A stretch of 64,000 bases of DNA from contig CANRHQ010000003.1 of the NCBI GenBank assembly GCA_947630445.1, positions 11,733 to 75,732 of the forward strand, read 5' to 3'. A program made the position numbers and the translations under genes. The notes beneath the pieces are model-generated. The model did not search any database, had not been told where the DNA came from, and saw only the letters and a program-made list of their open reading frames with translations. How positions within the stretch are numbered: the first letter of the stretch is position 1; the number at the start of each line of letters is the position of its first letter. This DNA comes from an uncultured Clostridia bacterium (GTDB lineage: Bacteria > Bacillota > Clostridia > TANB77 > CAG-508). Of this stretch, positions 1 to 64,000 are shown one piece after another.

Positions 1-767
1 AATATAATAACTATTGCAAATCCTATATATCCCCATAATTGTATTGTGGATTCTATGAATCCAGCTCCTGTTAATTCTGTTCCATTGCTTAATGTTAAAA
101 ATTTTCCTGTAACAATATTTTGCACACTTAATATTGTTGATAATGCTATCCCTATCGCTAAAATAAAGACATTTCTCAATAATTTTTTTATTAATTTACT
201 ATCACGTAATAAAGTTCTGTCAACTGCTTCAAAATATAAATTAAATACTACAATATAGTATACTGCCATATATATACTTATTCCTATTACAAACTTAATA
301 AAGTATTCTATAATTGTTTCTATTAGAGGTTTTATAAACATATAATATGATATATCTAATCCAAAAATTATATCTGTATTTACAAATGATACATTACTTG
401 CAAATAATAAGACTTTTTCTAACAATGTATTAGATAATATTATACTTATTATTACTGATATTATTAATGTTAATGATTTATTAGGTAGTTTAGGCATTTC
501 TTTTTTTTCTTGTTCAAAAAATGGTTTTAATCCATTTTTTATTCCTATATTAGTTAAGTAAACTATAATACTTACTATTACAAAACTAACCCCCATTATA
601 GAATATTTATATTTTAAATTTGTAAAAAAGACTTCTATATATTGTTCCCCTAGTTCTGCATATTCTAAATATTGTCCTCTTAATGATATATATGTTGTTA
701 TTATATATACTAATACAAATGCTAAAACCAATAATGTTCTCGTTTTAGTATTAAATTTTACTTTCAT
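1..767 (-). CDS. Polytopic membrane protein, N-terminal part only (gene continues past the left edge); possibly UPF0182-like
   Basis: Absent from the ORF track because no stop codon lies in the window. ATG at 767..765. Hand translation gives MKVKFNTKTRTLLVLAFVLVYIITTYISLRGQYLEYAELGEQYIEVFFTNLKYKYS... followed by several hydrophobic helices. I checked that the frame is open codon by codon around 378..431. The family name is from memory of the N-terminal pattern only. Confidence 0.5.
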   Translation of the reverse strand, partial: MKVKFNTKTRTLLVLAFVLVYIITTYISLRGQYLEYAELGEQYIEVFFTNLKYKYSIMGVSFVIVSIIVYLTNIGIKNGLKPFFEQEKKEMPKLPNKSLTLIISVIISIILSNTLLEKVLLFASNVSFVNTDIIFGLDISYYMFIKPLIETIIEYFIKFVIGISIYMAVYYIVVFNLYFEAVDRTLLRDSKLIKKLLRNVFILAIGIALSTILSVQNIVTGKFLTLSNGTELTGAGFIESTIQLWGYIGFAIVII

Positions 768-785
768 ATATTAATATTCCTTTCT

Positions 786-1691
786 TTATATTATTGCTTT
801 TGCAAAGTCTTTAGAATTAAATATCTCCATATCATCTATTTGTTCTCCAACACCTATAAATTTTACTGGAATTTTATTTTCTTCTACTATCCCTATCACT
901 GCTCCACCTTTTGCTGTTCCATCTAATTTAGTAAGAATTATTCCTGTTATATCTGCTTGTTCTTTAAATGCTTTTACTTGAGATATTGCATTTTGACCTG
1001 TTCCTGCATCTATGACTAATAATACTTCTTTAGATGATTCTGGCATTTCTTTATTTATAACCTTTTGAATCTTGTTTAATTCATCCATCAAATATTTTTT
1101 GTTATGTAATCTTCCTGCAGTATCACATATCAATACATCTGCATTTAATTGTTTGGTTTTTGATATTGCGTCATATACTACTGATGCTGGATCTATGCCT
1201 TCTTCTCTTTTTACTATTTCAGCACCTGCTCTTTTTGCCCATATCTCTAGCTGTTCTACTGCTGCTGCTCTAAAAGTATCTGCTGCTGCAACTACGACCT
1301 TTTTGCCATCTCTTGCTAATCTTGCTGCCATTTTTCCTATTGAAGTTGTTTTTCCAACTCCATTAACACCTACTACTAAAATAACAGATGGTTTGGTCTC
1401 TAATTTTAAACTATTGTCTGAAATCTCTAATATTTTTTCAATTTCTTTTCTTAAGGCTTCTTTTACTTGTTCTTCATCTTCTATTTTTTCTTTTTTCATT
1501 CTATCTCTTAAATTATCAATTATTTTTGTTGATGTTTCTATTCCTATATCTGACATTATTAGTGCTTCTTCCAATTCTTCAAGAAAATCTTCATCTACTT
1601 TTCTAAAATTACTAAATACGTCATTTATTTTTTCGTTTATTGCTCCTTTTGTTTTAGTTAAACCTTGTTTTAATTTGTCAAAAAACCCCAT
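786..1691 (-). CDS. ftsY: Signal recognition particle receptor FtsY
   Basis: 301 aa with SRP-GTPase motifs GVNGVGKTT, DTAGR and TKLDGTAKGG. Confidence 0.92.
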   Translation of the reverse strand: MGFFDKLKQGLTKTKGAINEKINDVFSNFRKVDEDFLEELEEALIMSDIGIETSTKIIDNLRDRMKKEKIEDEEQVKEALRKEIEKILEISDNSLKLETKPSVILVVGVNGVGKTTSIGKMAARLARDGKKVVVAAADTFRAAAVEQLEIWAKRAGAEIVKREEGIDPASVVYDAISKTKQLNADVLICDTAGRLHNKKYLMDELNKIQKVINKEMPESSKEVLLVIDAGTGQNAISQVKAFKEQADITGIILTKLDGTAKGGAVIGIVEENKIPVKFIGVGEQIDDMEIFNSKDFAKAII

Positions 1692-1790
1692 TTTTCCTAA
1701 TTCTTCCTTTCAAATTTTTATGTTAATATTTTATCATTTTTTAAACAAAAATACAAGTAGCAAATGCTACTTGTATTTAACCTGTATTTA

Positions 1791-2129
1791 TTATACTTCT
1801 TTCCAAAACCAGTCCAAACTATTGTCAATACTTTTCTTATTGAATTTTTTAGCTTCCAAATCATCTACCCATAAGTATGAAATGAATGATATAAATATAA
1901 AAGCAAAATCTAATATTATACACCATGTTAATGTTGGGCTATTATAACTATATTCTCCTGATAATGTCATTAATTGTACTACATGCATTACTAATAATAA
2001 TAAAAATGTAAATAATGGTATTGCCACTATATAACTTCTTTTTAATTCATAACTTAAAAAAATTAATAATACTGTAAACATCAATAATAGTAATAATGTT
2101 ACTGCATTTGTTATGTCTAATATAAACAT
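1791..2129 (-). CDS. Small integral membrane protein, function unknown
   Basis: 112 aa with three hydrophobic helices. A good RBS (AAAGGAGGAAAA) lies upstream on the minus strand. Confidence 0.55.
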   Translation of the reverse strand: MFILDITNAVTLLLLLMFTVLLIFLSYELKRSYIVAIPLFTFLLLLVMHVVQLMTLSGEYSYNSPTLTWCIILDFAFIFISFISYLWVDDLEAKKFNKKSIDNSLDWFWKEV

Positions 2130-2213
2130 ATATTTTTCCTCCTTTGTTTTTTTATGTATTTCTCCTTATGTATATGTACATATATTATCATTATATTTTT
2201 TTAAAATCAATAC

Positions 2214-3578
2214 TTATTTACAATTTTTTTCAATCAATTTTGCAATTTCTTTTGCCTTTTTTTCTATTACCTTTTCATCTTTTCCTTCAATCATTACTCT
2301 TACAAGTGGTTCAGTTCCTGATGGTCTTATTAAAACTCTGCCATTTCCTGAAAATTCTTTTTCTAAATTATCTATTGCATTTTTAATTTCTGGATTTTTT
2401 TCATATTCGTACTTTTTTTCTGTCGATACTTTTGCATTAATTAATACTTGTGGATATTTTTGTACTATTTTTGATAATTCAGAGGCTTTTTTTCCAGTCT
2501 CAAATAATGCTTGTATTAACATTAATGATGTTAATATTCCATCTCCTGTTGGATTATAATCTAATAAAATTATATGTCCTGATTGTTCTCCTCCTAAATT
2601 ATATTCGTTTTTCAACATTTCTTCAAGAACATATCTATCTCCTACTTTTGTTTGTAATAATTTCATTTTATTTTTTTCTGCATATTTATTTAATCCTAGA
2701 TTGCTCATTACTGTTGCTACAATAGTTTTGTTATTTAACTTTCCTTTAGCTTGTAAATAGTTTGCAATTATTGCTAGTAACTTATCTCCATCAATTTCTT
2801 CTCCTTTTTCATCTATTGCTAAACATCTATCTCCATCTCCATCATAAGCAATTCCTAAATTCATCTTATTTTTTAAGACATATTCTTTTAACATCTCTAG
2901 GTGTGTTGAACCACAATTTTGATTTATGTTTATTCCATCTGGATTATTGTTTATTATTTCATGTTCTATTCCTAATGTTTTAAATACTTTATCAGCAATT
3001 TGATATGTTGCACCATTAGCTGTATCTATTACTACTTTAAAATTATTCTTTTTATATTTTTCTATATTATCTTCAAAATTTTTTCTAAAAAAGTATATAT
3101 ATTCATCTATTAAATCTGTTCTTACTTCTGAAACACCTATTTTATCTTTTACAGCAGATAATTCATCTAGTTTTCCTGAATCCATTACATCTTCTATTTC
3201 TTCTTCTATTTCATCTGATATTTTCATACCTTTATTACTAAAATATTTAATTCCATTAAATTCATATGTATTATGTGATGCTGAAATAACCACACTTGCA
3301 TCTGCTTGTAATTTTTTAGTTAAATATGCCACAGCTGGTGTTGGTATAACTCCTAATAATTTTACATTTGCACCATAGCTTAAAAATCCTGCTACCATAG
3401 CACTTTCTATTAATGTCCCTGATAAACGCGTATCTCTACCAATTAAAATCGTTGGTGCTTTATTAGTATGTTTTGACAATACATATGCTCCTGATTTTGC
3501 AACTTTGTATACTAATTCTGGAGATAATTCAGTGTTTGCTATTCTACGAATACCATCTGTTCCAAAATACTTTCTCAT
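2214..3578 (-). CDS. glmM: Phosphoglucosamine mutase
   Basis: 454 aa. N-terminus MRKYFGTDGIRR, active-site serine motif ISASHN, and DGDGDR metal loop. Confidence 0.92.
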   Translation of the reverse strand: MRKYFGTDGIRRIANTELSPELVYKVAKSGAYVLSKHTNKAPTILIGRDTRLSGTLIESAMVAGFLSYGANVKLLGVIPTPAVAYLTKKLQADASVVISASHNTYEFNGIKYFSNKGMKISDEIEEEIEDVMDSGKLDELSAVKDKIGVSEVRTDLIDEYIYFFRKNFEDNIEKYKKNNFKVVIDTANGATYQIADKVFKTLGIEHEIINNNPDGININQNCGSTHLEMLKEYVLKNKMNLGIAYDGDGDRCLAIDEKGEEIDGDKLLAIIANYLQAKGKLNNKTIVATVMSNLGLNKYAEKNKMKLLQTKVGDRYVLEEMLKNEYNLGGEQSGHIILLDYNPTGDGILTSLMLIQALFETGKKASELSKIVQKYPQVLINAKVSTEKKYEYEKNPEIKNAIDNLEKEFSGNGRVLIRPSGTEPLVRVMIEGKDEKVIEKKAKEIAKLIEKNCK

Positions 3579-3595
3579 AACATTCCTCTCTTTCT

Positions 3596-4300
3596 TTAAT
3601 TTACTAATTCATTTAATAAATTATAATACTCTGTCATTCTATTTATGTTAGCAAATTGTATTTTGTCATCTTTAATTGTCCAATAATCATCATTATCTTC
3701 TAAATATTTTTTTATTCTTTCTAATACAGATGTTTTACTATATATTTCATCTTTTTCATTTTCAATATCTGTTTGAATTAATCTGTATTCTTCTTTCATT
3801 ACATCACTTAACATAGTTGTTTTAAATAAATTTGTATAATAATCTTTTCTAAATGTTATTTTTTCATTTTCAATATACTTAATTATATTTTCATCTTTAA
3901 TTAAGTCTTGATATTCAGATATACACTCTTTACTTTTATTTCTATATTCTTCAATTATATTGTTTATCTCTGTAAAATCTTTATCTTCTATGTTTGATGC
4001 AGAAAATATATTATTAGGATTTATTTGTGTATTTATTTCATTGACTTCTAAATATATATTCTTAAGTTTCATCATATATTCTTTTATAGATTTTTCAACA
4101 ACTGCATAATTTTGTTTTGTTTGAATGTCTAAATTAATTTCTTCTTTTGTTATATCTTTTTCTAATAAATTATTTGTTTCTTCTGTTAATAAGTTTAATT
4201 GCTTTGTATTAAAATCGTTATATAAATACGAAATTGCTATTAAAAGTATTATTAAAATTACTACTATTATTATTCCAATTATTGTTCTTTTATTTTCCAT
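3596..4300 (-). CDS. Membrane-anchored hypothetical protein (single N-terminal TM, coiled-coil-rich)
   Basis: The ORF track starts at 4339, but the internal ATG at 4300 (MENKRTIIGIIIVV...) has an AAAGGAG RBS. One TM helix is followed by a K/E/N-rich ectodomain. Confidence 0.55.
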   Translation of the reverse strand: MENKRTIIGIIIVVILIILLIAISYLYNDFNTKQLNLLTEETNNLLEKDITKEEINLDIQTKQNYAVVEKSIKEYMMKLKNIYLEVNEINTQINPNNIFSASNIEDKDFTEINNIIEEYRNKSKECISEYQDLIKDENIIKYIENEKITFRKDYYTNLFKTTMLSDVMKEEYRLIQTDIENEKDEIYSKTSVLERIKKYLEDNDDYWTIKDDKIQFANINRMTEYYNLLNELVN

Positions 4301-4349
4301 TTTATTTCTCCTTTTTCGAAAATGACAATATATTTTCAAAACTTCATCT

Positions 4350-5732
4350 TTAGAAATCTATTTTATTTTGTATCCATTTTTCTAGTTCATCTATTTTTAC
4401 TCTTTCTTGTTCCATTGTGTCTCTATCTCTTATAGTTACAGAATTATTTTCTAGTGTTTCAAAATCTACTGTTATGCAATATGGTGTTCCTATTTCATCT
4501 TCTCTTCTATATCTTTTTCCTATTGAACCTGTTTCATCATATTCACACATGAATTTTTTACTTAATTGAGAATACACTTCTTCTGCTTTTTCTGATAATT
4601 TTTTTGATAATGGTAATACTGCTACTTTATATGGTGCTAATGCTGGATGTAAGTGTAGGACAACTCTTGTTTCTCCATTTTCAATTTCTTCTTCATCATA
4701 ACTATTACATAAAAATGCTAATGCAACTCTATCTGCTCCTAATGATGGTTCTATACAATATGGTACATATTTTTCATTTGTTTCTGGATCTAAATAAGTA
4801 AAATCTTCATTTGATACTTTCATATGGTTAGTTAAATCATAATCTGTTCTATCAGCAATTCCCCATAATTCTCCCCAACCAAATGGGAATGCATATTCTA
4901 TATCAGTTGTTGCTTTACTATAAAATACCAATTCTTCTGGACTATGATCTCTTAATCTTATATTTTCTTCTTTCATTCCTAAATCTAATAACCATTTTTT
5001 ACAAAAACTTTTCCAATATTCATGCCACTCTAAATCAGTTCCTGGCTTACAGAAAAATTCTAATTCCATTTGTTCAAATTCTCTTGTTCTAAATGTAAAG
5101 TTTCCTGGTGTTATTTCATTTCTAAATGCCTTTCCTATTTGTGCAATTCCCATTGGCAATTTTTTTCTTGTTGTTCTCATTACATTTTTAAAATTTACAA
5201 ATATTCCTTGTGCTGTTTCTGGTCTTAAATAAATTTCAGCTTTTGCATCTTCTGTAACACCTTGAAATGTCTTAAACATTAAATTAAATTTTCTGATTCC
5301 TGTAAAGTTATGTTTGCCACAATTTGGACAACATATATTGTGTTCATCCATATAATCTATCATTTCTTTATCTGTCATTCCATCTGCAATCATATCTTTT
5401 CCATTTTCATGAGCCCATTCTTCAATTAATTTATCTGCTCTATGTCTAGTTTTACATTCTTTACAATCTATTAATGGATCTGAAAATCCACCAACATGAC
5501 CTGATGCTACCCATGTTTGTGGGTTCATTAATATTGCTGCATCTAATCCAACATTATATTTACTTTCTTGTATAAATTTCTTACTCCATAATTTTTTTAC
5601 ATTATTTTTAAGTTCTACTCCAAGTGGTCCATAATCCCATGTATTAGCTAATCCTCCATATATTTCTGAACCAGGATATATATATCCTCTTGCTTTACAC
5701 AAATTTACTATTGTGTCCATTGATTCTACCAT
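4350..5732 (-). CDS. glyQS: Glycine--tRNA ligase (single-chain GlyQS type)
   Basis: 460 aa. Contains ...[25 protein letters not shown]... and class II aaRS motifs. AAGGAGG RBS. A T-box leader lies upstream. Confidence 0.93.
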
Positions 5733-5739
5733 TTAAAAT

Positions 5740-5960
5740 TCCTCCTTACAAACAAAAAACTTTCATTCCTAGCATAATAGCTAGGGACGAAAGTTATATT
5801 CCGCGTTTCCACCCTATTTCTTAAAACCTTGTTTTAAGCACCTTAATTTTATATTACTCCAAAGCTCCCCTTATGATTTATATTACTAACTCACACCATC
5901 TGTTAGCTCTCTGAAAATATCCTCATAATTTTTCTTCTTCTCAGTAATTATTTAATTCTG
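5740..5960 (-). promoter_or_regulatory. T-box riboswitch leader of glyQS
   Basis: The minus strand reads AGAGAG (stem I), then the T-box sequence AAATAGGGTGGAAACGCGG (reverse complement of 5803..5821 region). A terminator follows: CTTTCGTCCCTAGC-loop-GCTAGGAATGAAAG plus a T6 run just before the RBS. The specifier codon was not resolved by eye. Confidence 0.8.
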
Positions 5961-5966
5961 TTTTTT

Positions 5967-5995
5967 ATTATATTATTGATATAGGTAAAAGTCAA
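5967..5995 (-). promoter_or_regulatory. Sigma-A-type promoter for the glyQS leader
   Basis: On the minus strand: TTGACT (5995..5990), 17-nt spacer, TATAAT (5972..5967). Confidence 0.55.
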
Positions 5996-6080
5996 TCTTT
6001 TTAATAAAATTTATGTTTATTTTTTAATTTCTATTGTAAATTTTTTTATTATATGTTAATATAATATAGTAATTTTATTT

Positions 6081-6155
6081 AGGGGCATAGTGTTAATGGT
6101 AGCACATCGGTCTCCAAAACCGCTTGTCTGGGTTCGAATCCTAGTACCCCTGCCA
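6081..6155 (+). tRNA. tRNA-Trp (anticodon CCA)
   Basis: AGGGGCATAGTGTTAATGGTAGCACATCGGTCTCCAAAACCGCTTGTCTGGGTTCGAATCCTAGTACCCCTGCCA. Anticodon loop CT-CCA-AA, TPsiC GGTTCGAATCC, encoded 3' CCA. Closely resembles Bacillus tRNA-Trp. Confidence 0.9.
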
Positions 6156-6160
6156 TATTT

Positions 6161-6189
6161 GAAGTTTAGTTTTCTAAACTTCTTTTTTT
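6161..6189 (+). terminator. Intrinsic terminator after tRNA-Trp
   Basis: Stem GAAGTTTA (6161..) pairs with TAAACTTC (..6182), followed by a T7 run. Confidence 0.6.
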
Positions 6190-6224
6190 CTTTATAAATA
6201 GGAGGTGGTTTTATAAACAAATTT

Positions 6225-6783
6225 TTGATTCAACTCATAGTCTTAACTATTATAATTTGTATATTTTTTATTCCAACAACAAATTATTCTTTTGATTTTC
6301 AAGAAAATTCCCAAATAATATTTTATGGTAATACAAATTTTGCATGGCCTATTCCTGGATATACAAGAATCTCATCACCTTTTCGGCAAAAGAAATGCTC
6401 CCACAGCTGGAGCATCTACATATCACAAAGGAGTTGATATTCCTGCACCTGAAGGAACAAATTTAATAGCAACTTGTGATGGCAAAATAACTTTTACGGG
6501 TTTTTTAGGTGGAGGTGGTTATACTATTACATTAACAAATAATGATGGTATAAAAATATCTTATTGTCATGTTTCGCCGAACTACATTGTAAATAAAGGT
6601 GATTCTATTTTCCAAGGTCAAATTATTGGACAAGTTGGTCCAAAATACGTATATAATGTTGCTGGAAATAATTATAAAGATTCATCTGGTCATCCAACAA
6701 ATGGTGCTACCACTGGTTGTCATTTACATATAGGTTTTAGAATAAATGATAATTATGTAAATCCTTTAGATTATTTACAATAA
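6225..6783 (+). pseudogene. Secreted M23 (LytM-type) metallopeptidase, reading frame broken by a 1-nt frameshift
   Basis: ORF 6225..6437 gives a signal peptide and then ...FAWPIPGYTRISSPF. ORF 6325..6783, in the +1 frame, continues GKRNAPTAGASTYHKGVDI...GCHLHIGF. The conserved SPFGKR...HxGxD motif is split at the T4 run 6380..6383, and removing one T restores a single ORF. Confidence 0.75.
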
Positions 6784-6825
6784 CATTTTTTTGTGTTATT
6801 ATATTTACCTAAAGGAGATGATTTT

Positions 6826-8484
6826 ATGGCATTTGATGGTATTGTTACAAAAGCTATCGTTACAGAACTTAAAGATATTATTGGATATAAAATAGATAAA
6901 ATACATCAACCAGATCAAAATACTATTATTCTTGGTCTTTATTCTCATGGAAAACATTTAGCTCTAAATATTTGCATAGATTCTCATAATTATAGATTAA
7001 ATTTAACAACACATAATAGAACAAATCCTACAGTTGCACCAAATTTTTGTATGTTATTAAGAAAATATTTAATTGGTACTACAATCTTAAATATATCTAT
7101 GGTTGGGTTAGAAAGAATTGTAAATATAGAACTAGAAAACAAAATATTAGTTATAGAACTTATGGGAAAACATAGTAATATTATTTTAATTGATAAAAAT
7201 AATATTATTATAGATGCTATGAGACATATTGATAGTTTTAACAATGCTAATAGAGATTTATTACCAGCACACATATATAAATTACCTATCTCTACAAAAC
7301 ATGATTTTACTTCTTTAACTACCTTTGATGATTTTTACTCTTTAGTTTGTAATCAAGAAGGAGATCTAGCTAAAAATATATCAAATACATTTACTGGTTT
7401 TAGTTTGTCTTTTATAACTTCTGCAATAAATAAATGTAATATTTCTAGTAATTCAAAAGAAGATTTAACTAAATTATACTTATACATATCTAATATTTTA
7501 AATAATATAAATAATTTATCTTTTGAAAAAATTTATAAAAATGAAATCGTTGTTGATTATGTTTTAATTTTAAAAAATTCTGAAACTAATTTTTCATTGA
7601 ATTTTTTTATAGATGACTTTTATTTTGAAAAAGAATCATCTGAAATATTTATTACTTATAGAAATAGCATTTTGAAGTTAATTTTAGATGTTTTAAAAAA
7701 ATATTCAAAAAGATTATTAAGTATAAATGCGAAACTTGAAGAATGTAGTAATATGGATATATACAAATTATACGGAGAATTAATTACTGCTAATTTATAT
7801 AGATTGTCTAATACACATTCTGACTCTATAGAAATAGAAAATTATTATGATAATAATAATCTAATCTCTATTCCATTAGATGTTAAATATTCTCCGAGTA
7901 TTAATGCTAAACATTATTTTAAAAAATATACAAAATTAAAAAATGCATTTCAAGTAGTTACAAAACAAAGAATTGAAACTGAACAAGAACTTAATTACAT
8001 AGAAAGTATTGTTTATGAATTAGAAAATTGCTCATGTTTAGAAGAAGTTCAAGATATTTTTGAAGAAATTAGTGAAAATGTTATTTTTAAAGAAAAACTA
8101 CATAAAAAAGTTCCAAAAAAATCTAAAAAGTCTAAAAAAATATTATTTTCACCTATTGAATATAATATTGATGGTTATAAAATATATGTTGGTAGAAATA
8201 ACAAAGAAAACGACTGGCTTACTTTACATTTTGCAGACAAAAATGATATGTGGTTTCATGCTAAAGATATACATGGAAGTCATGTTATCTTAAAAGTTGA
8301 TAAGCCTATTAATACTAATATTTTAATAAAATGTGCTGAAATTGCAGCAAGGCATAGTAAAGCAAAATTTTCATCTAATGTTCCAATTGATTACTGCCTC
8401 GTACAATTTGTAAAAAAGCCTCATGGTGCAAAACCTGGTATGGTTATATTTACTAATAATAAAACTTTAAATGTTAATCCATAA
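6826..8484 (+). CDS. rqcH: Ribosome quality control protein RqcH (NFACT / fibronectin-binding protein A family)
   Basis: MAFDGIVTKAIVTEL... (NFACT-N) and C-terminal DGYKIYVGRNNKENDWLT...HAKDIHGSHVILK (NFACT-R). The start was moved to the ATG at 6826, which follows AAAGGAG. Confidence 0.85.
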   Translation: MAFDGIVTKAIVTELKDIIGYKIDKIHQPDQNTIILGLYSHGKHLALNICIDSHNYRLNLTTHNRTNPTVAPNFCMLLRKYLIGTTILNISMVGLERIVNIELENKILVIELMGKHSNIILIDKNNIIIDAMRHIDSFNNANRDLLPAHIYKLPISTKHDFTSLTTFDDFYSLVCNQEGDLAKNISNTFTGFSLSFITSAINKCNISSNSKEDLTKLYLYISNILNNINNLSFEKIYKNEIVVDYVLILKNSETNFSLNFFIDDFYFEKESSEIFITYRNSILKLILDVLKKYSKRLLSINAKLEECSNMDIYKLYGELITANLYRLSNTHSDSIEIENYYDNNNLISIPLDVKYSPSINAKHYFKKYTKLKNAFQVVTKQRIETEQELNYIESIVYELENCSCLEEVQDIFEEISENVIFKEKLHKKVPKKSKKSKKILFSPIEYNIDGYKIYVGRNNKENDWLTLHFADKNDMWFHAKDIHGSHVILKVDKPINTNILIKCAEIAARHSKAKFSSNVPIDYCLVQFVKKPHGAKPGMVIFTNNKTLNVNP

Positions 8485-8529
8485 AAAAACAAAGAAATAT
8501 AATTTTTTGGTTATATTTCTTTGTTTTTA

Positions 8530-8985
8530 TTAAACAAATAATAATTTTAAAACAAGTACTACAACTGTCATTGTAGTCATAGCTGTATCCATAAATCCAG
8601 TTGTGGTCTCTCCTACTTCATCTACTACAGAAATTTCATAAGATTTTATGTCTGATATTTTAAAATATGTTTCTATATTTTTTGTTTGGCTTTCACTCAT
8701 ATTTCCAATCTCTATGTATTGAGTACCTAATATATTTTCATCAGCTGAATATAAATCTATTTTTAAATATTTTCCACTAAGTTCTGGATTACTAATATTT
8801 AATTTTATTCTACCATTTACTTTTGTAGATTGCATTTGTACAACTTGTACTCCTGTAGGTAGCTGTCCTCTTTTTTCCATATTTTTATATGTTGAGTTTA
8901 TTCCTGTATATATTAATATATCTGAAAGTATCCAGAATAATATAATCCATATCGCATATTTTGCAAATTGTTTTAATCTGTCCAT
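8530..8985 (-). CDS. Hypothetical membrane protein (TM helices at both ends)
   Basis: 151 aa, flanked by hairpin terminators. No recognisable motif. Confidence 0.5.
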   Translation of the reverse strand: MDRLKQFAKYAIWIILFWILSDILIYTGINSTYKNMEKRGQLPTGVQVVQMQSTKVNGRIKLNISNPELSGKYLKIDLYSADENILGTQYIEIGNMSESQTKNIETYFKISDIKSYEISVVDEVGETTTGFMDTAMTTMTVVVLVLKLLFV

Positions 8986-9104
8986 ATTTAATTCTCCTTT
9001 TATAATATTAGACTTATTATACTATATTTTTCCTTTATTTGCAATATAAAACTTGTAACAATGTAATGATTTTAAAATATAATATACAAATGAAAGGAGT
9101 TATT

Positions 9105-9776
9105 ATGGATTATGAATTAATGATGAATGGAACTATAAAAATTGGGCAACATGCTCCAGATTTTTCATCAGATACTACATATGGACCTGTATGTCTTAAT
9201 GATTATAAAGGAAAATGGTTAGTTTTATTTTCACATCCTGGTGATTTTACTCCAGTTTGTACTACTGAAATGATTGCCTTTGCTAAAGCAAATCCTTATT
9301 TTGAAAAACTTAATACCTCTCTACTTGGTTTAAGTATAGATAGTAATCCATCTCATTTAGCTTGGATGCATGATATTTATAATATGACTGGAATTGTACT
9401 TCCATTTCCTATTATTGCAGATAGAAATGGTACAATTGCGAGAAAATATGGAATGATAGCAAGTGATATAAGTGCAACTGAAACAGTTAGAAATGTTTTT
9501 ATTATTGATCCTGAAGGAATTGTTAGGGTTATTCTTATTTACCCATTAAATATTGGTAGATTTATTCCTGAAATTTTAAGAATAGTTCAAGCATTACAAA
9601 TGTCTGAATGTTCAAAAAGTTCTACTCCTGCAAATTGGATACCAGGTCAACCTGTAATACAGCCACCTCCTCAAACTTATCCACTTTTACAGGAAAGATT
9701 AAATATGATTCCAAAAAATAATGATAGCATGAGTTGGTATTTAACTTTTAAAGAACCTCCCAAAGAATGTAATTAA
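9105..9776 (+). CDS. Peroxiredoxin (1-Cys/Prx6-like)
   Basis: GQHAPDF...WLVLFSHPGDFTPVCTTE peroxidatic-Cys motif. The start was set to the ATG at 9105, which follows AAAGGAG. Confidence 0.85.
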   Translation: MDYELMMNGTIKIGQHAPDFSSDTTYGPVCLNDYKGKWLVLFSHPGDFTPVCTTEMIAFAKANPYFEKLNTSLLGLSIDSNPSHLAWMHDIYNMTGIVLPFPIIADRNGTIARKYGMIASDISATETVRNVFIIDPEGIVRVILIYPLNIGRFIPEILRIVQALQMSECSKSSTPANWIPGQPVIQPPPQTYPLLQERLNMIPKNNDSMSWYLTFKEPPKECN

Positions 9777-9810
9777 AAGATGTAAATATCTTAAATTTAC
9801 ATCTTTTTTA
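9775..9810. terminator. Bidirectional hairpin terminator between convergent prx and GT2 genes
   Basis: AAAAGATGTAAAT (9775..9787) pairs with ATTTACATCTTTT (9795..9807), with A/T runs on both sides. It overlaps both stop codons. Confidence 0.6.
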
Positions 9811-10483
9811 TTATAATTTTAAAATGTCTAATTCCATCTCGAACTGTTCTTAAATGCGATTTTCCATTTCTTTTATCTTTGTAAAAATTTATTGGAACTT
9901 CTGCCATTTTAATATTTTGTTTTCTTGCTTTTATAATCATTTCTGTTGCTAACTCCATACCTTTTGAATTACATCCGATTTCTAACATTTTTTCTGTATC
10001 AAAACCTCTTAATCCACAGTTAAAGTCTCCTATACTTATATCATATTTTTTTCTAGCTATCCAACTTATTAGAGGTGTTCCTATATATCTATGCAAAAAC
10101 TTCATTGCCCCTTTTTCCATATTTCCTTTGAATCTATTGCCAATTACCAATTGATATCCTTCAAGTAGTTTCTCATATATAGGCAATACTTCTAATAAAT
10201 TATAACTATCATCAGCATCTATCATTATAGTATATTTTCCTTTAGCCAATCTAATTCCTTCTCTTATTGCTACACCATATCCTCTTTCTTCCACAGTTTC
10301 TGTTCTAGCACCTAAACTTTTAGATATTTCCTCTGTATTATCAGTGCTTCCATTATTTATTACTAATATTTCTCCATTTATATTATTTTCTTCTAAAAAT
10401 TTTTTTCCTTTTTCTATACATATTGCTATTGTTTTTTCTTCATTAAGTGCTGGTATTAATATTGTTAAATCTAATTGGTTCAT
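9797..10483 (-). CDS. Family 2 glycosyltransferase (polyprenol-phosphate sugar transferase-like, soluble form)
   Basis: 228 aa. LTILIPALNEE...NNGSTD...DADDS motifs. Overlaps the upstream gene by 4 nt (ATGA-type coupling). Confidence 0.85.
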   Translation of the reverse strand: MNQLDLTILIPALNEEKTIAICIEKGKKFLEENNINGEILVINNGSTDNTEEISKSLGARTETVEERGYGVAIREGIRLAKGKYTIMIDADDSYNLLEVLPIYEKLLEGYQLVIGNRFKGNMEKGAMKFLHRYIGTPLISWIARKKYDISIGDFNCGLRGFDTEKMLEIGCNSKGMELATEMIIKARKQNIKMAEVPINFYKDKRNGKSHLRTVRDGIRHFKIIIKKM

Positions 10484-11820
10484 TTATATTCTCCTTTTTT
10501 ATTATCTTTTTTAAAATTAATTTCCTTTAATAGTAATTTATAATTTAAGCAATCTATAATTATATAAAAAAGTGCTATTATTGTTATAATTTGTTCTCTA
10601 AATGTAAAAAAAGAATGATAATATGAATGACTCACAAGTATTAAATATCTCATATATGGCATAACTGATATAAAAAGCAATATTAAAGAAAACCATTTTT
10701 TTCTTATGTTTTTCCAGTCAATACTTATTATTAAAACAAATATACTTATTAATACAATTTTTAATATATCTGATTTTCTCTTTATAATATTTATTGGATA
10801 TAAATTATGAAAATTCTCATACAATGATCCTATATATAATTCTTTTGTACTTATATATCCTTTTTTTCCATTAATTCTAAATAACAAGTTATCTTTTACA
10901 TAATCTAGTGCATTTATATTTAATATAATTGATGCTAAAAGCCATTTTGTTAGCCACATTGCAACATACGCTATTCCCCATATTACACAACTTTTTATTA
11001 GAAATATAATTTCTTCTTTTATTGTCTTTATTCTTCCTTCTTCTTTTCTAACTAATAATACTAACAACATTGGTACTAAAAATGTTATTAATTCCGTTGT
11101 TAAAAAATCAAAGAAACATGTTAATATTCCTGTAATAAAAAATAGTTTGTATAATAATTGATTTCCCTTTTTTTCTATTTGTATTGCAATTATACTTACA
11201 ATTAACATTATATAAAATGTCCATGAATATTCTAAACAATATGGTACAATTGGAAATGCAATTAATATCATAGAAATAATATATATTATTGCTATTTTTT
11301 TACTTTTTCTTAATAATATAAAGAAAAGTAATATAGCAAGCATCCATAATAAAATTTTATTTAAAAGGTATATTTCTTCTATATTAAAAATTGTTAAAAG
11401 TGGTCTTAAAATTACAATACTTCCATGCCAATATCTTATATATTGTTGATTTGGCTCTTTTTCTTCTTTTATTGATTTTATAAAATCATAGTTTACATCT
11501 GCATAGGATTTTTGATAATATTTATCTACCATTACTGATTCAAGTGGTTTACTTGAATCAATATTATTTATTATATTTAGAATTATTGTGTCTGCATAAT
11601 AATGTACAAATGTATATTCTCTTCTTTTTAAAATCTCTTCCATTCCAGATCTTTTTTCAAAAAATGGTACAGACTCTTTTAAGTTTTCTTGTATAGCACT
11701 TTTGGGAATTAATGATGTAATAATTAATAAAAATAATACTACTAAAACTGTAAATACAAAGTACATTATATATTTTATTATTTCTACTAATGTATTTTTT
11801 ATTTTAATAGCATTGAACAT
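10480..11820 (-). CDS. Polytopic membrane protein (about 10 or more TM helices); possible GT-C-type glycosyltransferase, by context only
   Basis: 446 aa and highly hydrophobic. AAAGGAG RBS. Translationally coupled to the GT2 gene. The function is inferred, not recognised. Confidence 0.7.
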   Translation of the reverse strand: MFNAIKIKNTLVEIIKYIMYFVFTVLVVLFLLIITSLIPKSAIQENLKESVPFFEKRSGMEEILKRREYTFVHYYADTIILNIINNIDSSKPLESVMVDKYYQKSYADVNYDFIKSIKEEKEPNQQYIRYWHGSIVILRPLLTIFNIEEIYLLNKILLWMLAILLFFILLRKSKKIAIIYIISMILIAFPIVPYCLEYSWTFYIMLIVSIIAIQIEKKGNQLLYKLFFITGILTCFFDFLTTELITFLVPMLLVLLVRKEEGRIKTIKEEIIFLIKSCVIWGIAYVAMWLTKWLLASIILNINALDYVKDNLLFRINGKKGYISTKELYIGSLYENFHNLYPINIIKRKSDILKIVLISIFVLIISIDWKNIRKKWFSLILLFISVMPYMRYLILVSHSYYHSFFTFREQIITIIALFYIIIDCLNYKLLLKEINFKKDNKKGEYK

Positions 11821-11873
11821 ATCAAAAATTTCTCCTTTTCTTTATTTTTATTTTAATATTATTTTACAAATTT

Positions 11874-11902
11874 ATTCTAACAATAAAGTATACTATTTGC
11901 AA
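11874..11902 (-). promoter_or_regulatory. Fixed-orientation promoter of the membrane-protein/GT2 operon, paralogous to the promoters inside the three invertible cassettes
   Basis: The minus strand reads ATAAAGTA-TTGCAA-ATAGTATACTTTATTGT-TAGAAT (17-nt spacer with an extended TG). The cassettes carry ATAAAGTA-TTGCAA-TTAGTATATTTTATTGT-TAAAAT. Confidence 0.65.
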
Positions 11903-11922
11903 TACTTTATAAGGAAAATCTT

Positions 11923-12006
11923 TTATGATGTAATAATTAATGAAAATAGTACTATTAAAATTGTAATACAAAATACTTTGCATTTCATTTTAATAGTACT
12001 AAACAT
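11923..12006 (-). repeat. Remnant copy 1 of the 5' end of the 446-aa membrane-protein gene (with RBS remnant)
   Basis: The minus strand reads ATG TTT AGT ACT ATT AAA ATG AAA ... = MFSTIKMKCKVFCITILIVLFSLIITS*. This is homologous to MFNAIKIKNTLVEIIKYIMYFVFTVLVVLFLLIITS of the real gene at 11820. The plus-strand ORF 11702..12010 in the track is its antisense shadow. Confidence 0.75.
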
Positions 12007-12038
12007 ATAAAAAATTCTTCTTTTATTTGTTTTTGCAA

Positions 12039-13190
12039 TTATTCTTCTAATGTTATATTTGAGTCTTCAGAACGAGTTTCATATATTTCTCTTAATTTAG
12101 GACAAGTTCCTTTTAATACTAAATTAGCATCTGGATTAGTAGAAGCATTTTGCAAGCAATCATAATAGTATATACAATCAGATGAATTAATAATTAATTC
12201 TCCAGTAAGACAATAACATTCACAGAAACACATACGCAAATCATCAACAAGCATTGGAATCGTCGGAGCAGTAGTTAATGAAACACAACCGTTAAAAGTA
12301 GAGGTCATCGAAGTAACCGTAGATGGAATCTCAGGTGCAATAACTAAATCTTCACAATTCAAAAATGTGCTACTCATGTTAATAACTTCATACCATTCAT
12401 CCTCTCCATCTACCTTTATATACTGAGGAACTTTTCCTTGTATCTTCCCTTCAACAATATTTGAATTATCATATCCTGGAGACGCACTACAACCAGACAC
12501 CTCATTTAAAGCAAATCCCTTAACAGTACCATCAAACATCAGAATCTTTCGATACCTCCAAAGATCTAAATTAACTGAATTTCCATCTGTTCCTATTCCA
12601 ATATCTCCATTTTCTGGACTTTGACTTGGATGTTTTTTTGCATTTTCTTTAGCTGCCTCCCAGTCTATTTCTGTTGTTGAATCTGATATACTAGTTATAT
12701 ATCCTATTTCTTCCATATTCTCTTTTTTATCATAATATACTAATATATATTCTTCTGTAATTCTTTCACTTGAAAGTTTTACATTTTCTATACTTGCTAC
12801 TTTTGATAATTTATCACTTTCTTCTAACTTATATACATCCTTTGTTCCAGTTCCGTTTCCATATGCTATTGTTTTTCCTAGTAAATTATATATATTTACT
12901 GTATAATCATCATTTACAAATCCTTTTCTTTGTAAATATTCCATTAAATGTTCATTTAAACCTATTGCCTCTTTTTCTACCATATAATTTTGTACTTCTA
13001 TTTGTAATCCTTCATATACTTCTGCATGTGCATTTTTTGTTTTTGCTTCTTTTGAATTTGTTATTATTCCACTATCTCCTGCTAACATTGCAATTGATGT
13101 TCCTGCTAATATTAGCAATACTACAATAGTAACTACTAATGCTATTAGCGTTATACCATTTTGTTTTTCTCTTGTTTCTTTCTCTTTCAT
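12039..13190 (-). CDS. Pilin-like-N-terminus surface/secreted protein with BspA-type leucine-rich repeats (paralog A)
   Basis: 383 aa. N-terminus MKEKETREKQNG-ITLIALVVTIVVLLILAG has a short charged leader ending in G followed by a hydrophobic helix, which is prepilin-like but lacks Glu at +5. C-terminal repeats follow the pattern STF.nC..L..AP.IP..V..M.STFNGC.SLTTAP.IP. AAAGGAGGAACC RBS. Confidence 0.85.
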   Translation of the reverse strand: MKEKETREKQNGITLIALVVTIVVLLILAGTSIAMLAGDSGIITNSKEAKTKNAHAEVYEGLQIEVQNYMVEKEAIGLNEHLMEYLQRKGFVNDDYTVNIYNLLGKTIAYGNGTGTKDVYKLEESDKLSKVASIENVKLSSERITEEYILVYYDKKENMEEIGYITSISDSTTEIDWEAAKENAKKHPSQSPENGDIGIGTDGNSVNLDLWRYRKILMFDGTVKGFALNEVSGCSASPGYDNSNIVEGKIQGKVPQYIKVDGEDEWYEVINMSSTFLNCEDLVIAPEIPSTVTSMTSTFNGCVSLTTAPTIPMLVDDLRMCFCECYCLTGELIINSSDCIYYYDCLQNASTNPDANLVLKGTCPKLREIYETRSEDSNITLEE

Positions 13191-13214
13191 TGGTTCCTCC
13201 TTTATTTGTTTTTT

Positions 13215-13411
13215 CTTAATCTCTATAATTAAAGAAAAATAAAAAAGATGTAAATAACTAAAAATATGTATATTTACATCTTTTCTTGATTTTTAATTTT
13301 CATAATTTTATAAAAATATTTCTAAAAAAATTTTTTTCATAAAGTATTGCAATTAGTATATTTTATTGTTAAAATTATTTTATGAATAAATCTTTAATTA
13401 TAGAGATTAAG
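13215..13411. promoter_or_regulatory. Candidate invertible promoter cassette (inverton) A
   Basis: Perfect 21-bp inverted repeat: CTTAATCTCTATAATTAAAGA at 13215..13235 and its reverse complement at 13391..13411. The 155-bp interior holds a hairpin (13243..13256 / 13271..13284, AAAAGATGTAAATA / TATTTACATCTTTT). It also holds a plus-strand promoter: TTGCAA 13347..13352, 17-nt spacer ending TGT, TAAAAT 13370..13375. The promoter points away from gene A. Confidence 0.7.
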
Positions 13412-13515
13412 GATTTTTTTGTTCTGTAAAATAATAATGTATTTATTTTTATATTCATTTTTTATAATGATATATTTCCTTTTAAATTTTCTTCTATCAT
13501 ACTTTTGCGAATCAA

Positions 13516-13596
13516 TTATGTAATAATTAATAAAAATAGTACTATTAAAATTATAATACAAAATACTTTGCATTTCATTTTAATAGTACTAAAAAT
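13516..13596 (-). repeat. Remnant copy 2 of the 5' end of the membrane-protein gene (start codon mutated to ATT)
   Basis: Near-identical to remnant copy 1: ...AGTACTATTAAAATGAAATGCAAAGTATTTTGTATTATAATTTTAATAGTACTATTTTTATTAATTATTACATAA on the minus strand. Track ORF 13505..13750 is its antisense shadow. Confidence 0.7.
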
Positions 13597-13620
13597 ATTA
13601 AAATTTTTCCTTTTTTTCTA

Positions 13621-14766
13621 TTATTCCTCTAATGTTATATGTGATTCCTCAGAACGAGTTTCATATATATCTTCTAAATTAGGACAAGTTCCTTTCAATA
13701 CTAAATTAGCATCTGGATTAGTAGAAGCATTTCGCAAGCAGCCATCATAACCATACCAACCATCAAGCAACTCAGCCGAATTAATAATTAATTCTCCAGT
13801 AAGATTACTGCATCCATAAAAGCAATAACTCAAATCTCTAACTTGTGTTGGAATCATTGGTGCAGTAGTTAAACTTTTACAGTCATTAAAAGTCGAAGAC
13901 ATGTAAGTAACTGTATCAGGAATATCAGGTGCAATAACTAAATTAGAACAACTATAAAAAGTCGCAAGCATATAAGTAACAACACGCCATTGGTCTTCCC
14001 CAGCTACTTTTATATATTGAGGAACTTTTCCTTGTATTTTCCCATCAACAATATCAGAATTCTGATATGCTGGTTCTGAAAAGCTACCCATACTCGCACA
14101 CAACACAATTGAATTGTCTCCTTCCTTTTGATACTTCCAAAGATCCATATTAACTGGATTTCCATCTGTTCCTATTCCAATATCTCCATTTTCTGAACTT
14201 TGGCTTGGATGTTTTTTTGCATTTTCTATAGCCTTTTCCCAGTCTATTTCTGTTGAATCTGATATACTAGTTATATATCCTATTTCTTCCATATTCTCTT
14301 TTTTATCATAATATACTAATATATATTCTTCTGTAATTCTTTCACTTGAAAGTTTTACATTTTCTATACTTGCTACTTTTGATAATTTATCACTTTCTTC
14401 TAACTTATATACATCCTTTGTTCCACTTCCATTTCCGTATTCTATTGTTTTTCCTAATAAATTATATATATTTACTGTATAATCATCATTTATGAATCCT
14501 TTTCTTTGTAAATATTCCATTAAATGCTCATTTAAACCTCTTGTCTCTTTTTCTACCATATAATTCTGTGTTTCTATCTGTAATACCTCATACACTTCTG
14601 CGTGTGCATTTTTTGTTTTTGCCTCTTTTGAATTTGTTATTATTCCATTATCTCCTGATAACATTGCAATTGATGTTCCCGCTAATATTAATAATACTAC
14701 AATCGTTACTACTAATGCTATTAGCGTTATACCTTTTTGTTTTTCTCTTGTTTTTTCCTCTTTCAT
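13621..14766 (-). CDS. Pilin-like-N-terminus surface/secreted protein with BspA-type leucine-rich repeats (paralog B)
   Basis: 381 aa. The first ~205 aa and the last ~30 aa are nearly identical to paralog A. The central LRR-bearing part has diverged. Same RBS and leader. Confidence 0.85.
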   Translation of the reverse strand: MKEEKTREKQKGITLIALVVTIVVLLILAGTSIAMLSGDNGIITNSKEAKTKNAHAEVYEVLQIETQNYMVEKETRGLNEHLMEYLQRKGFINDDYTVNIYNLLGKTIEYGNGSGTKDVYKLEESDKLSKVASIENVKLSSERITEEYILVYYDKKENMEEIGYITSISDSTEIDWEKAIENAKKHPSQSSENGDIGIGTDGNPVNMDLWKYQKEGDNSIVLCASMGSFSEPAYQNSDIVDGKIQGKVPQYIKVAGEDQWRVVTYMLATFYSCSNLVIAPDIPDTVTYMSSTFNDCKSLTTAPMIPTQVRDLSYCFYGCSNLTGELIINSAELLDGWYGYDGCLRNASTNPDANLVLKGTCPNLEDIYETRSEESHITLEE

Positions 14767-14790
14767 TGGTTCCTCCTTTATTTGTTTTTT

Positions 14791-14984
14791 CTTAATCTTT
14801 GTAATTAAAGAAAAATAAAAAGATGTAAATAACTTAAATATGTATATTTACATCTTTTTTGATTTTTAATTTTCATAAATTTATAAAAATATTTGTAAAA
14901 AATTTTTCCTCATAAAGTATTGCAATTAGTATATTTTATTGTTAAAATTATTTCATAGAATAATCTTTAATTACAAAGATTAAG
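14791..14984. promoter_or_regulatory. Candidate invertible promoter cassette (inverton) B
   Basis: Perfect 21-bp inverted repeat: CTTAATCTTTGTAATTAAAGA at 14791..14811 and its reverse complement at 14964..14984. Hairpin at 14818..14831 / 14845..14858. Plus-strand promoter: TTGCAA 14920..14925, 17-nt spacer, TAAAAT 14943..14948, pointing away from gene B. Confidence 0.7.
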
Positions 14985-15014
14985 GATTTTTTTCATTTAT
15001 TTTTTATATTAATA

Positions 15015-17762
15015 TTATTCATCTTTAGCAGTATTTAGTTTTAATAATTTTAATATCTCGACTATTACAATTGGTGCTAATATTAGCAATATAATTTCTA
15101 AAATATTTCCCATTGGCAAAACTGGTATACTAAATATATGTCTTAATGCAGGAACAAATAAAATTACACCCATTAGTATAGCTGATACTAATACTGCAAG
15201 AATTAATACGCCGTTTCCCAATATTCCTGTTTTAAATATTGACTTTTTATTATCTCGTATATTAAATACATGAACTAATTCAGAAAAAGCTAATACTGTA
15301 AATGCCATTGTTTGACCAACTTCAACTTTTAATTGTTCAGTTGTTAGTTGTGCCAAATCAGAATTATTAGCTTTTAATAAATCTATTGCATCATTTGGTA
15401 TTGCAAGACCTATTAAAAATGCTATAAGTGTAAGTAAACCTATCATTATACCTTGATATATAATTCTAAATGTTCTTCCTTTTGTAAATATCCCTTCATT
15501 TTTCTTTATAGGTTTTCTATTCATTATATCTTTATTTGCTGGATCAAATGCTAATGCTAATGCTGGGAATGTATCTGTTACTAAATTTATCCATAAAATA
15601 TGAATTGGTAGTAATACTTGTAGCATTGCTACATCTGATATTCCAAAGCATTTTGCAATTATAGGTGCAAATAATGTTGCTAATAATAAAACTACTACTT
15701 CTCCAACATTACAAGAAATTAAAAATTGTATTACTTTTAATATGTTGTCATATATTCTTCTTCCTTCTTCTACTGCTGATACTATTGTTGCAAAGTTATC
15801 ATCTGTTAATATTACATCTGCTGCTTCTTTTGCAACTTCTGTACCAACTTTTCCCATTGCACATCCTATATCAGAAGTTTTTAATGCTGGACTATCATTT
15901 ACTCCATCACCTGTCATTGCAACAATTTCTCCATTTGCTTGCCATGCTTTTACTATACGCACTTTATGTTCAGGTGATACTCTTGCATATACTGAATATT
16001 TTCTTATATCTCTCTTTAATTCCTCATCAGAAATTTTTTCTAATTCTGCTCCAGTTAAAGCCTCACTATCATTTTCTAATATTCCTAACTTCTTTGCTAT
16101 TGCTACTGCTGTAACTTTGTGATCTCCTGTAATCATTACGGTTTTTATTCCTGCTGTTTTACATTTTTCTACTGCTTTTTTAGCTTCTTCTCTTGGAGGA
16201 TCTATCATTCCAACCATTCCAATAAATGTTAAATCTGTTTCAATTGTTTTCATTTCTTGTTTAGTTGGCATATGGTCAATCTCTTTATATGCAAATGCTA
16301 ATACTCTTAATGCTTCTTTTGCCATGTTTTCATTGTTTTCTCTTATTATTTTAGCATATTCATTTAAGTCTTTTTTTACTTCACCATTATATAAATATGA
16401 ATTACATATTCTTAATAATTCATCTACTCCACCTTTTGTATATACTATATATTTTCCATTATTCTCATTAACTGTTGTCATCAATTTTCTTTCAGAATCA
16501 AATGGTACTTCTTCTACTCTTTTATTCTCCTCATATATTTCTTGCTTATATTTCAATTTTAATGCCATATCTACTAATGCTGTTTCTGTTGGGTCTCCTA
16601 CTAATTCTCCATTTTCTAGTAATCTTGTGTCATTACATAACATACAATTATATATCATTTTATCAAATTCTTCTGTTTTTTCTGTCTTGCTTACATCTGT
16701 TGTTTTATTATTGCAAAATATTTTTTCTACTGTCATTTTATTTTGAGTTAATGTTCCTGTTTTATCTGAACATATTACAGTACTACTACCTAAAGTTTCT
16801 ACAGCTGGTAATTTTTTTACAATAGCATTTTTCTTAACCATTTTTTGGACTCCTATAGCTAATACTATTGTTGATACTGCTACTAATCCCTCTGGTATTA
16901 CTGCTACTGCTAAAGATACTGCTGTCATAAACATATCTATTATACCTTTACCTTGTAGCAATCCTATTATAAATATTATTGCACATATTGTTAATGCTGC
17001 AATTCCTAAAGTTTTTCCTAAACTATTTAACCTTTGTTGAAGTGGAGTTTCTTGTTTTTCTGTTTCATTTAACATTCCTGCTATTTTTCCAACTTCTGTA
17101 TTCATTCCTGTTTCAACAACTATTGCCTTTCCTCTACCATATGTAATAAGACTTGATGAAAATAGCATATTGATTCTATCACCAACTCCTACTTCTTTGG
17201 CATTTAATTCTTGTGTTTCTTTTTCTACAGGTACTGATTCTCCAGTTAATGAAGATTCTTGTGCTTTTAAATTTATTGCTTCTATGATTCTTAAATCTGC
17301 TGATACATAATCTCCTGTTTCTATTATAACTAAATCTCCTGGCACTAATTCTCTAGCTGGTATAACTTGTTCTTTTCCATCCCTAATTACTTTTGCAGCA
17401 TGTTCACTCAATTTTTTTAATGCTTCTAATGATTTTTCTGCTTTACTTTCTTGTATAACTCCAATTATTGCATTTAAAAGTACTACTATTAGAATTATTA
17501 CTGTATCTGTTATTCCTTCTCCTTCTGCTACTCCTACTATTCCAGATACTATTGCTGCTATTATTAAAACAATTATTGAAAAATCTTTAAATTGTGCAAT
17601 AAATTTTTGAAATAATGTTTCTTTCTTTTTTTCCTTTAATTCATTTAATCCATATTGTATTTTATTTTCTTCTACCTTATTGCTTTCTAATCCTCTACTT
17701 AAATTTGTAGATAATTCTTGTTCAACTTCCTTAATAGTTTTATTAAACCATTGTTTTTCCAT
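15015..17762 (-). CDS. P-type Ca2+-transporting ATPase (PMCA/SERCA-like, P2 type)
   Basis: 915 aa. Motifs CSDKTGTLTQNKM (phosphorylation site), TGES, MITGDH, TGDGVNDSPALK, and ten TM helices. Confidence 0.9.
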   Translation of the reverse strand: MEKQWFNKTIKEVEQELSTNLSRGLESNKVEENKIQYGLNELKEKKKETLFQKFIAQFKDFSIIVLIIAAIVSGIVGVAEGEGITDTVIILIVVLLNAIIGVIQESKAEKSLEALKKLSEHAAKVIRDGKEQVIPARELVPGDLVIIETGDYVSADLRIIEAINLKAQESSLTGESVPVEKETQELNAKEVGVGDRINMLFSSSLITYGRGKAIVVETGMNTEVGKIAGMLNETEKQETPLQQRLNSLGKTLGIAALTICAIIFIIGLLQGKGIIDMFMTAVSLAVAVIPEGLVAVSTIVLAIGVQKMVKKNAIVKKLPAVETLGSSTVICSDKTGTLTQNKMTVEKIFCNNKTTDVSKTEKTEEFDKMIYNCMLCNDTRLLENGELVGDPTETALVDMALKLKYKQEIYEENKRVEEVPFDSERKLMTTVNENNGKYIVYTKGGVDELLRICNSYLYNGEVKKDLNEYAKIIRENNENMAKEALRVLAFAYKEIDHMPTKQEMKTIETDLTFIGMVGMIDPPREEAKKAVEKCKTAGIKTVMITGDHKVTAVAIAKKLGILENDSEALTGAELEKISDEELKRDIRKYSVYARVSPEHKVRIVKAWQANGEIVAMTGDGVNDSPALKTSDIGCAMGKVGTEVAKEAADVILTDDNFATIVSAVEEGRRIYDNILKVIQFLISCNVGEVVVLLLATLFAPIIAKCFGISDVAMLQVLLPIHILWINLVTDTFPALALAFDPANKDIMNRKPIKKNEGIFTKGRTFRIIYQGIMIGLLTLIAFLIGLAIPNDAIDLLKANNSDLAQLTTEQLKVEVGQTMAFTVLAFSELVHVFNIRDNKKSIFKTGILGNGVLILAVLVSAILMGVILFVPALRHIFSIPVLPMGNILEIILLILAPIVIVEILKLLKLNTAKDE

Positions 17763-17971
17763 AAATTTTTTCCTTTCTTAAAATTTATTTTAACCATTTC
17801 ATTATAGTTTATTATAAGTAAACCTAAATGAGACCTTTAAAGAAAAAATATATACAATTATAATATTCTTTCTTTAAAAGTCTCGTTTACTTGTATTAAG
17901 TTTGTTAACCAGATATTTAATATCGCGATTGTTGGCTAACAATTTAAAACTACTCCCTTTTAAGTTATTTT

Positions 17972-18046
17972 TGGTAGCCCGTACGGGAATCGAACCCATG
18001 ATTCCACCTTGAGAGGGTGGCGTCTTAGCCGCTTGACCAACGGGCC
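17972..18046 (-). tRNA. tRNA-Glu (anticodon CTC as read)
   Basis: The minus strand reads GGCCCGTTGGTCAAGCGGCTAAGACGCCACCCTCTCAAGGTGGAATCATGGGTTCGATTCCCGTACGGGCTACCA. Anticodon stem CCACC/GGTGG, loop CT-CTC-AA. The backbone resembles Bacillus tRNA-Glu. Confidence 0.85.
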
Positions 18047-18147
18047 AAATAAATTTACTTTATAGTTATACCATATATTCGTTTTCTAGTCAATTATTTT
18101 ATTTAAAAAAATAAGATATAAATTTTAAAAAAGAATAGCATTAAAAG

Positions 18148-20469
18148 CTATTCTTCTTTCTTTTTCTTTAAATTTACAACAATTGCATTTTCATTATCAA
18201 ATATAAAATTTGAATCTGTTGTATCTGTTTGGACAGGATTAACTTCCTGTTTTTCATCTGTAAAGTTTACATTTTTTGGATTAAATTTTATTTTTGTTGA
18301 ATCATCTGGTTCATTATTTGTAACACCTGGTGTAAATTTTGTAAAGTTATATATTTTTACAGGTTGTTCTTCTTTATATTTTGCACCTATAAAATCTAGT
18401 TTTGCTTCACCTATATCATATGAACCATAATCATTTTTCAACTTTAATGCTCCTATTTTGAATCCTAAAGTTGCAAGTTTATTTACAGGGAAATATAACT
18501 CCCAATCATATTTTACACCGCCCCATTTTGGATCATAAGAATTAGTTTTGGTATCCAAACTCTGTGAATATATCCATGTCCTTCTCTTATAGAATTCACT
18601 TGACCACCATTCTAGTTCTTCTGTTACTGCATTTCCTAGGAATAATTTATTTGCACAATTTGATAATATTGTATCTTTATATTTTAATTTTGGTGAGTTT
18701 CCTTCTAATTGTGCTAAGTTTTGTGCTGTTATTGTTGTTCCAACTTTATATTTACGATATAGTGTAAATATTGCTTCTGTATCTTTACATATAAAATCTG
18801 GAAATTCATCTATATATAAGAAATGTGGTATTCTACTACTTTCATTTCCTGGTCTTCTTAATACACCCATTTGCATTGAAAGTATAAAGAATAATCCGAA
18901 TGCTTTATGACTAGTTCTTCCTAAATCTCCTCTACGAGTACATACTAATGTTACTTCACCATTTGCTAATGCTTTGTCAAAATCTATATTATTAGTTCTT
19001 TTACAAAGAATTGCCTTAACTCCTGGTAATCTTAATAAATTATCTAGTTGTGATACAGCTAAATATATATATTTCTCTGTATCTGCTTTTCCTGGACCAT
19101 CAGCATAAAAATTCTTTTTGAAATACTCTATTTGCATACTATATTTTTCTGCTAATTCCTCATCATTTCTCATTATTTCGCACATTTTTTCTACTAAGTC
19201 AAAGTTTGTAAGCATTTTTAACATATCTTCTAGATTTGGTAAATTTCCACCATTTATTCTAGGATACATTTCTTTTAACATAATTGTTAAATTTTCTATT
19301 GCTTGAATTATATATTCTTCTCTGTATGAATCCTCTATTTCTGGATGATTATTTACATACATTCCTTTTAATGCTGATGATATTGTTATTGCTATTTTTG
19401 AAGCATCATCATAAACAAATGGATTTAATCCAATTGAATCACTACTTCCTGGATCTATCAAATTATATTTTATATGAAAGTTTTTACAAACATTCATTAT
19501 TTTAGAAGTTGATTCAAAGTCAGGTGCTATTGATGTTATACCTACATTTCTATAAATAAATTCATTTCCAAATGATGATAATATCATTTTATTCATATAA
19601 GCCTTATAAACAGTTTCTTTACCATAAGCTGGTGTAAGCATATTTAAATCAAAATTCTCATTTAGATAATCATTATCATATGGTTTATTTAATGTGGCTA
19701 TACCTGTTTTTAATGCTGTATATCCCATTTCCTTTGCATTTGCTATATAAAATGCTTTCTTTTCAATATCTTTTGCCATCATTGGTTCTAGTACTAAAGT
19801 AGTTTTTCCTGTTCCTGAACCTCCACATACAAATAATGATTGATATCTCTTTTGTTCGAAAAATGTCATTTTTCTACCAGTTTCAAACTCTGTACAAAAT
19901 AACATATCACATGTAAATGGTCCATGTCCTGCTTTAGAATCTGCTAAACTTATTCCTCTATAATCCCATAAAGATCTTTTTGCATCTTTACTATCATTAA
20001 TTTTAAATACAATCCACTTTATTACTGAATAAAATGTCGTTAATGGTAAGTATAGTGCTAATGCTGTAAATGCTGGTCTAATTAATTCTGAAAAGTCTGT
20101 AACTAACTCTGTATATCCAGGCATTGATATTAAAAAGAGCCATGCTGCTTGATTAATCCATTGTACAAACATTGATAATGCTATTACATATAAAGTAACT
20201 ATGTATGTTAAAAATAATGTTATTTTTATATTTTTTGATGAAGCAAATTCTGATGTTGGTGAAAATAAAAATGCAAAAACCGGACATGCAAGTGCTAATG
20301 TGTATCTAATTGGTCCCCAATATGAAACAGATACACCTGTAAACACTAAAAATAACATTTCTACTACTCTATCAACTAATATGTATAATGAAATCAATGT
20401 TAATACATAAGTTGCAAATGTATTTCTGCTAGCATTTAGTTTCTTTAAAAATTTATCTATTATTTTCAT
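18148..20469 (-). CDS. Membrane-anchored VirD4/TraD/TraG-like type IV coupling-protein ATPase (orphan)
   Basis: 773 aa. About 5 N-terminal TM helices, Walker A VCGGSGTGKTTLV, Walker B-like HFLYIDEFPDF, then GTTITAQNLAQLEG. This is the T4CP arrangement hhhhDE...Q..xQL. Confidence 0.7.
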   Translation of the reverse strand: MKIIDKFLKKLNASRNTFATYVLTLISLYILVDRVVEMLFLVFTGVSVSYWGPIRYTLALACPVFAFLFSPTSEFASSKNIKITLFLTYIVTLYVIALSMFVQWINQAAWLFLISMPGYTELVTDFSELIRPAFTALALYLPLTTFYSVIKWIVFKINDSKDAKRSLWDYRGISLADSKAGHGPFTCDMLFCTEFETGRKMTFFEQKRYQSLFVCGGSGTGKTTLVLEPMMAKDIEKKAFYIANAKEMGYTALKTGIATLNKPYDNDYLNENFDLNMLTPAYGKETVYKAYMNKMILSSFGNEFIYRNVGITSIAPDFESTSKIMNVCKNFHIKYNLIDPGSSDSIGLNPFVYDDASKIAITISSALKGMYVNNHPEIEDSYREEYIIQAIENLTIMLKEMYPRINGGNLPNLEDMLKMLTNFDLVEKMCEIMRNDEELAEKYSMQIEYFKKNFYADGPGKADTEKYIYLAVSQLDNLLRLPGVKAILCKRTNNIDFDKALANGEVTLVCTRRGDLGRTSHKAFGLFFILSMQMGVLRRPGNESSRIPHFLYIDEFPDFICKDTEAIFTLYRKYKVGTTITAQNLAQLEGNSPKLKYKDTILSNCANKLFLGNAVTEELEWWSSEFYKRRTWIYSQSLDTKTNSYDPKWGGVKYDWELYFPVNKLATLGFKIGALKLKNDYGSYDIGEAKLDFIGAKYKEEQPVKIYNFTKFTPGVTNNEPDDSTKIKFNPKNVNFTDEKQEVNPVQTDTTDSNFIFDNENAIVVNLKKKKEE

Positions 20470-20564
20470 TGCTTTTTCCTTTCATTTTAATAAACTCCTA
20501 CACTATATATTATCCTATAAAATCAGTAAAATTACAAGCCTTTTCGGCAAATTTTACAATATTT

Positions 20565-21416
20565 TTAAAATATTAGCTCTAAAACTATTCCTGAAATAAC
20601 CCCTATAAAATAAAGTAAACTTGCAATTTTTATATTTTCTTTAATATTTTTATTAATTTTAAATAAAACTAATATACCAACACCTGCATTAACTGCTACC
20701 CCTGATATCAATATTGGTAGGGTTATAACATTAGATATAAATAACTCTGTTAATATAACAGATGAAGCACAATTAGGAATTAGTCCTATTAGTCCAGCTA
20801 TTATTGGACCTAATATAATATTCTGACTTATAATACTACCTATTGTTGCTTTTCCGACAATACTAATAATAATATTTATTATTAGTGTTATTATAAAAAT
20901 ATAAATTAATATATTTATAGAATGCTTTATTGCTGACTTTAATATTCCATTTTCACAATCACAATGTTCATTTTCGCAAAGTTCTTCTATATTTTCTTGC
21001 AATTCTCCTTTTTTTGTAAGTCTAATTACAAAATCTACTATAAATCCTGCAATTACACCAATTGCTAATTTAATACTTAAGATTACTAATATTGTAGTTA
21101 ATGGAACTGATTCTGTTAATAATATAGGCAACATTTCATCAGAAGTTGCTAAATATACTGATAATAATGTTCCTAATGTTATTACTCTTGCAACATATAA
21201 ATTAGTAGCAGATACAGAAAATCCACATTGTGGGAATATTCCAACCAATGCTCCTAGAAATGGTCCAAATACTCCGGATTTTTTTATTATTTCTCTCGAT
21301 TTATCACCTGTTTTATGTTCAATATATTCCATAATTAAATATGTTAGAAACAAAAACGGTAATAATTTAATGCTATCTATTATTGTTTCTTCTATAACTG
21401 CTAATATATTTTGCAT
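20565..21416 (-). CDS. Polytopic membrane permease (possibly of the putative heavy-metal/manganese exporter ArsP_2-like family)
   Basis: 283 aa built from two homologous halves, each with a P(Q/N)C(G/A)(F/S)S motif (FPQCGFS and IPNCASS). The family name is tentative. Confidence 0.6.
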   Translation of the reverse strand: MQNILAVIEETIIDSIKLLPFLFLTYLIMEYIEHKTGDKSREIIKKSGVFGPFLGALVGIFPQCGFSVSATNLYVARVITLGTLLSVYLATSDEMLPILLTESVPLTTILVILSIKLAIGVIAGFIVDFVIRLTKKGELQENIEELCENEHCDCENGILKSAIKHSINILIYIFIITLIINIIISIVGKATIGSIISQNIILGPIIAGLIGLIPNCASSVILTELFISNVITLPILISGVAVNAGVGILVLFKINKNIKENIKIASLLYFIGVISGIVLELIF

Positions 21417-21430
21417 ATTTGCTTTCCTTT

Positions 21431-21880
21431 CTATAATTTTCCATTTTTTATATCTTCTACAAACAAATCTCTTGCTTTATATGGAAGTAATACTATTTTT
21501 TCTATATCTTCTTTTTTTATTATTTCAGGTATATATTTTCCTCTATCAGCATATTTAGGATTATTTGAAAATTCTGGTCCATTACCTGTTCCAAACTCTC
21601 CATCTATATATTTGCATAAAAAGAAATATTCTTTTTGATTGAGTTCTTTATTTTCCATTTCATATAACATTTTTTCAACTTCTACATCTATTCCAAACTC
21701 TTCTTTTATTTCTCTTTTAGCCCCTTCTTCTAAAGTCTCGTTATCTTCTTGTCCACCACCTGGAAAAACATAATAATTGCCAACTGGATGATTTTTTACT
21801 CCTACTCTATGCATAAGTGCAAATCCATCATTCATTGGAATTATTCCTGCCACTCTAATTCTTAATTCTTTATTTTGCAT
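21431..21880 (-). CDS. NUDIX hydrolase
   Basis: Nudix box GGGQEDNETLEEGAKREIKEEFG. The start was set to the ATG at 21880 (MQNKELRIR...) after a GGAGG RBS, which removes the overlap with obg. Confidence 0.85.
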   Translation of the reverse strand: MQNKELRIRVAGIIPMNDGFALMHRVGVKNHPVGNYYVFPGGGQEDNETLEEGAKREIKEEFGIDVEVEKMLYEMENKELNQKEYFFLCKYIDGEFGTGNGPEFSNNPKYADRGKYIPEIIKKEDIEKIVLLPYKARDLFVEDIKNGKL

Positions 21881-21897
21881 TTTTCTATTCCTCCATT

Positions 21898-23193
<1,296 letters not shown>

Positions 23194-24225
23194 TTATTGT
23201 TGCCACTCTTGTTCAGATTTTTGTTTATTCATCTCAAAATTTTGTTGCAATTCTTTTATTTTTCCTGCCAATGCTGGTGAATTTGACATTTCTCTTCTAT
23301 TAATTTGTCCATTTTTATCAATTTGACCTATATATGCTAATTTATTTCTATCTTGAAAATTTTTTGGATCTGATAGCAATTCAAGAACTTTTAGTATTTC
23401 TCCTTTATCTTGTAATTCTACTATATCTTCTAATCTTCTATATAATTCAAAACATACTGGATATGAAGCACCAAATATTTCTGCATCATGCTCATGTGCA
23501 GTATTACTTATTTGTGCTGTATATAAATATGTTCCTTCTTGGTCTTTACATATTTTAGATGTATTTCTTATTCTAAGAATTTCCCCTGAATTAATGTTTA
23601 CTGCATCATATTGAAATCTACTTCTTCCATCTACAACATATCTTCCAATATTTTTTATTTCAGGATTATTCTTTCTATTTTCTCTTTCTTGTCTTTCACT
23701 TTCTAAATATTGTTTTGCACTCATTTCTTCTCTAAATGCTTTTTCTCTATCTATTTTTTCTTGTGCCTCTCGTTTTTCTTGGTATTTTCTTTCATTATAT
23801 TCATCTACTTTAGATATGTCTTCATTTACCATCTTTTCTACAATTTCATTTACAGCATTACTTTTATTACCAAAATACAATTCTTGTCCCATTTGCTGTA
23901 ATTGACCTAAATAATAACTTTTTCTAGTTGCTATATCATTTGTATTTTCTCTTGAATATCTTTGTTTAACTAATTGTAAAATTTTATTATCAACTTTTTG
24001 TCCTTCTGGCAACTCAAATGATACATAATCTGCATTATCAATAATTATTGCATGCTCTGATGAAGCTACTCTAGCCATATACAAATTTGTTACAACATTA
24101 TTTCTATGTTTTACTTTATTTTTAAGTTCCATACTTAGTATTATAATTTTACTATCATCATTTTCAACTTCAGCAGTTCTATTTACTTCTTTCGTTTCTT
24201 TCTTAAATCTATCAAATAATCCCAT
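23194..24225 (-). CDS. Hypothetical protein (K/E/Q-rich central coiled coil)
   Basis: The ATG at 24225 (MGLFDRFKK...) follows an AAAGAGGT RBS. No motif recognised. Lies between trpS and obg in the same orientation. Confidence 0.6.
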   Translation of the reverse strand: MGLFDRFKKETKEVNRTAEVENDDSKIIILSMELKNKVKHRNNVVTNLYMARVASSEHAIIIDNADYVSFELPEGQKVDNKILQLVKQRYSRENTNDIATRKSYYLGQLQQMGQELYFGNKSNAVNEIVEKMVNEDISKVDEYNERKYQEKREAQEKIDREKAFREEMSAKQYLESERQERENRKNNPEIKNIGRYVVDGRSRFQYDAVNINSGEILRIRNTSKICKDQEGTYLYTAQISNTAHEHDAEIFGASYPVCFELYRRLEDIVELQDKGEILKVLELLSDPKNFQDRNKLAYIGQIDKNGQINRREMSNSPALAGKIKELQQNFEMNKQKSEQEWQQ

Positions 24226-24247
24226 TTTACTTACCTCTTTCGTTTTA

Positions 24248-25261
24248 TTAATTTTCAAAATAATCTAATTTCATTGCTTTTTTAACTTTTTTCATTGTTT
24301 TTCTTGCTTCTTCTCTTGCTTTTTCAGTTCCCTCTATTAATATTTTATCAACAATTTCTGGTCTTTCTTCATAATATTTTCTTTTTTGTCTAATTGGTTC
24401 TAAAGTTTTATTTATATTTTCTGCTAATTGCTTTTTACATGCAACACAGCCTCTTTTTCCTTCTCTACATTCTTTACACACATTTTCATATTCTTCTTTA
24501 TTGTCAAATAATTTATGATAATATGATACCATACAAATATCAGGATTTCCTAAATCATCTTTTTTTATTCTATTAGGATCTGTTACTGCATTCATTACCT
24601 TTTTATTTACTTCTTCAGGTGTGTCTGATAAATATATTGCATTTCCTAATGATTTACCCATTTTTTCATTTCCATCTAATCCTTTTATTCTTTTTTCTTT
24701 AGATAATACTGCCTCTGGTTCTATTAAAATATCTCCATAGATACTATTAAATTTTCTTACTATTTCTCTACATTGTTCTATTAATGGTAATTGGTCTTCT
24801 CCTACTGGTACTATTTCCCCATTTAATACAGTTATATCTGCAGCTTGACTTACTGGATAACCTAAAAAGCCATAAGTTACACTTTCTCCGAATATTTCTT
24901 TCTTTTGTGCTATTTCTGTTTTTACAGTTGGATTCCTTTCTAATCTTGCTATTGTTACTAGGTTTGAGTAAAATACTGTTAATTCTGCAGTTTCTGGAAT
25001 CATTGATTGTATATATATTGTTGTTTTTGCTGGATCTATTCCAACTGATAAATAATCCATAACAACTTCTCTTACATTTTTTCTAACTTTTTCAGGATTA
25101 TTAAAATTATCAGTTAAGGCTTGAACATCTGCTATCAAAATATATGGTTCGTATTCTCCAGATTCTTGCATCGCAACTCTATTTTTTAATGAGCCAAAAT
25201 AATGACCAATGTGCAATCTTCCTGTTGGTCTATCTCCTGTTACTATCCTTTTTTTATTCAT
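24248..25261 (-). CDS. trpS: Tryptophan--tRNA ligase
   Basis: 337 aa. HIGH-type motif GRLHIGHYFG and KMSKS-type motif KMGKS. Confidence 0.92.
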   Translation of the reverse strand: MNKKRIVTGDRPTGRLHIGHYFGSLKNRVAMQESGEYEPYILIADVQALTDNFNNPEKVRKNVREVVMDYLSVGIDPAKTTIYIQSMIPETAELTVFYSNLVTIARLERNPTVKTEIAQKKEIFGESVTYGFLGYPVSQAADITVLNGEIVPVGEDQLPLIEQCREIVRKFNSIYGDILIEPEAVLSKEKRIKGLDGNEKMGKSLGNAIYLSDTPEEVNKKVMNAVTDPNRIKKDDLGNPDICMVSYYHKLFDNKEEYENVCKECREGKRGCVACKKQLAENINKTLEPIRQKRKYYEERPEIVDKILIEGTEKAREEARKTMKKVKKAMKLDYFEN

Positions 25262-25344
25262 TTTATCTCTCCTTTAATACTACTTTAAAGATTATACTAC
25301 ATATTTCAAAAAAAAGGAAGCATTTTTAGTAATAAAATTTAAAC

Positions 25345-25373
25345 TCAAAAAGCCCATCACAATGTGATAGGCT
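25345..25373 (-). terminator. GC-rich intrinsic terminator of the acidic-protein gene
   Basis: The minus strand reads AGCCTATCAC-loop-GTGATGGGCT followed by TTTTT. Confidence 0.65.
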
Positions 25374-25389
25374 CATGAGTTGAGAAAAA

Positions 25390-26214
25390 TCAATACACTA
25401 AATCTTCATCACCGTCTTCGTCATATTTAACTTCACGGCGACTTTTGGTAAGAGAAAGGTCGATAGCAGGTTCTTCTTCATCTTCATCCTCTTCTTCCAC
25501 CTCGGCAGTTTCTTCTTCAACAGCATCTTTAGAATAGTGGTCTTCTTCAGATTCTACTTCTTCTTCAGAATCATCTGTTTCAGATTCTTCCTCGGCAGTT
25601 TCGTAGGATTCCTCATCTGCTTCACTTTCGTCAGAATCTCCGACCTGCTGTTCATCAACAGCAACCTCTTCAGTTTCATTTTCTTCGGCGGTTTCGAGTT
25701 CATCTTTCTCTTCAGGTTCATCTGCTTTTTCAGTTTCACCTTCATCAGAGTGATTTTCATTCACAGGTTCAGCCTTAAGAATTTGGATAGGAGGTCCTGC
25801 CGGATCATATTCTTCTGCAGCAGCAATATCTTCATATTTTACTGAGAAAAATGATTCATTCTCATATGAGAAATCTTCCGGCATATTGATGAACTGAAGA
25901 TAACCTTTTTCATACTTCCAGCCCATCATCTTCAATGCCTCATGCAAGTTCTTGGTTACTGCCCTGTCCAGCTTGTCAAACAGTTCAGAGCCTAATCCCC
26001 TGTTCCATTTAAAATCCTGCTGGATTGTTTTCATCTTAGATACCTGCTCTTCAGTAGCAACAATTTTGCCATGAATCAACCAAGTATCCACGCCCTCGTT
26101 TACCATTTCACAGAAAATTTCATACTGTGCACGGAACAATTCCTCCTCTAAATTTTTACGCCGTTCTCTTGCCAACTTTTGGAATTCATCTGCTGACATC
26201 ATCTGTAATGCCAT
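25390..26214 (-). CDS. Hypothetical protein with a globular N-terminal half and a ~130-aa poly-acidic (D/E-rich) C-terminal tail
   Basis: 274 aa. AAAGGAGAAAAAC RBS. Visibly higher G+C and different codon choices (CTG, GCC, CGG) than its neighbours. Has its own promoter and terminator. Confidence 0.75.
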   Translation of the reverse strand: MALQMMSADEFQKLARERRKNLEEELFRAQYEIFCEMVNEGVDTWLIHGKIVATEEQVSKMKTIQQDFKWNRGLGSELFDKLDRAVTKNLHEALKMMGWKYEKGYLQFINMPEDFSYENESFFSVKYEDIAAAEEYDPAGPPIQILKAEPVNENHSDEGETEKADEPEEKDELETAEENETEEVAVDEQQVGDSDESEADEESYETAEEESETDDSEEEVESEEDHYSKDAVEEETAEVEEEDEDEEEPAIDLSLTKSRREVKYDEDGDEDLVY

Positions 26215-26282
26215 TTTGTTTTTCTCCTTTTTTTGTTGTGCGAAACATATATCTATGTTTCATATTAATTGGTTACCATAAT

Positions 26283-26311
26283 ATTATACCACAATTTATT
26301 AAATAATGCAA
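26283..26311 (-). promoter_or_regulatory. Near-consensus promoter of the acidic-protein gene
   Basis: On the minus strand: TTGCAT (26311..26306), 17-nt spacer ending TGG, TATAAT (26288..26283). Confidence 0.6.
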
Positions 26312-26347
26312 ATTTTTACAAATGTTTTTATTTTTTCTAAATATATA

Positions 26348-26379
26348 GGAAAAGTCGGACTTGGTACACCAAGTCCGAC
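26348..26379 (-). terminator. GC-rich intrinsic terminator of the 79/95-aa gene
   Basis: GTCGGACTTGG / CCAAGTCCGAC hairpin followed on the minus strand by TTTT. Confidence 0.65.
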
Positions 26380-26385
26380 AACAGA

Positions 26386-26625
26386 TTAGGCATTTAACCT
26401 TCTTTCGAAAGTATATCTGCCAGCTTGCCCATGAACTGGATTAATAATCCACTCATTACTATAGTTCATAATAATCCACTGTTCGATTTCATAGCTTGTC
26501 AAAGGTCTGCATTCATCAAGTGGTATATAAATTTCCCGCACTCTCTGACCGTCAAATTTGAAATTTTTCAGGTCCACTTCGACAATGTCTTTTACAATCT
26601 TCCAGTTTTTTTCTTTTTCTGTCAT
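26386..26625 (-). CDS. Small hypothetical protein (island gene 2)
   Basis: The track ORF extends to 26673. The internal ATG at 26625 (MTEKEKNWKIV...) is the more likely start, but this is uncertain. Higher G+C than the flanks. Confidence 0.55.
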   Translation of the reverse strand: MTEKEKNWKIVKDIVEVDLKNFKFDGQRVREIYIPLDECRPLTSYEIEQWIIMNYSNEWIINPVHGQAGRYTFERRLNA

Positions 26626-26716
26626 TTCTTTTTCCCTTTCTGAGGTCTTATTGCACCTCTTAAAAAAATACAATATCTACACTTTTATTATACCATATTT
26701 TTCCTTATATTTCAAA

Positions 26717-27883
26717 TTATCCAAATATACCTTTCTTTTTTATTGGAGGCTGTTCATTCATTGTCATTGATAGTTTCTCAAGTAATTCCCTTTGCTCTTT
26801 ACTTAACCTTTTTGGAGTTTGGACTATTACAGTAAATACAAAATTACCTCTTGAATTAGAATTAAGTGTTTTAAATCCTTTTTCTCTAATTGTAAATTTA
26901 GTTCCTGTTTGGGTTCCTTCTGGTATAGTAAAGATTTCAGAACTTCCATCTACCATTGGAATTTTTAAGTTTGCACCTAATGTAGCTTGAGTTATTGTTA
27001 TAGGAACTTCACACATTACTGTTGTACCTTGTCTTGAATAAATACTACTTCTCTTTATTCTAACTGTTATGTATAAATCACCATGTGGACCTCCTTTTTC
27101 ACCAGGTTCACCTTCTCCTCTTAACACAACTGTTTGATTGTCATCAATTCCTGCTGGAATTTTTACTTTTATTTTAGGTTGTTTTCTAACTGTTCCTTTT
27201 CCTTTACAATTTTCACATACCTCTTTTATTACTTCACCTGTTCCATGACAATTAGTACAAGTTCTTGTTGTTTGCATTTGTCCTAATATTGTATTTTGTA
27301 CTTGTTTTACCGTTCCAGTTCCATTACAAATAGGACATTTAGTTACAGATGTTCCAGGTTTAGCTCCTGTTCCATGACATATTTCACAAGTTTCTGGTCT
27401 TGTTATAACTATTTGTTTTTCTACACCTAGAAAAGCCTCTTCAAAACTAATTTCCATATTCAAATTTAAGTCTGCACCTTTTCTTGGTCCTCTTTGTTGT
27501 CTTGAACTTGTTCTAGCACTACCACCAAAAAATGAAGAAAATATATCTCCTAAATCTCCAAAATCAGAAAAGCCATCAAAACCAGAAGAAGTATAAGAAT
27601 AATAATTTCCTCCTCCAAATGGACCTGCTCCACCTCCAAATCCATTAAATCCTTGTGGTCCATCTGCTCCAAATTGGTCATACATTTTTCTTTTTTGTGG
27701 ATCTGATAATGTCTCATATGCTTCATTTACTTCTTTAAATTTAGCTTCAGCTTCTTTTTTGTTGTCTGGATTGGCATCTGGATGATATTTTTTAGCAAGT
27801 TTTCTATATGCTTTTTTTAATTCATCTTCAGTTGCATCCTTGCTAACTCCTAATACTTCATAATAATCTCTTTTATTTGCCAT
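26717..27883 (-). CDS. dnaJ: Chaperone DnaJ
   Basis: J domain with HPD, a G/F-rich linker, and four CxxCxGxG zinc motifs. Confidence 0.95.
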
Positions 27884-27946
27884 TTTATCCTCCTACTAAA
27901 AAGTCCTTGTTACAAGTTGAGGTTGGATTTTTCCAACCTCATGCTA

Positions 27947-29800
<1,854 letters not shown>

Positions 29801-29859
29801 TTACTTCCTTTCTTAAAAAATGTTTCCTCATTTTATAAATTTTAAATTTAATAACTTAT

Positions 29860-30372
29860 TTAATTGGCTACTACAACCATAGAATGTCTTATTACTCTAT
29901 TTCCTATCTTATAGCCTTTTCTATATTCTTGTACTATTTCTTTTTCACCTTTTTCAGTATCTTGTACACTACTTACTGCTTCATGCAAATTTGGATCAAA
30001 TGTTTCTCCAACTGATGATATTTCTTCTACTCCTTTTGCTTTTAATATGTCTTTAAATTGTTTTAGTACAAGTTCTACTCCTTTTTTATATTCTTCATCT
30101 TGGGTTTCTGCTTTTATTGCATTTTCCAAATTATCTACTATTGGTAAAAATACCTCTACTATATCTGATAATATTGAATTGTATAAAACTTCTCTTTCTT
30201 TACTACTTCTTTTTTTGAAATTTTCAAATTCTGCTAATACTCTTTTATATCTATCATTTAATTCATCTAGTTCTTGTTGCTTTGGATCAATTACATCTTC
30301 TTTTGTATCTTTTTCTTTTACCTCTTTTACTTCTTTTTCCTCTTTTTCTTTCTTTTCTTCTTCCATCTTCAC
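29860..30372 (-). CDS. grpE: Nucleotide exchange factor GrpE
   Basis: 170 aa. Coiled-coil N-terminus, C-terminal ...FDPNLHEAV...GYKIGNRVIRHSMV. Confidence 0.9.
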   Translation of the reverse strand: MKMEEEKKEKEEKEVKEVKEKDTKEDVIDPKQQELDELNDRYKRVLAEFENFKKRSSKEREVLYNSILSDIVEVFLPIVDNLENAIKAETQDEEYKKGVELVLKQFKDILKAKGVEEISSVGETFDPNLHEAVSSVQDTEKGEKEIVQEYRKGYKIGNRVIRHSMVVVAN

Positions 30373-30380
30373 CCTTCTTT

Positions 30381-31394
30381 CTAATTTTCATCGTTTTTAT
30401 CATTTAGTTTTTTGCTGATATATTTCATTACAGATATTACTTTGGCATAATCCATTCTCTTTGGTCCTATTATTCCAATTGTTCCCATTTCTTTGTTTCC
30501 TATTCTATGTTTAAAAGTTACTACACTAAAATCTTTTAATTCTTCTTTTTCGTTTTCTTCTCCTATATATATATTTATATCTTTTGCAAAACCATTATTT
30601 AACATATCTGCCATTAAATCTTTCTCATCTAATATGTTTACAAAATTTCGTGCTACTTCTAAACTATTAAATTCTGGCAATTCAAATAATCTATTAGCTC
30701 CTTCTAAATGTACACTTTCTTCTTCTATTACCTTTTTCATTTGTTCTATTATTGGTTTTATTAAGTTTACACTATAACTCATTTCTTCTACTAAATATTT
30801 TTCTAAAGGTTTGTCTATTTTAGTTATTGGTTCACCTTTTAGTTTGTTATTAAACATTAAACTTAATGTTTGAACTTGATTTTCTGTAATGTCCTCATCA
30901 AATTTTATTATAGTTTCTTTTACTAAACCTGTATCTGTTAATATAACTGCCATCATCATCCTATTACTTAATAGAACAAATTTAATGTTTTCTATTTTTT
31001 GAACACTTGAATTAGGTCCTATAGCTACTGTGGTATAATGTGTTATTTCTGATATAGTACTTGATGCTATTTTTGTCATTTCTTCCATTTCACTTACTTT
31101 GGTTTCTAGTTTTTCACTAATGTATTTAATTTCTTCAAGTGTTATTTTGTCATCTTCTAAAAGTTCATCTACATAAAACCTATATCCTTTTGCTGATGGT
31201 ACTCTTCCTGCTGATGTATGTGGTTTTTCCAAATAGCCCATTTTTTCTAATTCTGCCATTTCATTTCTTATTGTTGCACTACTATATTCTAGCCCTTCTA
31301 AATTCATTATAGCATTTGAACTTACTGGCTCTGCTGTTCTAATATATTCTTCAATTATAGCTTGCAATACTCTCTTTTTTCTTTCATCTAGCAA
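30381..31394 (-). CDS. hrcA: Heat-inducible transcription repressor HrcA
   Basis: 337 aa. N-terminal wHTH region RKKRVLQAIIEEYIRTAEPVSS. TTG start after AAAAGGAGGGG. First gene of the hrcA-grpE-dnaK-dnaJ order. Confidence 0.9.
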   Translation of the reverse strand: MLDERKKRVLQAIIEEYIRTAEPVSSNAIMNLEGLEYSSATIRNEMAELEKMGYLEKPHTSAGRVPSAKGYRFYVDELLEDDKITLEEIKYISEKLETKVSEMEEMTKIASSTISEITHYTTVAIGPNSSVQKIENIKFVLLSNRMMMAVILTDTGLVKETIIKFDEDITENQVQTLSLMFNNKLKGEPITKIDKPLEKYLVEEMSYSVNLIKPIIEQMKKVIEEESVHLEGANRLFELPEFNSLEVARNFVNILDEKDLMADMLNNGFAKDINIYIGEENEKEELKDFSVVTFKHRIGNKEMGTIGIIGPKRMDYAKVISVMKYISKKLNDKNDEN

Positions 31395-31430
31395 TCTTTA
31401 CCCCTCCTTTTAGTTTTGGGAAATTGCATT

Positions 31431-31457
31431 TTAGCACTCTTTTAGTCTGTTTACTAA
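31431..31457. promoter_or_regulatory. CIRCE-like HrcA operator (one arm degenerate)
   Basis: TTAGCACTC-N9-GTTTACTAA, against the consensus TTAGCACTC-N9-GAGTGCTAA. One arm is perfect and the other matches 6 of 9. Confidence 0.6.
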
Positions 31458-31515
31458 ATCCGTATAATATATTATATTATTTTTTAGCACTTGTCAATAC
31501 CTTTTGCTAATTTTT

Positions 31516-32655
31516 TTATATAAATTCTTCCCAAACCAAATTAGCTAAATCAATTCCTCTATTTGTAAGTTTAATATTTTCCCCATCTATCATTAATAGT
31601 TTTTCATTAACTAATTTATTTAGTTGATTTCTATATAAATATAATGGATTGTCTCCAAATTTATTTTTAAAATCGCTTATTTTTACTCCATCTATTTTTC
31701 TAAGCCCTAATAACATATATTCTCTTTTGGTATCATCTTCTTTTTGAATTTCGTGTATAATTCTATTTCTTTCTAATTTTCCAGTTTTTATATTTTTAAT
31801 ATATTCATTTATATCTTCTGTGTTGGAATATCTACATATATCTCTATATGAATGTGCCGCTATTCCAAATCCTATATATTCTTGTTGATTCCAACAATTC
31901 ATATTATGTCTTGACTCATATCCAGTCTTTGCAAAATTAGATATTTCATAATGTTTATATCCATTTAATTCTAATGTATTTTTTACATACCAATACATAT
32001 TTCTTTCGGTGTCTTCTTCTGGAAGTTCTAATTCGTGTCTCTCAATCATTTGTGCCATTTTTGTATTTTCTTCTATTATTAGAGAATAAACAGAAATATG
32101 TTCCGCTTCTAATTCTATTATTTTATTTAGGCTTTCTTTTAAATCTGCTATTCTTTGATTTGGCAAGCCTAACATTAGATCAACATTTATATTTTTGAAT
32201 CCTACTTTTCTAGCCATTTCATATGTATCTAAAAATTGTTTATAATCATGAATCCTTCCAATTTGTTTTAATAATTTGTCTTGTGTACTTTGTAATCCTA
32301 TGCTTAATCTATTTATCCCATAATCTTTATAGCACTGTAATTTTTCTAATGTTACTGTACCTGGATTAACTTCAATTGTTATTTCTGCTTTTGGTGAAAT
32401 TTTTTTCTTTTGCAATGATATAATAATGTCTTTTATATATTTGCAATCAATATATGATGGAGTTCCACCTCCAATATATATTGTTGTTATTTCTGAACTA
32501 ATTTTTTGTAGTTCTATTTCTTTTTTTACTGCATTAATATATTTTAATATAATATCATCTTTGTTAGCATATGATACAAAATCACAATAATAACACTTCT
32601 GTTTACAAAAAGGTATGTGTATATATATTCCTATTTCTCTATTCTTCATTCGCAA
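31516..32655 (-). CDS. hemW: Radical SAM heme chaperone HemW (HemN-like)
   Basis: 379 aa. Radical SAM cluster motif CKQKCYYCDF. Conserved position upstream of hrcA. Confidence 0.88.
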   Translation of the reverse strand: MRMKNREIGIYIHIPFCKQKCYYCDFVSYANKDDIILKYINAVKKEIELQKISSEITTIYIGGGTPSYIDCKYIKDIIISLQKKKISPKAEITIEVNPGTVTLEKLQCYKDYGINRLSIGLQSTQDKLLKQIGRIHDYKQFLDTYEMARKVGFKNINVDLMLGLPNQRIADLKESLNKIIELEAEHISVYSLIIEENTKMAQMIERHELELPEEDTERNMYWYVKNTLELNGYKHYEISNFAKTGYESRHNMNCWNQQEYIGFGIAAHSYRDICRYSNTEDINEYIKNIKTGKLERNRIIHEIQKEDDTKREYMLLGLRKIDGVKISDFKNKFGDNPLYLYRNQLNKLVNEKLLMIDGENIKLTNRGIDLANLVWEEFI

Positions 32656-33487
32656 TCTCCATTATTTTTTTCAACCTATAATTTACTCCTGATTTTCCTA
32701 TAGGTTCTTTTAACATTTGACCTAATTCTACTAAACTTGCATTTGGATTTTCTAGTCTTAATTTAGCTACTTCTTGCAAAGATTCATTCATTTTATTAAA
32801 TTTCTTTTTTTGTTTTAATTTTTTGATAGCCTCAATTTGTTCAATAGATGCATTAATAGTTTTATTCAAATTTGCAGATTCACAATTAACTATTCTGTTT
32901 ATTTTATTATTCATTTCCCTTTGAACTCTTATTTCTTCAAATTTTAAAACTGCTTTATTAGCACCTAATAATGCTAAAAATTTTGAAATTTCCTCACCAT
33001 CTTTTATATAAATTGCATATTCATTTTTTTTATCTATCAAACTTGTTTTTATATCAAATAATTTTAATGCTTGTATTAAATCATTTGCTTTATCTTTTTG
33101 TTTTATTCCTAATTCTAAATGATATTTCTTTTCAGGATTATTAATAGAACCTCCCCCTAAGTATGCACCTTTTATTAAGTATTTTAATTTTTCTTGTTCT
33201 AAATTTAATATATCTACCTGTGGAATTTCAACATCTTTAGAGTTAATTGATATTACAAATAATTTTCCTTGTATTGTAATATTAAAATTGTTTATCCCAT
33301 TATTACTTAATAACCTAGAAAATCTATTTATATTATACTCATTTTCTGTACTGAATTTTATCTTATTTTTTTCTTTATTAATATTACTGCTTATAAAGTA
33401 TCCTATTAATTCATATTTTATTGCTTCTTTGTTTACTAAATTATCTGTTTTACTTATTTCTTCTTTTAATTCTTTAGAAAAAGACAT
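32639..33487 (-). CDS. whiA: DNA-binding protein WhiA
   Basis: 282 aa. MSFSKELKEE... N-terminus, LAGLIDADG-like middle, C-terminal HTH ...SGVNYRLKKI. Confidence 0.85.
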   Translation of the reverse strand: MSFSKELKEEISKTDNLVNKEAIKYELIGYFISSNINKEKNKIKFSTENEYNINRFSRLLSNNGINNFNITIQGKLFVISINSKDVEIPQVDILNLEQEKLKYLIKGAYLGGGSINNPEKKYHLELGIKQKDKANDLIQALKLFDIKTSLIDKKNEYAIYIKDGEEISKFLALLGANKAVLKFEEIRVQREMNNKINRIVNCESANLNKTINASIEQIEAIKKLKQKKKFNKMNESLQEVAKLRLENPNASLVELGQMLKEPIGKSGVNYRLKKIMEIANEE

Positions 33488-33502
33488 TTTTCTCTCCTTA
33501 TT

Positions 33503-34339
33503 TTATATTTTTGTTATAATTATTCTATCATTTCCATATAAATCTTTTTTACAATATGTATCTATGTATTTATTTTCATCCTCTATTATTTTAGTTACAT
33601 CTTCTTTTTGATCATATCCTATTTCAAAACATAAATATCCACCAAATTTTAAATATTCAAGTGCTTGATTAGCTATTTTTCTATAAAAATCTAATCCATC
33701 TATTCCTCCATCTAGTGCTATTTCTGGTTCATTTTGTACTTCTTTACTTAAATGTTCTATGTCATCTTTTTTTATATATGGCGGATTTGATACAATTATA
33801 TCAAATTTTATGTTTTCTATATTTTCAAATAAATCTGATTTTATGAATTTTACATTTGCACCTAACTTATTAGCATTTTTTCTTGCTACATCTAATGCTT
33901 TATCACTTATATCTATGGCATAAATTTCTGCATCTTTTATATTTTTGTCTAATGATATTGCAATTATTCCACTTCCTGTGCATAAATCAAGTATTTTGGG
34001 TTTATTCATTTTATTTGCTATTTCTATTACTTCTTCTACTAATGTTTCTGTATCTGGTCTTGGTATTAATACTTCTTCATTTACATAGAATTCCATCTTC
34101 ATAAATTCTTGCATATGTGTTATATGTTGTAATGGTACTCCTTGAGTTATTTTTTCTATATTTACAAAATATTCCCACTGTTCCTTTTTTTCTATTTCTT
34201 TTTTATCATATATAATTAAATATTGCCTAGGCTTTTTTAAAATATATTGTAATAATAGTCTTGCTTTTAATGAAGGATTTTCTATATTATTACTTTTTAA
34301 AATTATTGTTCCTTTTTTTAATGCTTCTTTAATTGTCAT
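33503..34339 (-). CDS. prmC: Release factor glutamine N5-methyltransferase PrmC
   Basis: 278 aa. SAM-binding motif LDLCTGSG and catalytic motif VSNPPYI. Confidence 0.88.
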   Translation of the reverse strand: MTIKEALKKGTIILKSNNIENPSLKARLLLQYILKKPRQYLIIYDKKEIEKKEQWEYFVNIEKITQGVPLQHITHMQEFMKMEFYVNEEVLIPRPDTETLVEEVIEIANKMNKPKILDLCTGSGIIAISLDKNIKDAEIYAIDISDKALDVARKNANKLGANVKFIKSDLFENIENIKFDIIVSNPPYIKKDDIEHLSKEVQNEPEIALDGGIDGLDFYRKIANQALEYLKFGGYLCFEIGYDQKEDVTKIIEDENKYIDTYCKKDLYGNDRIIITKI

Positions 34340-34411
34340 ATTAATACCTCCTCCCTTTATATTAATAATATATATTATTTGTTTATTTTTTTCAATATAA
34401 AAAGAACAACT

Positions 34412-34717
34412 TTAAAGTTGTTCCTTTACTCTTCTTCTTTTACTTTCTACTACTAATGGTGGTAGTAATGGGCTATACCCATTTCCATCAAATACATCTA
34501 CTTCTACTGTTCTTGTAAGTAAATCTGTATATGTATATGATGCTGTTCTATCATTTTCCTCATATTTTACTACAAAAATATTAGGATATGCTTTTTCTAT
34601 TGTACCTTCTTTTTCAAATTCTTTACTTCTTCCTAATGAACCTTTAACAATTATCTTTTGACCTACCTTATCTAAAATGTCGGTTTTTAAATTTGTTATA
34701 TCAGTCTTACAAATCAT
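34412..34717 (-). CDS. veg: Veg protein (biofilm/sporulation-associated small DNA-binding protein)
   Basis: 101 aa. The pattern ...IVKGSLGRSKEFEKEGTIEKAYPNIFVVKY...SYTYTDLLTRTVEV matches the Veg family. Confidence 0.8.
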   Translation of the reverse strand: MICKTDITNLKTDILDKVGQKIIVKGSLGRSKEFEKEGTIEKAYPNIFVVKYEENDRTASYTYTDLLTRTVEVDVFDGNGYSPLLPPLVVESKRRRVKEQL

Positions 34718-34747
34718 TAAATCACCTACTTTGCTTAAGATGTTTTG

Positions 34748-34776
34748 AGTATATCATTCGTAGGTGATTTTGTCAA
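34748..34776 (-). promoter_or_regulatory. veg promoter
   Basis: On the minus strand: TTGACA (34776..34771), 17-nt spacer, TATACT (34753..34748). Confidence 0.6.
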
Positions 34777-34869
34777 AGCATGCATTCTTTTGTCTGTTTT
34801 GTGTATTCCTTGCACTGCAAGCATTTTCGACTTTATTTTGTCGTTTGTTACATTTATATTACATTTTTA

Positions 34870-35691
34870 TTACAGAAATATTACATTTCTTTTTCCTCTT
34901 GCACCTAATCCATTTACTCCCTTTTTTCCATCTCTTAATTCATCAACAAAGTCATCTATTGTTATATACTTATTTTTATCTGCTAGTGCAACACTTTTTG
35001 CAACTATTAATGGATCTAAAAAATCTATTAAAATTCTTGCAGGTGATGATGCAAAATTTGCTCCTGCATCCATTATTGCCTCAAAATAACTTTGACAGGC
35101 TCCTGCAAATATAACTAAATTTTTATTATTTATAACATCATATTTTCTAGCCTCTTTTACAGTTTGTATAAAATGTCTAGAATTTCTATAATTAAATATA
35201 TCTCTATATCTTGCCCCACTTTTAATCATTCCATCATGTCCTGTTATTATTAATATATCTGGATTGTATATCATAAGTAATCTATATACTACTTTAGGCT
35301 GTTTATTTTCTGGTATATTTTTTACAATAGCATTTAATCCCATTTTTTTATAGTACATCATTGATTTTTCACTATATCTCCTATCTCCATCAAGATGTAA
35401 TATTTTCCCTGTACGTATTATCTCTTTTCTTCTATCTTGTTTTATTTCTTTTTCATGATTTATTGTATTAATAATTCGATATTCCATATGTTCCTCACAA
35501 ATATGCTGTTGTTCTTTACTTGCTAATTGTAAATCTTCTATTGGCGCATCTGCTTCAATTCTTAAATCAACACCTTTTAATATCGCAATTTTTCTATTAT
35601 CACTTAATTTTATAATTCTCTTTACATAAAAAACTATATCATTATTATATGAATTTCTTGTTACTATATCGCCTTTTTTTATTTCTCGCAT
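34870..35691 (-). CDS. yabG: Sporulation-specific protease YabG
   Basis: MREIKKGDIVTRNSYNNDIVF...ILHLDGD...ILIITGHDG...FAGACQSYFEAI. The start was set to the ATG at 35691 after a GAGGTGA RBS. Confidence 0.85.
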   Translation of the reverse strand: MREIKKGDIVTRNSYNNDIVFYVKRIIKLSDNRKIAILKGVDLRIEADAPIEDLQLASKEQQHICEEHMEYRIINTINHEKEIKQDRRKEIIRTGKILHLDGDRRYSEKSMMYYKKMGLNAIVKNIPENKQPKVVYRLLMIYNPDILIITGHDGMIKSGARYRDIFNYRNSRHFIQTVKEARKYDVINNKNLVIFAGACQSYFEAIMDAGANFASSPARILIDFLDPLIVAKSVALADKNKYITIDDFVDELRDGKKGVNGLGARGKRNVIFL

Positions 35692-35867
35692 ATTATCACC
35701 TCGATTTTTGTCCAAGAAACTAATATTTTTTAGGCTATTATAATATATGTTTTTTCGACTTTTTTTGATACTTTTAATACAGTTTTTACAAAACATGGAA
35801 TTTTTTCTTTACTTATGTAACTTTACATGATATAATGCAATAAATTGGATTGAAAAGGAGGCTTTTT

Positions 35868-36398
35868 ATGAAACAACTTAATGAGCATTTGGCAGAAAAT
35901 AAAGTATTAATTCTATATTTGTTAAATAGATTGCCTGACGGAATAAAAAGTGATAACTTATATAAAATTGTTTCATCTACAAACAATATAAATTATTTTT
36001 ATTTTCAAGAATTATTGACAGATTTAATTGAGACAAAATTAGTTGGTTCATTTACTAAAGATGAAGATATTTTTATTAAAATCACATCAGAAGGTCAAAA
36101 TGCATTATCCCTTACAAAATCCCTTTTACCTGGAATTTTGAAATTAAAAGCAGACAATATTTTTAAAGAAGAAGTTTCACTTATTGCTGAAGAATCTTCT
36201 ATTATAACAGAATATATTCCAAAAGATGAAAATAATTATACTGTAAAGTGTAAAATTGTAGAAAAAAACGAAATATTATTAGAAGTTTCAACTTTTGCTG
36301 GTTCAAGAGAAAGAGCTAAACAAATTTCTGATAACTGGAAAAATAATGCAAATAAAATTTATCCTCAAATTATAAACTTATTATTAAATGGAGATTAA
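35868..36398 (+). CDS. Hypothetical protein, possible winged-helix (DUF4364-like) protein
   Basis: ATG at 35868 after AAAGGAGG. The N-terminus LAENKVLILYLLNRL resembles PadR/wHTH proteins. The family name is tentative. Confidence 0.6.
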   Translation: MKQLNEHLAENKVLILYLLNRLPDGIKSDNLYKIVSSTNNINYFYFQELLTDLIETKLVGSFTKDEDIFIKITSEGQNALSLTKSLLPGILKLKADNIFKEEVSLIAEESSIITEYIPKDENNYTVKCKIVEKNEILLEVSTFAGSRERAKQISDNWKNNANKIYPQIINLLLNGD

Positions 36399-36399
36399 T

Positions 36400-37041
36400 A
36401 TGAAAAAACAAGATATCATACCTTTTGTAGAAACTTTAAAGAATACATATCCAGACGCAACATGTAGTCTGGATTTTAAAACACCTTTTCAAATAGTGGT
36501 AGCTGTAATGTTATCTGCGCAATGTACAGATGAAAGAGTAAATAAAGTTACACCTGCTTTATTTAAAAGATGTAAAACTATACAAGATTTTGCTGATATT
36601 GACTTAAATGAACTTGAACAATTAATACATTCTTGTGGTTTTTATAAAAATAAAGCTCAAAATATAAAATTATGTGCTAAACAAGTATTAGAAAATTTTA
36701 ATGGTGAAGTTCCACAAACTATGGAAGAATTACTAACTTTAGCTGGTGTTGGAAGAAAAAGTGCTAATGTTATTTTGCTTGAGGCTTTTGGAATTGCTAA
36801 TGGTATTGCAGTAGATACTCATGCAAAAAGAATTTCAAATAGAATTGGCCTTTCACTTCAAAAAGAACCAGAAAAAATAGAACAAGACTTGTTAAAAATA
36901 TTTCCAAAAGAATATTTAAAAGACATTAATCATTTATTTGTTTGGCATGGTCGTAATACTTGTGATTCTCGTAAACCAAATTGTGTTTCTTGCACTGTTA
37001 AAAATTATTGCAAGTATTATCATAATTTATCCAAAAATTAA
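36400..37041 (+). CDS. nth: Endonuclease III
   Basis: HhH-GPD region LAGVGRKSANV and a C-terminal 4Fe-4S motif CDSRKPNCVSCTVKNYC. Confidence 0.9.
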   Translation: MKKQDIIPFVETLKNTYPDATCSLDFKTPFQIVVAVMLSAQCTDERVNKVTPALFKRCKTIQDFADIDLNELEQLIHSCGFYKNKAQNIKLCAKQVLENFNGEVPQTMEELLTLAGVGRKSANVILLEAFGIANGIAVDTHAKRISNRIGLSLQKEPEKIEQDLLKIFPKEYLKDINHLFVWHGRNTCDSRKPNCVSCTVKNYCKYYHNLSKN

Positions 37042-37092
37042 TGTATATTTTTAATATTATATGTAATACTAACATATTAAGAGGTGATATCT

Positions 37093-37218
37093 TTGACAAA
37101 TATCAATTGTTCTTTAGACTGTGTTTATCAAATTGATGGAAAGTGTTCTTATGATATTATTTCTAATTCTAGTTTATGCACTAATTCTGAATGTGCATAT
37201 TATAAAGAAGTAACTTGA
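37093..37218 (+). CDS. Unannotated small cysteine-rich protein (41 aa)
   Basis: Below the ORF-track cutoff. TTG start 6 nt after a GAGGTG RBS. Translation MTNINCSLDCVYQIDGKCSYDIISNSSLCTNSECAYYKEVT contains 5 Cys. A strong terminator follows. Confidence 0.5.
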   Translation: MTNINCSLDCVYQIDGKCSYDIISNSSLCTNSECAYYKEVT

Positions 37219-37223
37219 AATGA

Positions 37224-37263
37224 ACCCAAATTGTTAGACCTTTTTGTTTAACAATTTGGGTTT
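37224..37263. terminator. Bidirectional hairpin terminator
   Basis: AACCCAAATTGTTA...TAACAATTTGGGTT 14-bp stem between convergent genes. Confidence 0.65.
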
Positions 37264-37348
37264 CATTTGTTTAGTAAATGTTAGAAGAAAAGATGATTTA
37301 ATTATATCTAATTACACACTTAACTCGAAAGTCTTCTCATTTTCTTTC

Positions 37349-38896
37349 CTACAAGTACAAACCGATACGAAATCCATAGTATTCAGAACAGCTAGAGGGA
37401 TCCTCCTCATCCCACTTATTCGCCGTTAAACCGGCCATTCCCGAACCAACATGACCGTAGTAACCACCTCTAAGGCAAAGTTTAACACCATTTTTGACGT
37501 ATAGTTTTGTCCATTCTTCTACATTTCCTGCTAAATCATATATATTATTTGCTTTGGTATTTGGAAATTGTCCTGTTTTTATTAAATCATCTGTTCCTGA
37601 AAATGTATCATCTTTATAATTCCCCCAACTTGTACTGTCAAATCCTATTTCTTCTATTGTTTTATTTCCTGTTTCATATAACCATCCTAATGTTCTATCC
37701 CATGCTGCTCCTGTTAATAATGAACTTGTTGCATTTGTTCCTACACTTTTTGCATATCCTTCTGCTTTAGTTAATGCTTCTGTTTGTGTAATCCAATTAT
37801 ATACATATTTATTTTTTTGTGTTACTAATGTTCCTTCTTTTGATTCAGTTCTTATTTGATTTGCTAATGAATCTCCTGCTTCATATCTTCCTATATAAAA
37901 TCCTCCATTTTTATTGACACTGGTTTTGTAATTATCTTCTGGGTCTTCGTATTCAGTGAATGAAGTTTTATATTCGTTTTTAAAAATCGCTAAAAATTCT
38001 TCTCGACTCATTCCAGATGAATTTAATAAATCTTCTAATTTCATACCCAATGCTTCATACATACTTTCAACCTGTTTAAGAAGTAATTCATCTGTCATCC
38101 AAAAATTTTGTGCATATAAACTATATACTTCTAATGTTTTACTTGTTTCTCCTTTACTTGTTGTTACTTTTATTTTATATTCTCCATTTATTGTTGGCTC
38201 TATTTCTTTATTATATGTTTTTCCTAGTTGTTCATTATCTTCTGATAATATATCTTCTCCGGATGGGTCTGTTACTACTATACTTGTTATTTCTTCTTTA
38301 CTTTCTACTTTTGCAGTTATCTTTTGATCTTTTTCTACTGGCACCCATACAAATTGATTTCCAACTAACTCTGCATCTACTCCTTTTCCATTGTCCTCTT
38401 CACTATCAGATATTACATATCCCTCATTTATGCTTCCTCCTACATGATAAAATCCTTCTGGTATTGGTGGATTTTCTACTTTTGTTCCTTTTATTGTTAA
38501 ACTTATGCTTACATCAGATTTTTCTGCTTCTTCTACTTTTCCATTTTTATCTATTGTATATACATTACTACTTGGAAATGTTACCTTGAAGTTGTTTCCG
38601 TCTTCTTCTACTGTTATTCTATCATCATATTTTTTTAGTTCATCTTCAAGTTGTTTTCTTGTTACTCCTTGTCCATTATTACCAGCTATTACTGCACTAT
38701 ATGATAATTTTACTTGTTCTTTTTCTTCTCCTATTTTTGTTTCTTCTTTTGCTCTTTGTGATTGCCTTATTATTCCATTATCTCCTGCTAGCATTGATAT
38801 ACTTACTCCTGCTAGTATTAATAAGACTACTATTGTTACTACTAATGCTATTAGCGTTATACCTTTTTGTTTTTCTCTTGTTTCTTTCTTTTTCAT
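37349..38896 (-). CDS. Pilin-like-N-terminus secreted protein with C-terminal FGE/SUMF1-like (formylglycine-generating-enzyme fold) domain (paralog C)
   Basis: 515 aa. The N-terminus MKKKETREKQKG-ITLIALVVTIVVLLILAG is nearly identical to paralogs A and B. C-terminal motifs FYIGRYE, AAWDRTLGWL, NIYDLAGNVEEWT, LRGGYY and YGFRIGLY match the FGE-sulfatase domain pattern. Confidence 0.85.
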   Translation of the reverse strand: MKKKETREKQKGITLIALVVTIVVLLILAGVSISMLAGDNGIIRQSQRAKEETKIGEEKEQVKLSYSAVIAGNNGQGVTRKQLEDELKKYDDRITVEEDGNNFKVTFPSSNVYTIDKNGKVEEAEKSDVSISLTIKGTKVENPPIPEGFYHVGGSINEGYVISDSEEDNGKGVDAELVGNQFVWVPVEKDQKITAKVESKEEITSIVVTDPSGEDILSEDNEQLGKTYNKEIEPTINGEYKIKVTTSKGETSKTLEVYSLYAQNFWMTDELLLKQVESMYEALGMKLEDLLNSSGMSREEFLAIFKNEYKTSFTEYEDPEDNYKTSVNKNGGFYIGRYEAGDSLANQIRTESKEGTLVTQKNKYVYNWITQTEALTKAEGYAKSVGTNATSSLLTGAAWDRTLGWLYETGNKTIEEIGFDSTSWGNYKDDTFSGTDDLIKTGQFPNTKANNIYDLAGNVEEWTKLYVKNGVKLCLRGGYYGHVGSGMAGLTANKWDEEDPSSCSEYYGFRIGLYL

Positions 38897-38917
38897 TGTT
38901 TCCTCCTTTATTTGTTT

Positions 38918-39119
38918 TCCTTAATCTTTGTACCTTAAAGAAAAATAAAAAGATGTAAACAACTTAAATATGTATATTTACATCTTTTTATTGATTTTTA
39001 ATTTTCATTATTTTATAAAAATATTTGTAAAAAAATTTTTTCCATAAAGTATTGCAATTAGTATATTTTATTGTTAAAATTATTTCATAGAATAATCTTT
39101 AAGGTACAAAGATTAAGGA
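38918..39119. promoter_or_regulatory. Candidate invertible promoter cassette (inverton) C
   Basis: Perfect 24-bp inverted repeat: TCCTTAATCTTTGTACCTTAAAGA at 38918..38941 and its reverse complement at 39096..39119. Hairpin at 38948..38961 / 38975..38988. Plus-strand promoter: TTGCAA 39052..39057, 17-nt spacer, TAAAAT 39075..39080, pointing away from gene C. Confidence 0.7.
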
Positions 39120-39184
39120 TTTTTTCACTTGGCAAATCAGAACAAATTAAAAAGAATGTTTCCTGTTGAATACAGAAAACATTC

Positions 39185-40312
39185 TTATTTTTTTAATTCC
39201 TCAAATATTTTTGATAAATATTTCATACTTGTCAAGCACTGTTCTAAAGTATTACCTGTTGCACCAACTTCTATAATAGTTGCTGCTTTTCCAAGATGTT
39301 GATTATATCTTGAATTTCTAACAATCATTGGTTTAAATAACCCTGGATATAATTCATTTGCCTTTTGCTGTACTTCTATTGCAAATTTCAAATTAGATTG
39401 CCAATTAGGATGATATAATCCCCCTCCATTTGTTCCTATAACAAACATTAATTGAGCAGCGACATCATTTCCAATTTTTACACTAGGGTCATAATTACTT
39501 TTACTTCCTATTGCATCTCTATGTAAATCTATAATTATATCACTTGGTGTTGTTTTAAGATCATTTTCTACACTTGTACATGATCTTGTATATGAACCTG
39601 TATATGCTGGATAATCATGATAGTTTTTATCATGTAATACATTAAAACCACCATTAATTAAATAATTTGTTAACTCATCACCAACTCTTGAAACTGTATA
39701 ATTTAAGTCTGTTGTTCTAAAATTACCTGTTTGTTGATATGAGTATTGTTCACTTGGCGTATAACTTTCACATGTATGTGTATGGAAAATTATTATATTT
39801 TCTTTATTTATATTTAATTCATTTTCTAAAATAGAATTATTTATTTCAAATGATGTTTCATTTTTTATTTTCACACCATTTATATCTATATTAAAACTTT
39901 CTGATATAGGATTTTGAGTTACTACTTCTGTAGTTACATTTGTTGATATATTTTCTTGTTTATTCTCTTGTTCACTAATTTCAGAATTTTGCATTTCTTC
40001 TGTTGGTTGAACTTCCTTTTCTTCTACTTTTGCTAATTCTATATCTAATAATTTTGAAATCAAATTAGTTTGACCTTCTTCTTCTCCATCTTCTTTTATT
40101 ACATTATTAGATTTATATAATGAATTATTTATTGCTGGCAATTCTTTGTCTAAATATTTCAACAAATTTTGGGATATATTTATTTGTAATATTTCATTAG
40201 ATTTTATTTTAGGTATTATCTTACTCACTATAAATATAATTATTAATATTGCTAATATTATTGACATTCTTCTAATTGCATCTTTTATATTTATTACTGT
40301 AACATTAAACAT
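39185..40312 (-). CDS. spoIIP: Stage II sporulation protein P
   Basis: 375 aa. N-terminal TM helix, then IIIFHTHTCESYTPSE...DLHRDA...IIEVG, the SpoIIP amidase-like pattern. Confidence 0.85.
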   Translation of the reverse strand: MFNVTVINIKDAIRRMSIILAILIIIFIVSKIIPKIKSNEILQINISQNLLKYLDKELPAINNSLYKSNNVIKEDGEEEGQTNLISKLLDIELAKVEEKEVQPTEEMQNSEISEQENKQENISTNVTTEVVTQNPISESFNIDINGVKIKNETSFEINNSILENELNINKENIIIFHTHTCESYTPSEQYSYQQTGNFRTTDLNYTVSRVGDELTNYLINGGFNVLHDKNYHDYPAYTGSYTRSCTSVENDLKTTPSDIIIDLHRDAIGSKSNYDPSVKIGNDVAAQLMFVIGTNGGGLYHPNWQSNLKFAIEVQQKANELYPGLFKPMIVRNSRYNQHLGKAATIIEVGATGNTLEQCLTSMKYLSKIFEELKK

Positions 40313-40382
40313 ATTTTTCTCCTTGTCCTAATGTTCCTATATATAATATATGTTTAATGCTCAATTTTTAGAACTTAAATTT

Positions 40383-41039
40383 TTATAATAACCTTGGTTT
40401 CAACTCTAAATAAATCGGTTTTTCTTCTCTAATCATTGTGCTTTTTCCGTGTCCTGGATATACTATTGTTTCATCTGGTAATACCATAAGTTTTTTAGTT
40501 ATAGAATTAATTATATCATCAAAATTTCCAGTTGGAACATCTGTCCTTCCCCATGTTCCTCTAAATAATGTATCTCCAGAAAATAATAATTTTTCTTCTT
40601 CACAATATAAACAAGAACCTCCTGATGTGTGTCCAGGTGTATGTATTACTTTAAACTCTAAATTGCCTAAATGTAATAAATCGTTATCATCTACTCGTGA
40701 ATCCACATTAATAATTAATCCTTCTAATCCTATATATGAAGTTAAGCTAATATTAGGATTTAATAAATTTATTGCCGTTTCTCTTTCAGCTACTATTTGA
40801 CCACCAGTTTTTTCTTTTAATTCTTGCACTCCACCTATATGATCTCCATGACAATGTGTTAAATAAATATATTTTAATTTTGCTTGTAAAATATTTAACA
40901 TTTCTATTATTCCTTCTACATTTCCAGCTGGATCAATTACCATAGTTTCTTTGGTTTTTTCATCTTGAACAATATAACAATTTGTTGAATCTCCTATCCA
41001 AGTATCAATCTTTAGTTCCTTTAATATCATTTTTTCCAT
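40383..41039 (-). CDS. MBL-fold metallo-hydrolase (glyoxalase II-like)
   Basis: 218 aa. THCHGDHIGG metal-binding motif. Confidence 0.85.
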   Translation of the reverse strand: MEKMILKELKIDTWIGDSTNCYIVQDEKTKETMVIDPAGNVEGIIEMLNILQAKLKYIYLTHCHGDHIGGVQELKEKTGGQIVAERETAINLLNPNISLTSYIGLEGLIINVDSRVDDNDLLHLGNLEFKVIHTPGHTSGGSCLYCEEEKLLFSGDTLFRGTWGRTDVPTGNFDDIINSITKKLMVLPDETIVYPGHGKSTMIREEKPIYLELKPRLL

Positions 41040-41046
41040 CTCCTAT

Positions 41047-43251
41047 TTATTTTTTTCTATCAACTTCATAAACACTATCTACTTTTCTTATTTGTTTTAT
41101 TATTTTATTTAGACTTTCCAAACTATCTACTTCTAGTGTTACATTCGTTACAGCAATTCTTTCTTTTGTTGTTCTAGCATTAACACCTAAAATTTTAGCT
41201 TTAGAATCATTTATTTGTTGTACAATGTCTCCTAATAGTCCATTTCTATCATTGGCAAAAACTTCAATTTCTACTGTATATGTTATTTTTTCTTGATTAT
41301 ACCATCTAACTTCTATAATTCTATTTTCTTCTTTTAATAAATCATTTATATTTACACAGTCTTTTCTATGAACAGATACGCCTCTTCCTTTTGTTATATA
41401 ACCTATTATTTCATCTCCAGGAAGTGGATTACAACATTTAGAAAGTTTTACTAAACAATTATCTATTCCTTTAACTATAATACCTGAATTTGATGGTTTA
41501 GATTTTGTTTCCCTTCGTGTTTCTAATTCTTCAATTTTTTCCTCTGCTATTGCTTCTTTATTTTCTTTTCTATATTCTATTAACATTCTAGCAATTATTT
41601 TTGCTGATGACATTGCACCAAAACCAACAGAAGCATACATATCATCTAAATTTTTAAATTTATATCTTTCAAGCATTGGATTTATATATTCACTTTTAAA
41701 TAAATCAGAATATGCTACCCCTATTCTTTTTAACTCTTTTTCTATAGATTCCTTGCCTTTTTCAATATTTTCAACCTTTTTTTCTTTTTTAAACCATTGT
41801 TGAATTTTGTTTCTTGCACTTGAGCTTTTTACAAATTTTAGCCAATCCATACTTGGTCCTTTTGAATTTTCTGATGTTATTATTTCTATAATATCTCCAT
41901 TTTGTATTGGTGTTATTATAGGCACTATTTTACTATTAATCTTTGCACCTGTCATATGATTTCCAATTTCTGCATGAATACTATAAGCAAAATCTATTGG
42001 TGTTGCTCCTCTTGGCAATACTTTTATTGCACCTTTAGGAGTAAATACATATACTTCATCTTCGAATAATTCTGTTTTTAATGTTTCAAGAAATTCTTGT
42101 GGATCTTGCATTTCTTGTTGCCATTCTAATGATTCTCTAAGCCATGCTAATTTATCATCAGTTGATTTAACTATTTGTTGTCCTTTTTTACTACTATAAT
42201 TTGCTTCTTTATATGCCCAATGTGCAGCAATACCATATTCTGCTATTCTGTGCATATCCCATGTACGTATTTGGACTTCAAATGGAGTTCCATTTTCACC
42301 TAATAATGTTGTATGTATTGATTGATACATATTAGGTTTTGGAACTGCTATGTAGTCTTTGAATCTTCCTGGCATAGGGCTATATAATTCATGTACTACA
42401 CCTAATGCAGAATAACAGTCTTTTATTGAGTTTACAATTATTCTTAAAGCAAATAAATCATATATTTGGTCTAATGTTTTATTATCTCTAATCATCTTTC
42501 TATAAATACTATACAAATGCTTTGCTCTTCCTGTTACTTCCGCTTCTATATGCTGTTTTTTCAATTGTACTCTAATATCTTGCATTATCTTTTCTATAAA
42601 TTTTAATCTTTCATCTCTTTTTTGTTCTATTCCTTTTACTAATTCTTTAAATTCTTCTGGGTATAGATATTGAAATCCCAAATCTTCTAGTTCCCATTTC
42701 ATAGCATATAGTCCTAATCTATTTGCTAATGGTGCATATAATTGCATTGTTTCTTCTGATATTGCAATTTGCCTTTCTCTACTCAAAAACTGTAATGTTC
42801 TCATGTTGTGTAATCTATCAGCTAATTTTATTATTATTACTCTAATATCTTTCCCCATAGCCAAGAACATTTTTCTATAATTTTCTACTTGATTTTCTTC
42901 TATACTTGCATATTGAATTTGTTTTAATTTAGTTACACCATCTACCATTTCTGCAATTTCTTCACCAAATTCATTTTTTAATTCTTCATATGAAACATCT
43001 GTATCTTCTACAACATCATGTAATAATGCTGCTGAAATAGTTTTTTCATCTAATCCTAATTCTGCAACAGTATATGCAACATTTGTTGGATGTATTATAT
43101 ATGGTTCTCCAGATTTTCTTTCTTGTTTTCCATGTTGTTTTAATGCATAATTATAAGCCTTTTGAATTATTTTTGTATCTGGCCATTTTTTATTTTTTTT
43201 AACTTTATCTAGTATATCTTTTATTGTATAATTTTTTGTCATATTCATCAC
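41047..43251 (-). CDS. relA: Bifunctional (p)ppGpp synthetase/hydrolase RelA/SpoT
   Basis: 734 aa with HD hydrolase, RelA/SpoT synthetase, TGS and ACT domain order. Confidence 0.93.
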   Translation of the reverse strand: MMNMTKNYTIKDILDKVKKNKKWPDTKIIQKAYNYALKQHGKQERKSGEPYIIHPTNVAYTVAELGLDEKTISAALLHDVVEDTDVSYEELKNEFGEEIAEMVDGVTKLKQIQYASIEENQVENYRKMFLAMGKDIRVIIIKLADRLHNMRTLQFLSRERQIAISEETMQLYAPLANRLGLYAMKWELEDLGFQYLYPEEFKELVKGIEQKRDERLKFIEKIMQDIRVQLKKQHIEAEVTGRAKHLYSIYRKMIRDNKTLDQIYDLFALRIIVNSIKDCYSALGVVHELYSPMPGRFKDYIAVPKPNMYQSIHTTLLGENGTPFEVQIRTWDMHRIAEYGIAAHWAYKEANYSSKKGQQIVKSTDDKLAWLRESLEWQQEMQDPQEFLETLKTELFEDEVYVFTPKGAIKVLPRGATPIDFAYSIHAEIGNHMTGAKINSKIVPIITPIQNGDIIEIITSENSKGPSMDWLKFVKSSSARNKIQQWFKKEKKVENIEKGKESIEKELKRIGVAYSDLFKSEYINPMLERYKFKNLDDMYASVGFGAMSSAKIIARMLIEYRKENKEAIAEEKIEELETRRETKSKPSNSGIIVKGIDNCLVKLSKCCNPLPGDEIIGYITKGRGVSVHRKDCVNINDLLKEENRIIEVRWYNQEKITYTVEIEVFANDRNGLLGDIVQQINDSKAKILGVNARTTKERIAVTNVTLEVDSLESLNKIIKQIRKVDSVYEVDRKK

Positions 43252-43256
43252 CTTTA

Positions 43257-44945
43257 TTATAAAGATTTCATTACATCTTTAATGTTAATTTGTATATTGT
43301 CTACACCATTAAATGTATTTATCTCTAAATTTCCTACAATATCTATTTTATCACCTATTTTGTATTCATTAGACAATTGTCCTAAATTAAATCCTATTGC
43401 ATTTACAATATTTTTATTATCTTTTACAGTTAATTTTAAATGTTTTCCATCTGAAAGTGCTCTTATTGAGTCTATTTTTAAATTTTTAAAGACAAATAGA
43501 GGCATTTTATTTCCTTCACCATAAGGTTCTAATTCTTTTAAACTATCTACCATATTTTTATCAATTTCATCTAAACTAATTTGAGCATCTATCCTTAATA
43601 TTGGTACAATTTCTTCTATATGTTTTTGTTTAGATATTTCTTCTAACTTTTCTTTAAATTCTTCAAATTTGTTTTTCTTGATATTGATTCCTACTGCCAT
43701 AGAATGTCCACCAAATTTTTCTATTACATCTCCACATTCTGTTAATGCTTCATATAAATCGAATCCTGGTATACTTCTTCCAGAGCCTTTTCCATATTCA
43801 TCTTCTTCACATAGTAATATACTTGGTTTAAAATACATTTCTGTAATTTTGGATGAAACTATTCCTATTACTCCATGATGCCAGTTTTTTCCCATTACTA
43901 CTATTGTATTTTTTTTAGCTAAATTTTTTTCTTCTATTTGTGTAATTGCTTCATTATATATATTTTTTTCTGTTTCTTGCCTTAATTTGTTATAATCATT
44001 TAATTTTTGGGTTAATTCTTTTACTTCTTTTGTTTCTTTCGTTAAAAACAATTTTAATGCTTCTTCTTGATGTCCCATTCTACCACAAGCATTTATTCTT
44101 GGAGCAACACCAAAAGATATTGTGTTTGAATCAATCTTACTATATCCTGTTCCTTCTAAAATTGCTTTTAATCCCAAATTTTTGGTTTGTTCTACTAATT
44201 TAAGTCCTAATTTAACTATTACTCTATTTTCATCTACTAATGGAACTATATCTGATATTGTACCAATACATACTATATCTAAATATTTTAAATATTCTTT
44301 TTCATCTAAACCTAATTTCATACTTATGGCTTGTATAACTTTAAATACAACACCTACACCTGCTAAATTTCTACATGGATATTTGCTATCTTTTCTTTTC
44401 GCATCAACTACAGCAATTGCATTAGGTAATTCGTTTCCAGGTTCATGATGATCTGTTATTATTGTTTCTATTCCTAACTCGTTTGCATATTTTACTTCTT
44501 CTATCGCAGATATTCCACAATCTACTGTAATCATTAATTTATTTCCTTGTTTATATATCTGATCTACAGCAGATTTGTTTAATCCATATCCTTCTTGTAA
44601 TCTATTTGGAATATATTCAGAAACCTTTAATCCTAATTCTTCCAAAAAACTTTTTAATACTGTTACACTTGTTATCCCATCTACATCATAATCCCCGTAT
44701 ATAACAACTTTCTCATTGTTTTTTATTGCTTTTATTATTCTTTCAATTGCAACATTCATATCTGGCATTTCAAATGGATTATAAAAATCATTTCTTTTTG
44801 GATTTAAAAATTTTTCTATTTGTTCTTTTTCAATAATATCTCTATTTACCAATATTGTAGCCAACAATTTATTAATTTTATATTTCTCCATAAGTTGTTG
44901 TATCTTTTCTTCATCTACTTGGTAAACTTGCCAATTTTTGTTCAA
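43257..44945 (-). CDS. recJ: Single-stranded-DNA-specific exonuclease RecJ
   Basis: 562 aa. DHH motifs (GDYDVDG, ITDHHEP) and DHHA1 (GGHSMAVG). Confidence 0.92.
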   Translation of the reverse strand: MNKNWQVYQVDEEKIQQLMEKYKINKLLATILVNRDIIEKEQIEKFLNPKRNDFYNPFEMPDMNVAIERIIKAIKNNEKVVIYGDYDVDGITSVTVLKSFLEELGLKVSEYIPNRLQEGYGLNKSAVDQIYKQGNKLMITVDCGISAIEEVKYANELGIETIITDHHEPGNELPNAIAVVDAKRKDSKYPCRNLAGVGVVFKVIQAISMKLGLDEKEYLKYLDIVCIGTISDIVPLVDENRVIVKLGLKLVEQTKNLGLKAILEGTGYSKIDSNTISFGVAPRINACGRMGHQEEALKLFLTKETKEVKELTQKLNDYNKLRQETEKNIYNEAITQIEEKNLAKKNTIVVMGKNWHHGVIGIVSSKITEMYFKPSILLCEEDEYGKGSGRSIPGFDLYEALTECGDVIEKFGGHSMAVGINIKKNKFEEFKEKLEEISKQKHIEEIVPILRIDAQISLDEIDKNMVDSLKELEPYGEGNKMPLFVFKNLKIDSIRALSDGKHLKLTVKDNKNIVNAIGFNLGQLSNEYKIGDKIDIVGNLEINTFNGVDNIQINIKDVMKSL

Positions 44946-45041
44946 TTTTTTCTCCTTTCATATTACTAAATTTTCTGTTTACATTTTACTATGACACAAA
45001 AAAAATAGCAAGTAATCTTGCTATTTTTCTAAAATTATTAC

Positions 45042-46100
45042 TTATTCTTCATCACTTTCTAATTTTTCATCATCATCTGATATTTCTTCTCCTAAACTCT
45101 GTTCAAATGCTTTTGCAAAATTTTCTCTAACCTTTTTTTCTACTTCTTCAAGAATTTCTTTATGTTCTGTTAAATATTTTTTTGCATTTTCTCTACCTTG
45201 ACCTATTCTTTCACCATTATAGCTAAACCATGCTCCACTTTTTTCAACAATATCAAGGTTAACTGCCATATCTAATATATTTCCTTCTTTTGAAATTCCT
45301 TTTCCATATAATACATCAAATTCTGCCTCTCTAAATGGTGGAGCTACTTTATTTTTTATTACTTTTACTCTAACTCTATTTCCTATTACTTCTCCATCTT
45401 GTTTTATATTTTCTACTTTTCTTATATCCATTCTAACAGATGCATAGAATTTTAATGCCCTTCCCCCAGTTGTTGTTTCTGGATTTCCAAACATTACTCC
45501 TATTTTTTCTCTTAATTGATTTATAAATATTAAAACTGTTTTTGATTTATTTATTGCTCCTGCTAATTTTCTTAGAGCTTGAGACATTAATCTTGCTTGT
45601 AATCCCATATGTGGATCTCCCATGTCTCCATCAATTTCTGCTTTTGGTACTAACGCTGCTACTGAATCTACTACTATTACATCTAATGCTCCACTTCTTA
45701 CTAATGCTTCTGTTATTTCTAATGCTTGTTCTCCAGTATCTGGTTGTGATACTATTAAATTATCTATATCTACTCCCAATTTTTTAGCATATACTGGATC
45801 TAATGCATGTTCTGCATCTATAAATGCTGCCTCTCCTCCTGTTTTTTGTGCTTCTGCAATTACATGTAATGCTAATGTTGTTTTTCCTGATGATTCTGGT
45901 CCAAATATTTCAATTATTCTTCCTCTAGGTACTCCACCTATTCCTAATGCTATATCTAAACTTAAAGCTCCTGTTGGTATTCCTTCTACCTCCATTGCTT
46001 TAAATTCTCCTAATTTCATTACTGAACCTTTTCCAAATTGCTTTTCTATTTGACTCATTGCCACTTCTAGTGCTTTTTTCTTTTCTATATTTTCTTCCAT
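45042..46100 (-). CDS. recA: Recombinase RecA
   Basis: 352 aa. Walker [10 protein letters not shown]. Canonical RecA core with an acidic C-terminus. Confidence 0.97.
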
Positions 46101-46122
46101 ATTTTTTCCTCCTAATTTTATA

Positions 46123-46135
46123 AAACTTTTGTTCG
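46123..46135. promoter_or_regulatory. LexA (Cheo/DinR) box candidate in the recA promoter region
   Basis: The minus strand reads CGAAC-AAAA-GTTT, against the Gram-positive consensus CGAAC-N4-GTTCG. It lies just downstream of TTGACA (46171..46166) / TATAAT (46149..46144), which have a 16-nt spacer. Confidence 0.55.
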
Positions 46136-46193
46136 ATATATGTATTATATCTTATTTATTTTTTTTGTCAAGTATTTTTTTTATTTTTATGAA

Positions 46194-47774
46194 TTAATTT
46201 TTATACCAATTGTTTATATCTATAAAAATATTATACCAATTTGCGGAAACATTACCTTTTAAATTCCAACTACTTGCTATTGCATAATAACTATTATATA
46301 GTCCTATATATGGTACTTCATCATTATAAATTTGTCTAATTCTATCGTATTTTTCTTTTAATAAATCCTCTTTTGTTATATTTTTTATATCTTGCATTAT
46401 TACATTTAACTCTTCATTTGAATAGTTTGATAAATTATTTGCACCAAAATATGTTTCTAAATTTGGACTTGCAGATTCTGTTACACCAGTTATAATCATG
46501 TCATAATTCTTATTTTGTAAATAATTTTGGTATTGTGAGTCAGTTGCTTTAATTATTGTTATTTTTATTCCTAATTCTTCCAAATTGTTTTTAATCATTT
46601 CAGCAGTGTTTACTCTTGCCTGATTTGATGCTTGTACTACTAATCTTAATGTATTTATTGTTTTTGTAGAATAATTTTCTGTTTTTTGCCATCTATTATA
46701 TTTGAATTCCCATCCATTTTGTTCTAATATTTGTCTTGCATTATTTATGTCATATGAAATATTTGCTTGTTCCCCTTTTAACCAACTACCAAAATCCAAA
46801 GGATAGTTCATCAATTTATATTTATTATTATATAATGCTCCTATAATATTTTCTCTATTTATTCCATATAATATAGCTTTTCTTACTTCTTTAAAAGATA
46901 ATATTGAATTTTGTGTATTTATTGCTATAAAGTCATATTCTCTTCCTGCAATTTCTTTTATATTATATCCCATTGTACCTATATAATCTTGAATATTAAT
47001 ATTGTTCGTAGTTATTAAATCTACTTTTCCTAATTTGAAGGCATTATATAATTCACCTAAATTGGAATATTTCCCAATTGTTATTTTTTCTAAAGTTAAT
47101 TGTTCTCTATCATAATTTTCATTTTTACTTAAAATAATTCCTTCATTATTATTTTGTATTATCTTATATTTTCCTGTTCCTACTGGTAAACTATTTCTCG
47201 GTGTTGTAGAAAAATCTTCTCCATTATAATATTTCTGACTCATTATTGGAAATATTAAGTTATATTCAAAAAATGGTATTTCATGATCTAATGTAATTTG
47301 TATAGTATTTGAATCTACCTTGTCTGCTCTTATAACATATTGGACATTATAGGCATATATTGATGGTATTTTTTTTAATAAATCTATTGTAAATATTACA
47401 TCATCTGCAGTAAATAATTGTCCATCTGACCATTTTATATTTTCTTTTAATCTTAATAAATATGTTTCTGGGCTTGTCTTTGCCCAGTCAGATACTAGAC
47501 ATTTTTTTATTTTGTACTCACTATCTAATTCAAATAATGGATCAAATATTAGTTTTGATATTTCTTGAACATATTTGTTTCCACTTAATATAGGATTTAT
47601 TGTATCATATTCTGCTATTCCTAAAGTAATTTCTTTTATCATATCTTCTTCTTCATCCTCTACTACTGGAATTTCTACATTACCTCCTTCATCTTTATTT
47701 AATTTATATATTGCAAATCCCATTATTGCTATTACAAATACAAAAAATATATATTTAATAAAATTACTTTTCAA
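46194..47774 (-). CDS. Family 5 (peptide/nickel-type) ABC substrate-binding protein, orphan, N-terminal membrane anchor
   Basis: 526 aa. ...IKWSDGQLFTADDVIFT... is typical of SBP_bac_5. No permease or ATPase genes are adjacent. Confidence 0.75.
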   Translation of the reverse strand: MKSNFIKYIFFVFVIAIMGFAIYKLNKDEGGNVEIPVVEDEEEDMIKEITLGIAEYDTINPILSGNKYVQEISKLIFDPLFELDSEYKIKKCLVSDWAKTSPETYLLRLKENIKWSDGQLFTADDVIFTIDLLKKIPSIYAYNVQYVIRADKVDSNTIQITLDHEIPFFEYNLIFPIMSQKYYNGEDFSTTPRNSLPVGTGKYKIIQNNNEGIILSKNENYDREQLTLEKITIGKYSNLGELYNAFKLGKVDLITTNNINIQDYIGTMGYNIKEIAGREYDFIAINTQNSILSFKEVRKAILYGINRENIIGALYNNKYKLMNYPLDFGSWLKGEQANISYDINNARQILEQNGWEFKYNRWQKTENYSTKTINTLRLVVQASNQARVNTAEMIKNNLEELGIKITIIKATDSQYQNYLQNKNYDMIITGVTESASPNLETYFGANNLSNYSNEELNVIMQDIKNITKEDLLKEKYDRIRQIYNDEVPYIGLYNSYYAIASSWNLKGNVSANWYNIFIDINNWYKN

Positions 47775-47911
47775 AAAATCACCTCTTTGTGTTGTTATAA
47801 TATATTATTATATATTTTTTTTCAAGTACTTTTATACAAAAAGAGAGCAATATAAATTATATATGCCCCCTTATTAATATTTATTGATTAGAAAACAATT
47901 ATCTTCTTTTC

Positions 47912-48175
47912 TTATTTTCTTGACTCTACAATCAACTTAATTCCTGTTCGGTCTTCCCCTTCAACCTCAACTTCGGCAAAGGCTGGTATGCATACCAAGT
48001 CTACTCCTGCTGGTGCTACAAATCCTCTTGCTATTGCTACTGCCTTTACTGCTTGATTTAGAGCTCCTGCTCCAATTGCTTGCATTTCTGCTTTTTGTGA
48101 TTCTTTTACTAATCCTGCAATAGCACCTGCTACTGAGTTAGGATTAGATTTTGATGAAATCTTTAAAATTTCCAT
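47912..48175 (-). CDS. spoVS: Stage V sporulation protein S
   Basis: 87 aa. MEILKISSKSNPNSVAGAIAG...AIGAGALNQAVKAVAIARGF is the SpoVS signature. Confidence 0.93.
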   Translation of the reverse strand: MEILKISSKSNPNSVAGAIAGLVKESQKAEMQAIGAGALNQAVKAVAIARGFVAPAGVDLVCIPAFAEVEVEGEDRTGIKLIVESRK

Positions 48176-48311
48176 TTTTCTTTTGCCTCCTATAATTTAT
48201 TTTTTGTTGCAACTTTTACATTGTGTATTTTACAATATTTAGTAATTTTTGTCTAGTCTTTTTTGGAAATTTTTTCAAGTTTTCATCGCGTCATTCGACA
48301 ACTTTCTAGTA

Positions 48312-49124
48312 TTAATCAATATAGAGTCTTTTTATTTCTATTACTTTATTGGTTTCATCATCTATATTAAAAACTACTGCATTTAAAATACATTCTCCTT
48401 CAGCTAATTTATATTTTTCAGGAAGACTTGTTTCAAATCTTTTTATAGATACTTGTATATCCATTCCTATTACTGAATCTTTAGGTCCAGTCATACCAAT
48501 ATCTGTTATATATCCTGTTCCATGAGGAAGAATTTGTTCATCAGCAGTTTGTACATGTGTATGTGTTCCAAAAACGCATGTAACTTTTCCATCTAAATAC
48601 CTTCCCATTGCAATCTTTTCAGCAGTAGCTTCTGCATGGAAATCTAATATCGTTATATCTACTTTTCCTCTTAATTCTTCGACAATTTCTTTTGCTATTA
48701 AAAATGGATTTTCAGTTAATATATTAATATCTACTCTTCCTATAAGATTCATAACAGCTATTTTTTTATTATTACATTGATATATTCCTAATCCATTTCC
48801 AACAACTCCTTTAGGATAATTTGCTGGTCTTAATATTTTTGGATTATCTATAAAATTAAATATATCTTTTTTTCCCCATGTATGATTTCCCATAGTTACA
48901 ACATCAGTTCCGGCTTCTATAATATCTTTAAATATTTTTTCAGTTATTCCCATTCCTCCTGCAGAGTTTTCACCATTTGTTATAACAAAATCTATATTTT
49001 CATTTTTCTTAATAGTAGGTAATACTTGTTTTAGTTTTTTTACTCCACTTTCTCCTACTATGTCCCCAACAGCTAATATCTTCAATATAATTCCTTCTTT
49101 CTTTTTACTGATTAATTTTACCAT
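48312..49124 (-). CDS. ymdB: YmdB-family metallophosphoesterase (2',3'-cyclic-nucleotide phosphodiesterase)
   Basis: 270 aa. ILAVGDIVG...NGENSAGGMGIT...GNHTW motifs. Conserved adjacency to spoVS. Confidence 0.85.
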   Translation of the reverse strand: MVKLISKKKEGIILKILAVGDIVGESGVKKLKQVLPTIKKNENIDFVITNGENSAGGMGITEKIFKDIIEAGTDVVTMGNHTWGKKDIFNFIDNPKILRPANYPKGVVGNGLGIYQCNNKKIAVMNLIGRVDINILTENPFLIAKEIVEELRGKVDITILDFHAEATAEKIAMGRYLDGKVTCVFGTHTHVQTADEQILPHGTGYITDIGMTGPKDSVIGMDIQVSIKRFETSLPEKYKLAEGECILNAVVFNIDDETNKVIEIKRLYID

Positions 49125-49211
49125 TTTATAAAATGTTAGTCAAGTTATTAATTATTACTTATCATCATAATTATATATTTAATGAATACATATTTTATAA
49201 GGAGGATTTTT

Positions 49212-50207
49212 ATGAAAAATTATAAATTAGCAATAGTTGGTGCAACAGGTTTAGTTGGTAGAACTGCTCTAAAAGTTTTAGAAGAAAAGAATTTACCTAA
49301 TATTGAATATACTTTATTTTGTTCTTATAAATCTGCTGGTCAAAAAATTAAATTTTTAGGAAAAGAATACACTGCTATTGAATTAAAAAATGATTCTTTT
49401 GATGAAGGTTTTGATTTTGCAATATTTTCTGCTGGTGCAGAAACCTCAAAACATTTTGCCCCAATAGCAGCAGCTAAAGGATGTACTGTAATTGATAATA
49501 GCAGTGCTTTTAGAATGGAAAAAGATGTTCCTTTAATCGTTCCAGAAGTTAATTTTAATGATGTATATAAAAATCATGGAATTATAGCAAATCCAAATTG
49601 TTCTACTATTCAAGCTGTAGTTGCCTTAAAACCACTTGATGACAAATATAATATAAAAAGAATAGTTTATTCAACATATCAAGCTGTATCTGGTGCTGGA
49701 AAACTTGGATTAGAAGATTTAGAAAACGGCTCACAAAAATTACCACCATTAAAATTTTCACATCCTATATATGATAATTGCTTACCACATATTGATTCAT
49801 TTTTAACTAATAGATATACCAAAGAAGAAATGAAAATGGTAAATGAAACTAGAAAAATTTTAAATAAACCTGATTTAGCTATTACAGCTACTGCTGTGCG
49901 TGTACCTGTTAGAAATTGTCATGGAGAATCTATTAATATTGAATTTGAAAAATCTTTTAAAATAGAAGATATTTTCTCTATTTTAAGTAATTCTCCTGGA
50001 ATTATTGTAAAAGATGATTTAGAAAATTTAATATATCCAACTGCTTCTATTGCAAATGGTCATGATGAAGTTTTTGTTGGTAGAATTAGAAAGGATTATA
50101 GCATAGAAAACGGACTTAATTTATGGGTTGTAGCTGATAATCTTAGAAAAGGTGCTGCATCTAATGCAATTCAAATTGTTGAAAAATTAATTGAAAGTGA
50201 GATTTAA
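49212..50207 (+). CDS. asd: Aspartate-semialdehyde dehydrogenase
   Basis: MKNYKLAIVGATGLVG (Rossmann fold) and active-site NPNCSTIQ. ATG at 49212 follows AAGGAGG. Confidence 0.92.
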   Translation: MKNYKLAIVGATGLVGRTALKVLEEKNLPNIEYTLFCSYKSAGQKIKFLGKEYTAIELKNDSFDEGFDFAIFSAGAETSKHFAPIAAAKGCTVIDNSSAFRMEKDVPLIVPEVNFNDVYKNHGIIANPNCSTIQAVVALKPLDDKYNIKRIVYSTYQAVSGAGKLGLEDLENGSQKLPPLKFSHPIYDNCLPHIDSFLTNRYTKEEMKMVNETRKILNKPDLAITATAVRVPVRNCHGESINIEFEKSFKIEDIFSILSNSPGIIVKDDLENLIYPTASIANGHDEVFVGRIRKDYSIENGLNLWVVADNLRKGAASNAIQIVEKLIESEI

Positions 50208-50208
50208 T

Positions 50209-51078
50209 ATGAAGAAATGTTTATTTAAAGGTGTTGCAACAGCATTAGCAACCCCATTTGACAGTAAAGGTGTTAATATTAATGAATTTAAAAAATTTAT
50301 AGAATTTCAAATTTCTTCTGGTGTTAATGCTTTAGTAGTTTGTGGTACTACTGGTGAATCTAGTACTATGACAATAGATGAAAAGATTAAGGCTATCAAA
50401 TGTGCAATTGAAACATCTAATGGAAGAGTTCCTATAATTGTTGGTACTGGTTCTAATAATACTTCAGCTAGTATAGAAATGTCTCAAATTGCAGAACAAC
50501 TTGGTGCAGATGGTTTACTTCTTGTAACTCCATACTATAACAAAACTACACAAAAAGGATTGTTTGAACATTATAAAACTATTAGTCAGTCAGTATCTAT
50601 TCCTATTATTTTATATAATGTTCCTAGTAGAACTGGAATGAATATTAATCCAGAAACCTGTTTTGAATTATCTAAAATAGATAATATTGTTGGTATTAAA
50701 GAAGCAAGTGGTAATATTTCACAAGTTGCTAAAATTGCATCATTATGTGGAGATGATTTTTCTATATATTCTGGTAATGATGATCAAATTGTACCAATTC
50801 TTTCTTTGGGCGGAAAAGGTGTAATTTCTGTACTTTCAAATATAAAACCTGAACTTACTTGTAGTATTACTAATTCTTTTTTTAAAAATGCAATTAATGA
50901 AGCATGTTATTATCAACTTCAAAGTTTGCCATTAATTGAATCTCTTTTTGCAGAAACTAATCCTATTCCTGTTAAAGAAGCAATAAATTTAATTGGTTTT
51001 GATTTTGGCACACCTAGACTTCCTTTAATAAAATGTTCTCAAAGTTTGAAAAATACTATAATTAATTATTTAAAATAA
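50209..51078 (+). CDS. dapA: 4-hydroxy-tetrahydrodipicolinate synthase
   Basis: GVNALVVCGTTGES...YNVPSRTG... DapA motifs. Start ATG at 50209. Confidence 0.92.
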   Translation: MKKCLFKGVATALATPFDSKGVNINEFKKFIEFQISSGVNALVVCGTTGESSTMTIDEKIKAIKCAIETSNGRVPIIVGTGSNNTSASIEMSQIAEQLGADGLLLVTPYYNKTTQKGLFEHYKTISQSVSIPIILYNVPSRTGMNINPETCFELSKIDNIVGIKEASGNISQVAKIASLCGDDFSIYSGNDDQIVPILSLGGKGVISVLSNIKPELTCSITNSFFKNAINEACYYQLQSLPLIESLFAETNPIPVKEAINLIGFDFGTPRLPLIKCSQSLKNTIINYLK

Positions 51079-51120
51079 AATAGAGTCCATATCTGTTTTA
51101 AAACAAATATGGACTTCATT

Positions 51121-51810
51121 TTATATGATTTTTCTTAATTTTGTTTTCATTTCTTCCCATTTATTATATAATACATTTTCTTTTATTCTAGGGAAAGCAT
51201 TTACAAGTCTTCTATATAAACGATATTTACTTTTAATTATGTCTCTAACCTTATCAGAAATTTCAATAGTATTATCTTTCAATTCTCTTGACATTTGTTT
51301 CAAATTAAGAATAATTCTTAATGAAACAATCATGTCAATTATATATAATGTTAAAAATACTACACTAAATATGTGTACTGCAATGTCTGGCAATAAATTT
51401 ATGTATTTTAGGAAAAATGGATTAGCAATATATATTATAAACATTCCTGCTATGCCAAATGGGATAAGTGTTTCTAAACATATACGACCATTTATATTAA
51501 ATCTTCTTTCGCTGTAATCCCACCATCTTGCTTTAAATATCTTTTCCATTACATAACTTGTCATATATTCCAATGTTCCACATATTAATAATGACATAAA
51601 AAATGTTATAAAAATATCTTCTTTATATTTTCTCAAAAGTAATGTTATTAATAACACACCTGCACCATATATTGGACAATATGGTCCTATTAAAAATCCT
51701 CTATTTACAAATCTTTTTTTCCTTATTGTATCTCCAACTGTTTCCATTAGCCACCCTAAGAATGAATATATAAAAAACAATACTATATAATTTTCTATTT
51801 CTGTAATCAT
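51121..51810 (-). CDS. Membrane protein (putative ABC-transporter type IV / DUF1113-like)
   Basis: 229 aa. FIYSFLGWLMETV...NRGFLIGPYCPIYG pattern. The family name is tentative. Confidence 0.6.
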   Translation of the reverse strand: MITEIENYIVLFFIYSFLGWLMETVGDTIRKKRFVNRGFLIGPYCPIYGAGVLLITLLLRKYKEDIFITFFMSLLICGTLEYMTSYVMEKIFKARWWDYSERRFNINGRICLETLIPFGIAGMFIIYIANPFFLKYINLLPDIAVHIFSVVFLTLYIIDMIVSLRIILNLKQMSRELKDNTIEISDKVRDIIKSKYRLYRRLVNAFPRIKENVLYNKWEEMKTKLRKII

Positions 51811-51823
51811 TTATTTTCCCCTT

Positions 51824-54800
51824 TTAAACATTTTGTTTTTCTTTTTTTATTTTTTCTTCATTTTCTTTTTCTAATGCTTTCTTTTGCTTTTGTTTTGCTT
51901 TTAAATTATCTTTAGCAACAGTCATAAGAAGTTTGATTCTATTTGTTTGGTTTGTTTCACTTGCCCCTGGATCATAGTCTACAGGTACTATGTTAGCATC
52001 TGGGTACATATCTCTAATTGTTTTTATTACTCCTTTACCAACTACATGGTTTGGCAAACATGCAAAAGGTTGTACACATACTATATTAGGTATATCATTT
52101 TCCATATATTCTAACATTTCTGCCGTTAAAAACCATCCTTCACCTGTTTGATTTCCTGTTGATAATACTGATTTTACATTGTCTGCTAAATGCCATATAT
52201 TTGATGTTGGTAAATATCCTTTTTTAGATTTTGATAAGGCTTTTTTTGTATCTTTCTCAAATAATTCTATTAATCCTATTGCTGCTTTAAATAACATTGC
52301 TTTTTTATTGTCATTTTTTAACATTTGGTTTGATATTACTTTATTACTTGCTATAAATTTTATAAATCCTAGGAAATCTGGGAGAATTACTTCTGCTCCT
52401 TCTTTTTCCAAAAGATTTGCTACAAAATTATTTCCAAATGGATGATATTTTATAAGTATTTCTCCTACTATTCCAACTTTTGGTTTTTCCTTACTTTTAT
52501 CTAATTCTATTTTTTCAAAGTCCTCTACTATTTTATAAATGCTTTTTGAAAATTCTTTATTACTTGCATTTATTATTTTTTTACATTTTTCCATCCATTC
52601 ATTAAATAATTTTTCTGTTTCACCTTTATTTTTTTCATAAGGTCTATTTTTGTATAACATTTTTTGCAATAGGTCTCCATATACCATTGCTCTTAATAAA
52701 CCTTCTATAAGTGGTAATGTTAGTTTAAATCCCGAATTTTTCTCCATTCCTACAACATTAAATGATATTACTGGAACATTTTCAAACCCTGCATCTTTTA
52801 ATGCTTTACGAATAAATCCTATATAATTTGTTGCTCTACAACCTCCACCTGTTTGAGACATTATTAAAGCTGTTTTGTTTAAATCATATTCTCCTGATTC
52901 CAATGCCTCAATCATTTGACCTGTTGTTATTATTGATGGATAACAAGCATCATTATTTACATATTTTAGACCAGTTTCTATTGTTTTAGGTGTGCAATCT
53001 CTTAATAATTTAGCATGATACCCTTCACTAGCTAATACTGTTTCTAAAAATTCAAAATGAATTGGAGCCATCTGTGGTATTAAGATTGTATAATCTTTTT
53101 TCATGTCTTGTGTGAATTCTTTTCTATTTAATCTATAATCTCCTGTTGCATCTTTTTCCTGTTTTTCTTTTAATCTTTTATTTATGCTTGCCAATAATGA
53201 ACGCAAACGAATTCTTACTGCTCCTAAATTATTTACTTCATCTATTTTTATAAGTGTGTACATTTTTCCAAAACTTGTTAGAATTTCTTCTACTTGATCA
53301 GTTGTTACTGCATCTACACCACATCCAAATGAGTTTATTTGAACTAACTCTAAATTATCATGTCTTCCTACAAAATCAGCTGCTGCATATAATCTTGAAT
53401 GGAACATCCATTGATCAACAACTCTTAATGGACGCTCTGGTAAAGTTTTATCTGCAACACTGTCTTCTGTTAATACACACATTCCTAGACTAATTATTAA
53501 TGTATCTATTCCATGATTTATCTCTGGGTCTATATGATATGGTCTTCCAGCTAATACAATACCTTTTAATTTATGCTTTTCTATATATTCTAAAGTTTCT
53601 TTACCTTTTTCATGAATATCTTGTCTACATTTTTGATATTCTTCTTCTGCCTTTTCTATTGCTATTTTTAATTCTTTTTTAGTAAATTTATATTCTTTAA
53701 ATTCTTCTAATTCAAGCATTCTTGTCATTAATTGTTTTGGTTCAAATGGCAAAAATGGATTTATAAATTTTATATTATTTGTTTTTAATTCTTCCACATT
53801 ATTTTTTATTACTTCTGAATAAGATATTACTATTGGACAATTATATCTATTATTTGCATCTTTAAATTCTTTTCTTGAATATGGCATACAAGGATAAAAT
53901 ATTGTTTTTATTCCTTTTTGTATTAAACTTACTATATGTCCATGTGATAATTTTGCTGGATAACATACTGATTCAGATGGCATTGATTCTATGCCTTTTT
54001 CATATATTTTTCTTGTACTCTTTTCTGAAATTATTACTCTAAATCCTAAATTTGTAAATAATGTGAACCAGAATGGATAATCTTCATACATATTTAATAC
54101 TCTAGGAATTCCTATTGTACCTCTTGGTGCATCTTTTTCTTCTAGTGGTTCATATCCAAAAATTCTGTCATATTTATATTTTACTAAATTGGGAAGTTCA
54201 GCATGTTTATTAACAAGTCCTTCTCCTTTTTCACATCTATTTCCAGATATATATCTTTTTCCATTATTAAATTTATTTATTGTTAATTGACAATGATTTT
54301 CACATCCATTACATCTTGTATGTGAAATTTGGATATTTAATTTATTAATCTGATTTATATTAGAAAGTGTTGATTTATAATCCATATCCATATTTGCTTC
54401 ATATTGTTCACATGCAAGTAATGCCATACCATAAGCACCCATAAGTCCTGCAATATCTGGTCTTATGACATTTCTTCCAACAATTAATTCAAATGCTCTT
54501 AATACCGCTTCATTATAAAATGTTCCACCTTGTACAACTATTCTACTTCCTAATTTTTTTGTATCTCTTATTTTCATAACTTTTTGTATTGCATTTTTTA
54601 TTACTGAATAAGATAATCCTGCTGATATATCTCCTATTGAACAACCTTCTTTTTGTGCTTGTTTTATTTTTGAATTCATAAATACTGTACATCTAGAGCC
54701 TAAATCAACTGGATTTTGAGCACTTAGTGCTTCATTAACAAATTCAGAAATACTTAAATTTAGACTTTTCGCAAATGTTTCTATAAAAGATCCACATCCT

Positions 54801-56140
54801 GATGAACAAGCCTCATTTAGCATAATATTATCTATTGTATTATTTTTTAATTTTATGTATTTCATGTCTTGTCCACCAATATCTACAATACTAGTAACTT
54901 TAGGTTCAAATTTTTTTGCTGCAGTATAATGTGCAATTGTTTCAATTTCACTTAAGTCAACATTTAATGCCGTTTTTATTAATTTTTCTCCATATCCTGT
55001 AACTCCGCTATATCTTATTATTGCTTCTTTAGGTATTACAGCATATAATTCTTTTAACATTTCTATTATACTTTCAAGTGGTTTTCCCTCATTACTTTTA
55101 TATGCAGAATAAAGTAATGTTCCATCTCTATCTATTACTACTAATTTTGATGTTGTTGAACCTGCATCTATTCCTACAAAACAATCTCCTTTGTGCTCAC
55201 TTAATTCTTTCTTTTCTACTTTATCTTTATCATGTCTTGTTTTAAATTCTTCATATTCTGCATTTGTCGAAAATAATGGTTTTAGTGGTTGAGTAGTAGT
55301 ATCTTTTGATAATTTTAATACTTGTATTTTACTTTTTAATTTTTCCACACTTATAGGATTCATTTCTCTAGCTTCTAAACATGCACCTTTTGCTACCAAT
55401 AAATGAGGTTCTTCTGGAACTATAGTCTGCTCACTTGTTAAATTTAATGTTTCTACAAATCTTTTTCTTAATTCTGGTATATATGTTAATGGTCCTCCTA
55501 AAAATGCAACATTTCCTCTTATAGGTCTACCACAAGCTAATCCACTTATTGTTTGATTTACTACTGCTTGTAATATTGATACTGCTATATCCTCTTTTGC
55601 AGCACCTTCATTCAATAATGGTTGTACATCTGTTTTTGCAAAAACACCACATCTAGATGCTATTGGATATATTGTTTCAAAGTTTTTAGCTAAATCGTTT
55701 AATCCACTTGTGTCAGTATTTAATAATGATGCCATTTGATCTAAAAATGCTCCTGTACCACCTGCACATGTTCCATTCATACGTTGTTCTATTGCTTTTC
55801 CAAAATAAATAATTTTTGCATCTTCTCCACCTAATTCTATTACAACATCTGTTTGTGGAATATACTTTTCTACTGCTCTTTTACAAGCAACTACTTCTTG
55901 TATAAATGGTACATCTAAAAAATTAGCTGTACTCATTGCTCCAGAACCTGTTAGTGCTATAGTAAATTCATTATCTTTATATCTTTCTAATAATTTTTCT
56001 AATACTTTACATACTGTATTTTTTGTATCTGAATAATGTCTTTCATAAGAGGAATATATTTGCTCTAAATTTTCATCCATTACTACAATTTTTACAGTAG
56101 TTGATCCTACATCCATTCCTATATGTATTACTTTTTTCAT
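51824..56140 (-). CDS. Giant fused acyl-CoA dehydratase activase-related protein (two BcrAD/BadFG ATPase modules plus dehydratase-component-like domains)
   Basis: 1438 aa. Two repeats of the GxDxGSTTxK actin-fold ATPase motif ([20 protein letters not shown]), cysteine clusters, and a C-terminal 2-hydroxyacyl-CoA-dehydratase-like region. Confidence 0.8.
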
Positions 56141-56244
56141 TATATATTATGCCTCCATTTAAAGAAGTTTTCATTTTAATTCAATTCTCATGTGGTAATA
56201 TATCACATTATATTCTTTTTTTCAAGGTAAATTTATGGTTTTGC

Positions 56245-56273
56245 TTGACAACTTTATGTAAATAAGATATAAT
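56245..56273 (+). promoter_or_regulatory. Perfect consensus sigma-A promoter
   Basis: TTGACA (56245..56250), 17-nt spacer, TATAAT (56268..56273). Lies 58 nt upstream of the 56331 ORF. A small hairpin CTATACC-TTTT-GGTATAG is in the leader. Confidence 0.65.
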
Positions 56274-56330
56274 CTTGTCTATACCTTTTGGTATAGTTAC
56301 AAGTAACCCTTTCTGACTAGGAGGATTAAA

Positions 56331-56687
56331 ATGAAACTGAGATTTAATTTTAATTCAGTTGTCCAGTTTAGCATTAGAGGTTTCAGTACTCCTCATCACA
56401 TTTCTGGAAGAGTAATTGAAGTGTTTGATGATGAAGTCGTTATAGTTCCTCAATGCAAACTTAAACCAAAACAAAATCATTCTTTAGAAGAAGATTTTGT
56501 TTCTATCGACAGTGGTGAACCAGTACATGTTCAGAGAGACTTAATTTACCTTTGGCGTTATTTAAATATCGATGAATTAGATGACTCTTCAATTCTTGAT
56601 AATATCTGCAAAGGTGCTACAACATGTCAATTTGATACCGATACAGGTTTATATACTGGTATTACTAACAACCCTGTCGAAACCTAA
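56331..56687 (+). CDS. Hypothetical protein
   Basis: 118 aa. AGGAGG RBS and a consensus promoter. No motif recognised. Confidence 0.6.
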   Translation: MKLRFNFNSVVQFSIRGFSTPHHISGRVIEVFDDEVVIVPQCKLKPKQNHSLEEDFVSIDSGEPVHVQRDLIYLWRYLNIDELDDSSILDNICKGATTCQFDTDTGLYTGITNNPVET

Positions 56688-56731
56688 TCACATTTGTTAA
56701 AAGGAACAATTAATCATTGTTCCTTTTTAAT

Positions 56732-59332
56732 TTATTCTGTTCTTAATGCTTCTACTGGATCTCTTTTAGCTGCAAATTTAGCTGGTATAAGTCCTGCAAT
56801 CATAGTTAACAATACACTTATAATTACTAGAGCTATTCCTCCTCCAACTGGTAATTTTGCAATTCCAGATATTTCTACTAAAGATTTTATTAATAAATTT
56901 ATAGGAATATTTAATAAAATTGTTACACCTATTCCCAATAATCCTGCTATTAGTCCTACTATTAATGTTTCTGCATTAAATACTCTTGAAACATCTTTCT
57001 TAGAAGCACCTATACTACGTAAAATTCCAATTTCTTTTGTTCTTTCAAGTACAGATATATATGTTATAATTCCTATCATAATTGATGATACTACTAATGA
57101 TATGCCAACAAATGCAATTAATACATAACTAATTACATTTATAATTGTTGATACTGAATCCATCATTATTCCAATTACATCTGTATAGTTTATAACATTT
57201 TCTTCTTTTCCTTGTTCTGTTTGCTTGTTATTATAATCTGTTATAATATTTGCAATCATATCTTTTGAATCAAAATCTTTAGGATAAATATTTATTGTGC
57301 TTGGTTTATTTAAGTCTACTACTCCTAATGTTTTTAAATTAGATTCATAAGTTGCATTAGCATTATCTGAATATGTTTGTAAAATTTCAGCAAGTTCTGC
57401 TTCTGATAATGTTGCCATATATGCCTTTTGTTCATTTGATAAACTAGAATAATCAAATGTTGCATTAGTAGATGTTGGGAATTCCATACCTGTAAATACA
57501 TTTATTCCTGAATTTTCTTTTTGCTCTTTTACTATTTCTGTTTCATTTATTTTATTTATTACATATTCTTTTAATTCTTTGTTATATCCAATTAAACCTG
57601 CCTCTGATGATGCAACAGTTTCTTCATTTGGCTTTATTATTCCTACTATACTAATTTCTTCTGCATCATTTACAAGTTTTTTCATATATTCTTCATTGTC
57701 TGACATATTTTTCCATATATTACCTGCTTTTTGATAGTAATCTGTATTTAATAATATTTTAAATTTATAATTTAAAATATCTTCATAAGTATAGCTTTCT
57801 TCTTCGTTTGATTTAACTTCTTCTCCATTCATGATTTTATCCATTGCATCACTAAGTTCATTTATATCTTTAATCCCTAATGAATAAAGTGTATAATCAC
57901 TAACTGCATAATTTTCATCAACAATTAGTACAACTTCATTGTATTTTGTTGGCCATCTTCCAGCTAATACATCATATTGTGATTCTAATAATTTTTTATT
58001 GTCAAGCATTTCTGTCCAGACATTTGTTTCTGTCATCATTGTTCCTGATGACATCATTGGATTATTTTGGCGTGCTTGCAACATATCTCCAAATCCTAGT
58101 TTTTCAAATACTATACTTGGATTAACTTGTTGTATATTTCCATCTTCATCTTGTTTATATATATTTAAGTCTAAATTATATCCATATTGTATAGCATTTA
58201 TATAATTTTTAATATCACTTTCATCACTTTCTATAAATGTTTTAAATGCCTCTAAATTATTTGTTTGTATTTTTGTTGATACAGTTTCTAATATATCATT
58301 TACTATAGCCCTAGAATATATTTTTCCATTGCTTTCTTCTCTTTCTTCACCTTTACCCATCATACTTTCCATCATACTTGACATATCTATTGTTGCTTCT
58401 TGAATTGTAATTGGATATGATGATAATGTATCTTCTTCTACTCTATTAATATATGATTGCATACCATGTGATAATGACATTATTAGTGCTATTCCAATTA
58501 TTCCTATGCTACCTGCAAATGAAGTTAAAAATGTTCTTCCTTTTTTAGTCATTAAATTATTTAAACTTAATCTTACTGCTGTTCCAAATTTCATTGATGC
58601 TTTTCCAGACTTTTCTTTTTTGGTTCTTGCTTTATCTAAATCCTTTTTATTTGCTTCATATGGGTTTGAATCATCTGTTACTTTTCCATCTAATAATCTT
58701 ATTATTCTTGTTGAGTATTTTTCTGCTAATTCAGGATTATGTGTTACCATTATTATTAATCTGTCTTTTGATATTTCTTTTAATATTTCCATTACTTGCA
58801 TACTTGTAACTGAATCCAATGCTCCAGTTGGTTCATCAGCAAGTAAAATATCTGGATCATTTACTAATGCTCTGGCTATTGCAACTCTTTGCATTTGACC
58901 TCCAGACATTTGATTTGGTTTTTTATTTATTTGATCACCTAATCCAACTTTTTCTAGTGCTTCTTTTGCTCTTTTTCTTCTCTCTTCCTTTGTTACACCA
59001 GATATTGTTAATGCTAATTCTACATTTGATAAAACTGTTTGATGTGGAATTAAATTATAATTTTGAAATACAAAACCTACTGAATGATTTCTATATGTAT
59101 CCCAGTCTTTGTCTTTGAATTCCTTTGTTGTTTTACCATTAATAATTAAATCTCCTGTTGTATATCTATCTAATCCTCCTATAATATTTAGCAAAGTTGT
59201 TTTTCCACATCCACTTTGCCCTAATATAGATACAAATTCGCTTTCTCTAAATTCTAGGCTTATTCCTTTTAGAGCTTTTACCTCATCAGAACCTGTTTTA
59301 TAGTTTTTAGTTATATTTTTTAATTGTAACAT
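56732..59332 (-). CDS. Fused ABC transporter ATPase + FtsX/MacB-type permease
   Basis: 866 aa. Walker A GQSGCGKTT, signature MSGGQMQR, Walker B ILLADEP. A large extracytoplasmic domain follows, then C-terminal FtsX-like helices. Confidence 0.88.
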   Translation of the reverse strand: MLQLKNITKNYKTGSDEVKALKGISLEFRESEFVSILGQSGCGKTTLLNIIGGLDRYTTGDLIINGKTTKEFKDKDWDTYRNHSVGFVFQNYNLIPHQTVLSNVELALTISGVTKEERRKRAKEALEKVGLGDQINKKPNQMSGGQMQRVAIARALVNDPDILLADEPTGALDSVTSMQVMEILKEISKDRLIIMVTHNPELAEKYSTRIIRLLDGKVTDDSNPYEANKKDLDKARTKKEKSGKASMKFGTAVRLSLNNLMTKKGRTFLTSFAGSIGIIGIALIMSLSHGMQSYINRVEEDTLSSYPITIQEATIDMSSMMESMMGKGEEREESNGKIYSRAIVNDILETVSTKIQTNNLEAFKTFIESDESDIKNYINAIQYGYNLDLNIYKQDEDGNIQQVNPSIVFEKLGFGDMLQARQNNPMMSSGTMMTETNVWTEMLDNKKLLESQYDVLAGRWPTKYNEVVLIVDENYAVSDYTLYSLGIKDINELSDAMDKIMNGEEVKSNEEESYTYEDILNYKFKILLNTDYYQKAGNIWKNMSDNEEYMKKLVNDAEEISIVGIIKPNEETVASSEAGLIGYNKELKEYVINKINETEIVKEQKENSGINVFTGMEFPTSTNATFDYSSLSNEQKAYMATLSEAELAEILQTYSDNANATYESNLKTLGVVDLNKPSTINIYPKDFDSKDMIANIITDYNNKQTEQGKEENVINYTDVIGIMMDSVSTIINVISYVLIAFVGISLVVSSIMIGIITYISVLERTKEIGILRSIGASKKDVSRVFNAETLIVGLIAGLLGIGVTILLNIPINLLIKSLVEISGIAKLPVGGGIALVIISVLLTMIAGLIPAKFAAKRDPVEALRTE

Positions 59333-59424
59333 TATTTCCTCCTATTTTTTTATATGTTAGTATTCTACTTTATGTTTGTGAATTTTGTGTGAATTTTTAC
59401 ATATATTTAATAATATGTTAAAAT

Positions 59425-59453
59425 TTGATTTTTATGTAAATTCATGGTATAAT
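59425..59453 (+). promoter_or_regulatory. Promoter of the LysM protein gene
   Basis: TTGATT (59425..59430), 17-nt spacer ending TGG, TATAAT (59448..59453). Confidence 0.55.
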
Positions 59454-59506
59454 AATTTTGTTATATTTTTGTATGTGATGAAAAAAAATAAAAGGAGGAC
59501 TATCAC

Positions 59507-60202
59507 ATGAAAAAACTTTTTGCAACTATCTTTTTGTTTTTCTGTTTGTTTGGTAGTTTTGATATGACTGTCAATGCTTCCACAACACAAGAGGATTTCT
59601 TATCAGAAAATCTTGTTACAAAAATCAGTTTTGAAAGAGGACATATGTTATTTGAACCTTATGATATGTCCCTTCATTCTAAACTGGAATCAAATCTTCC
59701 TGTAATGGAGAGTTCTGCTGGTGGTTTTGATTTTTCTTCAAACCTCATACGGGAATATGCTCTAGAATATTTCGAAAATACAGGAGAATTAATCAATTGG
59801 TGTGTAATTAGTTACAACAATCATCAAAACACAGACATTGTAATATTAAATGGAGAACCTTATTGGGACAAACTCTTAGAATGTTCTTTGTTTGAAAATG
59901 ATTTTGAATGGATTCTGTTGGATGGTTTCTTTGATAAGTTTGGATTACAAGCATTTAAAGAAAGTATTGAAAAAGATTCTAAAGTTATACCTTTACAGTA
60001 TCAAACATATGAAACTTCTAAAGATATTGCTATTTTAGAATTAGTTGTAGGAAGATATACTGTTAAACAAGGCGATAATCTTACAAAAATCGCCAAACAG
60101 TATAATACAACTGTAAATTGCATTTTAAATGCAAATCCTCAACTTAAAGATCCAAATATTATACATGTTGACGATTATATCACTATTACAACAGTAAAGT
60201 AA
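59507..60202 (+). CDS. Secreted protein with C-terminal LysM peptidoglycan-binding domain
   Basis: Signal peptide MKKLFATIFLFFCLFGSFDMTVNA. C-terminal YTVKQGDNLTKIAKQYNTTVNCILNANP...DDYITI is a LysM domain. Confidence 0.8.
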   Translation: MKKLFATIFLFFCLFGSFDMTVNASTTQEDFLSENLVTKISFERGHMLFEPYDMSLHSKLESNLPVMESSAGGFDFSSNLIREYALEYFENTGELINWCVISYNNHQNTDIVILNGEPYWDKLLECSLFENDFEWILLDGFFDKFGLQAFKESIEKDSKVIPLQYQTYETSKDIAILELVVGRYTVKQGDNLTKIAKQYNTTVNCILNANPQLKDPNIIHVDDYITITTVK

Positions 60203-60213
60203 TTTTCATCACT

Positions 60214-60245
60214 CCCCATACAAGTTTTGTATGGGGTTTTATTTT
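60214..60245. terminator. Hairpin terminator between convergent genes
   Basis: CCCCATACA (60214..60222) pairs with TGTATGGGG (60228..60236), followed by a T-run. Confidence 0.65.
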
Positions 60246-60958
60246 TATTCTACCTCACTATCTCCTGTTAAATAATCTATTTTTACATTAGGCTGATTAT
60301 TATAAACATATACATTAAATAAAATACCAGCTCCTTTATCTTCTACAGATTCTGCTTCTATCTGTACCCCACTTGCTAATAAATTATTATTTTTAAATAT
60401 AGGTGTAACTCTATATAAAACATGATTACTTGTATTTTTTACATATTCAGCAACTTGATTTTCGAAAGGCAACATTCCTTCGACATTCATATATCTTGTT
60501 CCTGTTATTAAATTTTTTTCATTAGCATTCTCTGCTGTTAATTGGTATCCTATGAGATGACATCTATTATATAAATATTTTCCATCCACAAAATCATATT
60601 TTACTGTATGCCATCCTGTAGGTTTTACTTGACCGATTGGCTCTCTGTCTTCTGTTGGCATTATATCAATTCCTATATTTGCAAACGCAGTACCACATCT
60701 ACCTAAACTATCTAATTCACTATAACTTTCAAATGATTCTGTTGAAAAATATTTTTCTTCAAAATTAGGTTGATTATTATTAATAGTAACATATGGTGTA
60801 TTTTCATTAAATTCAGGTATTTCATCTAAATTTAATACATTCACCACTGTTTCATTTTCTTGTAAATCTTTTTGATAATAACCAACAATTGCAATAAATA
60901 ATATGATAACTAAAGTTGATAACAATTTAATTAGTTTCTTTTTTTCTCTTTTTTTCAT
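60245..60958 (-). CDS. Membrane-anchored non-specific DNA/RNA endonuclease (EndA / DNA-entry nuclease-like)
   Basis: 237 aa. N-terminal TM helix, then ...LDSLGRCG...GWHTVKY...YNRCHLIGYQLTAENANEKNLITGTRYMN... matches the streptococcal EndA-type nuclease pattern. Confidence 0.75.
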   Translation of the reverse strand: MKKREKKKLIKLLSTLVIILFIAIVGYYQKDLQENETVVNVLNLDEIPEFNENTPYVTINNNQPNFEEKYFSTESFESYSELDSLGRCGTAFANIGIDIMPTEDREPIGQVKPTGWHTVKYDFVDGKYLYNRCHLIGYQLTAENANEKNLITGTRYMNVEGMLPFENQVAEYVKNTSNHVLYRVTPIFKNNNLLASGVQIEAESVEDKGAGILFNVYVYNNQPNVKIDYLTGDSEVE

Positions 60959-61113
60959 TTTCGCTCTCCAAAATATTTTTTATCATTATATCATTTGATT
61001 TTTTTATAGTAAAGGAAATTTTTTACAAAACTATTGCACTTTATTCGGAAATGACTTATAATATGACTAATTTTATTCTTTATTTTTTATCTTTTAGAAA
61101 GGATTAATGTCAT

Positions 61114-61653
61114 ATGAATATTGAAAATTTTAATCATAATTTAGAAAATAATAATAATCACTCAAAAAATTTTATAACTAATTTTATTAAAGAACTTGGT
61201 AATGCACTAGAAAAGCTAATTGAGCCTCAAAAGAGTTTATCTGAAGATACTATTTTTGTAGTTAGAGATATTAATGATAAATGTTTAACTGTAGTTAATA
61301 TAGAAAATGGTAATGAATTTGAGATTAGTGATAATATATCTAAAGAAGTTATTGATAATTTAAGTTTAGGATCAGCTTTAACTTTTAAAGATGGAAAATA
61401 TATTCCATATAATAAAGAATTTAAAATAAAAAATAGTGAAGCTATGGCTAAATTAGATGATATGTACTTTTGTTTAGAAGATGAAAAAAATGCAGTTTAT
61501 TCAGTTAAAGAAATTTCTCAAGATAAAATATATCTAACAAATGTTAAAGAAGGTGGCTTTTTTAGTATTCCAAAGTCTAAATATCCAGATTTTAAGTTAG
61601 GAGATTTAGTAAAAAACGAAAATGGTAAATATGTTTTACAGAAAAAAGATTAA
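61114..61653 (+). CDS. Hypothetical protein
   Basis: 179 aa with a terminator hairpin downstream (AATCGAGG...CCTCGATT). No motif recognised. Confidence 0.55.
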   Translation: MNIENFNHNLENNNNHSKNFITNFIKELGNALEKLIEPQKSLSEDTIFVVRDINDKCLTVVNIENGNEFEISDNISKEVIDNLSLGSALTFKDGKYIPYNKEFKIKNSEAMAKLDDMYFCLEDEKNAVYSVKEISQDKIYLTNVKEGGFFSIPKSKYPDFKLGDLVKNENGKYVLQKKD

Positions 61654-61718
61654 TATTTAAAACCTTCATAAAATATAAAAAATCGAGGTTTTTATTCCTC
61701 GATTTGTTTTAAGAATGC

Positions 61719-62120
61719 TTAAAAAGACTCTTCAACATTGTAAAAAATTTTTTTCTTATAATGTTGTGATTTCCTTACTCCCATTGTGTGTACTGCGACA
61801 ATAATGTCTATTTCATTTTCATGTTTTTCATAATAAACAACTTTTTGTGAAATTAATGAAATATTATAAACCTCATTTTTAGCATCAACAATTTTAATAT
61901 CAGATATGCTCATTCCAGATAAAGTAATTGGATAATTAATATTTATTTCCTTTCCTTCTGATTTAACAGCATATGTGATAAAATTTGTTAAGTGTTTAAA
62001 ACGAGTAATTCCACACAATGTGCCATAATGGAAAATCGGCTTTCTTAAATACTTTTTCGCATTCTCATCTTCAAATGTTACATCTTCGAAAAATTTTTTC
62101 CGTAATGTTTTATCTTCCAT
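61719..62120 (-). CDS. Hypothetical protein
   Basis: 133 aa. AAAGGAGAGAA RBS. No motif recognised. Confidence 0.55.
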   Translation of the reverse strand: MEDKTLRKKFFEDVTFEDENAKKYLRKPIFHYGTLCGITRFKHLTNFITYAVKSEGKEININYPITLSGMSISDIKIVDAKNEVYNISLISQKVVYYEKHENEIDIIVAVHTMGVRKSQHYKKKIFYNVEESF

Positions 62121-62307
62121 ATTCTCTCCTTTACAATTGTTATAGAGTTTTTACTACAAATATTTTCTATATATTATCATAATGTTCATTATTTTTCAAT
62201 CTTAATTTGATTTTTTATGTTAAGTATGTTATAATATGTGAATATCAACTATGGTAGATTACCATTTGTAACTAAAAATTCCATATTCATCATTATGAGG
62301 TATAACG

Positions 62308-62559
62308 ATGGTTAATTTTGAGTACATGGCTTATGTTTTGTGTTTCAGTGAAACAAGAATGACATTTAAAGTTGATATTCTTATTGGCAATGATAATGTG
62401 GGTTCAGCAAGTATTATATTAGGAAAAAATACTAATGTTGACTTGTTATTTTGTGAACATTATCTTAAAAGCTATACTGAATACACTCATTATGTCAAAA
62501 CAGAAGATTTATTTTTTGTGTGCTTAAAACAAGCAAAAATAATTTGGAATTTATGTTAA
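62308..62559 (+). CDS. Hypothetical small protein
   Basis: 83 aa. The promoter-like TTGATT-17-TATAAT lies upstream, and a GAGGT RBS is present. Confidence 0.5.
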   Translation: MVNFEYMAYVLCFSETRMTFKVDILIGNDNVGSASIILGKNTNVDLLFCEHYLKSYTEYTHYVKTEDLFFVCLKQAKIIWNLC

Positions 62560-62593
62560 AGGAGTATTCTTTTGAATACTCCTTTTATATTTC

Positions 62594-62899
62594 CTATTTT
62601 CCACAATTACAATCATTTGAATTCATGTCTAAATAGTTTCCATCATTCATATAGAATTTCTTTTCTGATAATTTGTCTTGTACTCCTCTTAATGCTTCTC
62701 CAAACCTTTGGAAATGAACTATCTCTCTTTGTCTTAAAAATCTCAATGGGTCTATTACTTCTGGATTATCTCTGCATAAGTTTATTAGTTTTTCATAAGT
62801 TGCTCTTGCTTTTTGTTCTGCTGCTAAATCTTCTTGAAGATTTGCAATAGCATCACCTTTACATGCAATATATGCTGCTGTGCTATTAAGGATACCATT
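62594..62899 (-). pseudogene. cotJC: 3' fragment (about 100 codons) of a CotJC-like manganese catalase gene, truncated at an element junction
   Basis: Hand translation of the minus strand gives NGILNSTAAYIACKGDAIANLQEDLAAEQKARATYEKLINLCRDNPEVIDPLRFLRQREIVHFQRFGEALRGVQDKLSEKKFYMNDGNYLDMNSNDCNCGK*. It aligns with the B. subtilis CotJC C-terminal half (...ASYIQAKGDPIADLYEDIAAEEKARATYQWLI...LRFLREREIVH..RF.EA). The frame hits TAA immediately upstream, inside the recombinase gene's end, so no N-terminal half is present here. Confidence 0.75.
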
Positions 62900-64000
62900 A
62901 GTTATTACTTATTTTTGAGAAAACTAATTTTAAATTTATGTTACGATTACTGTCAAATTCGATTTTATCTATCAAATTACTCAATATCTGTTTAGTTACC
63001 TTGTTTGTGTTTAAAAATTCCTCAGATAGCTTTTTAATTTGATTATAACTTATTGTATTTTTATTTTTCTCAAGCTTTATTTTCTGTTCTAAATCACAAA
63101 TTTGCTTTTTACATTTTTCAATGTCATTTTCTTTTTGAGCTTTAATTGATAAAAAAGTTTCATTATTGATAATATTTTCAAGTTTATCATTATAGGTAAT
63201 TTTTATCTGTTCATTTATTTTATCTATTTTAGCAAGTAACCCTTGTTTTTGATCTTCTAATCTATGGCATTCATAATTAATGCTTTTTTCTAAGTTATTC
63301 ATAACAGTTTTTATATCATTATCATTAAAAGAAATATTTTTACATTCTTTTTCTATTATTGGAATTATTATATTATACAGTTTTCTACTACTTATAGATT
63401 TTGTATTATTACACTTTTTATTTGTACCTTTGTTAGCTTCAGAACAAATATAAGAGTTTATCTCGCATTTACCACCATTTTTAGTAGTTTTTTCTTTATG
63501 TTTTAATGTAGAAATACTACCACATTCTTTACAATAAATTAAACCTTTAAAAATATCATCATATTTTCTGTTTCTATTATTCTTAAATCTCTCTTTTAGT
63601 ATTTGACATTTATTAAATGTTTGTATATCAATTATTGGCTCATGCATATTTTCAACAATTATTTGATTTTCTTTAGTATTTCTAATTCTTTCTTTCCTTC
63701 TAAAACTTGGTTTTACTGTTTTTGCTCCTACCACTGTTCCAATATACACAGGATTACTAACAATTCTTGTTATTGTAATTTCCTTCCAACCTTCTGAATT
63801 TGCTTTTATTCCTTTTATTTTTAAATACTCTCTAGGTGGTATGATTTTTCTCTCATTTAAACTTTTTACTATTTCTGTGCGAGTATATCCTTTTGAATAC
63901 TTTTCAAATATTTCTTGTATAATAGTTGATACTTCACTATCAACTATTAACCTATTTTTATTATTTGAACCTTTTTTGTATCCATATGGAGCAGTGTTTC
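62898..64000 (-). mobile_element. Large serine recombinase gene (3' two-thirds; runs off the right edge) marking the end of an integrated element
   Basis: The track ORF 62898..63749 starts at an internal GTG. The frame stays open upstream to 64000 (...APYGYKKGSNNKNRLIVDSEVSTIIQEIFEKYSKGYTRTEIVKSLNERKIIPPREYL...ITRIVSNPVYIGT...). This shows the recombinase domain, a zinc-ribbon (CKECGS...C..C) and a coiled coil, the layout typical of SpoIVCA/phage-type large serine recombinases. Confidence 0.8.

Follow-up and report, generated by a model that had tools for sequence, protein, structure and literature searches.

The 64,000-nucleotide stretch of Clostridia DNA analyzed here (the window) carries promoters inside invertible cassettes beside pilin-like genes, and a box closely resembling those promoters stands before an operon encoding a polytopic membrane protein and a GT2 enzyme. 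The locus raises the question of whether this box is a copy of the switchable promoter that can no longer invert and, if so, whether it serves the operon as a promoter of its own.

A cassette promoter box upstream of the membrane-protein/GT2 operon

The box was defined by homology to the cassettes and by a promoter scan and occupies 11874..11910 on the minus strand, where the window reads ATAAAGTATTGCAAATAGTATACTTTATTGTTAGAAT from 11910 to 11874 (37 nt); the interval 11874..11902 singled out in the earlier note is its -35 to -10 portion. On the minus strand it is laid out as ATAAAGTA-TTGCAA-ATAGTATACTTTATTGT-TAGAAT, with ATAAAGTA at 11910-11903, the -35 hexamer TTGCAA at 11902-11897, a 17-nt spacer at 11896-11880 that contains the TG of an extended -10 (11882-11881), and the -10 hexamer TAGAAT at 11879-11874. 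The cassette form is ATAAAGTA-TTGCAA-TTAGTATATTTTATTGT-TAAAAT, and the two agree at 34 of 37 positions. The three substitutions lie at box positions 15, 23, and 34, which are the first spacer base, a central spacer base, and -10 position 3; left unchanged are the -35, the 17-nt spacing, the TG, and -10 positions 1, 2, and 6. In 100 shuffles of the window, 0 37-mers came within three mismatches of the cassette box. The 1.28-Mb genome (26.6% GC) holds five mismatch-free boxes and the fixed copy as the sole diverged one, and BLAST aligned the fixed copy with the cassette over 80 nt at 81% identity (E = 1e-15). These comparisons bear out the earlier claim that the fixed box is a paralog of the cassette promoter.

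The cassette box is identical in all five invertons of this genome, of which three are in the window (plus-strand boxes at 13339, 14912, and 39044), one is on contig C15, and one is on contig C23. Each cassette is ~195 bp long, carries at its two ends perfect inverted repeats of 21-22 nt (CTTAATCT-N6/7-TTAAAGA, with a core that differs between cassettes), and contains a bidirectional hairpin. As assembled, four cassettes are OFF, with the box pointing away from the adjacent pilin-like gene, and one is ON. Inverton 1, an OFF cassette of the donor type, spans 13215..13411, with repeats at 13215-13235 and 13391-13411, an internal hairpin, and its box at 13339-13375 on the plus strand, in the OFF orientation. 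Inverton 2, at 14791..14984 upstream of LRR gene 2, is also OFF. The ON cassette lies outside the window, on contig C15 of this genome (G000 contig C15:26653-26846), where the box faces the pilin-like gene and reads through the inner repeat and a 23-nt leader toward the ATG (MKEKETREKQKGIT start), 59 nt from the -10. The pilin-like genes at the four OFF cassettes start MKEKETREKQ.GITLIALV, a weak match to the N-terminal methylation motif, and LRR gene 2 has a further weak match, to the BspA-type LRR family. An apparent flipped inverton 2, an opposite-strand joint 14789/14984 in a Logan contig (run X3) at 90% likeness, was gone at 97%, and this joint probably comes from the ON paralog on C15.

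The features of the fixed box are those of a sigma-70/sigma-A extended -10 promoter in its hexamers, spacer, TG, and direction toward a gene. Its -35, TTGCAA, matches TTGACA at 4/6 positions, and its -10, TAGAAT, matches TATAAT at 5/6 with T1, A2, and T6 retained; a consensus promoter scan reported the site with exactly these hexamers, the 17-nt spacing, and the TG extension. The box points at the 446-aa gene, as the earlier note had said, with 53 nt between the end of the -10 and the ATG at 11820, close to the 59 nt of the ON cassette on C15. A GGAG ribosome-binding site lies between box and ATG at 11835-11832, and the position of the -10 predicts a transcription start near 11866-11868. The same scan reported 56 sites in 5.8 kb against 49 expected for 27%-GC DNA; matches to the promoter consensus are common in such DNA, and the case for the fixed box therefore depends on homology, not on consensus. 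In the 218-nt gap before the operon, the scan found two promoter-like sites on the operon strand, and the fixed box is the one with a TG extension.

Homologous boxes in further species of the genus bear on whether the -35/-10 pair is a promoter at all. A second species (G068) carries TTGACT-TTATTATATTTTATTGT-TAAAAT inside perfect 19-nt repeats upstream of a pilin-like gene, and another (G061) carries TTGACA-TTGTTATATTTTATTGC-TAAAAT inside 28-nt repeats; in both, the surrounding repeats differ in sequence from those of this genome. In G010, TTGACA-TTAGTATATTTTATTGT-TAAAAT (L019 1563-1591) stands 440 nt upstream of a pilin-like gene with no surrounding repeats. All three boxes share the 17-nt spacing, the TG, and TAAAAT with the cassette box. 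The hexamers, spacing, and TG are kept while the recombination sites change, and this is the strongest argument at hand for taking the box as a sigma-A promoter. Together with the 59-nt geometry of the ON cassette, these boxes lend weight to the proposal in the earlier note that the conserved pair is a real promoter. The G010 box was also considered as an rRNA promoter; an Rfam search of five relatives' loci gave 0 matches, the box stands upstream of a pilin-like gene, and we rejected this assignment. Downstream of the G010 box, not around it, lies an imperfect 16-nt inverted-repeat pair (L019 1608-1879). Exact-pattern scans for the box in genome-contig and metagenome-contig collections gave 0 matches.

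Flanks and junctions of the fixed copy

Homology to the cassette continues for 14 nt upstream of the fixed box (11911..11924, minus strand, 10/14 identical); farther upstream the match to the cassette is 17/46, which is background. The junction between the fixed fragment and remnant 1, a partial copy of the start of the 446-aa gene, is at about 11924/11925, so that the homology abuts the remnant as the earlier note had it. On the other side, homology was said to end just past the -10. The match does drop there, to 17/25 across an ambiguous stretch (11845..11873, minus strand) that contains the downstream junction; its exact limit is a range. Within it, 11845-11871 is also 81% like the 446-aa gene's own start at 11796-11822 (family D9), and since the bases after the -10 resemble both the cassette and the gene start, the junction can be placed only between 11873 and 11849. 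Beyond it, the leader of the 446-aa gene (11821..11848, minus strand) is homologous to the leaders in both remnants. Rearrangement junctions thus lie on both sides of the fixed box, and the suggestion of a recombination junction is substantiated.

We looked for flanking inverted repeats in two ways. The 21-nt repeat consensus, CTTAATCT-N6-TTAAAGA, matched at the invertons only and not around the fixed box, and a search across the box for 14-mers with a reverse-complement partner returned just low-complexity 12-of-14 matches; as a positive control, the repeats of all three window invertons were recovered. A decayed inverted repeat in the stretch after the -10 was considered; by hand alignment, this stretch matches the cassette repeat at only about 11/21 positions and resembles the start of the 446-aa gene just as well. 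Neither four ENA assemblies nor Logan contigs from four runs showed the opposite orientation of the fixed copy, contigs being prone to drop rare variants. Of the features of an inverton, the fixed copy therefore has the promoter and lacks the flanking repeats and a second orientation. We conclude from these alignments and searches that it is a non-invertible paralog of the cassette promoter bounded by rearrangement junctions, in line with the earlier note, which had seen no flanking repeats.

The box is identical and the locus colinear in those same assemblies and runs. Six contigs with an identical 446-aa protein (from four ENA assemblies and two Logan contigs) are 99.9-100% identical to the window, and at this identity the assemblies represent one strain and are not independent; all of them come from one rabbit-gut study. 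A search for sequencing runs covering 10480-11900 brought up no RNA run, and the four DNA runs with the locus consist of Logan contigs at low depth, from a single rabbit-gut sample. An apparently independent variant at 99.0% identity (L052) was rejected, as it is a contig that jumps between tandem units. This 3-kb Logan contig (run X3) passes from 11963 to 13554 over 40 shared bases and skips one 1590-nt tandem unit, which is either a variant with one LRR gene fewer or an assembly k-mer collapse.

The operon and its counterparts in relatives

The box faces two genes. The polytopic membrane protein of 446 aa (10480..11820, minus strand, ATG at 11820) belongs to no family in Pfam or NCBIfam, and a profile search of PDB sequences found nothing meaningful. 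Its AlphaFold2 model is confident (pLDDT 87, pTM 0.88), and a Foldseek search of the PDB with this model gave no match (best E 0.9). With no family and no PDB fold match, we withheld the name GT-C enzyme. The 228-aa GT2 gene (9797..10483, minus strand) encodes a polyprenyl-phosphate sugar synthase-type protein whose closest resemblance is to AglJ, DPM, and PpgS, and overlaps the 446-aa gene by 4 nt; both genes are intact and full-length compared with their homologs. The membrane gene and GT2 are adjacent in about half of 80 loci from Clostridia and Lachnospiraceae, and some relatives carry fusions of the two proteins (P0059, P0086, P0102). Judged by this gene context, the membrane protein and GT2 are a functional pair, and a glycosylation role for the module is plausible.

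A terminator-like bidirectional hairpin with stem AAGATGTAAAT / ATTTACATCTT closes the operon at 9776..9807, between the convergent GT2 and peroxiredoxin genes, with the GT2 stop codon within the stem. At the other end of the operon, the 5' coding region of the 446-aa gene (11727-11815, minus strand) forms the same long hairpin as the two remnants (11947-12001 and 13529-13592), with pairing kept through a double change (G-C to A-U) and three wobble changes, which hints at a selected structure right after the start codon, perhaps an attenuator or translation control.

In relatives whose membrane protein is 42-65% identical, an LRR-pilin gene is followed at a short distance by the membrane gene and, as a rule, by GT2. 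The gap before the membrane gene measures 14-89 nt in eight clear cases, in contrast to 218 nt here: G005 has 83 nt; G015, whose membrane gene has no GT2 behind it, 14 nt; G010, 61 nt; four further species (L059/L060/L061, L062-L064, L065, and L066), 59-62 nt; and L079, 89 nt. It usually carries a typical terminator hairpin, e.g., AAAGGGAAATTC...GGACTTCCCTTTT, and only about 25 nt are left between hairpin and ATG, which leaves no room for a promoter. In these relatives, the gap layout makes it most likely that the module is transcribed by read-through from the pilin promoter. A motif resembling the box (≤6 mismatches in 29) was found in 0/101 relatives' loci carrying the membrane gene, and we take the fixed box to be derived in this lineage rather than ancestral. 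One relative shows an arrangement of another sort: in G015 (L004 96-311), a fixed GTATTGCAA-N17-TAAAAT promoter is followed by a perfect 15-nt inverted-repeat pair enclosing 111 nt with a (CA)10 run, upstream of an LRR-pilin gene. This element could be a different kind of switch, acting post-initiation or by slippage.

In the window, the minus strand runs from inverton 2 through LRR gene 2 (13621-14766, minus strand), remnant 2, a flank, and inverton 1 to LRR gene 1, and then through remnant 1, the promoter fragment, and the leader to the 446-aa gene and GT2. LRR gene 1 is pilin-like, encodes 383 aa, and lies under inverton 1 (12039..13190, minus strand); the 218 nt that separate it from the 446-aa gene include remnant 1 and then the promoter fragment. 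Remnant 1 (11925..12034, minus strand) comprises the leader and roughly the first 27 codons of the 446-aa gene and ends 14 nt from the fixed box. It forms a hairpin at 11947-12001 (about 24 bp, -21.3 kcal/mol, z -5.0) followed by AUUUUCAUU; the stem is rich in A and U, and the hairpin was not called as a terminator in the consensus scan. Remnant 2 (13466..13624, minus strand), with the leader and about 53 codon-equivalents, forms the same hairpin (-21.3 kcal/mol, z -4.5) with a U-rich tail. The remnants are 91% alike mutually and about 80% like the 446-aa gene.

Origin of the fixed box and its likely role

Remnant 2 joins codon ~53 of the membrane gene to a match of the flank that follows the stop codon of a P-type ATPase gene, and on this alignment it is the clean junction of a 1.58-kb tandem duplication running from the P-type ATPase flank to codon ~53. 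Duplication alone would put LRR gene 1 directly before the intact gene, and a second local rearrangement is therefore needed; as the gene order implies, this event must have added remnant 1 (11925-12034) and a 51-76-nt cassette fragment. The promoter fragment is oriented opposite to the neighboring cassettes as assembled. It could have been copied from a cassette in the ON state with subsequent loss of the LRR copy, or it could have arrived by templated insertion, inverted, where a small duplication was joined. LRR genes 1 and 2 are mosaics, with one block 97% identical and another 74%; this mosaicism and the similarity of the remnants point to probable gene conversion between the units, which would blur the order of events.

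The explanation that best accommodates this structure, in which the order of rearrangements is one we infer, would begin with an ancestor that had the membrane gene and GT2 right behind an LRR-pilin gene and transcribed them through read-through of the hairpin. In this lineage, the LRR genes would have gained ON/OFF control by invertons, and the locus would have been tandemly duplicated; a later local rearrangement would have set a hairpin-forming remnant, and then a promoter fragment, before the intact 446-aa gene. With the promoter half of an inverton copied before it, the operon would be freed from the phase-variable LRR gene 1. The fixed box would be expected to fire constitutively from about 11867 because it cannot invert, and its transcript would cover both the 446-aa gene and GT2, which is translationally coupled to it. 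Any promoter farther upstream is separated from the operon by two hairpins, those of the cassette and of remnant 1; within the cassettes, too, a hairpin precedes the promoter, so that the fixed copy would re-create a terminator-then-promoter arrangement from different material. We offer, as a tentative generalization that we hold doubtful at present, that invertons may act as donors of portable promoters: the promoter half of a cassette nearby might be copied the other way round into the junction left by a small local duplication, e.g., by template switching, and might form with the remnant hairpin a terminator-promoter insulator that rescues a shared, possibly glycosylation, module when the upstream pilin gene turns phase-variable.

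Several other readings of the locus were weighed against this one. The box might be an inert scar of the rearrangement, with transcription of the operon supplied by LRR gene 1 read-through in the ON state of inverton 1 or by some other weak promoter in the AT-rich gap. Relatives most likely express the operon without a promoter of its own in the gap, consensus-like sites are abundant (ATGAAA-17-TACAAT at 11988-11960 is one), and a copy with three substitutions only is perhaps too young for decay to show. Against this, the recognition elements are all intact, the substitutions having struck tolerant positions only, and the box has diverged less than the homologous sequence on its two sides (34/37 versus 27/39, Fisher p = 0.02, in a flank alignment that is itself uncertain), which is weak evidence for constraint on the box. 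In addition, a strong hairpin with a U-rich tail separates LRR gene 1 from the box, and inverton 1, which governs LRR gene 1, is OFF in every assembly, yet both operon genes have stayed intact and full-length. We consider an inert scar unlikely, and assign a probability of roughly 0.65 to the box being the operon's own, permanently ON promoter, which would uncouple the module from the switch of LRR gene 1. The box is most likely a sigma-A/sigma-70-type promoter with an extended -10, always on and captured from an inverton.

The descent could also have run the other way, with the fixed promoter ancestral and the cassettes built from it. The operon terminator at 9776-9807 has the same stem, AAGATGTAAAT, as the hairpins inside all the cassettes, so that the operon is bracketed by likenesses of the cassette promoter and of the cassette hairpin, as such a history might leave it. 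We regard this as very improbable, given that the box is missing from the relatives' membrane-gene loci (0/101), that their gap is just 14-89 nt where an LRR gene stands directly upstream, and that the genus has at least two more species with repeat-flanked cassettes containing a homologous box; the fixed copy also lies downstream of a gene remnant and hence postdates the duplication. Nor do we give much credence to the fixed copy still being switchable through recombination with the corresponding 76-80-nt stretch of inverton 1 or 2, which would flip 1.4-3 kb including LRR gene 1. Potential arms exist, in that 11849-11924/13325-13400 and 11845-11924/14898-14977 form inverted repeats of 79-81% identity, but their longest perfect run is 14 nt, the 21-nt repeats of the recombinase type are absent, and all assemblies are colinear, with no contig containing such a joint. 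The chance of this residual switching seems to us very small, and we proceed with capture of a cassette promoter by the operon as the preferred reading.

The fixed copy can be set beside systems already described. It shares with invertons, the invertible promoters of gut bacteria (Jiang et al. 2019, Science 363:181, as cited in PMC11685472), and in particular with its sibling cassettes, the promoter box and a distance to the start codon like that of the ON cassette; it differs from them in having no inverted repeats and one observed orientation, and is not itself an inverton. Its closest known analog is found in Bacteroides fragilis, where PSC alone among eight capsule loci has a promoter that is non-invertible and constitutively ON (PMC11685472, PMC13139388). 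Both cases combine surface-structure loci under invertible promoters with one fixed member and a glycan-related operon, although the PSC promoter is always ON and the copy described here is predicted to be so from its sequence. They differ in that the present example is from a Firmicute with -35/-10 elements of the sigma-A type, whereas those of Bacteroides are of the -33/-7 type; in that the fixed copy here is demonstrably a fragment of an invertible cassette (34/37); and in that it precedes an accessory two-gene module rather than a paralogous structural locus. In Clostridioides difficile, phase-locked variants of the flagellar switch arise through shortened inverted repeats (PMC12282940), and recV mutants (PMC7446863) belong beside them. 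There too, a switch promoter or regulatory segment of a member of the Clostridia is fixed in one orientation via a change in its repeats, but the whole switch stays in place and its repeats differ by a single base, whereas the fixed copy lacks both repeats along with the cassette's spacer and hairpin half, and stands in a new place before a different gene.

A fixed, always-on promoter among invertible ones is thus an arrangement already known, and the fixed copy is most likely a modest new example of it. Its significance is evolutionary and local and leaves the general understanding of invertons unchanged: the locus would preserve a base-pair record of how expression of a gene can become independent again after the gene before it has turned phase-variable. 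An active fixed copy would serve as an internal yardstick of cassette promoter strength and would show that the membrane-protein/GT2 module is meant for expression whatever the state of the neighboring switch. Such expression would suit a module shared by several phase-variable pilin-like proteins from scattered sites in the genome.

Follow-up and report, generated by a model that had tools for sequence, protein, structure and literature searches.

Positions 13215-13411 of the 64-kb window (i.e., of the whole stretch of DNA that was analysed, with a G+C content of ~27 %) are likely to be, or until very recently to have been, a recombinase-driven invertible promoter (switch A), one of three paralogues encoded there. 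Switches A, B and C very probably represent a genuine inverton family, comparable in function to classical invertible promoters such as fimS and those of the Bacteroides invertons. The original prediction had read this segment as an inverton, a reading now supported by (i) the three paralogous copies, (ii) sequence changes mirrored between the paired arms of each switch, and (iii) two copies of the family in another species that are arranged in opposite orientations.

Each of the three switches is proposed to act on a single gene, the product of which would be a pilin-like surface protein anchored in the membrane. Inversion of the ~155-bp interior would be catalysed by a site-specific recombinase that is encoded elsewhere, probably of the tyrosine type as in other Clostridia, and that pairs the 21-24-bp arms. 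In the OFF state, the sigma-A-type promoter would fire away from the gene, and the hairpin in front of the ribosome binding site (RBS) would block read-through from the upstream gene. In the ON state, the promoter would face the gene, its -10 hexamer ending 60 nt before the ATG, with the hairpin now upstream of the promoter and serving as insulator.

Anatomy of the three switches

The elements of switch A, its two paralogues and a related fixed promoter are located as follows (strand given where one applies):

13191..13214, minus strand: fixed 24-nt leader with GGAGG RBS, joining the proximal arm to the start codon (ATG) of gene A
13215..13235: gene-proximal arm of switch A, CTTAATCTCTATAATTAAAGA; putative recombinase core site with outer parts CTTAA / TTAAAGA and variable centre
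13236..13390: invertible interior of switch A, 155 bp; as assembled, hairpin beside the gene and promoter facing away (OFF)
13243..13284: hairpin with 14-bp perfect stem and 14-nt loop, flanked on either side by A/T runs; putative two-way terminator/insulator
13347..13375, plus strand: promoter-like TTGCAA-17 nt-TAAAAT with TGT extended -10, inside the 43-nt block 13338-13380
13391..13411: gene-distal arm of switch A, exact reverse complement of 13215-13235
13412..13420, plus strand: GATTTTTTT flank adjoining the distal arm on its outer side, conserved in all three switches
14791..14984: switch B, 21-bp arms CTTAATCTTTGTAATTAAAGA, interior 152 bp; promoter 14920-14948 (plus strand), OFF as assembled
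38918..39119: switch C, 24-bp arms TCCTTAATCTTTGTACCTTAAAGA, interior 154 bp; promoter 39052-39080 (plus strand), OFF as assembled
11874..11902, minus strand: TTGCAA-17-TAGAAT, fixed and homologous to the switch promoter (3 mismatches in 29), no flanking repeats

The 21-bp inverted repeats that had been proposed for switch A are indeed perfect: CTTAATCTCTATAATTAAAGA occupies 13215-13235, its exact reverse complement 13391-13411, and the two enclose 155 bp. The same applies to the other elements described at the outset, which were recovered at their predicted positions: the plus-strand promoter (TTGCAA 13347-13352, a 17-nt spacer ending in TGT, TAAAAT 13370-13375), the hairpin (14-bp perfect arms 13243-13256 / 13271-13284), and gene A on the minus strand (12039-13190), which is preceded by GGAGG and has its ATG 24 nt outside the left repeat. 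A leader of ~55 nt had been expected to result from flipping, in agreement with the 60 nt between the end of the -10 hexamer and the ATG in the flipped models of A, B and C.

Among the inverted repeats of the whole window that enclose 50-600 bp, only those of A, B and C (21, 21 and 24 bp, respectively) are perfect over 14 bp or more. Since the longest such repeat in 200 dinucleotide-preserving shuffles measures 17 bp, chance can be excluded as origin of the 21-24-bp arms. Moreover, the 21-mer of arm A has four occurrences when up to 3 mismatches are allowed, as compared to 0.01 expected. Switches B and C have the layout of A and carry the same 29-nt promoter core on the plus strand; all three copies in the 64-kb window are assembled OFF, i.e., with the promoter pointing away and the hairpin on the gene side.

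The hairpin of switch A is predicted to fold with -13.3 kcal/mol on the plus strand and -15.0 kcal/mol on the minus strand (z ~ -5.4), a stability reached by 0/200 shuffles. Hairpins are significant in all switch copies (z -5.4 to -7.0). In case of the promoter, the 3.3-kb region contains 29 promoter-like sites versus 25.4 +/- 6.0 in shuffles, i.e., the hexamer pattern alone is not significant. Because hexamers are not enriched over shuffles, the promoter prediction is based on conservation: the longest block identical in all three interiors (43 nt, 13338-13380) spans exactly the -35 to -10 region. In addition, the fixed promoter at 11874-11902 is homologous to the switch promoter (76 nt at 79 % identity) and aims at the next gene (10480-11820), the ATG of which is located 53 nt from the end of the -10 hexamer. 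Thus, outside the switches the module appears to serve as a normal promoter reading into its gene, at a distance like that expected after flipping (53 nt in the fixed copy versus 60 nt in the flipped models). The promoter inside the switches is predicted to be of the sigma-A type.

An outward transcript formed in the OFF state could be stopped by the GATTTTTTT flank together with the weak dyad of the distal arm, which jointly yield a weak fold (-8.3 kcal/mol, z -1.8). The same features may be taken to indicate a static module, in which the repeats are paired operators for a DNA-looping regulator and the outward promoter yields a short antisense or non-coding RNA, all without inversion. A weak internal dyad is present in each arm (CTTAAT...ATTAAAG), and the arm plus the T-run following the outward promoter could end a transcript of ~40 nt. 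However, conservation downstream of this promoter does not extend past ~10 nt, and an Rfam search of 11700-15200 yielded no match. Evidence from the arms and from the opposite orientations (see below) also opposes a static module, which is therefore regarded as very unlikely compared with an invertible promoter.

Mirrored arm variation and opposite orientations

Within each switch the two arms are 100 % identical, all six arms thus being perfect. Between the paralogues A, B and C, arm identity amounts to 82-91 %, which is no better than that of the interiors (92-95 %). The arms of A and B differ by two substitutions, both mirrored in the partner arm, and those of B and C by one substitution and a 1-nt insertion, again mirrored. 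All of these differences are central, whereas the outer CTTAA and TTAAAGA are invariant in A, B and C. Paired operators need no mirrored asymmetric centres, yet every central change is mirrored.

Core sites of tyrosine recombinases (Cre, FLP, lambda Int) consist of conserved binding elements around a strand-exchange region that is identical in both partners, and heterospecific lox and FRT spacers work by this logic of identity. By analogy, the outer arm parts (CTTAA...TTAAAGA) may represent recombinase-binding elements and the variable centre the strand-exchange region, which would have to match between partner arms. Owing to their different centres, A, B and C would then be kept from recombining with one another, an event that would delete or invert the intervening genes. 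Since the arm centres differ, recombination would be confined to the two arms of the same switch, and each of the three would flip independently of the others.

Two further switches of the same family are located upstream of two pilin-like genes in a locus from another species (L080; ENA ERZ28614493, 25.6 % G+C), which is the locus of P0017, a distant homologue with 34 % identity:

L080, arms 4720-4740 / 4893-4913: inv1, distal arm CTTAAGTTCTATACTTAAAGA, interior 152 bp; hairpin gene-side, TTGATT-17-(TGT)TATTAT facing away
L080, arms 8858-8878 / 9029-9049: inv2, distal arm CTTAAGTTATATACTTAAAGA, interior 150 bp; hairpin distal, same promoter facing the ATG (9148)

The L080 arms CTTAAGTTCTATACTTAAAGA and CTTAAGTTATATACTTAAAGA are each 18/21 identical to arm A, and the L080 interiors cannot be aligned to those of the window (~60 % identity, corresponding to background). 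The arms of inv1 and inv2 differ from each other at one central position, which is mirrored in both arms. The layout of inv1 is that of A, B and C, and its hairpin read towards the gene represents a textbook terminator, with -16.9 kcal/mol and a subsequent U7 tract. Between inv1 and inv2, the arms are collinear, as is the flank on the gene side (71 % identity); the two interiors share 82.4 % identity when one of them is reverse-complemented versus 56.6 % in direct orientation (shuffles 57.0 +/- 2.1, maximum 62.4). Since the interiors match only in reverse complement while arms and flank are collinear, the segment has inverted exactly at the repeats since the L080 copies diverged. Judged by this sequence comparison, inversion at the arms occurs in the switch family, the two members compared being paralogues at different loci of another species. 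The same kind of evidence, a comparison of opposite orientations, first revealed the flagellar switch of C. difficile (PMC5386303). A clean arm-bounded inversion between paralogues is also at variance with the static module of paired operators described above. No recombinase was found in the 9.3-kb L080 locus.

As to the orientation of switches A, B and C themselves, independent ENA/Logan assemblies (ERZ27249662, ERZ27249187, ERZ27249651), traced via cluster members and neighbouring genes, represent one strain at ~4x coverage, with DNA 100 % identical. The possibility of the switches being an assembly artefact was rejected, the sequence being identical in these independent ENA assemblies. None of nine assembly observations contains a flipped copy (OFF in 2/2 for A, 4/4 for B and 3/3 for C), and as consensus assemblies of one strain at ~4x they report the majority state only and are blind to a minority orientation.

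Pfam and NCBIfam scans of the ~50 open reading frames (ORFs) of the window detected neither a tyrosine recombinase nor a small serine invertase. The sole recombinase encoded in the window is the following:

62898..64000 (continuing past the window end), minus strand: large serine recombinase (Recombinase + Zn_ribbon_recom; CcrB/XisF-like)

Recombinases of the CcrB/XisF type usually excise or integrate elements. The present one is encoded 24-49 kb from the switches and has no positional or sequence link to them; it was retained as a remote candidate for the invertase only. Unlinked invertases are common. In case of C. difficile cwpV, ~5 % of cells are ON in laboratory culture (~95 % OFF) and the recombinase is unlinked (PMC2784873), so that there is nothing unusual about an all-OFF consensus or about the absence of an invertase nearby.

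The chief alternative that remains is a switch that has become locked in the OFF state: A, B and C would go back to true invertons but be frozen, the recombinase having been lost or silenced and the genes being silent or otherwise expressed. The OFF orientation in 9/9 assembly observations and the lack of an invertase in the window agree with a locked switch, but the assemblies reflect the majority state of a single strain, and a largely OFF population would resemble that of cwpV (PMC2784873). Furthermore, all six arms are perfect even though the arms of the paralogues have diverged as fast as or faster than the interiors, whereas partner arms should drift apart without ongoing recombination or selection; the ORFs of genes A, B and C are also intact. 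Locked switches are therefore considered unlikely, and switch A is assumed to be still capable of flipping.

Relation to known invertible promoters

The original prediction had likened the element to known phase-variation switches, which fits the predicted internal promoter of the fimS/Bacteroides type, whereas promoter placement and repeat sequence differ from those in C. difficile. In E. coli fimS (FimB/FimE) and in the capsule and fimbrial invertons of Bacteroides (Mpi, tyrosine recombinases), an internal promoter drives the adjacent surface-structure gene in one orientation only. Bacteroides genomes also harbour several paralogous switches each, as observed here (background in PMC11892184). 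The switches A, B and C differ from these systems by repeat motif, host lineage and cargo as well as by a strong hairpin that changes side and by arm centres that differ between paralogues.

The RecV (tyrosine recombinase) switches of C. difficile belong to the same class Clostridia and have a near-identical geometry: just upstream of a gene for a surface structure, repeats of 21 bp enclose 154 bp in flgB (Cdi4; PMC5386303) and 195 bp in cwpV (Cdi1; PMC2784873), as compared to 21-24 bp flanking 152-155 bp here. Further similarities are that the recombinase gene is not adjacent to the switch in either case, that cwpV is mostly OFF in the population, and that the OFF state of cwpV involves an intrinsic terminator, to which the predicted hairpin would correspond. 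However, the promoter of the C. difficile switches is positioned upstream of the invertible segment and control is exerted after initiation (terminator in cwpV, Rho in flgB), while the promoter predicted here lies inside the segment. Moreover, the C. difficile repeats are imperfect in contrast to the perfect repeats of A, B and C, and comparison by eye of the flgB left repeat AAGTT(A/G)CTAT(A/T)TTACAAAAAA with CTTAATCTCTATAATTAAAGA revealed no convincing similarity.

Mapping of reads from a defined gut community has revealed inverton groups of Clostridia, including group 139, which is tied to a tyrosine recombinase group (PMC11892184). These intergenic invertons (~200-260 bp, ~13-25-bp repeats, surface/adhesion phenotypes) are similar to those described here; nearly all members of group 139 have an invertase within 5 kb (PMC11892184), in contrast to none in the window. 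The repeat sequence of switch A has no match in the available supplements of that study (PMC11892184). A literature search yielded no report on this repeat, or on this cargo under control by inversion.

The present switches add a repeat family with the consensus CTTAA-NN-T-N-T-R-TA-N(1-2)-TTAAAGA in an uncultured, low-GC, spore-forming lineage of Clostridia. Invertible promoters are a main route of surface variation in gut and pathogenic bacteria, and most of the characterised families stem from Bacteroidota, Enterobacteria and C. difficile. The proposed target of control is a very large, uncharacterised family of pilin-like/BspA-LRR surface proteins. Conservation of the repeat motif across species with only 34 % identical cargo offers a means of finding more switches as well as the recombinase, and the mirrored variation of the arm centres represents a natural experiment on the specificity of recombination sites. 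For metagenomics, it is relevant that assemblies break at the switches and at the repeated N-terminal module, and that orientation could be scored in existing read sets.

Cargo genes, chromosomal context and host

The genes associated with the switches and with the fixed promoter are the following:

12039..13190, minus strand: gene A, 383 aa; N-terminal hydrophobic prepilin-like helix, long helix, C-terminal BspA-type leucine-rich-repeat (LRR) domain
13621..14766, minus strand: gene B, 381 aa; paralogue of gene A with 78 % identity
37349..38896, minus strand: gene C, 515 aa; N-terminal module of A/B, different ectodomain with weak FGE-sulfatase-like match
10480..11820, minus strand: multi-pass membrane protein, 446 aa; partner gene behind the predicted fixed promoter
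9797..10483, minus strand: GT2 polyprenyl-phosphate glycosyltransferase-like protein; partner gene behind the predicted fixed promoter
13527..13601, minus strand: long AT-rich hairpin that follows gene B and is its probable terminator (-24.3 kcal/mol, z -5.9)

The products of A, B and C share the N-terminus M-K-x-K-x-T-R-E-K-Q-x-G-ITLIALVVTIVVLLILAG. A six-frame scan with the motif GITLIALVV detected this pilin-like N-terminus only three times in the window, and all three genes carry a switch, 24 nt upstream. The label 'pilin-like', as used at the outset, is only suggestive: the N-terminal helix does resemble a prepilin signal, but the Pfam N_methyl match is below threshold (18.5-19.7 bits versus a cut-off of 21.2), and the test for a class III signal peptide places the site at G|ITLIA with Ala rather than Glu at position +5. 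Genes for pilus assembly were not found in the window.

The family that includes genes A and B is very large (>5000 matches), and its members carry PF13306 (LRR_5) and PF03382 (DUF285); gene B itself remains below the threshold for LRR_5 (18.3 versus 27.7 bits). In the AlphaFold model of A (pLDDT 85.6), residues 12-76 form a long helix near the N-terminus, accompanied by a small sheet and an LRR domain; the best Foldseek matches are the BspA-type LRR proteins 4fs7 and 6mlx (probability 1.0). Based on the domains of the homologues and on these structural predictions, the products of A and B can be classified as BspA-type LRR surface proteins. Exact-protein look-ups of A, B and C returned no record, and the searchable collections contain no close relative of the three genes, the next best being at most ~50 % identical. 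A profile search with the 58-aa N-terminus retrieved only fragments of 50-100 aa from other organisms with no more than 81 % identity. Downstream of pilin-like LRR genes, relatives share the order of the two partner genes (10480-11820 and 9797-10483). A sequence similar to the hairpin at 13527-13601 is also present downstream of gene A.

The unit conserved between the three loci extends from ~10 nt outside the distal arm via the switch and the leader with RBS to about the first 45 codons, beyond which the loci are unrelated. Thus, A, B and C originate from segmental duplication of a module composed of switch and N-terminal coding region, not from transposition. The appearance of the copies is reminiscent of a MITE with outward promoter, inserted three times, considering the terminal inverted repeats of 21-24 bp, the length of ~200 bp and the multiple copies. 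However, target-site duplications or direct repeats flanking the arms are missing, both flanks are co-duplicated (~10 nt on the distal side; leader, RBS and the first ~45 codons on the proximal side), and copies occur only before one gene family. Matches elsewhere are missing as well: (i) a repeat-pair pattern scan of species-representative genomes (a set evidently without this organism) yielded 42 matches, all of them single-strand chance hits and none a true repeat, (ii) two scans of JGI metagenomes, one with the promoter core and one with both arms, gave 0 matches, (iii) a scan of viral contigs returned chance matches only, and (iv) blastn against plasmids and phages gave no match. An origin as MITE is thus extremely improbable, and duplicated invertible promoters remain the preferred reading.

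Going beyond such duplication, one may speculate that switch, leader with RBS and ~45 codons of signal-anchor form a portable phase-variation cassette, which would be joined to ectodomains of unrelated type (BspA-type LRR for A and B, FGE-sulfatase-like for C) and placed at new chromosomal sites. The arm centres would act like heterospecific lox/FRT spacers, such that a single unlinked recombinase flips each switch alone without deleting or inverting the DNA between switches, and the hairpin together with the T-run outside the distal arm would insulate the cassette transcriptionally in both states. Taken jointly, this set of assumptions is tentative and somewhat doubtful; if true, the cell would command a combinatorial repertoire of surface proteins.

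Not every member of the gene family has a switch, since other homologues have fixed promoters: no switch was found upstream of the homologues P0089 and P0047 (L044-L050) or in the sister-species locus L074. Gene C together with switch C represents an insertion, since in the sister species the RecA-RecJ-RelA-MBL-SpoIIP block is directly followed by the HhH-GPD gene. In one relative (L074), a different pilin-like LRR gene is present at the position of gene C, behind a fixed TTGACA-17-TATAAT promoter.

SpoIIP, YabG, Veg and WhiA, together with RecA relatives that are 92-96 % identical and named 'Clostridia bacterium', assign the host to a spore-forming, low-GC clade of Clostridia. This clade is common in ENA metagenomes.

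Possible transcript ends at the switch arms

In all three candidate invertible promoters, a conserved GATTTTTT(T) stands directly beyond the distal arm (switch A, 13385-13420; switch B, 14958-14993; switch C, 39090-39128) and an A-run directly beyond the proximal, gene-side arm, while each arm contains a weak dyad. The distal arm might therefore end the outward transcript of the OFF state (promoter pointing away from the gene), with the ON-state transcript passing through the proximal arm. The predicted fold is weak (-8.3 kcal/mol, z -1.8).

Relatives carry further perfect inverted repeats, each enclosing about 50 nt (L070-L079; L044-L048), which may be read either as long hairpins or as small invertible elements:

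L070-L079, e.g., L070 9820-9904: AGTTAATATATAACTAT, 17-bp perfect inverted repeat directly upstream of recA
L044-L048, e.g., L044 1462-1550: AATTGTCAATTTGCCATTA, 19-bp perfect inverted repeat upstream of spoIIIAH

Variation among the pilin-like genes

Two tracts are common to the tandem paralogues A and B (12546-12924 versus 14125-14500): one of 250 nt with 97% identity, the other of 131 nt with 91%. Such similar DNA, despite an overall protein identity of just 78%, points to gene conversion between the two genes. Contigs from other samples end within gene A at the repeats shared with gene B (L054-L056), and one further contig (L052) ends at the start of the 43-nt block common to the three switches. 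The N-terminus GITLIALVVTIVVLLILAG recurs, in a profile search, in hundreds of proteins of 50-100 aa on very short ENA/Logan contigs (P0123-P0242). The conserved N-terminal module, perhaps together with the upstream switches, may routinely break up metagenome assemblies of the clade.

Gene C and switch C (37349-39119) are missing from the syntenic site, i.e., the interval between the SpoIIP and HhH-GPD genes, in sister species (compared with L070-L074) with 96% identical RecA. In one relative (L074), the same site holds another pilin-like LRR gene with a fixed consensus promoter. This position appears to be a hot spot for the pilin-like gene family.

Fixed promoter copy and neighbouring genes

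Three further features of the window are as follows:

11874-11902, minus strand: copy of the switch promoter without repeats, predicted to drive two genes, one for a multi-pass membrane protein of 446 aa and one for a GT2 enzyme (window 9797-11902)
18148-20469, minus strand: 773-aa protein with TraG-D_C/T4SS coupling-protein domains
62898-64000, minus strand: large serine recombinase (Recombinase and Zn_ribbon_recom domains; CcrB/XisF-like), its ORF continuing past the window end

The top NCBIfam matches of the GT2 enzyme are AglJ/PpgS-like polyprenyl-phosphate glycosyltransferases, at scores well under the cut-offs. The order of pilin-like LRR gene, large multi-TM protein and GT2 is repeated in distant relatives (L044-L050, and L080 of another species with two switches), which suggests lipid-carrier-dependent glycosylation of the pilin-like LRR surface proteins.

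Several small ORFs that match no family, and the gene of a non-specific endonuclease, precede the serine recombinase. The region may represent the border of a mobile element or of a sporulation-excised element. The 773-aa protein adjoins a P-type ATPase upstream of switch B, a position kept in the strain's other assemblies.

Follow-up and report, generated by a model that had tools for sequence, protein, structure and literature searches.

The window, that is, the whole 64-kb stretch of DNA that was analysed, carries three minus-strand genes for proteins with a pilin-like hydrophobic leader, and each of these genes is preceded by a cassette of approximately 200 bp bounded by perfect inverted repeats. 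Gene A (12039–13190, minus strand) encodes a 383-aa protein with a body of the BspA-type LRR/DUF285 family, and gene B (13621–14766, minus strand; 381 aa) is its tandem paralogue, with a protein identity of 78–80% and a dN/dS of 0.44. Gene C (37349–38896, minus strand; 515 aa) shares its leader module with A and B but has an unrelated body with a weak FGE-sulfatase-like match, and this body is 64–71% identical to the paralogues P0249–P0251, all of which lie on one other NCBI contig. The genes under the putative control of the cassettes are intact (dN/dS 0.44), with strong ribosome-binding sites. The leader reads K-G-ITLIALVV, with Ala instead of Glu at +5; the pilin-like leaders scored 18.5–19.7 bits against PF07963 N_methyl, versus a cut-off of 21.2, and no NCBIfam pilin model matched.

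Gene A is followed downstream (9797–11820, minus strand) by a gene for a 446-aa protein without an assigned function and one for a family-2 glycosyltransferase (GT2). A trio of a pilin-like gene, a gene for a protein of ~444 aa, and a GT2 gene recurs in distant homologous loci, suggesting that gene A, the 446-aa gene, and the GT2 gene probably form one operon, which would be under the control of cassette A. A P-type ATPase gene with its stop codon at 15015 lies upstream of cassette B, and the terminator hairpin of spoIIP (39152–39186) lies beyond the distal arm of cassette C.

Inverted repeats and covariation of their arms

Cassettes A, B, and C occupy positions 13215–13411, 14791–14984, and 38918–39119, with perfect inverted repeats of 21, 21, and 24 nt and interiors of 155, 152, and 154 nt, respectively. 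A scan of the whole 64-kb window for perfect inverted repeats that are 18 nt or longer and spaced by 60–400 nt returned only these three. The repeat scan placed the gene-proximal arms, read on the plus strand, at 13215–13235 (CTTAATCTCTATAATTAAAGA) in A, 14791–14811 (CTTAATCTTTGTAATTAAAGA) in B, and 38918–38941 (TCCTTAATCTTTGTACCTTAAAGA, 24 nt) in C, and their exact reverse complements, the gene-distal arms (minus strand), at 13391–13411, 14964–14984, and 39096–39119. The distance from cassette to gene start is 25 nt in all three copies, and the start codon of gene A is preceded by the ribosome-binding site AAAGGAGGAACC.

A fourth cassette (L002), upstream of a pilin-like gene in the metagenome-assembled genome (MAG) of another uncultured Clostridia, was obtained with a search that constrained the half-sites of the arms only. 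Its arms are perfect over 25 nt, with a centre that differs from those of A, B, and C, and it lies 63 nt from the gene start. The interior of L002 is unrelated to those of the window cassettes, and the dyad-symmetric half-sites are common to both.

The arm sequences reported in the initial annotation were exact, and so were the extents given for A and B; the repeat of cassette C, quoted as CTTAATCTTTGTACCTTAAAGA at 38920–38941 and 39096–39117, reaches 2 nt further outward to its length of 24 nt. The identity of the partner arms claimed there was perfect within the arms, but it was not absolute at the outer edge of A and B, where the base just outside the 21-nt arm is T on the left and C on the right and thus mismatched between arms. 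The corresponding base was matched in C and in L002.

The motif CTTAAT-N7-10-TTAAAGA occurred six times in the window, with 0.09 occurrences expected by chance, and all six were cassette arms. Each arm consists of two half-sites of ~8–9 nt with imperfect dyad symmetry, AATCCTTAA ... TTAAAGATT, on either side of an asymmetric centre of 7–9 nt; the internal dyad symmetry is 8/9 per arm, in a register that is ambiguous (spacer 7–11). The half-sites are constant, and the differences between copies all fall inside the central 7–9 nt (alignment columns 11–19), where the centre of the cassette C arm is 1 nt longer than in the other cassettes. Conserved half-sites around a variable centre are the layout of a recombinase core site.

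Every difference between the arms of A, B, and C was mirrored in the partner arm of the same copy, as the initial annotation had stated, and a formal alignment and covariation test including the extra copy upheld the mirrored changes. In the 24 pairs counted over A, B, C, and L002, the paired cells were 100%, and six pairs had changed on both sides; shuffles gave 1.7 ± 1.1 such pairs, and only 1/500 of them reached the observed value. When the partner was shifted by ±1 to 3 columns, the number of both-side changes dropped to 0–2 pairs. The six covarying pairs were strictly Watson-Crick, and G-T intermediates were absent from the centre, though several of the changes are transitions. For A versus B alone, the chance of two exactly complementary partner-arm substitutions was roughly estimated at ~5e-4, and the formal count agrees, so that independent decay was ruled out for the mirrored changes. 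A further copy with mismatched arms would have weakened the case; the one further copy, L002, has perfect arms and was included in the count of six.

Promoter-like sites and hairpins inside the cassettes

A promoter scan confirmed that the best promoter match is directed away from the gene in all three cassettes. The site, TTGCAA-17-TAAAAT with a TG before the -10 element, was found on the plus strand at 13347–13375 in A, 14920–14948 in B, and 39052–39080 in C, and it falls in a 43-nt block without any variation among the three copies (p ~0.03). The same block contains a weaker 9/12 match on the opposite strand, and the promoter evidence as a whole is at the consensus level, where scoring is weak evidence in DNA of 26% GC. 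In L002, the sole promoter-like match inside the cassette was TTGACA-17-TATATT with TG (11/12), at the equivalent place and in the outward direction as in the window copies, and no promoter-like match was observed on the strand of the gene in the scanned region.

Cassette A contains an AT-rich hairpin at 13243–13284 (AAAAGATGTAAATA...TATTTACATCTTTT; -15.4 kcal/mol, z -4.85), from which T/U-rich tails extend in both directions. It looks like a terminator and, in the present orientation, separates the remainder of the cassette from the ribosome-binding site. Internal hairpins were likewise found at 14817–14859 in B (-15.2 kcal/mol, z -4.39) and at 38945–38991 in C (-17.7 kcal/mol, z -5.68). The distance from the distal arm is 30 nt to the stop codon of the ATPase gene in B, 33 nt to the terminator of spoIIP in C, and ~25 nt to that of rplL in L002; since the upstream stop codon or terminator adjoins the arm in these three copies, there is no space for another promoter.

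Probable invertible promoter switches and alternative explanations

Taken together, these data make it probable that cassettes A, B, and C are invertible promoter switches (invertons) that confer ON/OFF phase variation on the three paralogous surface-protein genes. Each is a repeat-bounded intergenic segment with core-site architecture and, at the consensus level, an internal promoter and a suitably placed gene. Perfect repeats, an interior of ~150 nt, one outward promoter, a surface gene downstream, and a shared repeat motif fit this anatomy, and the covariation is what invertible promoter switches are expected to show. In the mechanism that we infer, each arm would be a recombinase core site, with two half-sites around the 7–9 nt centre. 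The arms would be brought together by a site-specific recombinase, encoded at another place in the genome, which would exchange strands in the centre and so flip the ~150-nt interior. The layout of the site suggests a tyrosine recombinase, which, as RecV does in C. difficile, may serve several switches in trans. The assembled orientation would be OFF, with the only good sigma-A promoter firing away from the gene and, in A, B, and C, the hairpin and its two U-rich tails lying just upstream of the ribosome-binding site. Inversion to the ON state would direct transcription from the promoter through the arm and into the gene, and would place the hairpin where it shields the promoter from upstream transcription. 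Since strand exchange requires identical crossover regions, a change in a single arm would be lost, copied to the partner via the exchange heteroduplex, or selected against until compensated, and the centre would be free to vary between loci. The data fit either inversion with gene conversion or selection for identical crossover regions as the presumed route to arm identity.

No cassette in the opposite orientation was observed in contigs from four samples, which are 99.9–100% identical to the window and therefore count as one observation of one strain; that the opposite orientation was never seen is attributable to the available assemblies being essentially this strain. L002 was also found in a single orientation, and scans of JGI metagenomes for the cassettes returned nothing. 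Neither a tyrosine recombinase nor a small serine invertase was detected among the scanned ORFs of the 64-kb window, in which the only recombinase is a fragment of a phage-type large serine integrase (62898–64000). These results weigh against the inverton interpretation, as does the centre of cassette C, since many tyrosine recombinases would not accept a centre that is 1 nt longer.

The covariation alone would fit any pairing constraint, and the arms might act at the RNA level, forming a long-range helix of 21–25 bp in an mRNA leader transcribed from upstream. RNase III might cleave such a helix, or the helix might control translation, with selection for pairing yielding the mirrored changes. 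The outermost position in A and B would be a G-U pair in the helix, and a 10/12 promoter-like match (13578–13550, minus strand) does lie upstream of the distal arm in cassette A only. However, B, C, and L002 leave no room for such a promoter, the six covarying pairs are all Watson-Crick without the G-U intermediates that several transitions might have passed through, and a helix predicts neither that the variation keeps to the middle of a site with dyad symmetry nor that the interior holds a conserved outward promoter. The leader transcript of the window copies would, moreover, hit the internal hairpin and U-tract before the gene, and Rfam gave no match at E ≤ 1 over 12900–15200. We therefore regard the RNA-level explanation as unlikely.

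Even less probable, in our assessment, is a relic of a MITE-like mobile element with an outward promoter, in which the arms would be terminal inverted repeats that no longer move or invert. The short size and the terminal repeats would suit such an origin, as would the multiple copies in this genome and the related one found in a different species, but decaying termini would lose their perfect, copy-specific identity. The homology between copies spans the 5' UTR and the first 20–30 codons and ends ~10 nt past the distal arm, so that the copied unit was the cassette with the gene start and not the cassette alone. Clear target-site duplications or direct repeats flanking the arms were not found, neither solitary arms nor copies away from this gene family were present in the window or the fetched loci, and plasmid, phage, IMG/VR, and JGI collections contained no similar elements. 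The lowest probability was assigned to arms kept identical without a dedicated recombinase, either by short-patch gene conversion or by template-switching at quasi-palindromes during replication, the cassette being a regulatory region that stays fixed and holds a terminator and a divergent promoter. Template-switch mutation is able to make imperfect inverted repeats perfect, and finding neither a recombinase in the window nor an inversion in the one-strain contigs agrees with this explanation. Against it, an arm spacing of ~150 nt is far for intrastrand template switching, and the arms are too short for RecA-dependent conversion; it also leaves unexplained why the genes lack a forward promoter and why the conserved dyad half-sites recur in a second species, where the cassette interior is unrelated.

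If the cassettes are invertons, the variable 7–9 nt centre might in addition serve as a locus-specific 'address', a proposal that we put forward only tentatively. One recombinase would then recognise the half-sites common to all switches but complete strand exchange only between arms with the same centre, so that paralogous switches would flip independently without recombining with each other, and cross-recombination, which would delete or invert 1.4 kb (A–B) or 24 kb (B–C), would be avoided. The centres would evolve by concerted change in both arms via heteroduplex repair during inversion.

Comparison with known switches

Inverton groups normally have repeats that are perfect, specific to each copy, and built on a shared motif (PMC11892184, PMC5903667), and the size and layout of the cassettes match validated Clostridia switches, grouping by repeat motif being common (PMC5903667, PMC11892184). 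In C. difficile, the tyrosine recombinase RecV acts in trans to invert the cwpV/Cdi1, flagellar/Cdi4, and cmr/Cdi6 switches (PMC5903667). The present cassettes resemble them in their Clostridia host, in being short repeat-bounded intergenic segments upstream of surface or signalling genes, in having several putative switches per genome, and in that most of these have no recombinase gene next to them. Arms of roughly 20 nt and segments of 150–200 bp in C. difficile are also similar to those described here. In contrast, the repeats of the C. difficile switches are mostly unrelated, whereas three here (four with L002) share a half-site motif and differ in their centres, and inversion was validated by reads and PCR there and is predicted from sequence here.

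The capsular-polysaccharide promoters of B. fragilis are inverted by the master serine recombinase Mpi (PMC11892184; PMC5903667). Predicted likenesses to that system, and to the inverton groups defined by their repeat motifs in gut bacteria, include many paralogous promoter switches per genome with a common repeat motif, probably one recombinase acting in trans, and surface structures with combinatorial ON/OFF states; the differences are another phylum, another motif, a sigma-A-type promoter, and single LRR or lectin-like proteins with pilin-like leaders in place of polysaccharide loci. The fimS switch of E. coli, inverted by the tyrosine recombinases FimB and FimE, resembles the putative switches in having a promoter within a short invertible segment, a crossover inside an identical repeat flanked by recombinase half-sites, and a fimbrial or pilus-like surface protein as its product. 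Its repeats, however, are 9 bp long in a 314-bp segment with adjacent recombinase genes, whereas the repeats here are 21–25 nt including both half-sites and lack an adjacent recombinase gene. Spacer variants of lox and FRT (Cre/Flp) share conserved half-sites and a variable centre that is identical in partner sites, which would explain the centre-only covariation and would keep different switches from recombining. This is an engineered, laboratory analogy for cassettes known from sequence alone, and the lox/FRT spacer length is fixed, whereas the centre of cassette C is 1 nt longer.

If confirmed, the cassettes would add to the Firmicutes what is probably a new family of invertons, a type of element already known, and its members share a clear core-site motif that is useful in the search for the cognate recombinase and in the annotation of similar switches. 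An uncultured spore-forming Clostridia lineage would then toggle at least three surface proteins with pilin-like leaders independently, two of them BspA-type LRR proteins and one lectin/FGE-like; at least four further paralogues exist, and hence the genome probably holds more switches. The centre-restricted covariation offers a testable handle on the position of strand exchange and on how paralogous switches stay separate, and the centres, if they do act as addresses, would be natural heterospecific spacers like the engineered lox variants. The general picture, that invertons upstream of surface-protein genes are common among gut bacteria, is unchanged.

Most homologous genes in other organisms are without such a cassette, which counts against the inverton interpretation. 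In related MAGs, gene C homologues have a leader ORF with (GA)n or (CA)n tracts instead, which suggests a gene family prone to phase variation.

Cassette arms and their covariation

Each of the three cassettes is bounded by a perfect inverted repeat, as the initial annotation had described, with arms at 13215-13235 and 13391-13411 in cassette A, 14791-14811 and 14964-14984 in cassette B, and 38918-38941 and 39096-39119 in cassette C, where the arm measures 24 nt rather than the 22 nt first assigned. No other perfect inverted repeat of 18 nt or more with a spacing of 60-400 nt occurs in the 64-kb window. The motif CTTAAT-N7-10-TTAAAGA occurred six times in the window, always as a cassette arm, against a chance expectation of 0.09. 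Arms A and B differ by two substitutions and arms B and C by one substitution and one inserted base, each mirrored in the partner arm. Inside each arm, a dyad symmetry of 8/9 (AATCCTTAA ... TTAAAGATT) flanks a centre of 7-9 nt, to which the variation among copies is restricted; the dyad register is ambiguous, because the half-sites are AT-rich and slippery.

An exact scan for further cassettes, in which the sequence was specified at the outer and inner half-sites only and both arm centres were left free, was run on 185,579 species with one genome each and returned a single match, L002, lying upstream of a pilin-like gene in CALXUT01, the MAG of another uncultured Clostridia bacterium. The genome of the window was evidently absent from this collection, since the scan did not return A and B, which both satisfy its pattern. 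The arms of L002 form a perfect repeat of 25 nt (ATCCTTAATTATTTAAATTAAAGAT), with a centre unlike that of every window copy and an interior unrelated to theirs.

The claim that changes between copies are mirrored in the partner arm was borne out by a formal test across the four arm pairs (A, B, C and L002). Paired cells amounted to 100% over 24 pairs, the conservation of the L002 half-sites being partly imposed by the search pattern, of which the L002 centre and outward extension are free. Double-sided changes were found in six pairs, a value reached in one of 500 shuffles, and only 0-2 pairs changed on both sides when the partner was slid by 1-3 columns as a control. All six covarying pairs are central (alignment columns 11-19), and the sole one-sided change, in A and B, affects the outermost position (T left, C right). 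The covariation is real and statistically robust. It is no anomaly but the signature to be expected of inverton-type switches, in which a promoter is inverted between repeats.

Tyrosine recombinases, such as lambda Int, Cre, Flp, XerCD and FimB/E, require the overlap region to match between partner sites and leave its sequence otherwise free, and heteroduplex formed during strand exchange can transfer a change from one site to its partner. Such behavior would explain both the covariation of the arms and its central placement, and also why A and B are free to differ between their arms at the outermost position. The arms have the core-site architecture of an inverton. The one-nucleotide-longer centre of cassette C is not easily accounted for by a tyrosine recombinase. 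It is conceivable, though rather doubtful, that the variable centres serve as heterospecific "addresses" barring recombination between paralogous switches.

Predicted promoters and cassette orientation

Cassettes A, B and C have in common an invariant block of 43 nt (p about 0.03 for a run of that length), which holds the promoter-like sequence TTGCAA-17-TAAAAT with a TG extension, facing away from the gene. Its direction is unsettled from the window copies alone, because an opposite-strand 9/12 promoter match overlaps it. L002 carries TTGACA-17-TATATT with TG, an 11/12 match at the same cassette end and in the same outward direction, and a scan of the whole L002 region gave no promoter-like match on the strand of the gene; by analogy, L002 settles the predicted outward direction in the window cassettes. 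The interiors of A, B and C also contain an AT-rich hairpin, which is stable (-15 to -18 kcal/mol, z -4.4 to -5.7) and flanked on either side by a U-rich tail; it currently lies beside the gene-proximal arm. L002 has no such hairpin.

On the upstream side, 30 nt separate the distal arm of B from a P-type ATPase stop codon, 33 nt that of C from the spoIIP terminator, and about 25 nt that of L002 from the terminator of its upstream gene, which we take to be rplL from its translated C-terminal sequence, recognized by eye. An upstream promoter-like match was found for cassette A only (13578-13550, minus strand). As assembled, genes A, B and C therefore look silent, since the cassette promoter is predicted to face away from them and, apart from the match upstream of A, no other promoter-like match lies upstream. 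Inversion would allow the cassette promoter to drive the gene, which it would not do in the present orientation.

No copy in the opposite orientation was observed among same-species contigs reached through four flanking proteins (P0002, P0010, P0006 and P0369). Their identity to the window is 99.9-100%, and they hence count as a single observation. Samples holding the strain are represented by the assemblies ERZ27249662, ERZ27249187, ERZ27249651 and ERZ27249657 and by the runs ERR10663778 and ERR10663779. Several of them break inside the repeated genes or the cassette-leader module; the ends of strain contigs L016-L019 and L034-L038 lie inside this shared module or the A/B paralogues. Repeat-induced breakage at about 4x coverage would explain the breaks, making these assemblies uninformative on orientation heterogeneity.

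Pfam scans of 40 window ORFs gave no invertase gene. The ORFs covered belong to housekeeping genes, among them ftsY, glmM-like, glycyl-tRNA synthetase-like, the hrcA-grpE operon, recA, relA, spoIIP, yabG and whiA, and the sole recombinase among them is a phage-type large serine integrase fragment at the right window edge (62898-64000, minus strand, N-terminus past the window), with Recombinase and Zn-ribbon domains, assignment to phrog_95 and weak CcrB/XisF similarity. We rejected it as the invertase, as it belongs to a phage integrase family and lies 24-50 kb away beside unannotated genes. Its neighbors are several ORFs that match no family (61114-62850) and a gene for a non-specific endonuclease (60245-60958), and the right window edge may be the border of a prophage or excisable element. 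A 773-aa protein encoded at 18148-20469 has a TraG/VirD4-like coupling-protein C-terminal domain with CD1115-family similarity; it sits amid housekeeping genes (obg, NUDIX, P-type ATPase), and no further conjugation gene was noticed in its vicinity.

The copied unit and alternative explanations

All three regulated genes are on the minus strand, with the cassette just upstream: gene A at 12039-13190, gene B at 13621-14766 and gene C at 37349-38896. The gap from arm to ATG is 25 nt in each, with a strong ribosome-binding site. Their products share a hydrophobic pilin-like leader, with an N_methyl match slightly under the Pfam cut-off, followed by a BspA-type LRR/DUF285 body in A and B; the body of C is unrelated to theirs and gives a weak FGE-sulfatase-like match. 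Genes A and B are predicted to be functional from their dN/dS of 0.44. DNA identity of about 90-100% between copies begins some 10 nt beyond the distal arm, spans the cassette and 5' UTR and reaches into the gene as far as about codon 20-30, past which the identity of A/B with C collapses. The spreading unit is therefore the switch plus the gene start. Positions inside the cassette give a mixed phylogenetic picture, the odd copy being A at eight positions, C at five and B at four, which hints at exchange between copies.

The inverted repeats and the internal outward promoter are both features of invertons, and the cassettes, L002 included, probably represent a new inverton family. They share the standard design of invertible promoters with fimS, the Mpi-dependent promoters of Bacteroides and the RecV-dependent switches of C. 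difficile. Grouping invertons by the repeat motif that they share is routine, and one survey put their median number per genome at about 3 in Clostridia-like Firmicutes (PMC11892184). In C. difficile seven sites have been validated, mostly served in trans by RecV (PMC5903667).

A helix formed by the two arms in an RNA leader is disfavored, as the space for an upstream promoter is lacking at B, C and L002, the covariation is strictly Watson-Crick and confined to the site centre, the interior holds a conserved outward promoter, and Rfam gave no match in 12900-15200. Descent from a MITE is likewise disfavored: the copied unit takes in the gene start, clear target duplications are absent, and no copies unlinked to the gene family were found in the window or the loci retrieved. 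Homogenization of the arms by template switching, which would need no recombinase, does not explain why half-sites are conserved in an otherwise unrelated cassette of another species. A folded site of the integron attC type was rejected, given the lack of an integrase, the perfect arms and the 150-nt loop with a promoter inside.

Distribution and related loci

No cassette was found in two scans of JGI metagenomes (by interior promoter block and by repeat pattern), in IMG/VR, or upstream of the homologous genes P0123 (which has only a 96-nt spacer), P0097, P0253, P0252 and P0144, and a blastn search with cassette A against plasmid and phage collections gave no match, suggesting that the cassette family is narrow. 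When the shared leader was used as a profile query, the matches were mostly short fragments at contig ends. In related MAGs, homologues of gene C lack the inverted-repeat cassette and have instead a small upstream leader ORF with a dinucleotide tract, (GA)11 in L022 (ORF 2790-2966, tract about 2821-2843) and (CA)10 in L020 (ORF 5802-5912, tract about 5832-5852). These tracts may point to slipped-strand phase variation of the gene C family, a different mechanism. A pilin-leader gene like that of L002 is broken by an identical in-frame TAA into ORFs of 74 and 472 aa in nine contigs drawn from the metagenomes of several studies (L024, at 2501-4168, and L025-L032), and is a conserved nonsense allele or a pseudogene.

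Four further paralogues, of the same genome or of a sister one, were found, P0249-P0251 on one 35,957-nt contig and P0257 on a contig of 23,909 nt. Gene C is mosaic in appearance: it matches A/B in the cassette, in the 5' UTR and over the first ~11 codons, and its body is 64-71% identical to P0249-P0251, whose leaders differ (MKKNKGITL, MKKQIKKDRGITL). P0257 is the reverse, a C-type body under a leader nearly identical to those of A and B. This arrangement suggests that switches are shuffled from one paralogue to another by recombination in the conserved part that codes for the leader. The gene order of a pilin-like LRR gene, a ~445-aa protein without a Pfam match and a family-2 glycosyltransferase occurs in the window (9797-13190) and at distant homologous loci (L003-L008), and this conserved trio may form an operon for glycosylation or export of the surface protein.

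Follow-up and report, generated by a model that had tools for sequence, protein, structure and literature searches.

Classical promoter invertons, such as fimS of E. coli (FimB/FimE), the polysaccharide promoters of Bacteroides fragilis (Mpi) and the PhaseFinder-type elements, which include the Clostridia-rich 'group 139', carry a promoter on a short segment flanked by inverted repeats (IRs) in front of genes for surface structures, with several such segments per genome at paralogous or analogous loci. Most catalogued invertons are shorter than 300 bp (PMC11602134), and in gut Clostridia, invertons with IRs of ~25 nt have been linked to tyrosine recombinases (PMC11892184). The cwpV switch of C. 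difficile has 21-bp IRs around 195 bp and lies 57 bp from the ATG; the published genome carries it in the OFF orientation, and ~5% of the cells are ON (PMC2784873). Its recombinase, RecV, is encoded elsewhere in the genome and acts on several switches (PMC2784873; see also PMC5903667).

Here we analyzed a 64-kb stretch of DNA from an uncultured Clostridia bacterium, called the window throughout and used for all positions. An earlier note on this DNA had proposed that an inverton in the OFF state lies directly upstream of gene B, which encodes a predicted surface protein; we refer to this element of 194 bp (14791-14984) as cassette B. Catalogues already list thousands of invertons of comparable size and layout. 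The closest relatives of cassette B are the cwpV/RecV-type switches of C. difficile and the Clostridia-rich PhaseFinder-type inverton groups (PMC2784873, PMC11892184, PMC11602134). Like cwpV (Cdi1, tyrosine recombinase RecV), cassette B belongs to a low-GC Clostridia host, has 21-bp IRs around a short segment (152 bp, against 195 bp in cwpV), lies a few tens of bp upstream of a gene for a cell-surface protein and is OFF in the reference genome. The two differ in that cwpV has its promoter outside the switch and an orientation-specific terminator, whereas the predicted promoter of cassette B lies inside and its putative terminator is independent of orientation. The IR sequences are unrelated, and inversion and the recombinase were demonstrated for cwpV and are predicted for cassette B. 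With the classical invertons cassette B shares the IR-flanked promoter, the position before surface-structure genes, the occurrence of several copies per genome and, as in most catalogued cases, a length below 300 bp. In contrast to them it appears to pack a bidirectional terminator together with the promoter, it precedes genes for pilin-like/BspA-LRR proteins of uncultured Clostridia, and it is known here from assemblies. We hold with moderate confidence that cassette B is a putative invertible promoter, a phase-variation switch that is OFF as assembled and whose recombinase would be encoded elsewhere in the genome. By its size and layout it would be an inverton of the ordinary kind, and is a probable new case.

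Results

Three cassettes with perfect inverted repeats precede paralogous genes

Perfect IRs of at least 16 nt with a gap of 30-600 nt occur exactly three times in the 64 kb, against a mean of 0.1 in first-order Markov simulations, and the three are cassettes A, B and D. A degenerate consensus of the arms has 4 matches in the window versus 0.09 expected from shuffles. A chance origin of the repeats is excluded. In cassette B the arms are 21 nt long and lie exactly where the earlier note had placed them: the gene-proximal arm, CTTAATCTTTGTAATTAAAGA, at 14791-14811 is the perfect complement of the gene-distal arm at 14964-14984, and the two enclose an interior of 152 nt. An IR pair around a short (<~750 bp) intergenic segment, the hallmark of invertons, is thus present. 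The interior was also tested for two-fold symmetry, which was not significant.

Gene B (13621..14766, minus strand) starts 24 nt outside the proximal arm, as had been claimed and as both the sequence and the open reading frame bear out. This spacer (14767..14790, minus strand) contains the ribosome-binding site GGAGG (14772-14776, minus strand) and is also kept before genes A and D, each of the three cassettes lying 24-25 nt from the start of its paralogous gene. Cassette A (13215..13411, arms CTTAATCTCTATAATTAAAGA) precedes gene A (12039..13190, minus strand) and has 92% identity to cassette B in the interior. Cassette D (38918..39119), with perfect 24-nt arms TCCTTAATCTTTGTACCTTAAAGA, lies upstream of a 515-aa paralogue (37349..38896, minus strand). 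Both have the OFF orientation, so that the common design and orientation previously described for copies A and B extend to three near-identical cassettes.

The cassette interior carries a conserved putative promoter and a terminator-like hairpin

A putative sigma-70-type promoter lies on the plus strand at 14920..14948 and consists of TTGCAA (14920-14925), a 17-nt spacer and TAAAAT (14943-14948), as in the earlier description, to which we can add an extended -10 TG at 14940-14941. It points away from gene B and across the distal arm. Promoter-like matches in this AT-rich DNA are not above chance (29 sites versus 26.4 expected from shuffles), so that support for the cassette promoter comes from conservation instead: the 43-nt block that holds it (14911-14953) is identical in cassettes A, B and D, which share the consensus form TTGCAA-17-TGnTAAAAT at the end far from the gene. 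Two weak promoter-like sites are present on the sense strand upstream of the hairpin (14976..14947 and 14956..14928, minus strand).

The upstream neighbor of gene B is a P-type cation ATPase gene (15015..17762, minus strand) encoding an E1-E2 ATPase with Cation_ATPase_N and Cation_ATPase_C domains. The earlier note had called this gene convergent, which is correct with respect to the cassette promoter; relative to gene B it is upstream and co-directional, on the same minus strand. Its stop codon is 30 nt from the distal arm, and no promoter was found in these 30 nt. The predicted promoter inside cassette B is the sole conserved one of the sigma-70 type and points into the 3' end of the ATPase gene in antisense. 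No plus-strand open reading frame of at least 20 aa follows beyond the promoter and the distal arm, in agreement with the claim that the promoter has no sensible sense-strand target as assembled. Further upstream, an orphan VirD4/TraG-like coupling-protein gene (773 aa, 18148..20469, minus strand) is located among housekeeping genes; no other conjugation genes were found near it.

The hairpin, previously placed at 14818..14858, is present, spans 14817..14859 and adjoins the gene-proximal arm in the assembled orientation. Its fold is significant on both strands, with -16.4 kcal/mol (z = -5.4) on the plus strand and -15.2 kcal/mol (z = -4.2) on the minus strand, and 0 of 200 shuffles were as stable. 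On either strand an A-run precedes and a U-run follows the stem, so that the hairpin resembles an intrinsic terminator acting in both directions. Cassettes A and D have conserved counterparts with the same behavior. A strict terminator scan missed the hairpin of cassette B because its stem has fewer than 3 G-C pairs.

The arms diverge between cassettes and stay complementary within each

The two arms of any one cassette (A, B or D) are 100% complementary to each other. A comparison of different cassettes gives only 82-91% identity for the arms, versus 92-95% for the interiors, and every arm difference between cassettes is mirrored in both arms of the same cassette. The differences cluster in the arm center, which reads CTCTATA in A, CTTTGTA in B and CTTTGTAC-C in D, where the change also makes the arm differ in length by 1 nt. 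All three cassettes keep the outer CTTAATCT and the inner TAAAGA unchanged. Perfect complementarity within cassettes combined with divergence between them shows that the arms co-evolve. Independent drift would have broken the complementarity, which therefore points to homogenization by recombination between the arms or to selection for exact complementarity.

This pattern resembles that of heterospecific (spacer-variant) lox and FRT sites, since the outer arm bases (CTTAATCT...TAAAGA) are common to A, B and D, only the center varies, and both sides of a cassette carry the same variant. The comparison is an analogy only, and the arm of cassette D additionally differs in length by the 1 nt mentioned. 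As the outer bases are common and the centers differ, each cassette probably recombines with itself only and would switch independently of the others.

A fixed homologue of the promoter reads into a putative surface-glycosylation operon

A homologue of the cassette promoter outside any intact cassette is present at 11845..11924 on the minus strand, with a TTGCAA-17-TAGAAT core (11874-11905) that includes the TG. Over 80 nt this copy is 81% complementary to cassette B, that is, in the opposite orientation; intact repeats are absent and only a degenerate repeat remnant is left. Its core is located ~50 nt upstream of the start codon, on the sense strand of a gene for a 446-aa multi-pass membrane protein (10480..11820, minus strand) for which Pfam gave no match. 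This gene is followed by one whose product is, according to a domain search, a GT2 glycosyltransferase of the polyprenyl-phosphate type (9797..10483), and the two look like a surface-glycosylation pair. Because the fixed copy reads straight into a real operon, it identifies the strand of the conserved block that carries the promoter, and it indicates that this block, a predicted promoter, serves to drive genes. We also considered the fixed copy as a 'fossil ON' junction and dropped the idea, as the alignment with the ON flank was no better than with shuffles and that with the OFF flank only marginally better.

Immediately behind the stop codons of genes A and B, at 11913-12034 and 13503-13624, lie ~120-nt relics of the 5' part of the 446-aa gene that still contain its ribosome-binding site and start codon. 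The A/B array arose by tandem duplication with a period of ~1576-1590 nt, of which these relics are traces; the 59-aa open reading frame at 13394..13573 (minus strand) belongs to them.

Genes A, B and D encode putative pilin-like surface proteins with variable C-termini

Gene B encodes 381 aa with a pilin-like hydrophobic N-terminus, KGITLIALVVTIVVLLILAG, and BspA-type LRR/DUF285 repeats. The ribosome-binding site and the first ~40 codons are nearly identical in genes A, B and D. Genes A and B continue with a conserved IGIGTDGxPVNMDLW motif and then the BspA-type LRR/DUF285 repeats, while the 515-aa product of gene D joins the pilin-like N-terminus common to the family to an FGE-sulfatase-like C-terminus. 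The scores for PF07963 (N_methyl) are 19.7 bits for B and D and 18.5 bits for A, below the cut-off of 21.2; 15 of 25 homologues match this profile, all below threshold, and position +5 of the pilin-like segment is Ala, not Glu. Against the LRR_5 (PF13306) and DUF285 (PF03382) profiles gene B reaches 18.3 bits (threshold 27.7). It aligns end to end with its homologues; LRR_5 repeats are present in 23 of 25 of them and DUF285 repeats in 17 of 25, and through these homologues gene B can be assigned to the BspA-type LRR/DUF285 surface proteins. NCBIfam added nothing for genes A, B and D. More than 7000 homologues are found in gut metagenomes.

Related cassettes occur in other gut Clostridia

In a survey of 80 GTDB genome loci with relatives of gene B we found five strong cassettes upstream of gene B homologues in other Clostridia MAGs, two each in L017 and L022 and one in L065. 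They have perfect IRs of 23-27 nt around interiors of 118-153 nt, and their distance to the ATG is 16-65 nt. Among 480 random control windows, a single one scored as well. The cassettes of L065 and L022 are homologous to those of the window (72% over 111 nt and over 210 nt). Two of the related cassettes share with cassette B the arm motif TCCTTAAT-(variable)-TAATTAAAGATT, which can also be written TCCTTAAT...TAATTAAAGA (L022, L065); the arm of L065, TCCTTAAT-TATTT-TAATTAAAGATT, ends as in the window's cassettes and has a different center. In L017 each arm is a 10-5-10 palindrome, TTCGCAGAAT-TATCT-ATTCTGCGAA, and its two cassettes differ only centrally, which adds copy-specific centers to the likeness with lox and FRT variants. 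The 10-5-10 arrangement is the layout of a recombinase core site, here a candidate one.

In all eight cassettes (three in the window, five in relatives) the best extended -10 promoter lies 4-17 nt from one arm and points outward. In 8/8 the promoter adjoins the gene-distal arm, which faces the 3' end of an upstream gene read in the same direction. This outward geometry has no obvious static purpose and would be explained naturally by a switch that is OFF in the majority of cells.

Other relatives of gene B (L189-L196 upstream of P0091; L179-L188 at ~2700-3060) have no IR cassette and carry (GA)n/(CA)n tracts in their leaders, and one relative has a poly-A run in its leader. The lengths of the leader tracts vary between samples, which suggests slipped-strand variation in the gene B protein family. 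A 431-aa paralogue directly upstream of P0084 is present or absent depending on the sample (L179-L182 and L184-L187 versus L183 and L188), with otherwise identical flanks. In L100 (1607-2029) two divergent pilin-like genes lie 353 nt apart, and their 5' ends form an 81-nt IR of 93% identity with a 268-nt spacer; this pair could be a toggle arrangement.

All sampled cassettes have the OFF orientation

Look-ups by protein identity yielded same-species contigs in four ENA assemblies (ERZ27249662, ERZ27249187, ERZ27249651, ERZ27249657) and two Logan assemblies (ERR10663778, ERR10663779). In addition to the present contig, cassette B is OFF in three other samples, A in one and D in two, and none of the same-species contigs spanning a cassette has a flipped copy of A, B or D. 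These contigs are ~4x consensus assemblies, apparently from one study, and show the majority orientation only, so that they neither prove nor refute switching. The five related cassettes are likewise all OFF (5/5). An all-against-all BLAST of ~190 fetched loci gave no orthologous pair with a flipped interior, and the widely sampled homologues P0084 and P0091, checked for orientation polymorphism, have no IR cassette at all. When the 32-nt promoter core was searched as an exact pattern with slight degeneracy, GTDB representative genomes, JGI metagenome contigs and IMG/VR gave 0 matches; none of these collections contains the species, so that they provide no population sample, and sampling is thin. 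Several contigs end inside gene A or a cassette. We rejected these ends as a signal of heterogeneity, because near-identical paralogues and cassettes explain the breaks. Of the earlier proposal of an OFF-state inverton, the anatomy stands and is strengthened by the arm co-variation and by the recurrence in other species, while the inversion itself was not observed in the assemblies.

No gene for a tyrosine or small serine recombinase was found in the 64-kb window or within 3 kb of the related cassettes, and a trans-acting enzyme, like RecV or Mpi, would have to be assumed. The window's only recombinase gene is a partial one for a large serine recombinase with Recombinase and Zn_ribbon_recom domains (62898..63749, minus strand), 48 kb from cassette B. 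Contigs from 4/4 ENA assemblies of the species break inside this gene, which suggests a multi-copy or mobile element. The arm motif (CCTTAATCTTTATAATTAAAGA) was found once in an IMG/VR contig (L197, 954-975) between phage head genes, with no partner arm; this match is probably due to chance.

A static element, a cwpV-type leader and a transposon explain the data less well

We considered whether cassette B could be static, that is, a former switch locked OFF, or a fixed leader whose repeats act as a protein operator or as a long-range nucleic-acid stem and whose hairpin acts as a conditional attenuator of transcripts arriving from upstream. The single orientation in every assembly and every related species agrees with such an element, as does the negative search for a tyrosine or small serine recombinase gene, which covered the window and 3 kb around the related cassettes, and the weak sense promoter-like sites before the hairpin make a terminator/antiterminator leader conceivable. 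However, perfect complementarity over 21-24 nt is kept in three diverging copies, which an operator does not need and which is stricter than usual for an RNA stem, since such stems tolerate G-U pairs and bulges; Rfam contains no family matching the cassette B region. The arms of a switch locked long ago should have decayed, as they have at the fixed promoter copy (11845-11924), and a conserved strong promoter facing the 3' end of the upstream gene in 8/8 cassettes would be functionless in a static element. We therefore regard a static element as rather unlikely.

A switch of the cwpV type, in which the promoter lies outside (here, read-through from the ATPase gene) and the orientation decides whether a terminator forms in the leader, would fit the dimensions, which are close to those of cwpV (PMC2784873), and the terminator-like hairpin inside the cassette. 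We judge it very unlikely, because the hairpin is symmetric, with similar stability on both strands, and should terminate transcription either way, because only a promoter-free stretch of 30 nt separates the ATPase stop codon from the distal arm, and because the cassette has its own conserved promoter. Cassette B thus has neither of the two features that define this type, an outside promoter and a terminator formed in one orientation.

Also very unlikely is a MITE-like non-autonomous transposon with terminal IRs and an outward promoter, inserted upstream of genes: the size of ~195 bp, the AT-richness, the perfect terminal repeats, the three copies at 92-95% identity and the isolated arm copy in the viral contig (L197 954-975) would suit it, but there is no target-site duplication (the flanks differ, TTTTTT/CTTAATC... 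versus ...GATTAAG/GATTTT), all copies keep a distance of 24-25 nt to start codons that belong to one gene family, no copies in other contexts were found in the window or the scanned collections, the single viral match without a partner arm is compatible with chance, and the homology runs into the ribosome-binding site and the first ~40 codons, so that the cassette was duplicated with the gene and not inserted.

Discussion

We return to the invertible promoter as the preferred reading of cassette B. From the features described we infer a switch made of two modules, an extended -10 promoter 15 nt from the distal arm that would fire outward, and a bidirectional terminator next to the opposite arm. 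In the OFF state, transcription from the promoter would cross the distal arm and run antisense to the 3' end of the ATPase gene, and the terminator would block read-through from the ATPase gene as well as transcription from the weak sense promoters; since it lies directly before the ribosome-binding site, gene B would be shielded from read-through. Recombination between the 21-bp arms would leave ~60 nt between promoter and ATG (15 nt plus the 21-nt arm plus 24 nt), move the terminator to the far, distal side and, with a start site predicted ~7 nt after TAAAAT, give gene B a leader of ~53 nt that contains the proximal arm. On the gene-sense strand the distal junction reads AAAAAAATCCTTAATCTTTGTAATTAAAGATTATTCTATGAAATAATTTTAAC in the OFF state and is predicted to read AAAAAAATCCTTAATCTTTGTAATTAAAGAAAAATAAAAAGATGTAAATAAC in the ON state, and the proximal junction would change from TTTACATCTTTTTATTTTTCTTTAATTACAAAGATTAAGAAAAAACAAATAAAGGAGG to the predicted GTTAAAATTATTTCATAGAATAATCTTTAATTACAAAGATTAAGAAAAAACAAATAAAGGAGG. 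Because the hairpin is symmetric, a mechanism based on the terminator alone would not switch, and promoter orientation would have to be the switching variable.

A more far-reaching possibility, which we put forward as speculative and consider unlikely, is that A, B and D are mutually orthogonal invertons under one trans-acting recombinase, with antisense coupling between neighbors, and that the family constitutes contingency loci. One recombinase would recognize the common outer bases of the arms, and the copy-specific centers would confine each crossover to its own cassette. The tandem A/B array would in this way be protected from deletion or large inversions, and each pilin-like protein would be switched independently. 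The OFF promoters would read in antisense into the upstream neighbor (from A into gene B, from B into the ATPase 3' end) and might couple adjacent states. Together with the (GA)n/(CA)n leaders found elsewhere, the family would represent previously unrecognized contingency loci of uncultured gut Firmicutes.

Cassette B leaves the inverton concept unchanged. Mildly new are the packaging of a promoter with a putative bidirectional terminator, the copy-specific arm centers and the link to pilin-like/BspA-LRR proteins of uncultured Clostridia; the packaging and the arm centers may be useful for synthetic switches. As the predicted surface proteins of genes A, B and D combine a pilin-like anchor with C-terminal domains that vary, switching would create heritable ON/OFF heterogeneity of an antigen or adhesin. 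If the flipping is real, the Firmicutes would provide a further example of a phenomenon described mainly in Bacteroides, E. coli and C. difficile, and the abundant unannotated 'GITLIALVV...' proteins would be marked as antigens exposed to host or phage. Uncultured gut Clostridia would then phase-vary pilin-anchored LRR surface proteins by means of at least three independent switches.

Follow-up and report, generated by a model that had tools for sequence, protein, structure and literature searches.

Three repeat-bounded cassettes upstream of surface-protein genes

The DNA analyzed here (64 kb, hereafter the window) belongs to the core chromosome of an uncultured gut Clostridia bacterium known from a metagenome-assembled genome, a spore-former with 26% GC, and carries ftsY, hrcA-grpE-dnaK-dnaJ, obg, relA, recJ, recA, spoIIP, yabG, and whiA. 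Three genes on its minus strand have intact ORFs with a conserved ribosome-binding site (RBS). Gene C (37349..38896) encodes a protein of 515 amino acids, in which a leader and a hydrophobic, pilin-like N-terminus precede an FGE-sulfatase-like C-terminal domain. Gene B (13621..14766; 381 amino acids) has the same leader and N-terminus and continues into a DUF285/BspA-type leucine-rich repeat (LRR) region, while gene A (12039..13190; 383 amino acids) is a tandem paralogue of gene B, to which it is 78% identical. A 773-amino acid protein with a TraG-D_C/type IV coupling protein-like domain (18148-20469) stands alone among the housekeeping genes of the window.

Upstream of gene C is an intergenic cassette of 202 bp. 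Its gene-proximal arm (TCCTTAATCTTTGTACCTTAAAGA; 38918..38941) and its gene-distal arm (39096..39119) enclose 154 nt and are complementary at 24 of 24 positions, as expected from an initial annotation of this DNA that described them as perfect 24-bp repeats. With up to three mismatches allowed, a search of the window recovered the 24-mer at these two sites alone, and 100 shuffles contained none. Between the arms is a hairpin (~38944..38992) with A/U-runs on both sides, resembling a bidirectional intrinsic terminator. The hairpin, which had also been annotated, is real when judged against shuffled sequences, as its folding energies were -15.3 kcal/mol on the plus strand and -17.7 kcal/mol on the minus strand (z = -5.7 and -6.5) and none of 200 shuffles was as stable. 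As currently oriented, the hairpin is immediately upstream of the proximal arm and of the gene C RBS (AAGGAGG; 38902..38908, minus strand). The RBS, which we read from the sequence, is outside the putatively invertible segment and is kept in all three copies of the cassette.

The cassette also contains a sigma-70-like promoter on the plus strand (TTGCAA-17-TAAAAT with an extended TG upstream; 39052..39080) that would fire away from the minus-strand gene, in agreement with the initial annotation. Since promoter-like consensus matches in this AT-rich DNA occur at the level of shuffles (30 in the window compared to 27.8 in shuffled sequence of 26% GC, with no enrichment), we gave the consensus score no weight. 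Hexamers of equal score that point toward gene C are also present inside the cassette, for example upstream of the hairpin (TTAACA-18-AATACT with a TG; 39077..39048). Across the three cassettes, a 43-nt promoter block has one variable column, compared to 17 of 110 in the other interior columns. Beyond the distal arm, a terminator scan detected a bidirectional terminator hairpin in the intergenic region between spoIIP and cassette C (39152..39186; fold z = -3.7 and -5.2).

Cassettes with the same layout and orientation precede genes A and B, which bears out the initial annotation on this point. Cassette B (14791..14984) has perfect 21-nt arms at 14791-14811 and 14964-14984 and a predicted promoter at 14920-14948 on the plus strand. 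Cassette A (13215..13411) likewise has perfect 21-nt arms (13215-13235 and 13391-13411) and a predicted plus-strand promoter (13347-13375). The hairpin is kept in both (fold z = -6.5 in A and -6.0 in B). Thus, A, B, and C are three paralogous copies whose parts, order, and orientation are alike, with arms of 21-24 nt and interiors of 152-155 bp that can be described by the pattern CTTAATCTYTRTA-N(145-175)-TAYARAGATTAAG. A 60-nt stretch is identical between cassettes B and C. In its present orientation, the cassette B promoter aims at the 3′ end of a P-type ATPase gene (15015..17762) at a distance of ~67 nt, and the intervening sequence (14948-15015) contains no terminator. In the OFF state, cassette B could therefore give rise to antisense RNA to this ATPase gene.

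Nucleotide conservation among the three units begins 7-8 nt beyond the distal arm, spans the cassette, 5′ UTR, and RBS, and ends at about codon 44, which is close to the block of cassette, RBS, and ~40 codons that was first proposed. The copies are almost identical up to about codon 21, after which homology between C and A/B collapses. With a length of ~200 bp, perfect terminal inverted repeats, an internal promoter, and a sharp end to homology at the distal arm, each cassette has the look of a MITE-like mobile element (such as the Correia elements) with an outward promoter that was inserted in front of one gene and then copied along with it. However, there are only three copies, all in the same position and orientation at the starts of paralogous genes, and homology does not stop at the proximal arm but continues into the RBS and 44 codons. 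Moreover, there are no solo arms elsewhere in the window, and no target-site duplication was found at the flanks. The arm pair had no matches in genome and viral contig collections, nor did the promoter core in metagenome contigs, although both patterns recovered the known copies in the window as a control; plasmid and phage collections likewise contained no similarity to the cassette. A MITE-like origin is thus highly improbable.

Mirrored changes in the repeat arms

We compared the arms of the three cassettes. Between cassettes, 2-4 of 21-22 arm positions differ and interiors differ by 4.6-7.9%, such that arms and interiors have diverged at about the same rate. Within each cassette, both arms are exact reverse complements (100%), and every change in one arm is mirrored in the other. 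The cassettes therefore have both an inverted-repeat pair around a short intergenic segment (24/24 arms in cassette C, three copies) and arms maintained as a matched pair, which are two attributes of an inverton. Neutral decay of a duplication would be unable to produce mirrored arm changes, and we regard their concerted evolution as the strongest indication that the cassettes are recombination switches.

All differences between cassettes are confined to the central 5-7 nt of the arms, with the outer CTTAATCT and the inner TTAAAGA invariant. The centers read CTCTATA-A in A, CTTTGTA-A in B, and CTTTGTA-CC in C, where length also differs. Such a pattern would be expected if a recombinase bound the invariant portions as half-sites, with a crossover region between them that needs to match only its own partner. 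In this respect, the arms appear similar in anatomy to tyrosine-recombinase sites with heterospecific spacers.

Mirrored changes could also be selected if the arms paired in RNA or bound one dimeric protein. In such a fixed regulatory region, the arms would be operators that loop the 150-bp segment, or would pair in read-through RNA, and the gene would be transcribed from a gene-facing internal promoter with attenuation at the hairpin. The equal-score hexamers at 39077..39048 could provide this promoter, and finding one orientation in all 10 observations described below is as a fixed region would predict. However, the arm differences sit in the center of the site and, in C, alter its length, which is hard to reconcile with one regulator of all three cassettes. 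Further, with the spoIIP terminator before the distal arm and the hairpin and its U-run before the proximal arm, few cassette C transcripts would contain both arms, and cassette C did not match any Rfam family. In addition, a repeat-less copy of the conserved block (see below) is used in the opposite sense, facing its gene. We consider a fixed regulatory region unlikely.

Based on the sequence, we think it fairly likely that cassettes A, B, and C are fimS-type invertible promoter switches that were caught in the OFF state, and there is a reasonably good chance that cassette C is, or recently was, such a switch. The cassettes would then probably belong to the well-known class of invertible promoters. 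Here we infer that the promoter is active and which way it fires, that the segment inverts, what kind of recombinase acts on it, and that the cores are heterospecific. In the proposed mechanism, the arms (21-24 nt) would be brought together by a site-specific recombinase encoded elsewhere in the genome, which would flip the 152-155 bp between them. The anatomy of the arms is suggestive of a tyrosine recombinase, which may be encoded at a remote site like RecV of Clostridioides difficile. In the OFF orientation, which is the one sequenced, the promoter would fire away from the gene, with the cassette C transcript running into the spoIIP terminator at 39152-39186, and the internal hairpin before the proximal arm would block read-through into the gene. 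In the inverted, ON orientation, transcription would pass through the proximal arm into a ~60-nt 5′ UTR with the AAGGAGG RBS and then into the gene, while the hairpin, now at the far end, would insulate the promoter from upstream transcription. For cassette C, the modeled ON-state junction on the spoIIP side reads ...AAAAAATCCTTAATCTTTGTACCTTAAAGA|AAAATAAAAAGATG... The outcome would be phase-variable output of three membrane-anchored, pilin-like surface proteins with differing C-terminal domains, and the differing arm centers would prevent recombination between one cassette and another.

Cassette orientation, recombinase genes, and a fixed promoter copy

We examined cassette orientation in 4-5 assemblies of one strain, comprising the window and ENA assemblies ERZ27249187, ERZ27249651, and ERZ27249662; using unique neighboring proteins, we retrieved every assembly available for the strain. 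The strain is 99.94-99.97% identical across ENA metagenome assemblies of one project and is absent from the species-representative genome collection. In addition to the window, cassette C was covered by contigs L007, L008, and L009, cassette B by L006, L011, and L012, and cassette A by L006. All 10 observations showed the same (OFF) orientation (4/4 for C, 4/4 for B, and 2/2 for A), a comparison with little power because a minority orientation would be invisible in these ~4x consensus contigs of a single strain. Inversion, as implied by the initial annotation, was thus not observed: formally, one orientation was seen everywhere, an outcome that the annotation itself had named as refuting its reading. 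Two contigs end within cassette C, at 39070 and 39068. We rejected mixed orientation as the cause, as both ends fall in the 60-nt stretch that is identical to cassette B, indicating that the breaks are repeat-induced and do not stem from inversion.

If the cassettes were former invertons that lost their recombinase, they would be locked relics that are permanently OFF. This possibility accommodates the finding that all three cassettes are OFF in every assembly and that no invertase is encoded in the 64 kb of the window plus 10 kb. Yet the arms are still perfect in three copies despite divergence between the copies, and the ORFs are intact with a conserved RBS, when decay would be expected once function was lost (although the set of sequences compared is too shallow to date such a loss). 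We view locked relics as unlikely.

We searched for recombinase genes near the cassettes. None were detected within 20 kb of any cassette or in the 10 kb beyond the window start, and there was no tyrosine recombinase or small serine invertase among the window ORFs. The sole recombinase in the window is a CcrB/XisF-like large serine recombinase on the minus strand (62898..>64000), which runs off the end. Large serine recombinases normally excise or integrate DNA. In three samples, ENA contigs stop within this gene, each at a different point, suggesting a mobile or intervening element that is repeated or only variably present. We considered a tie between this recombinase and one encoded adjacent to the cassette of L066, a locus described below, but their 25% identity over 151 amino acids reflects generic family likeness.

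The closest known counterpart of the cassettes is in C. difficile, whose flagellar switch (Cdi4, flgB) consists of a 154-bp invertible segment with 21-bp arms and has been proven experimentally (PMC5386303, PMC5903667). Both Cdi4 and the Cdi1 (cwpV) switch are inverted by the tyrosine recombinase RecV, which is encoded remote from six of the seven C. difficile switches (PMC5386303, PMC5903667). Because RecV is remote from most of its switches, the absence of a recombinase near our cassettes is weak counter-evidence. The two systems share a clostridial host, near-identical geometry (154 bp and 21 bp compared to 152-155 bp and 21-24 nt), location upstream of a surface-structure gene, the lack of an adjacent recombinase gene, and several switches (putative ones in our DNA) per genome. 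However, the arm sequences are unrelated (AAGTTRCTATWTTACAAAAAA and CTTAATCTTTGTAATTAAAGA, respectively), and the flgB and cwpV promoters are outside the switch, with control exerted after initiation by Rho or terminator formation, whereas the predicted A, B, and C promoters are inside. Also, inversion and its recombinase are proven for C. difficile, whereas for cassettes A, B, and C they are proposed. A second point of comparison is inverton group 139 of the hCom2 survey, which is dominated by Clostridia, with ~25-nt arms, a ~200-bp interior, orientation shifts tied to surface adhesion, and, nearly always, a tyrosine recombinase within 5 kb (PMC11892184). Gut Clostridia and a similar size are shared with our cassettes, which however have no tyrosine recombinase nearby; an arm like CTTAATCT... 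was not found in the supplementary text that we searched.

We also identified a copy of the promoter block that lacks the repeats. This sequence (TTGCAA-17-TAGAAT; 11874..11908, minus strand, within the region 11845-11924) faces the gene for a 446-amino acid protein, located ~53-54 nt downstream. The initial annotation overlooked this fourth, repeat-less copy at 11874-11908. It precedes a minus-strand operon (9797..11820) encoding the 446-amino acid protein (10480..11820), which has no family match, and a 228-amino acid GT2 polyprenyl-phosphate sugar transferase-like protein (9797..10483). Presumably, the fixed copy drives this putative surface-glycosylation operon. When we aligned the fixed copy to models of cassette B, the score was 155 for the ON state and 83 for the OFF state, and the alignment included a decayed remnant of the proximal arm. 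The 5′ UTR distance is also similar, at 53 nt for the fixed copy and 60 nt for the modeled ON state. As the repeat-less copy faces its gene, it indicates the direction in which the promoter block would fire. Its orientation was the same in 7 of 7 assemblies, and it looks like a "locked-ON" relative beside genes that may be switchable.

The ~1.58-kb unit of the A/B tandem duplication also contains fragments that resemble the 5′ coding part of the 446-amino acid gene. Positions 13466-13556 and 11663-11753 are 80% alike, 11925-11966 resembles 11712-11753, and 11925-12027 is 91% alike to 13515-13617. To judge from these similarities, the region around 11663-13617 appears to have had a complex duplication history near the promoter.

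The surface-protein family and its upstream regions

Proteins A, B, and C all start with an 11-residue leader, MK(K/E)(K/E)(E/K)TREKQ(K/N), followed by GITLIALVVTIVVLLILAG. In protein C, the leader ends in G12 and is followed by the hydrophobic stretch, but residue +5 is Ala (GITLIAL) rather than the Glu of type IV pilins. The score against the prepilin N-methylation model (PF07963, Pfam N_methyl) was sub-threshold, at 19.7 bits compared to a cutoff of 21.2, and NCBIfam prepilin models did not match the switch-adjacent proteins. Protein C thus has neither the Glu at +5 nor the above-threshold model score that mark a type IV pilin. Ala at +5 after the Gly is found throughout the protein family (window 38864-38845) and is atypical of assembled type IV pilins, which puts processing of the family by prepilin peptidase in question.

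The remainder of protein C was assigned at the level of its family. Although PF03781 scored below threshold on protein C itself (16.9 bits, with a cutoff of 23.3), it matched 22 of 30 protein C homologues (best E = 7.7e-8), and the family profile of protein C matched SUMF2 (PDB 1y4j; E = 1.9e-4). Going by these profile matches, the C-terminal domain is FGE-sulfatase (SUMF1-like) at the family level, and the initial assignment of an FGE/SUMF1-like domain is upheld, as is that of LRR partner proteins, since A and B belong to the DUF285/BspA-LRR family. An AlphaFold model of protein C (pLDDT 77) contains an N-terminal helix of ~60 residues, a small sheet of four strands, a beta-sandwich, and an alpha/beta domain. 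The long helix and four strands of this prediction are compatible with a pilin-like fold. In a fold search with whole protein C, the central Ig-like sandwich accounted for most of the signal, and no pilin or FGE match was returned.

This architecture resembles that of the modular type IV pilins of Gram-positive bacteria, such as Streptococcus sanguinis PilB and PilC (PMC6497953), which also have a short leader, a Gly followed by a hydrophobic helix of ~20 residues, and a long N-terminal helix and small sheet (predicted for protein C) onto which functional domains are grafted. Unlike PilB and PilC, our proteins have Ala rather than Glu at +5 and a sub-threshold N_methyl score, and we found no pilus machinery genes near the switch genes.

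The sequence KGITLIALV(V/I)TI(I/V)VLLILAG...GENGI is a signature of the larger family, as virtually every one of >7,900 homologues of protein C and >7,000 homologues of protein B has the same hydrophobic N-terminus. This family of thousands includes members with FGE-like, DUF285/LRR, and other C-terminal domains. What A, B, and C share specifically are the switch, the 5′ UTR, the 11-codon leader, and identity at synonymous sites over the next ~33 codons. Relatives of protein C in other organisms, at 57-58% identity, have no such cassette upstream, and the closest homologues (P0002-P0004; 64-71% identity) have other leaders. One other database protein carries an A/B-type leader, namely P0010, a 573-amino acid protein of the FGE type. 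A profile search with the N-terminus for leader-sharing genes returned short fragments only, none with a KETREKQ leader. Exact-sequence look-ups for protein C, P0001, P0002, and P0010 returned no record, and a search of genomes for related loci, with protein C as the query, recovered only a 33%-identical relative.

These data bear on the proposal that switch, leader, and pilin-like N-terminus together form a portable module. Part of it stands: the block of switch, 5′ UTR, and leader joins two unrelated C-terminal families, which supports the idea that switch and leader can precede different passengers. The pilin-like N-terminus, however, is native to thousands of homologues and is no feature special to this genome. 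The spread of the block would be better explained by homologous recombination anchored in the N-terminal coding sequence, which was already conserved, than by an autonomous portable unit.

To view the family more broadly, we surveyed 57 family loci from other metagenomes with sufficient upstream sequence. Upstream repeat pairs with inverton-like geometry were present at 13 of the 57, compared to 5% in the null. At L092, perfect 18-nt arms flank a 160-nt interior with an outward TTGACT-17-TACAAT and a hairpin; an RBS and then a DUF285/LRR gene that shares the N-terminus follow. L066 has arms of 19 nt, and its TTGATA-17-TATAAT also points outward. At both loci the order is distal arm, outward near-consensus promoter, hairpin, proximal arm, and RBS, and the arms are unrelated to those of A, B, and C. 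In L092, a local 16-bp palindrome followed by a T-run (region 653-687) includes the distal arm as one of its halves, such that the outward promoter would be terminated at once when OFF, the role that the spoIIP terminator would have for cassette C. An all-against-all comparison of 85 family loci revealed no flipped segments apart from one contig-end artefact.

Other types of upstream sequence were also recovered. Four independent human-gut contigs (L035 2168-2351, L046 2163-2344, L048 170-353, and L037 30-203) carry another repeat family upstream of family genes, with arms of 27-28 nt (TTTTAATTAAATATATAATTTAATAAAA), an interior of 126-128 nt, and a possible small leader ORF, all in one orientation. 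A near-consensus promoter lies outside the repeats, and these are not clearly the same kind of switch. Upstream of two 57-58% protein C homologues (L001 4802-4912 and L004 2790-2966), a short leader ORF takes the place of the cassette. These ORFs (MTKLESLEAV... and MRKLESIETV...) contain a (CA)10 or (GA)~9 tract and end in ...AMCF, and may mediate slipped-strand phase variation or leader-peptide control.

A wider proposal, which we advance only tentatively, is that this whole family of surface proteins with pilin-like N-termini in gut Clostridia is generally phase-variable through interchangeable 5′ control modules (several inverton arm families and leader ORFs with dinucleotide tracts) that hop by recombination in the N-terminal coding sequence. 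Cassette-specific cores would then let one remote recombinase flip each switch on its own without scrambling the chromosome.

The promoter of E. coli fimS, like those of the Bacteroides switches, lies within a short inverted-repeat segment whose orientation sets the ON or OFF state of a surface-structure gene. Bacteroides genomes contain multiple paralogous switches, and fimB and fimE adjoin fimS. Both fimS and the Bacteroides capsule and fimbrial invertible promoters have been summarized (PMC11868660, PMC10403206). Cassettes A, B, and C are like these systems in having a predicted promoter inside an inverted-repeat segment beside a surface-structure gene and, as in Bacteroides, several paralogous copies. 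They differ in adding a bidirectional terminator-like hairpin and cassette-specific arm centers and in having no adjacent recombinase. Notable features are the three putative sister switches with matched, cassette-specific arm centers, a cargo of putative promoter plus bidirectional terminator, and predicted control of a very large, uncharacterized surface-protein family.

If the cassettes do not flip, they are an ordinary duplicated 5′ region. If they do, the lineage would vary at least three surface proteins independently, next to a constitutively promoted glycosylation operon, which would parallel, in Clostridia, the combinatorial surface variation of Bacteroides. The three sister cassettes would then offer a naturally occurring case of heterospecific recombination sites, and their switching would provide a regulatory logic for a protein family that is huge and abundant in gut metagenomes yet unstudied.
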